A stretch of 47,869 nucleotides of DNA, the filler included, from Jimgerdemannia flammicorona (taxonomy: Eukaryota), in the NCBI GenBank assembly GCA_003990765.1. It is 2 parts of 2 records of this genome, joined end to end, with 100 filler letters (N's around TTAATTAATTAA, not from the genome) between each part and the next. Parts side by side here need not be neighbours in the genome. Positions count along the whole stretch, not along the records: positions 23,986 to 47,869 come from RBNJ01001049.1; 1 more part is not named here. One strand, written 5' to 3'. Below, in pieces: positions 1-47,869 of this stretch. Position numbers and translations under genes: made by a program. Below the pieces are notes generated by a model, which ran no database searches, was not told the DNA's origin, and saw only the letters and a list, made by a program, of their open reading frames with translations. Positions within the stretch are counted from its first letter, which is position 1, and each line of letters opens with the position of its first letter.

Positions 1-300
1 CCGGTCCACCACGAGTGCCCAACGGCCAGCCCCCACCCCTCAGCGTGTCCGCAAAGCTCCTCCCCTGCTTCTCCCCAGCCCCCCCTCCAGTGCCACTTCC
101 ACTGCCGGAGCCACCCTGTCCACTCGAACCACCGAAGGACCCCATCCCCAATCCATACCCTCTCCCGACAGTCTGCCAGTCGAAGGCCCCAGGTCCACCC
201 GACCTAGTACGCTTGTCGGCTTGCTTGCTGGTTGACATTGCCTTAGTATCTTTCTCCAATAAAAGCTTCAAAAGTGTGTTGAAAAGTGTGTGTAACGTGA
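1..300 (-). mobile_element. 5' end of an L1/Tx1-type LINE (5'UTR plus start of ORF1, ATG at 238), running off the window edge
   Basis: Minus strand reads MSTSKQADKRTRSGGPGAFDWQTVGRGYGLGMGSFGG...GRSFADTLRG. It is homologous to the decayed LINE 5' ends at ~11975 and ~12340 (gatactaag..atg.caac..gcaagc.gac...tactag), but this copy retains its CpGs. Confidence 0.7.
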
Positions 301-322
301 ATTGTAGTGGAGAGAGCGTCCG

Positions 323-397
323 CACCTTGTCCTTTGCTTCACCTCATCCTTTGCTTCACCTTGTCCTTTGCTTCACCTCGTCCTTCGCTTTGCCTCA
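323..397. repeat. 17-bp tandem repeat (cacctnntcctttgctt), about 4 copies
   Basis: Units read directly from the sequence. Confidence 0.8.
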
Positions 398-524
398 CTT
401 AATTCACCACTATGTTGAGAAAACATGGATATGACTGCCCAGCCAATAAGTATTTACTTGGCCCCCCCCCAAGCTCGACACGCTTCAGCTCGCCATCCCA
501 AAGCTCGGTACCCTAAAGATGCCC

Positions 525-615
525 AGCTTGCCAACATCCAGCCTGCCGAGCTTGCCGACATCCAGCCTGCCAAGCTTGCTGACACCCAGGTTGCCGAGCT
601 CGCCGACTCCTAGCT
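525..615. repeat. 24-bp tandem repeat (cttgccgacatccagcctgccgag), about 4 copies
   Basis: Units read directly; they produce the LADIQPAE repeats in ORF 425..613. Confidence 0.8.
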
Positions 616-785
616 CACTGACCCTCAGCTCCCCGATCTCCAGCTTGACCACCAGCTCGCTACCAGTCTGCAAGCACAAGGTCCCCCACTAGATCCCAAT
701 AACGCAGCTCGAAAAAGTTAGTTTTTTTTTTTTTTTTTTTTTTTAAATCAATTTCTGATTTTTTTCCTAATAACATTCGAAATAT

Positions 786-1712
786 ATATATCCTCCAGCT
801 TCTAAGCCTGGGCCAGAGTGCAAATCTTGCTACAATTGCCATTTTTGCCATCAAGTTTGCCCAAACACTACCTGGAAGCATTGCCAAATCAATTTCCCGG
901 ATGCCCCAAACCTCACAGAAAAAAGGCCTTACAAATTGGACATTAGGCATGCTTTCGCTGCAGCCAACAAATACATTAAGAAAGTACATGATGACCAACT
1001 GAGGCAAGAAGTCATAAGAGCGATAGAAAACCGTGCGAAAATTGTGGAATGTTCGTCATACCACACCGGCTTCAAGGTGAATGCCAAAGCATGGAATAAG
1101 CGAGGTTGTCCAGATGGAATTGTCATCATGGATGAACATGAAAAACTGCTGGCCATATTTGAACGAGTATTGGTAAAGAATGACAAAATGCTTTATATAT
1201 GACTGATGGATGGCAGGCTTGTGCATTTTGTTGAGGGGGGTGGTGGTGGAGGAGATGGAGAGGTGGGAGAGGTCAGTGCCGGTGGAGGAGTCGGTGCTGG
1301 TAGAGAGGTCAGTGGAGAGGTCGGCGTGGGGGTGGTTGGCACAGGGGAGATTGGTGTGGGGGAGGTCGGCACAGGGGAGGTCGGCATGGGGGAGGTCAGC
1401 ATGGGGGAGGTCGGCGCAGAGAAGGTCGGCATGGAGGAACATGGAGAGGTTAGCATGAGGGAGGTCGGCACAGAGGAACATGGGGAGGTCAGTGCGGGGG
1501 AGGTCAGCATGGAGGAATATGGGGAGGTCGGCATGGAGGAACACGGGGAGGTCGGCGTGGAGGACGAAATGGAGGTTGGCATGGAGGAGGTCGGCCCAGA
1601 GGAGGATATGGAGAAGGAGGATATAGAGGAAAGTGGTTTGGAATATATGGAGGAAGATGGTTTGGAATATGAGAAGGAGAAGGATCAGTTGGTTTATAGT
1701 GATGAAGAGTAA
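786..1712 (+). pseudogene. Degraded ORF of unknown function with a Cys/His-rich N-terminus and an acidic GEV/MEE repeat tail
   Basis: ORFs 936..1202 and 1206..1712 share a frame and are separated by one TGA (possibly CGA>TGA). The frame extends upstream to ATA at 786 (possibly a mutated ATG) and reads PPASKPGPECKSCYNCHFCHQVCPNTTWKHC. Confidence 0.5.
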
Positions 1713-1879
1713 GATCTGTTCATACTGGTAAGTTCTTTATTTTCCTGATTTACTTCCTATTTATTTCTGATTTCATTTTGATTTCTGATTCCTAATTATG
1801 TTTCTGTTTGTTTATTCTAAATATATATCTTAGATGTGCAATATATTTTTTTTAGTGCCTTGTAGCTTAAAGGCGGATT

Positions 1880-2284
1880 AAAGATGGGTCTGTGTCAAGT
1901 TAAATATAGGTCAGGGTCGGGTCACATATATTTCTTGGGTTGGGTCACATATATTTCTCGGGTCAGGTCACGTATATTTCTTGGGTCGGGTCACGTATAT
2001 TTCTCGGGTTGGGTTAAAGATGGGTTGTGTATAATTCCGGGTCAGGTTAAAGACAGGTGACATACATTTCCAGGTTGGGTTAAAGATGGGTGACATATAA
2101 TTTTGGGTCAGGTTAAAGATGGGTGACATATTATTCCAGATTGGGTTAAAGATGGGTGATATATTATTCCAGGTCGGGTTAAAGATGGGTGACATATAAT
2201 TCCGGGTCGGGTTAAAGATGGGTGACGTATAATTCTGGGTCGGGTTAAATATGTACATGGGTCAGCTTGGGTTGCGATGCACTA
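1880..2284 (-). mobile_element. Probable terminus of a hAT-like DNA transposon with subterminal repeats (23-bp x ~4, 33-bp x ~7, GGGTCGGGT core)
   Basis: Tandem units gggtcacatatatttcttgggtt and gggttaaagatgggtgacatataattccgggtc. The array ends at ...GCGATGCACTA (reverse complement TAGTGCATCGCAACCC), exactly where the gypsy RT is cut off. No partner TIR or TSD was found. Confidence 0.5.
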
Positions 2285-5200
2285 CTTGTCTGAGGTGGGT
2301 GTAGTATAGCTCTACTGTTTCGCTATAGATTAGTATATCATCAATATATATAAGGATACAAATATTGAGGAGTGGTCCAAAGATATCATTCATCAGATAC
2401 TAGAATATTGCTGGCATATTAGTCAAACCAAAAGGCATGACTCAGAACTAGTAGTATCTAAACTGTATTTGGAAAGCTTTCTTCTCAATGTCCTTCTCAT
2501 CAATGAGAATCTGGTGGTAGCCATTTTGCAAGTCTAGTAGAGAAAAGGTCTTGGCCTTGAAGATTTGATGCAGTAGCTCATCAATCCTAGGTAAGGTATA
2601 CTGGTTCTTGATGGTGATCTTATTGAGGGCTCTGTAATCAATACACATTTGTAGAGAGCCATCCTTCTTCTTGACAAATAGAATGGGGGTTCTAAATGGA
2701 GAGCAGCTGGGTTCAATATATCCTTGGGCCAGTAGTTTGATCAATTCATCCTTGAGGGTCTTGAGCTCAGGTTGGGCCAGTTGATAGATACTCTTATATA
2801 GAGGTTCAGATTCTGGAATAAGATCAATTCTATATTGGATTTGGTACTTGGGTGGAAGTCCTTGGGGGTCTTGGAATATATCTTGGAATTCTTCAAACAG
2901 TTCTTGAGCTTCTGTTGGGATTGGGCTACTTGTAGCTTCAGTGACTTCTTATACTATATAGATGAAGTAGGTGTTTTCCTTTTTTTGAGAGAGTCTCTTC
3001 ATTTGAATAGCAGAGATGATTTCGATTCCTTGGTAGTTGGTACCTTTCTGGGGTGTCAGGGTGATCTTTCTGCCTTTATGGGTCAGGTTAACCTCATTGG
3101 TTCTCCAGTTGATGTCTGGGTTGTGCTGGGTCAACCAGGCTTTTCCTAGGATAATGTCTTGTCCAGAGAAGTCTACAATGCTAAAGTCCAACTTCTCTTG
3201 ATATTTGCCAATCTTGAGCAAGAGATCTTTGCAGATCTTGATCAGTAATACAGTTTTACTATCACCAAAGATAACACTTCTTTTCTCAGTGGCTGGTCTG
3301 CTTTAGGCTCCAATCCTCTTGGCAGTCTTGGTGCTGATATAGTTTCCAGTAGTACTACTATCAAGCAAGATATTGACATTCTATCTGTGGACTTAGCCTG
3401 TGAACTTGATGCAACTGTCCTCCTTCTTGATGGTATTGAGCTCTTCATTCTCATTATTGTCTCAATTGCTATCAGTTTCCTCAAGGTCAGTTTCTCCCCA
3501 TCTTTCATAAGAAGGGTTGTCTTGTTTGGGTTCCTCAGTCTGTTGGGCTCAACACTTCTTGGATCGAATTTTGAAAACTTTGGAGAGGCATGCATGTCAT
3601 TCACCAATATGTTCTATGCAGTACATTCAAATAGAATGAGGGCATTGTCCATATGGTGCATAACCATCTGTAATTCTCTTATACTAGTTTTCATCATCTT
3701 CCTTCATAGTAGTGACCTTTTGACTGGGAGGTTTGTTGATTGATCAAAACCCTTTCTTGCCATAGTCTGTCTGTGGGAGCTCAGGGACTTCTTCAATGGT
3801 GAGATCTTGACAGATTTCTTTAATAATTGCTTGGGCAATTCTTTGGCCTACTTTGACTTCAAATGATGTATCTCCAAAATTTTACAAGATAACACAGATT
3901 TCACTAATAAAACCTTGGTCAACCACTCCTCCTCTTAGCCCAATGTTGAACTCTTTGGCTAGGCTGCTTCACTCAGCAAGGCAGATATATGTATCTTTGA
4001 GAGCTTGCATTACAATTCCTGTTCGCACTATAGCATTGGTACTTGGTGGAATAGTGAAGTCTTAGCTACTATAGAGGTCATATCCAGTATCAGTTAGGTG
4101 GGCCTTAGTGAGGATGGTGGCTTTGTACCATATCTTCTGTACTTTAATGATATTCTTGGGGTTCTTCTTTCCTAGACCTTCTCTAATGACAGTAATGTTC
4201 TGGTTACTGGGTTTGTCTGATCTGTTTCTCTTTTTGGGGCATTTGAATGAGATATGTTCTGCCTTCTTACAGGTGAAGCACAATTCCTTTTTGCAGAGTT
4301 GCTTCTTTTCATCCTCAGTGGGAGATCTAGGTCCTCTGGAGTTTCACTGGTTCCTTTGATCACTTCTTTACTTATTTCTCTAGTCATTCCTTCTGGTAAG
4401 ATTCCTCCTATCTTGGTTATCCTTCTTGTATTCTTGATTTCATGGGGCTTGTACAGCAAGGATTTCATGGGCTCTTCTTTATACTTGGGCAAAGTACCAT
4501 AAGTAGTGGGGATATCCTTGGAGAAGACCTTGTTCCTTGATCTTCTGGGTGAGCCAGTCTGGTAGAGCTGCAAAAAGATGGTTAGCTCTGGTACCATTGA
4601 TAGCCAAATTATTCTTCTGGTAGATAAGTCCAACAGTTTTGAGATAGGCATCCATTCTGGTAGCAAAGGTCTCTAGATTCTCCTCATCATTCTTGTGGAA
4701 CTTCATCTGAGATAGTTTGTTCCAAGTTTCTTATATGTAGACCACATTTTGGAAATTTAGTCAGTAGTATGGCCTTGAGTCCTAGGCCTGCTTCATAGTC
4801 ACCCCAACCTGGTCTATTGTTGGTAGGTACTTATCTATTAACTTGAGGGCAGTCTTCTCAGGTTACTGAGTGTTATTCTAAGGTTTGCCAGAATTTGGCT
4901 GCTGTTCCAGTGAAGAATGTGACTACTGTTTCCACTTATACTGCTGATATAGCAAACAGCTGTTGAAAGGTGTTATTCTGATTGTTGGTAAGCATTCTGA
5001 TAGGTATGTACTTGGTTATCATTCCATTGGTTTGCTCAGTAGCCTGTATCAACTGCATTGATGAAGTTTTTGATGTCACTGTTTTTTCTACTGAATGTTG
5101 GGATTTACAAGGTCTTGGTTGGTTTGTTCTATTCAGCAATCTGTTCTACTATTCCTGCTAGTACTGCTAGCTGGGTAGTCAGTGCTACAATGTTGGAATC

Positions 5201-6080
5201 TACCATTGTGTTAACTATTGGTAGTGGGCCTATTGGAGTAGATTCTCCTGAAGATTGTTCTGCTTGGTGGGGTTGTAGTGCTGTATGACTTGGGGTTACT
5301 TGATTTCTGAATATCAGGTCAAAGAGTCCTATGAGAGAGGGTAAATCAAACTTCTATATAGGTGGCTGGATTGATTCTGAGGTCTGATCTTCTTGACCTG
5401 TGGTTCCTTGGTAAATTCCTAGGTCTGCTGTTCCTAGTTGGCTATTGTCAGACTGGTAACCTGTAGAGTCTTCATCTGACTCCCTTCCCTGATGAGATAG
5501 TATGTCCTCATACTGGCTAGGTCCTTTAAAGAGGATATCAGTCTCTGACTGAGTAGATGGGCCTGCTTCTTGTTCAGCAGTAGGGGATTGGTGACCTGCT
5601 TACTCGTTCTTGTACCTGGTTATGGCAGAGGCATAGTATACAAGCCTATAGTAGAGGGAGGTCTTGGTAGGGGTATGATGATATCTGTCAGAGGCAATCC
5701 ACTTGGTAGCTGCTTCTCTTGCAGCAGGGGGTATGATATAATCTAGAAAATCCTGAGTAACTGCAGCAGTAGATTCTGGGGTCCTAGTGATTCCAATGTA
5801 TCCTCAGAGAAGTTTATAGAACCTATGGCAGCTAACTATATTCCCAAGTCCTGGGTAGTAAGTCCTAAAGGCCTGGTATAGATCCTTATAAGCCTGGTCA
5901 ATTACAAGCTAGTGGGTCTCTGGATCTATAGTTTTCTGGTACCACCTAGTCCTAATGGCAAGAACTTCTCTGGCTCTGGTTTGGGGATCTACAGTTAGTT
6001 CTGAGAGTTACTCCTATCCAAGGTTGGTCTTGTTCCAACTTCTCAGAAGTATGTTCTTAGTGTCTTCTTTACTGGTAATC

Positions 6081-6092
6081 TGCTGCTACCAA
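6081..6092 (-). promoter_or_regulatory. Putative primer-binding site (TGGTAGCAGCA), initiator tRNA-Met-like
   Basis: Follows the LTR end ...TTACA after a 3-nt spacer. TGGTAGC is the usual complement of the tRNAi-Met 3' end. A decayed equivalent (ttgatagcagcag) lies at ~20572. Confidence 0.55.
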
Positions 6093-6094
6093 GT

Positions 6095-6887
6095 TGTAAT
6101 AACTCTCACTTCTACCCCTCTCTTATCCTTAGGATAATTAGAGAAGTAAGACTATTACTTAGAAACTTAGTACACAATGTGTACCAAGAAGCCTTCAGTT
6201 TGAGGAAGTGCTTGCTTAAAAGTAGTTGTAGTGGCAGTGCCTTCTATTTTAAAGGTCTTTCTCTAGTTTGCCCTATCTTTCAAGAATCTTGTTCTTTGCT
6301 GTGTACAGACTGAATTCACCTTAGAATTCAGGTTCAATTGGGTTTACTAAAGTCTTTGGAGATTTATATACTAGTCTCAGTTCTAGCAGAAGTTAGCTAG
6401 GCTTCTGGAGTTTAGTCAGAAACACTAGAGTCACTTAGGTGTCATTACTAAGACTCAGGAAAATGTGTGTGTGTGGGGGGGACTTGATTCTTGTATCAAG
6501 GACTGAACTAAAACTACTTTATTTTAGATAGAAACTGGGGGGTATTTATACAAGTTGGTCTGTGATTTCTGACTAAGTATGAGTAACTAATTTGATAACT
6601 ATAATGAGGTTTGTGATCATGACCTTTTGTCAGATGATTTTTGATAAAAACAACTTTATAATCAGGACCTCAATTACTAGGTAATAATCAGTTACTGTGG
6701 TAACAGTTGCTGTAGTGCCGGTTGTCAGGGATAAACTAGATATCATTTTCACATCATTTTCTATATCATTTGTTTGTTTGTCATTCATTATTCATATGTT
6801 GTGCTTGATCATATGATGACATCATCACCAGGTCATGTGATTACTTATCACATCTTATCTGTTTGCTTGCTCATTCATTCTATTATA
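6095..6887 (-). repeat. 5' LTR of gypsy copy 1 (~793 bp)
   Basis: Termini tgtaata...tattata (CA mutated to TA). Colinear with 9767-10528 and with the reverse complement of 19820-20569. Confidence 0.88.
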
Positions 6888-9766
6888 GCTTGTATATACC
6901 TCCAAGACCATATACACTTATTTGTTATACTCTTCAGTCTTTAATAAAAGCCTCTCTCTGAACTTTCTATATGATTATATCATCATCGAATAGACTGTCC
7001 TGCTGGTGATCTTTCAATAGTGCCTTATGGCTATCTGGCTACTATTGAAAGAAAGAATAATAATGATATCAAAGATATGAATGAGCTAGAGCACAGTCTT
7101 ACGGTAGCACTCATCAATGAGATTATAGATCCACTGCTACATATAAGTCTGGGTATAGTGTATGGAATTGTACTTTTGAGAGAGAGCTTTAGTAGTCTAA
7201 GAGATGAGATCATTGAGAGTGAGATAGAGGCAAATAAATCTTTGTATATTCTTTGTATCTATCTTACCACAATTATAGGTGGAAGAGTACTATATTAGAA
7301 ATATATAGATATCTAGATCTAAAGAACAGATTTCAGAATCCTCTACTTAGTTCTCAAGAGGGACCACTCTATCCTTCTCATAGATCTAGATAAAGATCCA
7401 CTGCCTCTGCTGTCAGTCCCACATTAGCTTTGAATCATTATTGACCTATCCTTCTAGGTTTGGCCAGTCATATTTCTTCTTATAGTGCTCATAATAGAGA
7501 GATGGATATGTGCTCAGATCCTTGTGACAAGAATACAAAGAGTCATTGATAGTGAGGGCATGTATATGAAAGATGTGAGGATAGAACTTAAGATGCTCTT
7601 GACAGTTTTGCTAATATATTATGATTATTTGATATAGCTCTTTATAATGGTGAAATGAGAGTTAATATTGATATTACTATCCCAATTCTTATGTCTCCTG
7701 ATTCCTCTGCTAAATGAGATCATGTACTTAGATTGCTTTCTTTATTACCTCATTGAGTACATTATATAGAACTTCAACCATGAAAGCCTATATACTATTA
7801 TTGATCTACTAATATAGCAGAGTGTAGAAATATATAAAGATAGTATAGTGATCTTCACTTTAAGATACTAGGATGATCATATTATATATAAATCTAGCAT
7901 ATCTCATCTATCTCTTCATCAGCTCCTTCTGCTTCACATTCAAATAGATCTGTATCTTTAGACTTCTCATTATTTCTTCCATCTTTTGCTTCTTTCGAGC
8001 ATAAGCAAGTCTTGTCCCTACCTTATACTTCTGCTTCTCTTTATCATCTTCAGTTTTCTGCTAAACATCATTGTCATCCTTATATGAAGATACCCTGAGT
8101 AAGTTCATTGATAACAGATGTAGAAGATAATATATCATCCTTTTAGTATACTATGATAATCTTAGTATTATTGATAAAGTAACAGAGTTGGTCTTAGTGA
8201 GCAACTACAATCTATCAAATCAAGAGTGATGTCAATATAATATTTATAGCTAAATAAAAATGTCAACAATAGAATAACATTATGAAGCATCATCTATATG
8301 ACTATTTCTTGACATGAGAGTACCAGTAAGGCTCTAAGGATAGATCTCTTCTACTGGTTTGAGCTGAAGACTCACTCATAACTAAGAATAAAAAGTGATG
8401 CATAAGCATATAAATAAAATACTTATTTTTTTATAAGCAATTAATTAGATTAGTAATATCATATTCAATATTTCATATATGTCAAGAAATTAAAAAATAA
8501 CAGTAACCTTCTATATATATTGAAACTTTAGAAGTACCAGCTACCTGATATAGAGTTTACAGTATTTTGTTATAGAAGTCCTATAGTCTGTCAATTAATA
8601 CCTTCTTTGTGCTACCAACTATTAGGCTGAGCTTTTTATATTTTGTCTTTAGTTTGGGAACCTTAAACTTGACATAGTCAATTATTTCAAAGTTGCTGAT
8701 ACAGATACAGTACAGTCAATTTTCAAAGATGCAAGAATAAAATATTATTTAAACAAGAGATAAAGAAAAATAGCAGGTAAAATATATAAATAAATTAAAC
8801 AAGACTTATAAAAATATATAAAAATGCTAAAAGGCAAGCAAGTATATGAAAAATAGCAAGCCTGATTACTTCTTTAACTAGGCTACAGTTGGAGGTTGAG
8901 GTGGAGATAGAGATGGAGATTGAAGTTAAGATAGAGGTAGAGATAGAGGTAGAGGTGGAGGTTGAGGTTGAGATGGAGATTGAGATTGAGGTTGAGGTAG
9001 AGGTTGAGATAGAGGTAGAGGTAGAGGTAGAGGTAGAGGTAGAGGTAGAGGTAAAGGTAGAGCTAGAGATAGAGCTAGAGCTGAAGCTGGAGCTGGAACT
9101 AGATTGTGAGAGGATATTATAATCATAAAGACCTTATCAGTAGATAGGTCCATAGAAGGGAAGAGTTGAGGAAAAGAGTTATTCTTGAGATCCACTATTG
9201 TGTTAGGATGCTGGTCTTAGGAAATATAGTAAATTTGCATAGAGCTCATAATTGTATCACTGATTTACATAATCTCAAATATGTTATTTTCTCTATTTTA
9301 ATTATTCATATTGAAACTGCTTAATAATTCATGACTGATATTGACTAATGATCTCTCTTGGCTAATGTATATGTATATAGTATATAAAAGAATTTTAATA
9401 GCAAAGTGGTGAGGGAATAGAAGAGGAGTTGGATACTGTCAAAACAACTACTTAAGCAGTCTGATACTGTCAGCTAGTTATGGAGACTTCTCTGGTGGGC
9501 TCTATCTTAAGTCTGTATGAAGGCTAGAGACAACATCTCTATATCAAGAATATTCATTTGTAGCCCCCAATGACCCACTTTGCTATTTATAGATTCAGGT
9601 CTATTGTTGATATTTATTTTATTATATAGTATCAAGCTCAGAGAGAAGAAGTGAAATTGTTCTAGAGGGAAGTTGATACTGAGATAATTATATAAGAAAA
9701 TGAGCTTTTGAAGGGGAAGTTTGAGTAGACTATTGTATGTATTCTTTACTGATATTATATCAGGAC
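6888..9766. other. Very AT/TpA-rich, heavily mutated repeat-like DNA of unidentified origin
   Basis: Almost no CpG, abundant TpA, no credible ORF, and flanked by LTRs. Confidence 0.45.
8890..9100. repeat. Degenerate hexamer tandem repeat (GAGGTA/GAGATA/GAGCTA)
   Basis: Seen directly; it explains the spurious VEVEVE and PLPLPL ORFs. Confidence 0.9.
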
Positions 9767-10528
9767 TGTAATAACTCTTACTTCTACCCCTCTCTTATCC
9801 TTTGGATAATTAGGAAAGTAAGACTATTACTTAGAGACTTAGTATACAATATGTACTAAGAAGCCTTTAGTTTGAGAAAGTACTCACTTATAAGTAGTTA
9901 TAGTAGCAGTGCCTTCTGTTTCAAAGGGTTTTCTCTAGTTTACCCTATCTTTCAAGAGTCTTGTTCTTTGCTGTGCACAGACTGAATTTACCTTGGAATT
10001 TAGATTTAATGGATTTACTTAAGTCTTTAGGGATTTATATACTAGTCTCAGTTCTGGCAGAAGTTAGCTAGGCTTCTGGAGTTTAGTCAGAAACATTAGA
10101 GTCACTTAGATGGTATTATTAAGACTCAGGAGAATATGTATGTGTGGGGGGGATTTGATTCTTGTATTAAGGACTAAACTAAAATTACTTTATTTCAGAT
10201 GGAAACTGGGGGGTATTTATACAAGTTAGTCCATGATTTCTGACTAAGTATGAGTGACTAATTTAGTAACTATGGTGAGGTTTGTAATCATAATATCTAT
10301 TGCTAGGCAATGATCAGTATTGCTGTGGCACTGGTTGCTGTCGTGCTAGTTGCTGTAGTGCTAATTATTGGGGATAAGCTGGATATTATTTATTTACATT
10401 GTTCACATCATTTATTATGTTACATTTATCATTCATATTATCATATATCATGCTCGATCATATGATGATGTCATCACCAGGTCACATGATCACTCATCAC
10501 ATCTTATCTGTTTGCTCATTCTATTACA
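9767..10528 (-). repeat. 3' LTR of a further gypsy copy (~762 bp)
   Basis: Perfect TGTAATA...TATTACA termini and homology to the other two LTRs. It has no TSD but abuts a polypurine tract. Confidence 0.88.
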
Positions 10529-10541
10529 TCCTTCTCTCCTT
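10529..10541 (-). promoter_or_regulatory. Polypurine tract AAGGAGAGAAGGA
   Basis: 13 purines immediately upstream of the LTR's TG on the minus strand. Confidence 0.75.
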
Positions 10542-10563
10542 AGAAATCAGCATTCTTGTTGAT

Positions 10564-11360
10564 TCAGAAATTGAGAACCAGGAGAGAGAAAGGTAGAGAG
10601 TCTTTCTCAGTATTATTACTATTTTCTTCAGTGGTAGGGGGGGTGGTTACTGATGGCTCACTGTCCAGGATGGAGAAGTTAATGAGGTCTGCAAATGGTT
10701 CTTGCATTGGTATGGATGCTGGTATAGGGATTCTCCATCTGATGTGATTGGGGTCATCCAAGTAGGGTTCTTGATCCTCATACATATCTGGAAATATCTA
10801 TTCAAATAGGCAGTCCTTCAAAGAGGTCAGAGAGGCCTTGTAGCCATTGGTCTGGGTTATTATTCAGGAGAGGGCTCCAGTGGGGCTTGATGTTAGTAGA
10901 CTTGAGGACAATCCAGAAGTTGGCTTCTTGGGCAACCTTGATCTCTAGAGTATCAATCTTAGGGAAGAAAGTTCTTCAGTTATATGTAGTTGAGATTGGA
11001 GATCACAAAGGGTATAAAGTATATGATTTGATGGATCTTCTTGGCAAGTCTCTGCTTGTGCCTGTCCAGGTGGGTCTAGTCAGAGACCTGATCAGTGGAT
11101 AGGCTATTTGTATGTTGCAGAAGCTGGTGTCCAATTTCATATTCATGCCAGATTTCTAGGCAGCTGGTAGCAAGATAGGCCCTTTCAATGAGTTCATAGT
11201 GATCAAGAACATACTGTCCTAGGTCTGGGCTAGAGAGGTTAAGAGTCTCAGAGTGACAGTTCCTTCTTTGGATAGCAACCTGAATATATCCAAAGAGATG
11301 GTCAATCTGGCTTGGAAGGGGCTGGCTATGGTGGATAGTTTGGCAGTAAATAGTAGGCAT
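10564..11360 (-). pseudogene. Degraded extra ORF in the 3' internal region of the gypsy element, function unknown
   Basis: ORFs 11076..11360 and 10564..10785 look like the two ends of one broken frame of roughly 265 codons. It has an ATG with TATAAAG about 20 nt upstream and a stop about 20 nt before the PPT. Confidence 0.45.
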
Positions 11361-11959
11361 TCTTGTCTTATCTTTTCTTTATAAAGAGAGGGGGATATGT
11401 AAGAGTTACAGAATATTCCTGCTTTGGATATTTATACTTATTCATCTATCTAGTATAACTTTCTTTTAGTCATACTTTCCAGCAATATGTATAATCTGTT
11501 GCTGTAAGTGAGACATATGTTGGTCACATGAGAAGATCCTGATTTCAAAGATATCATCACCTATAGTTGTGGTTAACAGGTCTTGGTCCTTTTTTTTTTT
11601 GTCTAGTTGGTATATTTGTGAGGACTGGCCATCCTTATCTAGGGTGAGGGCTCACATTATCACAGCTAGGGGTTCAAATCTCTCAGAAATAGACTTTCTT
11701 GTAATCTAAGGCAATCCCTAGTAACAATATCTATCACATAAATGGGCTTAAATTGGTTTTGACATCATCAGCTTTTCTAAGTTCCATATGAAGCATCTAT
11801 CATCATCCAGCAGAGATGATATAGATGATGTGAAATAGAGTTGTTTAAATACATTTTGCTGTACTATACTAGATTATTCTTTGCCTGAGTGTCTTCTTAT
11901 TAGTTAACTATGATATTCCTTTTCTTGCAATATTAGGTATTATATGTTTTGGATAAAGT

Positions 11960-12330
11960 ATGTAGATCCTATATAGTTTTTGGAGAAAAGATACTAGTAT
12001 CATAGTGACTGACAAGTATTCTGAGGTATATACTAGGTAGGGTGGCCCTGGTGTATTTAACTGGCAGTATATAGAGAGAGGCCCCAGCTTGGGGGGAAGC
12101 ATGAGGGGCCTGCTGATGGGAGGACATAGTAGGGAAGAGGGCAGTGCTGGTGGACAGGGGACTGGGAGGGTGAGCTTCACAGACAAGGTAAAGGGGGGTC
12201 AGTAGGGAGCTAGACTAGAGGGTTGGCTGAGGAGAGACAAGGAGATGGTAAAGACTGCAGGGCAGCAACATAGGGAAGAGTACCTCTGGAGGGTCAGAGT
12301 AGTGGAGCTAGTGATATAGCAGCTGAGAGA
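11960..12330 (+). mobile_element. Old LINE 5' fragment (start of ORF1)
   Basis: ggagaaaagatactag...tactaggtagggtggccctggtgtatttaactggcag matches the LINE start at 1-300 and at 12340. Confidence 0.6.
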
Positions 12331-13420
12331 GTGACTGCTCAATACAAACTTCAAAACAAACTTTTGAACTATTTATTGAAGAGAGATACTAAGATTATGG
12401 CAACTAATAAGCAAGCTGACATATGTACTAGATTGGGTGGAACTGGAGCCTTCAACTGGTAATATATCAGATGAGGATATAGACTAGAGATGGGGTCTTT
12501 TGGGGGTCTGAGTGGGCAGGACAGTTCAGATAGTAGTAGTGACACTAGAGGAGGGATGAGAGGGCAGAGAGAGAGGAGCTTTGCTGATATGCTGAAGACT
12601 GGAAGATGATCTGTTAGAGCTTATGGCTGACAAGCAGAGGGAAAGAGAAAGCAGAGGGAAGGAGAAACAAGAGGTACAGCTCCTAAGCTGATAGGGGGAA
12701 GGACTAGTGGAGTAGATACTAAGAGTAGGGGGGGGACTGCTGATGGTAGTATGACTGGGAATCTGGAAAAAAATCCAGATGTGACTGCTGATAGCAGGGC
12801 TGGACTATTGGGACCAAAGAGGAAGGGATACCTGGCTGATGATGTGATAGGGCTGATAGTGGCACCATTGCTCAAGAAGTCAATCTTGAAGTTTGCTGTA
12901 ACCTTGTATTTCCAGGGCTTAGCAGTGATAGTAAGAATGGTTCTGGGGCTTATCTCTAAGTAGATGGCTGGGGCTGCCTTGGTGAAGTTCCTGAAGGGTC
13001 TGAAGATAGTTGAGGTGGGCTTTGAGGAGGTAGGCCCACTGGAAGAAGCATTGAAGGTAAGAGTAGCTATAGGGGAAGTAGTAGTCTCTATGATACACTA
13101 TCTAAGGTAGGACCCCAGAGTAGTTTAGCTGCTAGTAAAGAGGATATCTACTATGACAAAGGTTGAGACTAGGAGAAAGGTGATGACAGAGTATGGTAAT
13201 GTAGTTAATATTGGATTCCAGATGTAGGAGGAGACTACCTTCAGAATAGAGAATATTGATGTTAGAATTAGACTGACTGAGAGAGAGGCTATTGAGAAGA
13301 CAAGTGACTGGCTTTCAGTACTGATGTGGGGGGCCTTTATCTGTAAGATATCAAGGGTGAAGGAGAGTGAGGAGGAGGAGAAGGATCTGTTGGAGGCTCT
13401 GGAAGAGATGAGTGGAGTAG

Positions 13421-13567
13421 GCAGATAGAGATAGTGTTTGATAAAGTAGTCTTTCATCGAGAGAAGTGGGAGAGGGGGGGCCCCCTAGGGGGATCAGATA
13501 GGGATGGATACTGTGTATTATATAGAGGTTAGATGGGTGTATTAATAAAAGATGAAGTCTGAGTGAC

Positions 13568-13649
<82 letters not shown>
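13421..13649 (+). mobile_element. 5'-truncated LINE insertion (3' end plus poly-A)
   Basis: AATAAA followed by gtctgagtgactat(A)n from 13571, like the 3' end at 19573-19619. TSD (aa)gagatgagtggagtag at 13403-13420 and 13648-13665. Confidence 0.88.
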
Positions 13650-13652
<3 letters not shown>

Positions 13653-13977
13653 ATGAGTGGAGTAGTTGAGCAGAGGGTAAAGACCTAGAAGATGTATGTA
13701 GAGTTGATGCATTTGGAGATTGTGGATGGGAAACATCTCTGCACTGACAAGAGGTAGTGAGAGAGAACTCAGGGATACAAGAGGCAGAGAGAGTTGTTGG
13801 CAAGCCGGACTTCTTTTACTCAAACCATTCAGAGTGAGCTAAGCCACATGGACAACCTTTTGCAAAAAGCAACACATTTTCAAGTTTTCACTTCGTTCAA
13901 ACTGGTGTGCAAGGTGCAGCAGAAGTCTGGCAACAATTCACAGCAAGTTTCATCAAAATCTGTCAAGTTTCAGTGGT

Positions 13978-15833
13978 ATGGCGACCCAAGGCTCATCAAG
14001 CTCGGAGCACCTAGAGAGGAGGAGGCCTGGCCTGGGCCTCCCCAAGAGTTTTGCAGCAGCAGCTGGTCAAGGAGGGGTGGGGGGCAAACAGGAGGTCGTA
14101 GATCAGTGGCAGGACTGGGTGGATGGCACACAGTGATGGGGAGTAAGTGAGCAGCTGCTAGGCCTACAGTTGGAGGGCAGCAGGGGTATAGTGTTGATAG
14201 GGGTGGATGTCAGGTGACTGGTCAGCTGACTGGCCAGGGACCCAGCAGGGGTCAGGGGTCTGGGGTGTGATGGCTGGGACTGGCTTTCCTGGGGCTGGGC
14301 CAGTGGCTGGAGGTGAGACTACTGGTGGTGCAGTAGCTCCTAGCGAGATGGTGGCTGGTGTATCTGATAGCAAGAACAAGGCAACTCTGACAGTAGGAAC
14401 TGGAGAGCTAGTGGTACAACCATTCTTCTATAAGTCAGTGTCGTCATGGGCAGTCTCCACCAACTCCTTGGGCCTTGGTCTGTCAGCCAAGGAAGTTCTA
14501 TGGCTGGTGGGTGAGGAGGTTGCAGGGGCTGAGTCACTGAGGTTTATCCCCTCGGCGGAGGCAGTTGAGGTCAGATTCGTTGAGGAGGAGGCCATGGTGA
14601 AGGCCTTGGAGAAGGGGTTGATGGTCAAGAATGTTAAGGTGGGGATGGCGAGGTGCCTGAGATGGGACCTGCATGCAGTGAGGTTGGTGGTGGAAGGTCT
14701 GCTGATGCTGAGCAGGCAGGAGACTAAGATAGTGATCGCCAAGGCTCTGGAAGGCTTTGGCAAGATGGTGGATTTCGGATTTATGTTTTGAGAGGGCACC
14801 AAGTTGAGGAATGGTAATTGTGAGGCAATGGTGCGGCTGGAGGGGAAGGAGACAACAGGCCTGGGGTGAGACTATTCGTATTGGGGAGCAGGATTGCTGG
14901 GTCTGGAGGAGGAAAGGATCCAAGCAGGAAGAGGAGGAGCTGCTGATAGCCCTCGAGGAGCATGATGAGGCAAAGGCTTTGTGGAAAAGGAAATGGGAGG
15001 AATTTGCTAAGGATTGGATCTGGATTGAGATGGATGGCAAGAGGAAGCATTGGCATAGGGCGAACTGGGAGTGGCTGCAGACAGTGCTGCAAGTATCTGA
15101 GGAGGAGGAGGTTAAAAGGGTAGCATCTGATAGGAATCATATGGAAGGGGTGGAGGTGGCAGAGGTGTCCTTCTTGCAGTTGGGGGGAGTGGAGGAATCT
15201 GCACATACACCTGTGACAGAGAAGTGGGCAGGTGGTGAAGAAGAGCGAGGAGAAGGATTTGAAGAAAATGTGGAGGTGATTCCCGAAACTCTGATGGAAG
15301 ACACAGTGATGACTAGGTTGGTGAATGTATACTGGAAATGTCCAGAAGCCAGGGAGGTAGTGAGGTTGGATAAGATCTCTGAAGAGGATGAGCTGGTGGA
15401 TGTCACTTCAGATGTTTCGGCGGACAGAGAGCTGCTTCAGGAGCTTTGCCAGACTCCCAGGCCTGCGACTCCAGGGCCAATGGCAATGGTGGCGGATGGT
15501 TGGTTCCAGGCAGTTCTGGAGGAGCTGGCAGAGGATGACATTAAGGAAGTGGATGTGTTTCAGGGTTCCCCAGAGGTGTGGGAAGGATTTCTCAAGGTGG
15601 TACTGCAGGGGCCGAAGCTTGTGACTGCAATGGTGGCAGCCCTTCTAGAGGATGAAGGGTATGAGGTAGATGATGACCGAATGGCAGATATCCATAAGGT
15701 GGCATCCGAGTGAGTGGACTTCTTCTGCAGCAGTGTTAATGGTGAAAGAATTTGGCAAGCAGTCTGTGAGGAGTATCGAGACATCATTAAGGGCCGAGCT
15801 GAGAAGGTGGCAGCGGTGGTGGCTGATATCTAA
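13978..15833 (+). pseudogene. LINE ORF1 (gag-like), interrupted
   Basis: ATG at 13978 and an SFAAAA motif. Pieces 14207..14791 and 14811..15713 are separated by stops or frameshifts. It lies directly upstream of ORF2. Confidence 0.75.
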
Positions 15834-15847
15834 ACTCCAAATTTTCC

Positions 15848-18800
15848 ATGATGAAGTATGACCTATAAATTCTGTCTATCAATGTCAATGGCTTGCGAGA
15901 TGGTGTGAAGCAGCAGCATCTCTTTCAATGGTTGAAGGTCCGGAGATATGATGTGGTATTTCTTCAAGATATTCGAACTTATAGGGAGGAGGACTATGAG
16001 TTGTGGAGTCAGAAATGGTTTGGGAATACAGGGTGGAGTAAGCAAGTTGGTATTCTGGTTGGAGTTGGGAAGGGGGAGTTAGTTGATATAGAATGTTTTG
16101 GTGATCATTTGGTGTGGGGAAGGCTGAAGAGAGGGAAAGGAGATGGACTCTTGGTAGACTCTGTATATCTGCCAGCAGTTGGCAGAGAGTGAAAGCAATG
16201 GGTAGAGGAGTGGTTGGCTTGGGAGAATTGGGCGACTCTATGGTTGGACATTTTGGGGGGTGACTTTAACATGGTTAGGGACTGTGCACTAGATCAGTCT
16301 GATGGCGGGGCTGGGGTAGCGGTCTCTCTGGGGCTGTCTCAGTGGCTTCAGATAGAGAAGGGCATGGAGTTGGTGAATGGTGTATGATTGAGGGCAGGAG
16401 ATGGGTCAGGCCCCTTTACCAGGTGGCACTCTATAGACAATGAGATGGTTGGTATGCAGATTGACTGGGTGTTGGTAGCTGAACATTGGGGTAATGTTTT
16501 CAATATGGTAGAGGTACGGTGGTGCCCAAGGTCAGACCATTGGAGAGTGGAGGTGAGTGAGAGATTCCAGGCTATTAATGGGGGAGGCGGGTGCTGGCAT
16601 CTCAATGTAGCTTTGCTCCAGCATCCAGCAGAACAAGAGTGATTCGTACATATGGCCTGACAAGATGTAGAGCGATGGGTGGCTGGTGGTCTATCTATTG
16701 CAGATTGGTGGGACAGATTCAAACACCTTGTGGGTATATATTGGAGAGACACTGGAGAAGTGGTAGGAAAGGAGCAAAAGAACAAGGAAAGGAGAGTTGA
16801 AAGGGGTCTGTGGTGGTGGCTGAAGCTATTGGAGGATGGTGCACTGACAGAAAAAAGGAAGGGTCAACTCACTAGAGAAGTATTTGACTTATAGGCAACT
16901 TTGAGGGAGGTTGAGAATAGAGTAGTGGATGGGCTCCTGGTGTATCTAAGGGCTAGGCAACTGGAAGAGGGTGAAAGACTGACTAAGTACTTATCTGGTG
17001 TCTTGAAGGCAAGAAATGTTTGATACAGCTGGTCTTCAGTTTTGCAAGAAGATGGTGTTGAGGTCACTGATGTAGCAGATATGTTGGAGGAGATCTCAGG
17101 ACAATGGTGGACCCTTTGGAGCGATGATAATATGGGAGAGGGTGTTGGAGTAGGGGATGTTGTGGAGGCACCTCTAGTACATGACTGGTCAGTGGTGTCA
17201 CTACTGGAGATTGGAGCTTCAGTATTCGGCAGAGTATCTTTGGAGGAGGTGTTGGAGGTTTTGCAGAAGGCACTGAGTGGTTCTTTACCAGGAGAGGATG
17301 GTCTCCCTTGGGAATTTTGGAAGGAGTTTCAGGTGGAATTTGGAGCTTGGCTTGTTGAAATGGTTAATTTTGTACTGGAAGAAGGATGGTGGATTGAGAA
17401 TGGAAGTTTGGGTCTGGTGTCTTTGCTGTATAAGGAGAAAGGTGACAGGAGGGAGTGGCGTAATTGGCAGCCAATCATGCTACTAAATGTCGACAGAAAG
17501 CTAGTCTCCAAAATCTTAGTGGGAAGATTGCAACAGTGGGTTGGAAGATTGGTAGAGGAGGAGCATAGGGGCTTTGTGAAGGGTCAGCAGATTAGGGACA
17601 GTACTGCCTGGGTGTAAAATGTTTTGGAAGGCTGTAGGAGTAGACAGATCGATGGGAGGATGGTCTTTTTGGATCAAGAGAAGGCCTATGATAGGGTATG
17701 GTAGTGTTACCTAGAAGCAGTACTCCAGAAAGTTGGATTCAAACTGGGAGAGGTTGGATGGTTGATGGGGCTGGTGGAAGGATGTCAAGGGGCAGTACTG
17801 ATGAATGGCTGGAGCAGTCCAGAGTTTGCCTTGAGAAGAGGGGTTCCACAAGGGGACCCTCTTTCTCCGCTTCTTTATATCCTCTCACTAGAACCAGTGC
17901 TGGCCTGCCTGAGAGGATGGCTGAATGGACTGTATATGGGTGAGGTAGTTTGGAAGCTGGGGGCCTTTGCAGATGACATAGTGGTAGGGCTCAGCAGCGT
18001 GGAGGATGTGGACACTTTAAGGGAAGGAATAGAACAGTATGAGGGGTTGGCGGGTACAAAGTTGAACTGGGGGAAGTGTGAAACCTTAGAGCTTGGTGCA
18101 GGCTTAGGGGTAGCAGGGCTGGGACAAGTGGTGCCTAAGAGAGAGGCAGTCCGGTACTTAGGGATATGGTTTTTAGTGTTTGGGACTGTTCTGCCAAAGG
18201 AGTGGTGGAATTCCATAGTACAAAAATGGGAAGGTGTGCTGACAGGCTGGGCTGGTCGAAACTTTTCTCTAGCAGGAAGAGTGGTGGTCCTGAATGTGTA
18301 CTGGCTGCCAAAGCTGTGGTACCTGGGTTATCACCTTGATTTCCCTGGTTGAGTGGTACAGCATCTCAAGAAGGCTATTGAAGAGTGGCTCTGGAAGAGT
18401 AGATGGCCACAGATTGGATGGGAGGCATTGGTGCTACCAATTCCTGATAGTGGTTTGGGGTTGGTGGACTTTCGGCAAAGGTTGAAGGCACTTAGGGGCT
18501 GGTGGGGTTGCCGACTAGTGGAGTTAGGAGAAGAGAGCTGGGGCAGATTAGCAATAGACAATTGGGAGATCAGGTTCTGCCCCCAGAGTGCAGAGAGGAA
18601 GAATCTGTGAGGGTTACTTCAGGTTGGATCTGTGGGGAGAATGTGGTTCAAAGGGTTCTGGTGGGGCATTGTTGAGGCCTGGCTTACGATAGGCCTGATG
18701 GGGCCTGAGGTGGAGGCAATAGAGGAGGGGGCAGACTCTGAACAGCAGTGGTGGTGACTTGGGTTACTTAGGGTAGGAGGGAAGGAGCTGAAGGACTATT

Positions 18801-19468
18801 CTCTGGTTGAGGTGATGGAATGGGCCAGGTTGGGCCCTCTTGAGTGGTGGCCAGTAGGATGGCAGACAGCTGGTATTGGTGAGATGTGGGAATGGGGTAG
18901 AATTTGGGGATGGGCCACTACTTTGAATAAGGTGGTACCCCCTCAGTATTGGGTAGTTTGGTGGAGATTCCTGAGAAGAAATGTCATGTTGAACTATCGG
19001 ACAGAATGGATGGTGGTTGATGGATGCAGAGATTGTGAATGGTGTGCAGAGATCTCTAGAGAAGTGGTTCAGACTCCAGAGCATGTCATAGAGGCCTGCC
19101 CAGGGGTGGAGGGCTATTGGCAGATACTAGAGGAGCATTGGGGCTCTGATCAAAGGAGGCTGGGAGAGTCAGTTAGTGTCATCATCTGGAGGAGACTGGT
19201 GGGAGATGTTGGGGACATTTGGGGAGGTGTTGGGTGGATTTTAGGAGTGTGGGTCTTAATGGCAGTATACTGGTGATGGGTCTTTGAAGGCGAATGTTGG
19301 ATGGGTATTAGGGACTTGGTTGAGCAGTGGCGTTGGCTAGTGTGGGAAGTAGTACAGGGTTAGTGGTACCAGGGGAGGCAACAGAAGTTGGGGGCAGTAA
19401 AGAAAATACAAGATATTATAGTGGGGAGTCAGGGTCATTTGATATTAGGTGAGGGTGGGGTGCAGTAG
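15848..19468 (+). pseudogene. LINE ORF2: APE endonuclease, reverse transcriptase and C-terminal Cys/His motif, with multiple nonsense changes
   Basis: APE motifs SINVNGL, VVFLQD, GGDFN, IDWVLV and SDH. RT motifs PGEDG, WQPIMLLNVDRK, LDQEKAYDRV, GVPQGDPLSPLLY, FADD and YLGI. C-terminal CEWC...TPEHVIEAC. Confidence 0.95.
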
Positions 19469-19819
19469 AAAATTGGGATGGGTTGATTGAACTTGTAGGT
19501 TTATTTCACCCAGATAGTACAAGATAGGATGTTGGCAGGTTATCTTTGTGGTTAATTCATATAGACTAGTGGAATAAAGGAGTCCAAGTAACTATAAAAA
19601 AAAAAAAAAAAAAAAAAAAGAGTTGTTGGCAAGCCTGAAAGAAAGGGCAAAGAAGAATACTAGTGGTATTGAGGAGTCTGGGGGTGCCAAAGTAAGTGTC
19701 TGGACCAGTAAGAGGGGAGGGGATATTGAGGAGAATCAGGATGGAGCTAGGAAGCTACTGTATAATAACTGATATATGGATGATACATTTGAAGTCTGGG
19801 AACAGAACTTGGATGACAC

Positions 19820-22800
19820 TATAATAGAATGAATAAATGAGTGAACAGATAAGACACACCAAGTGATCACATGATCTGGCAATGATATCATCATATGATC
19901 AAGTGTGACATACAAATAAACAATACAAAATGATGTGAAAAATGATATCCAGCTTATCTCTGACAATCAGCACCACAGAAACTGTTACTATAGTAGCTGA
20001 TCATTGTCTAGTAATTGAGGTCCTGATCACAAAGTTGTTTTTACCAAAAACTACCTGACAAAGGTCATGATCACAAACCTCACTATAGTTACCAAATTAG
20101 TCACTCATACTTAGACAGAAATTGCAGACCAACTTGTATAAATACCCCCCAGTTTTAATTCAGTCCTTGATACAAGAATCAAGTCCCCCCTCTATACATA
20201 CATTTCCCTGAGTTTTAGTAATGATATATAAGTGACTCTAGTGTTTCTGACTAAACTCCAGAAGCCTAGCTAACTTCTGCCAGAACTGAGACCAGTATAT
20301 AAATCTCCAAAGACTTAAGTAAACCCCATTGAACCTGAATTCCAAGGTAAATTCAGTCTGTACACAGCAAAGAACAAGACTCTTGAAAGATAGAGCAAAA
20401 GAGAAAGACCTTTGAAACAGAAGGCACTGCTACTATAATTACTTTAAGTGAGTACTTCCTCAAACTAAAGGCTTCTTGGTACATATTGTATACTGAGTCC
20501 CTAAGTAATAGTCTTACTTCTCTAATTATCCAAAAGAATAAGAGAGAGATAGAAGTGAGAGTTATTACAACTTGATAGCAGCAGATTACCAGTCAAGAAG
20601 ATACCAAAAATATACTCCTGAAGTTAGAACAAGACTAACCTTGGACAGGAGTAATCCCCAGAACCAACTGTAGAACCCCAAACCAGAGCCAGAGAAGCCC
20701 TTGTCATTAGGACCAGGTGGTATCAAGAAACCACTGACCCAGGGACCCACCAGCTTGTAATTGACCAGGTTTACAAGGATCTATATCAGGTCTTTAGAAA
20801 TTACCACCTAGGACTTAGGAATATAGTCAGCCACCATAGGTTCTACAAATTTCTCTGTAGATACATTGGAACCACTAGGACTTCAGAATCTACTGCTGTA
20901 GCCATCCAGGATTTTTTAGATTATATCTTACCCCCTGCTGCAAGAGAAGTAGCTGCTGAGTAAATTACCTCTGACAGATATCATCATACCCCCACCAAGA
21001 CCTAACTCTACTACAGGCTAGTTGTATACTATTCCTCTGTTATAACTAGATATAAGAATGAATAAGTAGGCCACCCATCCCCTACTACTGAGCAAGAAGC
21101 AGGCCCATCTACTCAGCCAGAAACTAATATCCTCTTTGAAGGACCTAGTTAGTATAAGGACACACTATCTCATCAGGAAAGGGAGTCAGATGAAGAGTCT
21201 ATAGATTATCAGTCTGACAATAGCCAACTAGGAATAGCAGGCCTAGGAATTTACCAAGGAACTACTGGTCAAGAAGATCAGACTTCAGAACCAACCCAAC
21301 CACCTATACAGAGGTTTGGTTTACCCTCTCTCACAGGACTCTTTGATCTGATATTTGGGAATCAAGTAACTTCAAGTCATACAGCACCATAACCTCATCA
21401 GGTAGAACAATCTTCAGAAGAATCTACCCCCACAGGACCACCACCAATAGTCAATATAATGATAGATACCAACATTGTAGCACTGACTACCCAGCTAGCA
21501 GCACTAGCAGAGATAGTAGGACAGATTGCTGAACAGAACAAACCAACCAAGACCTTACAAATCCTAACATTCAGTGGAAAAAACAGTGATATTGAAAACT
21601 TCATCAATGTAGTTGACATAGGCTACCAAGCAAACCAATGGAATGATAACTAAGTGTCTATAGGAATGCTCACCAACAACCAGAACAATATTCTCCAACA
21701 GCTGTTTTCTACATCAGCAGCACAAGTAGAAAGAGTAGCCACATTTTTCACTGGAACAGTAGCTGAATTCTGGCAAACCTTGGAACAGCACCCAGTAATC
21801 TGAGAAGACTGCCCTCAAGTCAATGGACAAGCACCTGCCAACAATAGACCAGGTTGAGATAACTATGAAGCAGGTCCAGGACTCAAGGCCCTGCTACTGA
21901 CCAAATTCCAAAATGCAGCCTACATAAGAAACTTGGAATAAACTGTCACAGATGAAGTTCCACAAGAATGGTGAGGAAGATCTAGAGACCTTTGCCACCA
22001 GAATGGATGTCTACCTCAAAACTGTTAGACTTACCTATCAGAAGAACAATTTGGCCATCAATGGTACCAGAGCTAATCATCTCTTTGCAGCCCTACCAGA
22101 CTGACTCACCCAGAAGATTAAGGAACAAGGTCTTCTCCAAGGATATCCCCACTACTCATGGTGTTTTGCCCAAGTACAAAGAAGAGCCCATGAAATCCTT
22201 ACTATACAGGCTCCACAAAATCAAGAACACAAGAAGGATAACTAAGATAGGAGGAATCCCACCAGGAGAAATGACCAAAGAAATGATCAAAAGAATGATC
22301 AAAGGAACCAGTAAAACCTCAGAGGACCCAGACCTCCTACTGAGGATGAAAAGAAGTAGCTCCATGAAAAGGGATTGTGCTTCATCTGCAAGAAGGCAGG
22401 ACACATCTCATTCAAATGTCCTGAGAAGAGAAACAGATTAGGCAAACCCAGTAACCAGAACATTACTGTTATTGGAGAAGGTCTAGAGAAGAAGAACCCT
22501 GAGAATGTTATCAAAGTATAGAAGATATGGTACAAGACTACTATCCCCACTAAGGCCTACCCAACTGATACTGGATATGATCTCTATAGCAGCCAGGACC
22601 TCACTATTCCACCAAGTACCAATGCTATAGTGCAAACAGAGATTGCAATGCAAGCTCTCAGAGGTACATACATCTGTCTTGCTGAGTGAAGCAGCCTAGC
22701 CAAAGAGTTCAACATTGGACTAGAAGGAGGAGTAGTTGACTAAGGATTTACTGGTGAAATCTGTGTTATCTTGCAAAATTTTGGAGACACATCATTTGAA

Positions 22801-23870
22801 GTCAAAGCAGATCAAAGAATTGCCCAAGCAATTATTGAAGAAATCTGTCAAGATCTCACCATTGATGAAGTCCCCAAGCTCTCTCAGACAGACTGTGGCA
22901 AGAAAGGGTTTGGATCAACCAACAAACCTCTCAGTCAAAAGGTCACAACTATGAAGGAAGATGATGAAAGCTGGTATAAGAGAATTGCAGATGGTTATGC
23001 ACCATGTGGATGATGCCCTCATTCTATTTGAATGTACTATATGAAATATGTTAGTGAATGACATGAATGCCTCTTCAAGATTTTCAAAATCAACTCTGAA
23101 AGAAACTAAGCCCAACAGACTGAGAAACCCAAACAAGACAACTCTCCTTGTAAAGGATGGGGAGAAACTGACTTCGAGGAGACTGACAGTAATTGGGACA
23201 ATTATGAGGATGAAGAGCTCAACACTATCAAGAAGGAGGACAGTTGTATCAAGTTCACAGACCAAGTCCATAGACAGAATGTCAATGTCTTACTTGATAG
23301 TGGTGCTACTGGAAACTATATCAGCACTAAGACTGCCAAGAGGATTAGAGCCCAAAGCAGACCAGTCACTGAGAAAAGAAGTGTTATCTTTGGTGATGGC
23401 AAGACTATACCACTGACCAAGATCTGTGAAGACCTCTTGCTCAAAATTGGCAAATATCAAGAGAAGTTGGACTTCAGTATTGTAGACCTCTCAGGACAAG
23501 ACATTATCCTAGGAAAAGCCTAATTGACCCAACATAACCCAGATATCAACTGGAGGACTAATGAGGTTAACCTGACTCATGAAGGCAGACAGATCACCCT
23601 GACACCCCAGGAAGGTACCAATCATCAAGGAATCAAAATCATCTCTGTCATCTAAATGAAGAAACTCTTTCAAAAAAAGGGAAACACCTACTTCATCTGC
23701 ACTATACAAGAAGTCACTGAAGCTACAAGTAGCCCAATTCCAACAAAAGCTCAAGAACTATTTGAGGAGTTCCAGGATGTATTTCAGGACCCCAAGGACT
23801 CCCACCCAAGTGCCAAATCTAATATAGAATTGATCTCATTTCAGGATCTGAATCTCCATACAAGAGTATC
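19820..23870 (+). mobile_element. Ty3/gypsy copy 2 (5' LTR 19820-20569, gag, dUTPase ~22505-22925, protease), cut at the contig end
   Basis: Colinear reverse complement of ~2790-6887. Motifs CFICKKAGHISFKC, PTDTGYDLYS, GGVVD, QRIAQAII, KGFGST and LLDSGATGNYIS. Confidence 0.93.
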
Positions 23871-23885
23871 TTTTTTTTTTTTTTT

Positions 23886-23985
23886 NNNNNNNNNNNNNNN
23901 NNNNNNNNNNNNNNNNNNNNNNNNNNNNNTTAATTAATTAANNNNNNNNNNNNNNNNNNNNNNNNNNNNNNNNNNNNNNNNNNNN
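23886..23985. other. Artificial contig-joining spacer: N44 + TTAATTAATTAA + N44
   Basis: Exactly 100 nt and symmetric, with a core 12-mer that has stop codons in all six frames. Confidence 0.95.
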
Positions 23986-24147
23986 AAACCGAACCGAACT
24001 TTATGTTTCTGGTGCAGCTTTCGAGAAAAAAAAAAAAAAAACAAGTCGCCAGTTTTCAACCGCGGTTTTTTGTCCGTTTTTTCCGTGCAGTCCTGTTCCT
24101 CTCCCAGGTTCTTCGGTTTGCGGTTTGATTTCGGTTTTAGAACACTA
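23986..24147 (-). mobile_element. Probable hAT-like DNA transposon terminus
   Basis: Reverse complement begins TAGTGTTCTAAAACCG and carries repeated AACCG motifs. It abuts sequence homologous to the BTB-SPRY upstream regions (ttcttcgctaaggaatagtgc). Confidence 0.5.
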
Positions 24148-24535
24148 TATACACCGTTCTTCGCTAAGGAATAGTGCCCCACCCGCCTTTTTGGACGGTT
24201 TCCATCCGCAGATGTCATCGAACTATTCCATTGAGCCTGGTTGTATCAAATTCGGACTCGCGTCGCCGGAAAACTCTCAATTGTTTGTTTTTTTTTTTTT
24301 TTAAAAAAAAGCATGGAATTTGTGGTATATACATGAAAATTAAGAGTTTTTGTGCGTTGGTCAGCGGTTTCTAGTATTTTTTTTTAGGCACTATTATCGC
24401 AATATTTTAAGAGCAGGTGATTGAGAACGCACAAATGGAAACTAGAATCTGAATCACTTATTGATAAGTAAAAATAACATGGAGATAATAAAATACATAC
24501 AAATTTATACAATACGTGTCAATCAAGAGGCAATA

Positions 24536-25970
24536 CTATACACTAATTTGGATTGAACACCCAAAAGTCACGGCAGGGTACACCTTCTCCGGTAGGTGGG
24601 TCCAGGCAATTCCGTAGTTAACCCCATTGACAGAAAGGGCGCAAGTACGATTGCCTTTATCCAGATGGAAAGTCACCACATCGCCACTCCGAGGATTGAC
24701 GCCATAGTTGCGGGTTCCTCTCGGCCCAATTGCCTGTGGAGAGCCTTCGGAGAAGACCGGAATATCCACGCCAAAGACCAGGGTATTTGGGAATCGAAGG
24801 TAGTGAAGTTCTCGTCTACCAATCCAATCCGATTAAAGGGATCCTGAGACGTATGGACTCGATCACTATGTCCCTTCGCACAGCCCATCCTGAGTTGTCC
24901 TCAAAGGGACGGAGATCCGCGCCGTCTGTATCACGGACCCCAGGGTCCCGGCAGAGGATTCCACTTCCACGACCTTGCCGCCGTCTGAGACGACAACTTT
25001 TGAGCCGATCTTAGTTCGATCCCACGGGAGATTTTGACGTCCGCGATACCCGGACGGGTGACTCGTTAAACATATGGTGTTATTGCATGCATGGTGACAA
25101 AAGGCCATATAGTGCGGAGATGTCTCCGCAAACCCATCGACCGCCTCCGTGAGGATCTTCAGACGATGCGGGCACAAGGGTGAGGTTCACATGCCTCAGC
25201 ATGTTCAGCAGCAACGAGTTATTTCCTAGCTGAAATTTTCCCTCGCACCTCGGAACCATATTGGCAACATCACGCAAGACATTATGACGATCCGCAACGT
25301 CAGGGCCTGGCTCTTCGGCATGCGCCCAGACCCAGTCGATAACGTTCAGCAGCAGATCGTGTTCGGAGTGATAAAGGTAGTCACACCAGGTGCAGTGAAG
25401 AGTAGCTCGATCGCCTCTTTGGAGAGGTCTGTCAATTCTCCTATGGCGAGCTTGCGAGAGTAGAAGGGCTTAAGGAGCACAGTGTAGAGGTCTTTACTGG
25501 CCTCACTCCACGGAATGGAGGTGGTGGCCTCGGTGAGGAGAGACGCCAAAGTCGGAAATGTCTTGTGCATGCTCCAGCACCATTGCCATGAGCTTTGGGA
25601 GGAGAAGGAAGCTCGCTGCGCGATAGATGTCCACCGCGGTGGTGGTGGTGGTGTCATCGATCGATTCGGTGTAGATGAAGCCGAGGACGATGGTGAGCGC
25701 TGCAGAGTTGATGTCGTGGAGGACGACTCGCTGGGAAACACTCTCTTGCATGTTTCCGTACAACATTGCCTTGAATACGGGGCACCTTTGGGACCATATG
25801 ACATATATGACAAGAAACGATCCAACACACCTTGCAGCCAGTACTGCACGACAAGCGCCAAGCTCGACGCCATCAGCGCAGACGATGGTTACATCGTGGT
25901 AGGCGGTGTCTTTTCATATGGAGGCAATGTCGTCCTTGAGGCTAAGACCACTGTTGGATTGCACGTCCAT
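24536..25970 (-). pseudogene. BTB-SPRY paralogue A, frameshifted
   Basis: Exon 1 25970-25831 and a shortened intron 25830-25786. An 8-bp deletion near 25540 and further 1-2 bp deletions break exon 2, and the 3' end is eroded. Confidence 0.9.
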
Positions 25971-26579
25971 GCTTAGTTTTTGATTGTTCCATCCACGTTG
26001 GGTCACATGTTAATTTGTTCAATGACGTCCCCACGTGATGAGCATTCAAGGAAATCATTTGGGACACAATAATCCTGATAGGCCATAAGGCACCTTTTGA
26101 AAAATTGCGCCCCATTTTATAACGACCAGCCCGCCCTTCTAGACGATTTCCATCTAATTGGTTCAAATTTAATAATTACAGTTATGGTTGTACTGCAAAG
26201 GTGTCATCGAACTGATTCCAATGATTCTGTTATATCAAATTCAGACGTCGCGTCGCTGGGAAGCGACGGAAAACTTGGCATTCCATCACTCATCATCCAA
26301 ATATTGAATTGAGGTGGTTATAGTGAGCCCAAATTCGTCAAATTCGTTCAGAAACGGTATTTGTTTTTAAAGAGTTTTTGTGCGTTGGTCAGCTGTTTCA
26401 ACAAAAAGTCTCTAGCATTTTTTAGACACTATTATCGCAAAATTTAAGAGCAGGTGATTGAGAATGCACAAATGGAAACTAGAATCTGTTATTGTTGATA
26501 AGAAAAAATAAAATGGAAATAATAAAATACGCACAAATCCATACAATACGTATGAATATTACTATGTGTATATATGACG

Positions 26580-28074
26580 CTATTTTATCCGATATTTGGA
26601 TTGAACACCCAAAGTCACGGCTGGGTACACCTTCTCCGGTAGGTGGGTCCAGGCAATTCCTTGGTTAACCCCATTGACAGAAAGGGCGCAAGTACGATTG
26701 GTTTTATCCAGATGGAAAGTCACCACATCACCATTCCGAAGATTGACGCCATAGTTGCGGGTTCCTCTCGGCCCAATTGCCTGCGGAGAGCAATTCGTGG
26801 AAGACCGGAATATCCACGCCGAAGACCTGGGTATCTGGGAATCGAAGGCAACGAAGTTCTCGTCTACCAACCCAATCCGATTAAAGGGATCCCGAGACGT
26901 GTTATATCCAATGGACTCGATCACTATGTCCCATTCGCACGTCCCATCCTGAGTTGTCTTTAAAGGGACGGAGATCCGCGCCGTCTGTATCACAGACCCT
27001 GGGGTACCAGCAGAGGATTCCACTTCCACGACCTTGCCATCATCTGAGACGACAACTCGCCGACCGATATTCGATCGATCCCACTGGAGATCTTGACGTC
27101 CGCGATACCCGGACGGGTGACTCGTTGAACACATGGTGTTCTTGCATGCATGGTGACAAAAGGCCATATAGTACGGAGACGTCTCCGCAAACCCATCGAC
27201 CGCCTCTGTGAGGATCTTCAGACGATGCGGGCATACAAGGGTGAGGTTCACATGCCTCAGCATGTTCAGCAGCAATGAGTTATTTCCTAGCCGAATTTTT
27301 CCCTCGCACCCAGGAACCATACTGGCGACATCACGCAAGACGTTATGACGTTCCGCAACGTCGGATCCCGGCTCTTCGGCATGCGCCCAGACCCAGTCGA
27401 TGACGCTCAGCAGCAGATCGTGTTCGGGAGTGACAAAGGTAGTCGCACCAGGTGCAGTGAAGAGTAGCTCGATCGCCTCTTTGGAGAGGTCTGTCAACTC
27501 TCCTATGGCGAGCTTGCGAGAGTAGAAGGGCTTAAGGAGCACAGTGTAGAGGTCTTTGCTAGCCTCACTCAATGGGATGGAGGCGGCGGCCTCGCTGAGG
27601 AGAGACGAGGAGACGCCAAAGTCGGAAATGTCTTGTGCACGCTCCAGCACCATTGCCATGAGCTTTGGGAGGAGAAGGAAGCTCGCTGCGCGGTAGATGT
27701 CCACCGCGGTGGTGATGGTGGCGTCATCGAGCGATTCGGTGTAGATGAAGCCGAGGACGATGATGAGCGCTGCAGAAGTGATATCGTGGAGGACGACTCG
27801 CTGGGAAACACTTTCTTGCATGTTTCCGTACAGCATTGCCTTGAAGACGGGGCACCTTTGGAATATATGACATGAATTAAAATGAGATAGATTTATAAAC
27901 TTGTGAAACACAATCAAGAAACGACCGAACACACCTTGCAGCTAGCACAGCACGGCAAGCGCCAAGTTCGACGCCATCAGCACAGACGATGGTTACGTCG
28001 TGGTAGGTTGTGTCTGTCCATATGGAAGCGATGTCGTCCTTGAGGCTAAGACCACTGTTGGATTGCACGTCCAT
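26580..28074 (-). CDS. BTB/POZ-(BACK-like)-SPRY/B30.2 protein B, intact, 471 aa; exons 28074-27935 and 27855-26580
   Basis: BTB motif DVTIVCADGVELGACRAVLAAR/CPVFKAMLYGNMQES...LGFIYT. SPRY-like C-terminus (CEWDIVIE, IGLV, GDVVTFHLD, LSVNG, VYPAVTL). The 79-bp GT-AG intron gives an open 1416-nt frame. Confidence 0.9.
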
Positions 28075-28136
28075 ACTAAGTGTTTGATTGTCAAGGTATG
28101 TTCCGTCCACGTTAGATCACATGTTAATTAGCTTAA

Positions 28137-28151
28137 TGACGTCACCACGTG
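28137..28151. promoter_or_regulatory. CRE-like TGACGTCA plus E-box CACGTG about 65 nt upstream of the gene B start
   Basis: The same or related motifs occur upstream of other paralogues (26023, 32096, 32708, 35745). Confidence 0.4.
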
Positions 28152-28655
28152 ATTATTTACACCATTCTTCGCTAAGGAATAGTGCTCTGACCCGACCCAT
28201 CCGCTCTTCTGGACGATTTTCATCGGCTAACTGGTTCAAATTTAATAAATGTTATCGGATGAGCCTGGTTATATATATATATATATCATATTCGGACGTG
28301 AGAAGCGCCGGAAAAATTTCAATTTGCTTGGCATTCTACCATCAATCATCCAAATATTGAATTGAGGTTGTTCTAGTGGGCCCAAATTCGTCAAATTCGG
28401 TGATTCATCGCTCAGAAACAATATTTGTTTTAAACATATGGCACGAGTTTTTGTGAGTTGGTCAGCCGTTCCAACAAAAGGTTTAGTATTTTTTTAGGCA
28501 AATTTTAAGAAAAGGCGATTGAGAACACACAAATGGTAACTAGAATCCGAATCATTTATTTTTGGTAAGAAAAATAACATAGAAATAATAAAATACACAC
28601 AAATTCATACAATGTGTCAATCGGCTAAGAAATGGAACAAAAATTTAAGACAACA

Positions 28656-30119
28656 CTATGTGTATGCATGACGCTCTTTTATCCGATACTTGGATTGACT
28701 GCGCAAAGCTACAGCGGGATAAACCTCCTCCGGAAGGTTGGTCCATGCAACATTTTGTTTAACCCCATTGATAGAAAGGACACAAGTATGGTTGATTTTA
28801 TCCAGACGCCAAAGTCACAACATCGCCACTTTTGCAAAGTGGTGCCATTCGGTAATACCCATACCGATGACCCGGTCTTCATTTTGGAATCGAATCCAGT
28901 GAAACTCTCGCTCACCGATCCTGCTGAAGGTCTCCGCATACCCGCTATATACAGGTGCATCTTTCAGTCCCTCTGAAACAACCACTATGTCCCATTCGCA
29001 CAGACCTTTCTGAGTCGTTGTACCAGGGACGGAGATCCGCGCGATCTGCTTCACGGACGGCGTCCCTGCAGAAAGTTCGACGACCTTGCCGTCGTTTGAG
29101 ATGACAATGCGTGATCCGACCTTCGATCTATCCCACTGGGGATCTTGACTTCCGCGATACAGGGATGGGTGTCCTGTTGGGCACACAGTGTTCTTGCATG
29201 CATGGTGACAAAAGGCCATATAGTGCAGAGACGTCTCCGCAAATCCATCGACCGCCTCCGTGAGGATCTTCAGACGATGCGGGCATACAAGAGTGAGGTT
29301 GACATGCCTCATCATGTTCAGCAGCAACGAGTTATTTCCTAGCCGAATTTTTCCCTCGCACCCCGGAACCATATTGACAACATCACGCAAGACATTATGA
29401 CGATCCGCAACGTCGGGGCCTGGTTCTTCGGCATGCGCCCAGACGCAGTCAATGACGCTCAACAGCAGATCGTGTTCGGAAGTGACAAAGGTAGTCGCAC
29501 CGGGTGCAGTGAAGAGTGGCTCGATAGCCTCTCTGGAGAGGTCTGTCAATTCTCCTATGGCGAACTTGCGAGAGTAGAAGGGCTTAAGGAGCACAATGTA
29601 GAGGTCTTTACTGGCCTCACTCCACGGGATGGAGGTGGCGGCCTCGGTGAGGAGAGACGAGGAGACGACAAAGTCGGAAATGTCTTGTGCATGCTCCAGC
29701 ACCATTTCCATGAGCTTTGGGAGGAGAACTCGCTGCGCGGTAGATGTCCACCGCGGTGGTGGTGGTGGTGTCATCGATCGATTCGGTGTAGATGAAGCCG
29801 AGGACTGCAGAGTTGATGTCATGGAGGACGACTCGCTGGGAAACACTCTCTTGCATGTTTCCGTACAACATTGCCTTGAATACGGGGCACCTTTGAGACC
29901 ATATGACATATATGACATGAATTAAAATGAGATAAATTTATAAGCTCGTAAAACGCAATCAAGAAACGATCCAACATGCCCTGTAGCCAGTACTGCTCGA
30001 CAAGCGCCAAGCTCGACGCCATCAGCGCAGACGATGGTTACATCGTGGTAGGCGGTGTCTTTCCATATGGAGACAATGTTGTCCTTGAGGCTAAGACCAC
30101 TGTTGGATTGCACGTCCAT
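28656..30119 (-). pseudogene. BTB-SPRY paralogue C, frameshifted
   Basis: Exon 1 30119-29980 with the donor changed to GC. Deletions near 29805 and 29730 and within the SPRY region shift the frame. Confidence 0.9.
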
Positions 30120-30542
30120 GCTTAGTTTTTGATTACCAAGGTATGTTCCGGTCACATGTTAATTAGCTCCGACCGCCCTTCTGGGACGCTTTCCATCTAA
30201 TTGGTTCAGACGTCGCGTCGCTGGGAAGCGACGGAAAACTTGGCATTCCATCACTAATCATCCAAATATTGAATTGAGGTGGTTCTAGTGAGCCCAAATT
30301 CGTCAAATTCGGATGATTTGTCGTTCAGAAACGGTATTTGTTTTTAAAGAGTTTTTGTGCGTTGGTCAGCTGTTCCAACAAAAAGTCTCTAGTATTTTTT
30401 TTAGACACTATTATTGGAAAATTTTAAGAGCAGGTAATTGAGAACGCGCAAATGAAAACTAGAATCCGAATCATTTATTGTTGATAAATAAAAATAACAA
30501 TTCATACAATACGTATGAATAATACTATATATATATATGACG

Positions 30543-32043
30543 CTATTTTATCCGATATTTGGATTGAATACCCAAAGTCACGGCTGGGTACACTTTCTCC
30601 GGTAGGTGGGTCCAGGCAATTCCTTGGTTAACCCCATTGACAGAAAGGGCGCAAGTGCGATTGATTTTATCCAGATGGAAAGTCACCACATCACCACTCC
30701 GAAGATTGACGCCATAGTTGCGGGTCCCTCTGGGCCCAATTGCCTGCGGAGAGCAATCCGTGGAAGACCGGAATATCCACGCCGAAGACCTGGGTATCTG
30801 AGAATCGAAGGCAGTGAAGCTCTCGTCTACCAACCCAATCCGATTAAAGGGATCCCGAGACGTGTTATATCCAATGGACTCGATCACTATGTCCCATTCG
30901 CACATCCCATCCTGAGTTGTCTTTAAAGGGACGGAGATCCGCGCCGTCTGTATCACAGACCCTGGGGTACCAGCAGAGGATTCCACTTCCACGACCTTGC
31001 CATCATCTGAGACGACAACTCGCCGACCGATATTCGATCGATCCCACTGGAGATCTTGACATCCGCGATACCCGGACGGGTGACTCGTTGAACACGTGGT
31101 GTTCTTGCATGCGTGGTGACAAAAGGCTATATAGTACGGAGACGTCTCCGCAAACCCATCGACCGCCTCCGTGAGGATCTTCAGACGATGCGGGCATACA
31201 AGGGTGAGGTTCACATGCCTCATCATGTTCAGCAGCAATGAGTTATTTCCTAGCCGAATTTTTCCCTCGCACCCAGGAACCATACTGGCGACATCACGCA
31301 AGACGTTATGACGTTCCGCAACGTCGGGTCCCGGCTCTTCGGCATGCGCCCAGACCCAGTCGATGACGCTCAGCAGCAGATCGTGTTCGGGAGTGACAAA
31401 GGTAGTCGCACCAGGTGCAGTGAAGAGTAGCTCGATCGCCTCTTTGGAGAGGTCTGTCAATTCTCCTATGGCGAGCTTGCGAGCGTAGAAGGGCTTAAGG
31501 AGCACAGTGTAGAGGTCTATGCCGGCCTCACTCCATGGAATGGAGGCGGCGGCCTCGTTGAGAAGAGACGACGAGATACCAAAGTCGGAAATGTCTTGGG
31601 CACGCTCCAGCACCATTGCCATGAGCTTTGGAAGGAGAAGGAAGTTCGCTGCGCGGTAGATGTCCACCGCGATGGTAATGGCGGTGTCATCGATCGATTC
31701 GGTGTAGATGAAGCCGAGGACGGTGGTGAGCGCTACAGAGTTGATGTCGTGGAGGACGACTCGCTGGGAAACACTTTCTTGCATGTTTCCATACAGCATT
31801 GCCTTGAATACGGAGCACCTTTGGGACCATATGACATATATGACATGAATTAAAACAAGATAGATTTATGAACTCGTAAAACACAAGAAACGATCGAACA
31901 CACCTTGCAGCCAGCACAGCACGGCAAGCGCTAAGCTCGACGCCATCAGCGCAGACAATGGTTACGTCGTGGTAGATTGTGTCTGTCCATATGGAGGCAA
32001 TGTCGTCCTTGAGGCTAAGGCCAATGTTGGATTGCATGTTCAT
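30543..32043 (-). CDS. BTB/POZ-(BACK-like)-SPRY protein D, intact, 471 aa; exons 32043-31904 and 31818-30543
   Basis: Same motifs as gene B, an 85-bp GT-AG intron and an open 1416-nt frame. Closest paralogue of B. Confidence 0.9.
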
Positions 32044-32479
32044 AAGTAGTGTTTGATTACTAAGGTATGTTTAGATCACATGCCAATTAGCTCAATGACG
32101 TCACTCGCAACGATGAAGAGTTTGATAGTTCTCCGACCCGACCCGCCTGCCCCTTCTGGACGTTTTCCATCGTTTCCCACAACCATTGTAAATTTAATAA
32201 TTGGAAGACCGCGTCGCTGAGAACTTTCAATTTTCTGGGCACATTCCATCGTAACTTGATAACCTAACCATCCAAACCTTGAAGTGGGGAAGGTTCGAAA
32301 TGAGCTCAAATTCGTCAAATGCGGATGGTTCGTCGCACAGAAAAAAGATTTGTTTTTGCTAAAAGCATAGCTTTCTGCCAGACTTTTGAAATAATGAAAT
32401 ACACACTAATCCATACGATACATGTCAATCAGCTAAGAAATGAATGAAGAGGAGGGACAAAAATTTACGATAATACTAA

Positions 32480-32659
32480 TTATGTATATATATGCATGAC
32501 GACCTCATGTCCGATATTTGGCTTGACCGCTCAACGTTACAGCGGGATAAACCTTCTCCGGAAGGTTGGTCTATGTAACCCCTTGTTTAATCCCATTGAC
32601 AGAAACAGCACAAGTATGGTTTATCCAGATGCCAAGTCACGACATCTCCACTCCGCCAT
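32480..32659 (-). pseudogene. BTB-SPRY remnant E: upstream region and ATG fused directly to the last ~170 bp of the gene
   Basis: On the minus strand ...ctaagcATGG is joined to cggagtggagatgtcgtgact (RSGDVVT) and continues to LPEKVYPAVTLSGQAKYR. Both flanks match those of other paralogues. Confidence 0.8.
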
Positions 32660-33907
32660 GCTTAGTGTTTGATTATCAAGGTATGTTCCGTCCACATGTT
32701 AACTCAATGACGTCACCACGTGATAAGCATTATTCAAGAGAATGCGTATACACCCCATTCTTCCTAAGAATAGTGCTCCGACCCGACCCTTCCGCCCTTC
32801 TGGACGCTTTCAACGTCTAATTGGCTGTACTGCAAAGGTGTCATCGAACTGATTCCAATGAGCCTGGTTATATCAAATTCGGACGACGGAAAACATTCAA
32901 TTTGCCTGACATTTTATCGTAACTTGATAACTAATCATTAAAATCTTGCGTTGAGGTGGTTCTAATTCGTCAAATCCGAATGATTCATCGTTCAGAAACG
33001 ATGGAAAAAGTCTCGGGTGGCGACTAATTATATCAAATGTAGCCAACAAAAATTATGATAGAAAATTCGAGTAAGATGATTAAGATGATAATAATATCAA
33101 TAAAAGGGAGCATGTTAAATACATAATTAACCTGTAGATGGCGACTTTTTTATTGTATGGTATGTGCGTGAATTCAAGGATTGGATAAGAAAGAAAAGTT
33201 ACAGCCAAAATGGTGCCCAAGACTTCATATGTTGAAATGACTTGTCGATTTTATTCTTCCATTCTTGATGAGTTATTAGTGTATCGCATTGCTTCTATTT
33301 TTACACTCAACCACGGCCCCTTCCCCATATTTAACCTTCGCATATTGTTAAAGTATCGAGTAGCACCCTTTATCAAATGCGTCACTATAAAAACCTCGAT
33401 TATCCCACTCACCGACCATCTCAAGTATCCGTTGCCCACTTAAGTATGTGATGTCACTACATCTTGCATGCATCTGAACCCCTTTTTCTCACCTCTCTCA
33501 TACACCAGCCCTTACTTAATTCATATCAATGCTCGTCACCCTTAGAAAATAAAATCGATCTCCACAAAGAATTAAAATATAAACAGCGTCGCTTCTAGGA
33601 ATCGGAGCGTGAGTAATAAAGGAGGTTTTCTGAGGTGGAGCTCGTGATTCTCAGGTTTTTCGAGCAGCTGTGCCGTGCTGCAATGTGGCCTAGCTATGCG
33701 CTATCAGTCATTGTTTGGTTTTAGAAAGACCGAGAGTGATGGATGAAATGGGTTTCGGCCAAGAGCGTGCCAATATTTAAAATAAAACGTATAAAAGCAC
33801 TCAAAACGTTCTTGTCAGTAGCACCACCCAAACCGAAGCTCGCATAGATTCATAGCCATCTTACAAAACAAATCTCCGAACATTCCAACCTTCTATCCTC
33901 CTCAAAA

Positions 33908-34390
33908 ATGCCAAATAAACTTCCGATCCAACGCCACACCCTCCATCACGCCGCCGTGGAAGCCGATCCGCAGGCGCAGGACATACTGAAAACCTTTGGT
34001 CCCTCCCTCTCCAGCATCGTTCGCACCGCTGTAGGCCAGTTCAGGGCCGAAGAGACGGGAAATGACATGCACTTGGTTATGTCTTTCAAGTTTATACACA
34101 TTGAAAAGACCCGCCAGCCTGCATTCGTGCTCTTCTCCGCTAGTTTCGGAACCGGAACGGACAGTCTGTCGTCTCTCCAACTGAACAGAAACCTCAAGCG
34201 CTTGGATTGGTCGCAGTTCTGGGATGTTTTCGATGCAAATTTGCATGGGGTCGACATGAACCCATCAGATGTCTACCAGGGGTTCTGGGAGATGGTCGTT
34301 GATAATGCGGAGGTCGACGGATTGGAACTGAAACGTACCCCTTGGGCAGATCGTTATGCCATCAGCATTCATTTGGATCTTGATTGTTGA
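33908..34390 (+). CDS. Hypothetical protein, 160 aa, single exon
   Basis: GC-rich ORF within AT-rich flanks, caaaaATG start context, TATAAAAG at ~33790 and a natural amino-acid composition. No family recognised. Confidence 0.65.
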   Translation: MPNKLPIQRHTLHHAAVEADPQAQDILKTFGPSLSSIVRTAVGQFRAEETGNDMHLVMSFKFIHIEKTRQPAFVLFSASFGTGTDSLSSLQLNRNLKRLDWSQFWDVFDANLHGVDMNPSDVYQGFWEMVVDNAEVDGLELKRTPWADRYAISIHLDLDC

Positions 34391-35988
34391 GACGATAGTA
34401 AATCCCAGGCCCGGTGGGAATGGTCAGATTTATAAACAGACTGCAAGCGCTTTTGATAGTTGTGCTGCACATTTAGATGCGGTATTTGAGCAAAGCTAAA
34501 AACTAGCCTTATAAGCTGTAGCGATATGTCAGAGTTATAAGAACACATGCGCTGATAATAAGGATTTTCTTTGATATGTACACTTGGAATCCGTTTGAGA
34601 TCGTACTGTCTTACATATCTATATAAGCAGTTTTCTTGGTGGAAAGATGTTACAACAAAATAAACATGACCAAATTCGCGATTACATTTCTCCTTCTGTT
34701 GGGAGAAGCTTCCGAGTTGTGATTTGGTTTTCTAATTTATTGTGAATCTATCTTAGGTTGCTACAATTCCACTGAGATTGATGATCTGAGCTCCCGTCGC
34801 CAAGTTTCCGATGGCACCAACTCGTTAGAATTATACCCTCGCCAATGATCTATACATTTTCAACAATTCCTCCGGCGTCGAAATTGTGAGGCTGTAGTTG
34901 GAGCATAATATAACATTCCGTTGCCTCTCCTTATGCTTCAAAATATTGCGATTGGATCCCATGCACAAGCGCTGACATGTGTCTCACACAAGCGAGTAGC
35001 ATTTATTTATACATCTTTTTTACTTTATAATTAATCGAACGACTCAAAAACAAACAATTTGAGTTTTTCTTTTTTTTCTTTTTTCCCCACCAAGACACGG
35101 TCAACACTCCTGCTCCGAATTTTTTTCTTTATTTTATTTTAGCAGATAAATCCGGTCTCCATTGAATGCGTCATTCGCGAAACGCCTTGATTTATGCATG
35201 CTGCATACTCTTGACCGTTGCTGTGCTATGTATTTGGAGGAGCCGATTCACACAGGTTGATGCCTAGAAGGATTGTGTTATGCTTGGTAGTGATGGAACC
35301 TGCAAAACGGAATGTCTCAGTATAAGCAGGTCGAGTGATCGAAAGTGCATACTGTTCAAATTGTATAACCTGCATTACACCGGGTAATCCAGAGTGAATC
35401 ACCGACAAATTTCGCCAAAAAAAAAAAAAAAAAAGACATTCACTGAAAGGTTCAGGATGGAAGCAGATGCATAAGTTTTTTGTCATGCGGAAAGTAGCAC
35501 AAGCGGTAATGCACACATTACGACACATTTTAAACGAGGTTAGATTAAATGACACACCCATTGGGAACTGCGGTGATGGAATACGGAGTTGTAGAGCTAG
35601 ATGACATACGTGTTTTTATAATGGCAAATGCAAATGGTACTGGAACTGGCAAAATACAAAATAATGAAATGGTATTTTGTACTCGTTCAGAGCTGGGGTA
35701 CGCAGGAGATAATTCACGAGGTTTTGGCGCTAGCGACTCGCTGATGACGTCAGCGGTTTGCTCGTCGAGGTTCAGATTGATCAGAGTAACCGCAGTTGAA
35801 TATCTAATCGAAGTGTGTTCCATACGGCAAGGCAGAGGCATGCTTTCTTGAGTTTGTTATGCCTGCGATACACTTGGCGTTTTGTGAATTTGGTCGAACA
35901 TTTATAAGTCATGGTCACTGCGCCACTTCATGTTTAAGAACATACCTTTAATCCGCAGCCCAAACAAAGGCGCAATCAAACACTAAAC

Positions 35989-37497
35989 ATGGCAGTGCAA
36001 TCCGACAGTGGTCTTAGTCTCAAGGATGACATCGCCTCCTTATGGACAGACTCAACCTACCACGACATAACCATCGTCTGCGCCGATGGCGTCGAGTTAG
36101 GCGCTTGTCGTGCTGTGTTGGCTGCAAGGTGTGTTCAATCGTTCGTGATTGTATTTCATGGGTTGTAGATCTATCTTATATTAACTCATGTTATATGGTC
36201 CCAAAGGTGCGCCGTTTTCAAGGCAATGCTGTACGGAAACATGCAAGAGAGCATCTCCCAGCGAGTCGTCCTCCACAACATCAACTCTGCAGTGTTTACC
36301 GTTATCCTCGGCTTCATCTACACCGAATCGATTGGCGACACTGCTGTCACCGTCGCAGTGGATATCTACCACGCAGCGAGCTTTTTTCTCCTTCCAAAGC
36401 TCATGGCAATGGTGCTAGAGCGTACCCAAAACATTTCCGACTTTGGCGTCTCCTCGTCCCTCCTCAACATGGCCGTCGCCTCCATCCCATGGAGTGAGGC
36501 CAGCAAGGACCTCTACGCCGTGCTACTCAAACCCTTCTACGCTTGCAAGCTCGCCATAGGAGAGTTGACAGACCTCTCCGAAGAGGCTATCGACTTGCTC
36601 TTCACTGTACCCTGGGCGACTAACTTCGTCACTCCCGAATATGACCTACTCCTGTGTGTCGTCGACTGGGTCTGGGCGCATGCCGAAGAACCAGGACCCG
36701 ACATTGCGGAGCGTCGTGATATATTGCGTGACATCGCCAGTATGTTTACAGGATGCGAGGGCAAGATTCGGCTGGGAAATATCTCGTTACTGTTGAACAT
36801 GATAAAGTATATAGATCTCACCCTTGTGTGTCCGCATCGCCTGAAATACTTCACGGAGGCGGTCGACGGGTTTACTAATACGTCTCCGCACTACATAGCT
36901 TTTTGTCACCACGCATGTAAGAACACCGTGTGCCCAGCGGGGCACCCATCCGAGTATCGCGGATGTCAAAATCTTCGGTGGGATCAATCGAATATCGGTT
37001 CGCGAGTTGTCGTTTCAGACAGCGGCAGAGTCGTTGAGCTTTCTGCCGGGACGCCAGCATCTGTGAGGCAAAGGGCGCAGATCTCAGTCCCCGGGACGAT
37101 GACTAAGGAGGGGCTGTGCGAATGGGACATAGTGGTCGAGTCCGTTGGATTGTATAAGGGGACTGACCTCCTCAGTGAGGTTGGGTTGGTGGGCGCAGAG
37201 TTCACTGACTTCGATTCCAAAAAGACGGACGCGGGATCGGTATGGGTATTCCAGTCTTGGCGGGACCATTATCGGAAGGTAGCGGGACCGAGAGACACCC
37301 GCGACTATGGCGTCACTCTTCGTTGCGGCGATGTAGTGACTTTGCATCTGGATAAACACAACCATACTTGTGCCTTTTCCATCAATGGCATTAACCACGG
37401 GATTGCATGGACCGACCTTCCAGAAAAGGTGTATCCTGCCGTGACTTTGAGCGTTCGGTCCAAGTATCGGATAAAAGAGCGTCATACATATATATAG
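35989..37497 (+). CDS. BTB/POZ-(BACK-like)-SPRY protein F, intact, 476 aa; exons 35989-36128 and 36207-37497
   Basis: A 78-bp GT-AG intron at the conserved position joins exon 1 to ORF 36226..37497. Confidence 0.9.
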
Positions 37498-38541
37498 TAT
37501 TGTCTTTAATTCTGTCCTCCATCCCCTTTGTGCATGCAACCCTTTTCATTTATTATGGGTGATTATGTATTTATTTATTTTGCATATTTTTCACTTATTT
37601 TTTTATTTTTTCGATACAAATCCAATCTCATACTCTCAATTATCTGTCGTAAGCTTTCGCATTCATGTTCCAAGAATTTGCGCCCAAGTCGCAATCATTA
37701 TATTCATTGATAATACTCCTCCTTTCCAAGTGTCGAAATGTAACAAATACTTGGTGATGGCGCAAATTTCTATTATCATCCCAGCTAATGTGCATCTTAC
37801 ACAATTGCGAAAACACATGCCATAGGTAGTCCAGAATTGGCCATGAACGTCGACTTATATATATGTCCCTTCACGCTCAATGAAATCGGCCGGTTGGACC
37901 TCAACTTCATTTCTTTGAAACAATTAATCTAAGTCGCAAATTGGACTTCTTGAGATTAGGCAGGGCACCCGGTGAATCGGTGAGACAGGATAGTTCTGTG
38001 TGTGTGACTGAGACAGGGGTAAGACCGCAGCTACTGGAAATTTGCTGTTGTAACTGATCTATGGCCGAAGTGATATATCGTCGTATTGGGTAAAAGATCA
38101 GTATTTTCTTTAACTCTTCGTTTATATCTTGGCTGATTGATAAGTATTGTATGGATGTGTGCGTATTTACTCTTATCTGTATTTTTTTTCTTAATGACTG
38201 GAACAACGTATATGCATAGGCTCTTCGACATTTTCCACGTGTTCCCAAGTCACGGTCGTTATATATTTCAGCGATAATTTTCACAAGAAGCTTGGCAATT
38301 ACAAAAGGTGAAATCATAATTCGGAAACACAAACGAGTGTCACTTTCTTTTGGCATTTGGCACTCCTCGTTCAGAGCAGGAGGTAATTCACGAGGTTTTA
38401 GTGCTCTTACTATTGAGCCTTCTGGAGTGACACACCCATGACGTTAGCGGTCTGCTCGTCGAATAGAAGTTTCTAAATCACTACACCACAGTTCAACACG
38501 ACTTTGAATCGACAAGTAGTAACCAAAAACTAAACACAGTC

Positions 38542-40015
38542 ATGCAATCCAACGGTGGGCTTAGCCTCAAGGATGACATCGCCTCCATATGGACAGACAC
38601 CACCTACCACGATGTAACCATTGTCTGCGCTGATGGCGTCGAGCTTGGCGCTTGCCGTGCTGTACTAGCTGCAAGGTGTGTTCGATTGTGTTTCATGGTT
38701 TATAGATTTATCTTATATTAATTCATGTCATATGGTCCCAAAGATGCGCCGTTTTCAAGGAAATGCTTTACGGAAACATGCAAGAGAGCGCCCCCCAGCG
38801 AGTCGTCCTCAACGATATCAACTCTGCGGCGCTCACTGTCGTCCTCGGTTTCATCCACACCGAATCGATTGGCGACACCACCATCACCATTGCGGTGGAC
38901 ATCTACTGCGCAGCAAGCTTCCTTCTTCTCCCAAAGCTTATGGAAATGGTGCTGGAACGTGCCCAAGACATTTCCGACTTTGGTGTCTCCTCCCATCCCA
39001 TGGAGTGAGACTAGCAAGGATCTCTACGCCGTGCTCCTCAATCCCTTCCACGCTCGCAAGCTCGCCATTGGAGAGTTGACAGATCTCTCTAAAGAGGCGA
39101 TCGACCTGCTCTTCACTGTACCCTTGGCGGCTAACTTTGTCACTCCCGAATATAACCTGCTGCTGTGCATCGTCGACTGGATCTGGGCACATGCCGAAGA
39201 GCCGGGACCCGACGATACGGAGCGTTACAATGTCTTGCGTGATGTTGCCAGTATGGTTCCGGGATACGAGGGAAAAATTCGGCTGAAAAATGACTTGTTG
39301 TTGAACATGATGAGACATGTAGATTTCACCCTTGTGTGCCCGCAGTCTCACGGAGGCGGTTGATGGGTTCGCGGAGACGTCTTCGTACTACATGGCTTCT
39401 TGTCAACACGCATGGAAGAATGCCATATGCCCAACGGGGCACCCGTCTGCGTATCGAGGAAGCCAGGATGTCCAGTGGGATAGATCGAAGGTTGGTTCGC
39501 ACGTTGTCGTTTCCGAAGACGGCAAGGTCGTGGAGCTTCCTGCCGGAAGTCCGACGTCCGTGTGGCAGACAGCGCGGATCTCCGTCCCCGGGATGACAAC
39601 TAAGGAGGGACTGTGTGAATGGGCCGTAGTGGTCGAGTCCGTTGCATTTTTTGGGGGAGCGGCCATCACCGAAATCGGGTTAGTAGGGGAGGAGTTCACA
39701 GGCTTCAATTCCCACATGGTAAACAAAGCATCGGCGTGGATGTTTCAGTCGTGGGACAATCATCGGAGGGTACTGGAGCAGGGAGATGCCCGCGACTATG
39801 GCGCCATTCTTCGGAGTGGCGATGTAGTGACTTTTCATCTGGATGTAGGCAACCATACTTGCGCCCTTTCCGTCAATGGGATTAACCACGGGATTGCATG
39901 GACCAATCTTCCGGAGAAAGTGTACCCTGTCGTGACTTTGGGGGTTCAATCCAAATATCGGATAAAAGAGTGTTATACATACACACTGATAGCATTCCGT
40001 TTCCAAGTGGTATAA
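38542..40015 (+). pseudogene. BTB-SPRY paralogue G, two frameshifts
   Basis: First ATG changed to ACA and intron at 38676-38743. Deletions near 38990 and 39345 split the coding region across ORFs 38763, 38725 and 39332. Confidence 0.9.
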
Positions 40016-40834
40016 ATGTAAGAAATATTTGGGCACATAAATATATGATAGCATAAATTTCTATTAGCATTTTCATCCTACAAATTGCGATAATGGGTCC
40101 ATGTGACATCAAACTTCTTAGTTTAGTTTCCAGTTTCGGTATCAATAGTTAGTGCCGTTTCATCCTAGTGACTTAGCAATTAGCCATTCGTAACTTCACA
40201 ACTCTGTTGCATCCCTCCCGCCCATCCCTTGTGGTCTCGAGGTGAAATAAATGGCCCCTTCGCATACGACGGTCCTTGGAAGCACATACGCTTCCATACA
40301 GCCAAATCCATTACTTTACGGTATACGAATAAAACTTCACGCGAAAGGACACTTTACAATATCACATCTCAAAAAAACAAAAACAAAAAACAAAAGAATG
40401 TGTTTGGATTTGAGCTTCTCGACCACAACCTACGGTGTATTTTTGAGTCGTACACTGATTTCTTGTACGTTGCATATGACCACGTGACTATATAACGTTT
40501 CAATCACCCCCGAAAAAGTCAGATCTTAGAGCCGCGGATTCGTTCCTTGAATGTATTTACGTGGATTCCCAATAATTCCGATTCTTCCGAGAATGTTCTT
40601 ATTATCAACGATGAGCGTGCATTTTTCCCATCTAATACTGCCCCTACGTAAGCGTGCTGCATAAGCCCATGCGTGTAAGCCTACATCACGAGGTATGCGC
40701 AAGCTATTTCAGTTTGCATGGAGCAGTTTCAGCTTGCGTAGAGCACGTTCCTAGTCTTCATTCCACAAGGCTTGGCCGCGTCAATTTTGAAACACCTAGT
40801 AATTAAACAGTTCAACACGTCTATGAAGTTAAAC

Positions 40835-42192
40835 ATGGTCGTGCAATCCGACAGTGGTCTTAGCCTCATGGATGCATTGCCTCCGTGTGGACAGACACGC
40901 TTACCACCACCGTCTGCGCTGATGGCATCGAGCTTGGCGCTTTCCGTGCAAGATGTATTCGATCGCTCTTGATTGTGTTTCATAGTTTATAGATCTTCTC
41001 ATATTAATTCATGTCATATGGTCCCAAAGATGCGTCGTTTTCAAGGCAATGCTGCACAAGAGAGCATCTCATCTACACCGAATTGATCGACGACACCACC
41101 TTCACTATCGTGGTGGATATTTACCACGCAGCGAGCTTCCTTCTCCTCCCAAAGCTCATGGCACTGGTACTTGAGCGTGCTTAAGACATTTCTGACTTTG
41201 GCGTCTCCTCAACCAGGCCGCCTCCATCCCATGAAGTGATACCAACAAGGACCTCTATGCCGTGCTCCTCAAGCCCTTCTACGCTCGCAAGCCTGTCATT
41301 GGAGCGTTGACAGACTTATCCAAAGAGGCTATTGACCTGCTCTTTATTGTACTCTGTGCGACTTACTTCGTCACTTCCGAATACAACCTGCTTCTGTGTA
41401 TCGTCAACTGGGTCTGGGCACATGTCGAAGGGCCGGGACCCGACGTTACGGAGCATCACAATGTCTTGCGTGACGTTTCTGGCATGGCTCCGGGATGCGA
41501 AGGAAATATTTGGCTGGGAAATGACTTGTTGAACATGATGAGGCATATAGATTTCACCTGTGTGCCCGCATCGCTTAAAGAGTCTCACGGAGGTTTGCGG
41601 AGACGTCTCCGCATTTTGTCAACACGCATGAACGAATACTATGTGTCCTACGGGACACCCGTCTGGGTATCGAGGAAGCCAAGATCTTCAGTGGGATAGA
41701 TAGAAGGTTGGTTCACACGTTGTAGTTTCCGAAGACGGCAAGGTCGTGGAGCTTTCCGTCGGGACCCCGGCGTACGTGATACAGATGACGCGGATCTTCG
41801 TTCTCAGGACGACGACACAGGACGGGGACGTAGTGGCCGAGTCCGTTGGATTGCGTGAGGGGATGTGGGGTATCTAAACCCCTCAGCGAGATCGGGTTGG
41901 TGGGTGAGGATTTCACTGACTTCGATTCCGACGAGCTCGGTATGGCTATCTCAGTCTTGTGGGGACGATAGTTCGGCGATACCGAAGCTGACCGAGAACA
42001 GAACAGAGACAATGGCGTCACAGTTCGGAGTGGCGATGTAGTGACTTTGCATCTAGATCAAAGTAACCATATTTACGCCTTTTCTATCAATGGGATTAAC
42101 CACGGGATTGCATGAATCGACCTTCCAGAGAAATTGTATCCTGCCGTGGCTTTGAGCTTTCAATCCGAGTATCAGGTAAGCATACATATAGT
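40835..42192 (+). pseudogene. BTB-SPRY paralogue H, highly degraded
   Basis: Colinear with the family but has many deletions and stop codons. Confidence 0.88.
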
Positions 42193-42834
42193 ATCGCCTT
42201 TAATTTCTTCTCTCCTCTTCGTTCATTTCTTACTTGATTAACATATATTGTACATATTTGTGTGTATTTATCCTTTCATATTTGTCATTACTATAATTAT
42301 GACAATCCTTTCAAAACTAAAAATTTTAGTTCACATTTTTACGCTTAGTTGCCTCCTTTTAAAATTTCGTAACTTCCTCGTTACTGATAATGCCTAAAAA
42401 GATTGGGGCCGTTCTATAGAAACGGCTGAATGACGCACAACAACGCTTTGGCAATTTCATGTACGTTCAAGTCGCAATCGCCGTATTCATTAGTAATATT
42501 GCAATAATAGTTTTCATACATTTACCCAGTTCCGAGTGGCGTAAATGTAATAAATACTATAAATTGCATCCTACAGCAATTCCGAAAACATGATTATAGG
42601 CTATCGTTCGGAACCACAGATTAATGTCGCACTGAGTAATATATATATATATTGGCGATTCGTACTCCTCGTTTAGAGCCAGAATATGGGGTTTTAGTGC
42701 TTTTTCTGTCGATGACGTTTAGCGGTCTGCTTCGACGTCAATGTCTAAGCCTCCGATGTTACATAAACGTCGCTAAGATCTAAGATACAAGGTACTGCGC
42801 CACACTCCAACACGTCTTTGAATCGACAATAAAT

Positions 42835-44345
42835 ATGGTCGTGCAATCCAACCATGGTCTTAGTCTCATAGATGACATCGCCTCCATATGGACAGACACC
42901 GCCTACCACGATGTAACCATAGTCTGCGCTGATGGCGTCGAGCTTGGCGCATGCCGTGCTGTACTGGCTGCAAGGTGTGTTTGATCGTTTCTTTATTGGG
43001 TTCTTGGTTTATAGATCTATCTCATATTAATTCATTCATATGGCCCAAAAGGTGCGCCGTTTTCAAGGCAATGCTGTACGGGAACATGCAAGAGAGCATC
43101 TCCCAGCGAGTCGTCCTCCACGACATCAACTCTGCTGCGCTCACTGTCGTCCTCGGCTTCATCTACACCGAATCGATCGACAACATCACCATCACCATCG
43201 CGGTGGATATTTACCGCGCAGCGAGCTTCCTTCTCCTCCCAAAGCTTATAGCGATGGTGCTGGAGCGCGCCCAAGACATCTCCGATTTTGGCGTCTCCTC
43301 GTCCATTCTCAACGAGGCCGCCGCCTCCATCCCATGGAGTGAGGCCAGCAAGGACCTCTATACTGTGCTCCTCAATCCCTTCTACACACGCAAGCTCGCC
43401 ATAGGAGAGTTGACAGACCTCTCCAAAGAGTCGATCGACCTGCTCTTCACTGCATCCTTGGCGAATACCTTCGTCACTCAGGAACACGACCTGCTTCTGT
43501 GTGTCGTCGACTGGGTCTGGGCGCATGCCAAAGAGCCGGGACCCGACGTTGCGGAGCGTCACGATGTCTTGCGTGATGTTGCCAATATGGTTCCGGAATG
43601 CGAGAGAAAAATTCGGCTGGGAAATGACTCGTTGCTGAACATGATGAGGTATGTGGACCTCACCCTTGTGTGCCCGCATCGCCTGAAGATCCTCACGGAG
43701 GCGGTCGAAGGATTTGCGGAGACGTCTCCGCACTATATGGCCTTTTGTCATCACGCATGCAAAAACACCGTGTGTCCAACGGAGCACCCATCCGGGTATC
43801 GCAGACATCAAGATCTCCAGTGGGATCGATCTAAGATCGGCTCGCGAGTTGTCGTTTCAGACGACGGCAAGATCGTGGAGATCCCTGTCGGGACACCGGC
43901 GTCCGCGAGGCAGACAGCGCGGATCTCCGTCCCCGGGACGACGACTCAGGAAGGACTGTGCGAATGGGACATAGAGATCGAGTCTGTTGGATTAAATAAT
44001 GGGAATGTGTCTCAGCCCTTAAGCGAGATCGGGTTGGTGAGCGAGGAGTTCACTGGCTTCGATTCCCACATGGATAACAAGGTATCGGCGTGGGTATTTC
44101 AGTCTTGGAAGGACAATTATCGGAAGGTATTCGGGCCGAAAGAAACTCGCGACTATGGCGTCATTCTTCGGAGTGGCGATGTAGTGACTTTGCATCTGGA
44201 TAAAAGCAACCATACTTGCGCCCTTTCCGTCAATGGGATTAACCACGGGATTGCATGGACCCACCTTCCAGAGAAAGTGTATCCTGCCGTGACTTTGAGC
44301 GTTCAATCCAAATATCGGATTAAAGATCGTCATACGTACATATAG
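42835..44345 (+). CDS. BTB/POZ-(BACK-like)-SPRY protein I, intact, 477 aa; exons 42835-42974 and 43052-44345
   Basis: A 77-bp GT-AG intron gives an open 1434-nt frame with all family motifs. Confidence 0.9.
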
Positions 44346-44756
44346 TGTTGTTTTTATTATTTGTCTCCCCTCTTTGTTCCTTTCTTAGTTTATCGACATG
44401 AATTTTATAGATTTGTGTGCATTTACCCTTCCATATTTATTATTGTTATTACCATTACAACCCTTTCAGTGCAAAGAGATTTTAGTTCACATTTTTGCGC
44501 TCAATTGCCTACTTTTAACCTTTCGCAATTTGGTCGTCACCGAGACGTTCTTTAAGAAAAGATGAATGACGCACAAAAACTCTTCGGCAATTTCAAGGGG
44601 TAATCGTTGTATTCATCAATAATATTATAGCGATAGTTTTCACAAGTTATTCCGTTTCCAAGTGGCATGACTTTAGGTAATACTTGGGCACATAAACGAA
44701 CTGGGTAACTGCGAAACCAAATGATTATAAATGAAATCGTGAGAGTCGCACTGTGT

Positions 44757-44817
44757 TATTTATTTTATTTTATTATTTTATTTTATTTTATTTTATTTTA
44801 TTTTATTTTATTTTATT
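44757..44817. repeat. (TTTTA)n microsatellite
   Basis: Seen directly. Confidence 0.9.
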
Positions 44818-44949
44818 GGCATTTGGTACTCGTCCAGAGGTTTAAATGCTTTTGAGCGACTCGCCGGTGACGTTAGTTAATTATCTGCTCGTCGAAGAAG
44901 TGTCATTACAACAGAAAATTGAATCTGCGCCACAGTTCAACACTTTGAG

Positions 44950-46411
44950 TACAGTGGTCCTAGCCTAAAGGATGACATCGCTTCCATATGGACAGACACC
45001 ACCTATCACGATGTGACCATCGTCTGCGCTGATGGCGTCGAGCTTGGCGCATGCCGTGCTGTACTGGCTGCAAGGTATGTTTGATCGTTTCTTTATTGTG
45101 TTTTATGGTTAATAGATCTATCTCATATTAATTCATTCGTATGTCTCAAAAGGTGCGCCGTTTTCAAGGCAATGCTCTACGGAAACATGCAAGCATCTCC
45201 CAGCGAGTCGTCCTCCATGACATCAACTCCGCTGCGCTCACCGTTGTCCTCGCTTCATCTACACCGAATCGATCGACGACACCGCCATCACCATCGCAGT
45301 GGATATTTATCGCGCAGCAAGCTTCCTTCTCCTCCCAAAGCTCATGGCAATGGTGCTGGAGCGCGCCCAAGACACTTCCGACTTTGGCGTCTCCTCGTCC
45401 ATTCTCAACGAGGCCGCCGCCTCCATCCCGTAGAGTGAGGCCAGCAAGGACCTCTATACTGTGCTCCTCAATCCCTTCTACACACGCAAGCTCGCCATAG
45501 GAGAGTCGACAAACCTCTCCAAAGAGGCGATCGACCTGCTCTTCACTGCATCCTTGACGAATACCTTCGTCACTCAGGAACACGACCTGCTTCTGTGTGT
45601 CGTCGACTGGGTCTGGGCACATGCGGAGCGTCATGAATTCTTGCGTGATGTTTGCCAGTATGATTTCAGGAAGCGAGGGCAAAATTCGGCTGGGAAATGA
45701 CTCGTTGTTGAACATGATGAAGTATGTGGATCTCACTCTTGTGTGCCCGCATCGACTGAAGATCCTTATGGAGGCGGTCGATGGGTTTGCCGAAACGTCT
45801 CAGTACTATATGGCCTTTTGTCACCAAGCATGCAAGAATACCGTGTGCTCAACGGGCACCCGTCCAGGTCTCGCAGACTTCAAGACCTCCAGTGGGATCA
45901 ATCTAAAATCGGCTCGCGTGTTATCGTCTCAGAAAACGGCAAGGTCGTGGAAGTTCCTATCGATATGCCAGTGTCCGTGTGGCAGACTGCGCGGATCTCA
46001 ATTCCCGGGATGACAACTACGGAGGGGCTGTGCAAATGGGACGTAGTGGTCGAGTCCATTGGAAATAACGAGACTGGGGAACCCTTTTGCCAGATTGGGT
46101 TGGTGGACGAAGGGTACACTGGCTTTGATACCTTAATGTTTGGCGCGAGATCGGCATGGGTATTCGATTCTTGGAAGGACAATTATCGGAAGGTATCAGG
46201 GCAGGGAAAGCTCCGCGACTATGGCATCACTCTTCGTCGTGGTGATGTAGTGACTTTGCATCTAGATAAAAACAACCATACTTGCGCCTTCTCTATCAAT
46301 GGGATTAACCACGGGATTGCATGGACCAACGTTCCGGAAAAGGTGTATCCTGCTGTGACTTTGAGAGCTCACTTCAAGTATCGGATAAAAGATCGCCATA
46401 CTTATATATAA
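44950..46411 (+). pseudogene. BTB-SPRY paralogue J, start lost and frameshifted, SPRY frame still open
   Basis: The first codons are deleted, TGG>TAG at 45431, and there are several small indels. The SPRY part is intact within ORF 45743..46411. Confidence 0.9.
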
Positions 46412-47070
46412 TTGTCTTTAATATTTGTCTACTCTCTTTGTTCACTTCTTAGCTGATTGACATGTATTGTATGTATTCTTTCCTGTCTATTTTTTATTAT
46501 TCATTTAACACAGAGGTCCCATTTTTGCGTTCTCACAATTTGGTCGTCACTGATAATGCTTAAAAAGATCGGGGACCTTCTATAGGAATGTCTGAACGAC
46601 GCACAAAGCTCTTCCGCAATTTACACATGCCATCGTTGTATTCATCGGTAATATTGCAGCAATAGTTTTCACAAATTTCTCTGTTTCAAAGTGGCACACG
46701 AAAGAATCTTGGTTATATGACAATATGAATTTTACTATCATTTACATCCTACAACGATTTCCGAAAGAAAACACATGATTATAGGTGAAATCATGGCTAT
46801 AGTTCAGAACTACACTTTTTTTTTTTAGCATTAGCATTCGCATTTCGCCTTTCGCATTTCGTATTTGGCATTTGGCACTCCTATTTCAGAGCCAGGATAT
46901 GGTATTTCATGAGGTTTTAGTGCTTTTGCTATTGAGCGACTCGCCGATGTCGTTAGAGGTAAGAGATGGCACTGGCTGGGTATCCTCTGTTGAAGATCAG
47001 CCTAACCACGCCACAGTTCAACATGTCCTTGAATCGTCAACCCTAACAGCAGCGCCATCAGACACTAGAC

Positions 47071-47480
47071 ATGGTCGTGTAAGATCGTCTCCGAAGAGGT
47101 CGCTATGGGCGGCTACCTTCAGCACTCCCGAATACAACCAGCTGCTGTGCGCCATCGACTGGGCGCATGCCAAAGAGCCGGGGCCCGACGTTGTAGAGAG
47201 CATCATGATGTCTTGTGTAATGTCAACAGTATGGTTCCGGAATGCGAGGACAAAATTGAGCTGAGAATTTGATGAGTCGTGGGGACCTCACCCTTGTGTG
47301 CCCGCATCGCCTAAAGATCCTCACGGAAGTGGTCCGTACTACATGGCCTTTTGTCAACGCATGCCAAAACAGGATCTAAGGTTGGCTCGTGCGTTGTCTC
47401 ATATGACAGCAAGGTCGTGGAGCTTTCTATTGGAACTCTGCCCAGGACGACGACTACCAGAGGCGTCCTATGGACGACAA
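47071..47480 (+). pseudogene. BTB-SPRY remnant K with large internal deletions
   Basis: Begins ATGGTCGTG, followed by fragments TPEYNQLLCAIDWAHAKEPGPDV, LTLVCPHRLKILTE and KVVELSIGT. Confidence 0.8.
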
Positions 47481-47869
47481 AGGTATGTGTGTGTATCCCA
47501 ACATTGTTTATTTGTGCACTTCTCCCGACTTTGGCCGACGAATTTGTTTCGCCCCCCACCCCCCTTTGACCAACCATATTCCTTGGCGGGCAGATAGGCA
47601 GACATTCCACGCGACCACGTTGGTTACACACTGCACATTGCTAAGACGACCCTCTCCCTAGATAGTCCTGACCAATTTTGGGATGAGATACACGGCTCCG
47701 ATGCATGAACGCTTTTGCCCCATCCATGTCAACCACGTTTGGCTGGTCGTAGTTTCATGTCCATTTTTGATTGGTGTAATTGACAGAACTTCAGCGAGGC
47801 CTAGCTGGCAACAGGTAAAAAGATGGCTCTAGGTTTTTTTTTTTCTTTTTTTTCTTTTTTTTTTTTTTT

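Follow-up and report, generated by a model that had tools for sequence, protein, structure and literature searches.

The window, meaning the whole 47,869-nucleotide stretch of Jimgerdemannia flammicorona DNA that was analysed, carries a tandem array of BTB-SPRY genes at positions 24546-47467. Searches by tblastn with the homologue P0001, and by tblastn and blastn with copy c8, recover nine gene-length copies and two fragments (Table 1). The array has two divergently oriented arms, c1 to c4 and c5 to c9. Retrotransposon debris adjoins it, and transposable elements (TEs) are abundant around it. An earlier note made from the sequence had counted 11 paralogues in 23 kb; that number of elements is indeed present, but only four are intact, the others being five pseudogenes and two fragments. 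Each of the four intact genes (c2, c4, c5, and c8, out of nine gene-length copies) has two exons and encodes 471 to 477 residues. The remaining gene-length copies (c1, c3, c6, c7, and c9) each contain 2 to 17 frameshifts and/or stops. Many of the deletions in these pseudogenes are 8 to 58 nt long, and thus the lesions are not homopolymer sequencing errors. All of the loop peptides quoted in the earlier note are present as well, although two of the five quoted sets come from pseudogenes (c6 and c9). Clustered, lineage-specific duplicates with many pseudogenes, the pattern used to recognize fast-diversifying cullin-adaptor families of the MATH-BTB or F-box type, are therefore found here.

Table 1. 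Genes, pseudogenes, fragments, and loop regions of the array (positions along the window)
Feature	Position	Strand	Description
c1	24546..25985	-	Pseudogene: exon 1 stop, 8 frameshifts, 2 in-frame stops counted, intron shortened
c2	26580..28074	-	Intact, 471 aa; exon 1 27935-28074, intron 79 nt, exon 2 26580-27855
c3	28591..30134	-	Pseudogene and mosaic: 8 frameshifts, splice donor altered
c4	30543..32043	-	Intact, 471 aa; exon 1 31904-32043, intron 85 nt, exon 2 30543-31818
c4 hypervariable SPRY loop region	30738..30986	-	Alignment columns 325-410, loops L1-L5
Fragment of a further copy	32397..32655	-	Final ~60 codons and 3' flank
c5	35989..37497	+	Intact, 476 aa; exon 1 35989-36128, intron 78 nt, exon 2 from 36207
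c6	38530..40015	+	Pseudogene: 2 frameshifting deletions (26 nt and 11 nt)
c7	40829..42190	+	Pseudogene, strongly decayed: 17 frameshifts, 6 in-frame stops
c8	42835..44345	+	Intact, 477 aa; exon 1 42835-42974, intron 77 nt, exon 2 from 43052
c8 hypervariable SPRY loop region	43881..44132	+	
c9	44935..46411	+	Pseudogene: no start codon, 6 frameshifts, 1 in-frame stop
c10 fragment, decayed	47108..47467	+	Homology to residues ~184-349

The C-terminus is clearly a SPRY fold, as had been proposed. Pfam SPRY (PF00622) matches six of six ORFs with E values of 5e-10 to 6.6e-5; four lie above the 26.3-bit cut-off, and c2 (23.4 bits) and c4 (23.6 bits) lie below it. In the predicted model of the c4 exon-2 ORF (pLDDT 90.6, pTM 0.84), the SPRY portion (residues 249-418) matches the B30.2 domain of TRIM67 with a Z score of 20.4 and an rmsd of 2.3, 155 of the 164 residues of that domain being superposed. 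Further matches are RanBP9 (Z 19.9) and SPRYD7 (Z 18.8), and Foldseek gives E 3.6e-12 and TMt 0.81. A Cys/His-rich linker lies N-terminal to the SPRY domain. Among the Pfam results on the array ORFs (E up to 0.1), there is no match to the PRY family. Likewise, Pfam gives no match to RING, B-box, or coiled coil, the ORFs showing BTB and SPRY plus a weak Neuralized match. The term "TRIM-like" used in the earlier note is thus misplaced: the array proteins are not TRIM members, and their N-terminus consists of BTB and helices. Any E3 activity would come through Cullin-3 (Cul3).

Several features connect the N-terminal part with Cul3 adaptors. Pfam BTB (PF00651) scores 29.4 to 35.1 bits, against a cut-off of 20.5, in all four BTB-containing exon-2 ORFs (c2, c4, c5, and c8), which were scored without the first 53 residues; the full-length homologues P0001 and P0002 reach 65.9 and 70.5 bits. 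The best profile match of the family is the SPOP BTB (E 1.9e-17), followed by KLHL22, KBTBD2, and KLHL3, all of them Cul3 adaptors. A Met-x-Glu of P0001 aligns on SPOP Met233-x-Glu235, the Cul3 contact in the α3-β4 loop. In the portions of Canning 2013 (PMC3597819) consulted, the aligned Met position is the residue that inserts into Cul3, and the contacting hydrophobic residue and Glu of this loop are exemplified by SPOP Met233 and KLHL11 Phe130/Glu132. The motif GNMQES is intact in seven of the nine copies and broken in c7 and c9.

Structural comparison was made with the homologue P0006 (44% identical; model pLDDT 80.8), whose best matches are all Cul3 adaptors: KBTBD2-CUL3 (E 1.1e-8), KLHL11 BTB-BACK, SPOP, KLHL3, A55, and gigaxonin. 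In P0006, the one protein tested in this way, the BTB fold matches the SPOP BTB (4eoz_C) with TMt 0.85 and rmsd 1.9. The BTB-BACK alignments extend over 303 to 319 columns; TMt is 0.60-0.62 with an rmsd of 8-9 Å for KLHL11 and 0.74 with an rmsd of 3.6 for A55, and the long BTB-BACK superpositions have an rmsd of 7-10 Å. Of the three domains to which the earlier note had pointed, Pfam finds BTB and SPRY, but Pfam BACK has no match in the array ORFs or in the full-length homologues. Two chains of P0006 residues 28-335 are predicted to form a homodimer (score 0.65 versus 0.00 for the best of three controls), with contact agreement between runs of at least 95% and a partner pLDDT of at least 79. 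The mark used was passed by 21 of 30 solved one-chain pairs and 0 of 23 solved single chains, and among eukaryotes by 17 of 29 and 0 of 30, respectively. This pass may reflect memory, because many BTB dimers have already been solved. Together, the Pfam and structural matches support the BTB, helical middle, and SPRY layout of the earlier note, with a SPOP-like BTB domain. The layout is likely that of a Cul3 substrate adaptor, and Cul3 binding and ubiquitination would follow from this resemblance.

The variable segments correspond to five successive loops between strands of the SPRY domain (c4 model residues 273-283, 289-298, 309-316, 326-339, and 346-351), rather than the four segments first described; that they are surface loops is borne out on the predicted model. 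Among the four intact copies, 48 of 88 columns in SPRY loops vary, compared with 30 of 86 in strands (Fisher p=0.01), a division taken from DSSP of the model and so independent of variability. In 58 distant homologues, the same five loops show the highest entropy, 2.93-3.41 bits versus 1.7-2.8 for most strands. All changes of loop length among intact copies are in frame. It was too strong, however, to call the BTB, middle, and SPRY core regions nearly constant: in the intact copies, 33 of 125 BTB columns and 55 of 172 middle columns vary, compared with 81 of 177 in SPRY. In addition, the loops of c2 and c4 are almost alike, leaving three distinct intact loop sets in the window.

Recombination between the copies is frequent. 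In c3, codons 1-270 are c1-like (93-99% nucleotide identity) and the SPRY part comes from another lineage; trees place c3 with c1 over codons 1-300 and with the other arm in the SPRY part, each with 100% support. The dS between c1 and c3 is 0.081 over codons 1-270 and 0.44-0.55 thereafter. Copies c8 and c9 are 94-98% identical in the N-terminal part and 64-78% in the loops, and their dS along the gene shifts from 0.21 to 0.37-0.48. For c2 and c4, the pattern is reversed (0.116 versus 0.015-0.034). Sliding identity breaks at the same places as the dS shifts. Deep pairs have reached saturation in the 5' flanks (JC 1.1-1.4), compared with 0.18-0.23 for the intron and 0.18-0.24 for exon 2. Because synonymous sites have been homogenized as well, gene conversion explains part of the "constant frame." Frequent recombination has homogenized the BTB/helical scaffold and inflated its contrast with the loops; much of this contrast is due to recombination rather than to any proven positive selection.

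Overall, the intact copies are under purifying selection, with an M0 ω of 0.38 for the four genes and pairwise values of 0.29-0.39. Diversifying selection on the loops is not demonstrated. The earlier note had set beforehand that dN/dS in the loops should exceed 1; pairwise values are 0.56-0.71, even in loops picked for their variability, and local dS is raised too (0.45-1.08). With the four intact genes, site models give p=0.117 (M1a-M2a), p=0.065 (M7-M8), and p=0.039 (M8a-M8). The M7 versus M8 comparison that had been suggested thus falls short on intact copies, and is strong on all nine (p=3.3e-7). The nine-copy signal as a whole depends on gap-adjacent columns. In this nine-copy SPRY set, in which five of the sequences are pseudogenes, M1a-M2a gives 2dl=24.1 (p=5.9e-6) and M8a-M8 p=3.5e-5; about 5% of codons fall in a class with ω ~5.5, and the sites with posterior >0.95 (alignment columns 368, 391, and 394) are all in loops. 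Once 17 gap-adjacent columns are removed, the values become p=0.06 (M1a-M2a), p=0.03 (M8a-M8), and p=0.001 (M7-M8). Null simulations (n=6) all gave a 2dl of at most 5.45, about equal to the gap-trimmed 5.61. Codons 1-300, used as a control, show no such ω class (M1a-M2a p=0.49, M8a-M8 p=0.28).

These results seem best accommodated, with somewhat better than even confidence, by a lineage-specific, two-armed array of BTB/BACK-like/SPRY genes that evolves by birth and death and by gene conversion and has copy-specific loops, selection on the loops not being needed. The dimerizing BTB and its helical extension would hold Cul3, and the C-terminal SPRY domain would hold the substrate. Birth and death would have left the present mixture of intact genes, full-length pseudogenes, and fragments. 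Gene conversion or unequal crossing-over would keep the BTB/helical scaffold alike, synonymous sites included, and the five SPRY surface loops would be left with the greatest age and divergence and the weakest constraint. Through these loops, intact copies would probably bind different substrates. The original proposal, that positive selection drives the loops apart to follow changing, possibly foreign targets such as virus, transposon, or endosymbiont proteins for Cul3-dependent ubiquitination, is rather unlikely. The nine-copy models speak for it: the top sites lie in loops, the untrimmed statistic is far above every null simulation, and the control codons lack the class. It also gains from the in-frame length changes, from the parallel with MATH-BTB and F-box families as summarized in PMC4334554, and from the fact that dN in the loops (0.56-0.63) is above dS outside them (0.36-0.49) for four of five deep intact pairs. 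However, loop ω remains below 1, the intact genes fall short of significance by M1a-M2a and M7-M8, and the nine-copy signal, from a set with five pseudogenes, shrinks to the level of the largest null when gap-adjacent columns are left out. Recombination inflates site-model tests, and here it is frequent. Moreover, five of nine gene-length copies are pseudogenes, and two of the intact four, c2 and c4, carry nearly identical loops.

A version in which recombination, rather than point substitution, is the main diversifier appears improbable. Here, the array would be a cassette-like repertoire for recognition inside the cell: conversion would keep the Cul3-docking BTB/BACK scaffold uniform and re-assort it with old, diverged loop sets, c3 and c9 being examples, so that the organism maintains and reshuffles its set of specificities. 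The changing targets might include mycoviruses, proteins of transposons, or effectors of endobacteria; if true, the array would be for fungi what TRIM5/finTRIM are for vertebrates and BATH genes for nematodes. There is still less reason to suppose that the proteins are not Cul3 adaptors at all, the BTB only oligomerizing, as it does in many BTB proteins, and the SPRY scaffolding or regulating without ubiquitination. Pfam BACK has no match, and the homologue P0007 carries the BTB and helical module on a protein kinase instead of SPRY, indicating that this module is used in other contexts. Against this stand the closest profile matches, all of them Cul3 adaptors, the aligned Met-x-Glu, and the helical extension of the homologue, which superposes on BTB-BACK adaptors. 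Finally, the array might be a decaying relic without present function, its four open frames being merely the youngest copies, still unhit. The dead copies and fragments and the TE-rich surroundings suit such an idea, but it is very hard to credit: intact copies at a dS of 0.38-0.54 have an ω of 0.29-0.34 and frames of 471-477 codons still open, and over codons 1-300, apart from an ω=1 class of ~24%, there is no signal of neutral drift. In addition, one contig (run X2) is missing precisely the intron predicted for c8, a hint of transcription whose shorter side, 24 letters, is below the bar of 31.

The array with copy-specific loops shares much with the adaptor families expanded in nematodes and grasses, MATH-BTB (BATH) and F-box (Thomas 2006, summarized in PMC4334554; also treated in PMC4091423 and PMC6883508). 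As far as these accounts go, those families are cullin-RING adaptors, as the array proteins would be; both form lineage-specific clusters with fast birth and death, and combine a conserved module, cullin-binding or predicted to be so, with a divergent one for the substrate. In the array, however, SPRY takes the place of MATH or FTH as the substrate module, the tests do not establish positive selection, and the contrast between conserved and variable parts stems partly from gene conversion. The SPOP-nearest BTB, the aligned Met-x-Glu, and, in the homologue P0006, the helical extension superposed on BTB-BACK and the predicted homodimer recall KLHL11, KLHL3, KBTBD2, and SPOP; the SPRY β-sandwich replaces the Kelch propeller or MATH, and, unlike in BTB-BACK-Kelch proteins, there is no Pfam BACK match and a Cys/His-rich linker precedes SPRY. 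With TRIM5α and the fish finTRIM B30.2 domains, as described in the part of PMC2657112 used, the array has in common the fold, duplicated genes, and varying surface loops, but not, by Pfam, the RING, B-box, or coiled coil. The SPSB/GUSTAVUS SPRY-SOCS-box proteins, adaptors of Cul5, use SPRY to receive the substrate of a cullin ligase, as the array proteins would; according to the relevant portion of PMC2923778, SPSB binds its ligand through loops A-E, five extended loops that face away from the termini. The variable part of the array is also five extended loops, and the array loop positionally nearest to SPSB loop E (model 397-402) is conserved. The cullin module also differs, being BTB rather than a SOCS box.

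Arbuscular mycorrhizal fungi have expanded BTB/POZ families and, in the sections of PMC8647823 drawn on, resemble the array in high-copy, TE-associated tandem BTB/POZ genes of Mucoromycota-type genomes. BTB with SPRY (with or without BACK) already appears in automatic annotations (ESM Atlas clusters; Nematoda 113, Mucoromycota 57, Haptophyta 51 members), and Naegleria D2VKV5 is given a BTB-SPRY architecture in a table of PMC4381221. SPRY loop variation and mosaic evolution are not described in the parts of PMC8647823 and PMC4381221 considered.

The array is thus a variant of the known fast-turnover Cul3-adaptor families, with the Cul3 role predicted from sequence and models. It holds a caution for other tandem arrays: gene conversion of a frame can by itself make it look constant beside hypervariable loops, and selection is then overstated by site-model tests. 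Because the array is small and well defined (four intact genes, three loop sets), substrate screens and loop swaps are practical. If the proteins are Cul3 adaptors with copy-specific loops, SPRY would be a third substrate module beside MATH and F-box-associated domains, and a fast-turnover adaptor family would be present in a probable fungus, a setting in which little work has been done on targeted ubiquitination as a defence inside the cell.

The BTB-SPRY array described in the earlier note is real and well defined. Stop-to-stop open reading frames, together with tblastn searches with the outside homologue P0001 and tblastn and blastn searches with array copy c8, reveal one gene repeated as nine gene-length copies (c1 to c9) and two fragments. 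The copies are disposed in two arms, c1 to c4 with a 3' fragment on the minus strand and c5 to c9 with a decayed fragment on the plus strand, both transcribed outward from a centre of 3.3 kb. In a tree of codons 1-300, each arm forms a clade of its own (100% support), which fits an inverted duplication and, after it, tandem duplication within each arm. In every copy, a 140-nt exon 1 is separated from a long exon 2 by an intron of 77-85 nt (GTGTGT...AAAG). The outside homologues P0001 and P0002 align continuously across the exon junction, and thus, the splice is supported. Also in the centre is an open frame of 180 codons, for which a Pfam search up to E 0.01 gave no family. Three of the four minus-arm copies carry a 27-nt block with the sequence GACGTCA in it, located some 33-60 nt before the start codon; the block is absent from the plus-arm copies. 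It has 0 matches in 100 shuffles and may be a promoter element shared by c1, c2, and c4.

Four copies are intact, namely c2 and c4 (471 aa each), c5 (476 aa), and c8 (477 aa). The remaining gene-length copies, five of the nine, are pseudogenes, and dead elements make up over half of the array. Copy c1 has 8 frameshifts and 2 stops; c3 has 8 frameshifts and an altered donor; c6 has frameshifting deletions of 26 nt and 11 nt; c7 has 17 frameshifts and 6 stops; and c9 lacks its ATG and has 6 frameshifts and 1 stop. Homopolymer errors are ruled out as the source of these lesions, because many of them delete several bases at once or create a stop by substitution. Transposable elements and retrotransposon debris abound in the left half of the window; the LINE-like element there has a strong skew of G over C (0.40-0.47).

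Features of the window, with positions along the whole stretch
Feature	Position	Strand	Remarks
Left half	1-24000		Transposable elements
Gypsy-like piece	2448-2948	minus	RVT_1
LINE-like element	~13.8-19.3 kb		RVT_1 17705-18352; weak endonuclease match 15869-16192
Gypsy-like piece	23110-23523	plus	Aspartyl protease
N runs	23886-23929, 23942-23985		Within the filler at the joint
Repeated gene, all copies	24546-47467		9 copies, 2 fragments
GACGTCA block	26003-26029 (c1), 28117-28143 (c2), 32076-32102 (c4)	minus	27 nt
Cys/His linker	Within c4 (30543-32043)	minus	Protein residues 254-299 = model residues 201-246; equivalent site in other copies
3' fragment	32397-32655	minus	With c1-c4
Open frame in centre	33848-34390	plus	180 codons
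Loose contig ends	36204		Exon-1 tail letters
Contigs on gene bodies	35780-44530		Runs X1, X2
Contig joint in c8	42971->43049		GT..AG
Decayed fragment	47108-47467	plus	With c5-c9

The C-terminal portion of the protein is indeed a SPRY domain, so that the first ground for refutation listed in the earlier note falls away. Pfam SPRY is found in all six ORFs and exceeds the cut-off in four of them. AlphaFold models the exon-2 ORF of c4 with confidence (pLDDT 90.6, pTM 0.84), and the C-terminal 170 residues of the model strongly match TRIM67 with a Z of 20.4 (rmsd 2.3, 155 aligned), followed by the SPRY/B30.2 domains of RanBP9 (Z 19.9), SPRYD7 (18.8), and HERC1 (18.5). Foldseek gives the SPRY portion of the model an E of 3.6e-12. 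Between the helical domain and SPRY lies a linker rich in Cys and His (LVCPHRLK ... FCHHACKNT.C...HPS.YRG), which might bind zinc. Its positions are only partly kept in distant homologues: at model residue 202, 25 of 55 have Cys; at 229, 29 of 54 have His; and all 24 with a residue at 236 have Cys there.

The N-terminal portion resembles that of Cul3 adaptors. The four exon-2 ORFs containing the BTB part score 29.4-35.1 bits against Pfam BTB (cut-off 20.5), and a profile of the family finds the SPOP BTB as its best match (E 1.9e-17), followed by KLHL22, KBTBD2, and KLHL3. Canning et al. (2013, PMC3597819) describe a Cul3 pocket that receives SPOP Met233 or KLHL11 Phe130, and a bond between Glu132 and helix H2. 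A Met-x-Glu of P0001 aligns with SPOP Met233-x-Glu235, a correspondence counted off the printed phmmer alignment; in the array copies this site reads GNMQES and is intact in seven of nine. The outside homologue P0006, chosen for folding since its BTB is complete, yields a model with pLDDT 80.8. In Foldseek, every one of the best matches to this model is a Cul3 adaptor: SPOP BTB, KLHL3-Cul3, gigaxonin, KBTBD2-CUL3 (E 1.1e-8), KLHL11 BTB-BACK over 303-319 columns (TMt 0.60-0.62, rmsd 8-9 A), and vaccinia A55 BTB-BACK with a TMt of 0.74 (rmsd 3.6). Pfam detects no BACK domain, and thus, it is by likeness of the predicted fold that the helical region appears to be BACK-like. P0006 residues 28-335 are predicted to form a homodimer, with a score of 0.65 vs 0.00 for the best of three controls; contacts are at least 95% concordant between runs, and the pLDDT of the partner is 79 or higher. 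Of solved homo-pairs, 21 of 30 reach the mark used, as against 0 of 23 single chains (17 of 29 and 0 of 30 for eukaryotes). Because solved structures include many BTB dimers, this pass may reflect the predictor's earlier exposure to such structures.

Variation within the family is concentrated in SPRY. Among the four intact copies, 46% of SPRY columns vary, compared with 26% in BTB and 32% in the helical part; these two regions, described earlier as nearly constant, are less variable than SPRY, but they do vary. When strands and loops are assigned by DSSP of the model, independently of variability, 48 of 88 columns in SPRY loops are variable vs 30 of 86 in strands (Fisher p=0.01). The variable segments correspond to five loops that follow one another between strands (model residues 273-283, 289-298, 309-316, 326-339, and 346-351), and in 58 distant homologues it is again in these loops that entropy is highest and indels are many. 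The C-terminal half of SPRY is conserved, and so are the two long loops within it (362-370 and 397-402). SPSB proteins are reported to bind ligand through five extended loops opposite the termini (PMC2923778), a likeness that may serve as a lead only.

The earlier note read this pattern as a candidate diversifying repertoire, a reading that loop dN/dS values not above 1 would refute. Pairwise comparisons of the four intact genes (Nei-Gojobori) give an omega of 0.29-0.39 for the whole gene, 0.14-0.30 for BTB, and 0.22-0.43 for the helical part. Even in loop columns picked for their variability, omega is 0.56-0.71 (five deep pairs), below that limit. Loop dN exceeds non-loop dS in four of the five deep pairs; loop dS is also high, 0.45-1.08 vs 0.36-0.49 elsewhere. 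Site models were fitted with our own codon-model code (GY94, F3x4), for which six null simulations gave 2dl values of 0 to 5.45 and one positive control gave 50.8, with a recovered omega of 6.0. With the four intact genes, the whole-gene tests give p=0.117 (M1a-M2a), 0.065 (M7-M8), and 0.039 (M8a-M8). For the SPRY part of all nine copies, five of them pseudogenes, on its own tree, the values are 5.9e-6, 3.3e-7, and 3.5e-5, respectively, with 5.3% of codons at omega 5.5; for codons 1-300, the control, they are 0.49, 0.054, and 0.28. The top sites of the SPRY fit (alignment columns 368, 391, and 394) all adjoin indels. Removal of the 17 columns within two codons of a gap changes the SPRY values to 0.06, 0.001, and 0.03, with an M1a-M2a 2dl of 5.61, about the largest null value.

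Recombination inflates such tests, and in the array it is frequent, which undermines the site-model results. Copy c3 groups with c1 over codons 1-300 and with the other arm in the SPRY part, each with 100% support. Sliding identity between c1 and c3 is 93-99% to about codon 270 and 61-82% thereafter; synonymous divergence jumps at the same break (0.081 vs 0.44-0.55). Similarly, c8 and c9 are 94-98% identical over codons 16-200 and 64-78% in the loops (synonymous divergence 0.21 vs 0.37-0.48), and c2 and c4 are 89-92% identical to codon 135 and 97-100% thereafter (0.116 vs 0.015-0.034). In deep pairs, the 5' flanks are saturated (JC 1.1-1.4), whereas divergence is far lower in the intron (0.18-0.23) and in exon 2 (0.18-0.24). 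Conversion or unequal crossing-over keeps the gene body alike, above all its 5' two-thirds, with an older divergence retained in the loops. Recombination thus explains much of the contrast between a constant frame and radical loops. A small class of positively selected codons is possible, though not established, and the diversifying-repertoire reading, possible but unproven, appears to us rather doubtful.

Hints of transcripts and of further relatives come from other data. Two sequencing runs of guessed RNA type, X1 and X2, contain 0.06 and 0.05 of sampled words. Short contigs on the gene bodies (179 from X1, 157 from X2) are 90-99% like the genes, most of them 90-95%, which suggests that paralogues or close relatives are far more numerous than those in the window. 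In one contig, exactly the predicted c8 intron is missing, although the shorter side of its joint has 24 letters, under the tool's bar of 31. Loose ends carrying exon-1 tail letters occur in three X1 contigs and one X2 contig. The joint and loose ends hint at spliced transcripts of c8 or of close paralogues; several intergenic bins without contig cover were given no weight as evidence. A search of viral contigs for c4 relatives found 0 loci, and metagenome contigs gave two. The first (L001:1700-1927, environmental) covers just the initial 230 nt of a relative of exon 2 (76% aa identity), and the 1.7 kb preceding it show no homology to exon 1; the second (L002) is a weak match of 28%.

BTB+SPRY architecture is present in automatic annotation, and the nearest ESM Atlas clusters are from Nematoda, Haptophyta, and Mucoromycota. 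Together with the shortness of the GT..AG introns, these clusters would suit a eukaryotic source, perhaps a fungus akin to Mucoromycota. The architecture appears as a table entry for Naegleria (PMC4381221), and an expression table lists BTB and SPRY as separate Pfam families only (PMC3828140). A literature phrase search found no published study of the architecture, and a literature search found no published description of such an array. BTB/POZ expansions that are tandem and associated with transposable elements are reported for arbuscular mycorrhizal fungi (PMC8647823). The closest concept is that of the MATH-BTB and F-box adaptors, whose fast birth-and-death is accompanied by selection in the domain that binds the substrate (summarised in PMC4334554).

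In the outside homologue P0007 (635 aa), a protein kinase domain (Pkinase E 1.6e-70) takes the place of SPRY and is fused to the BTB and helical module, which is present as far as the Cys/His linker. Thus, the BTB and helical scaffold is one that combines with different C-terminal modules. The array proteins are not TRIMs, since Pfam finds no RING or B-box, but they may work alike, by SPRY-mediated recognition coupled to an E3. We infer that they act as Cul3 adaptors, the best-supported mechanism for this family.
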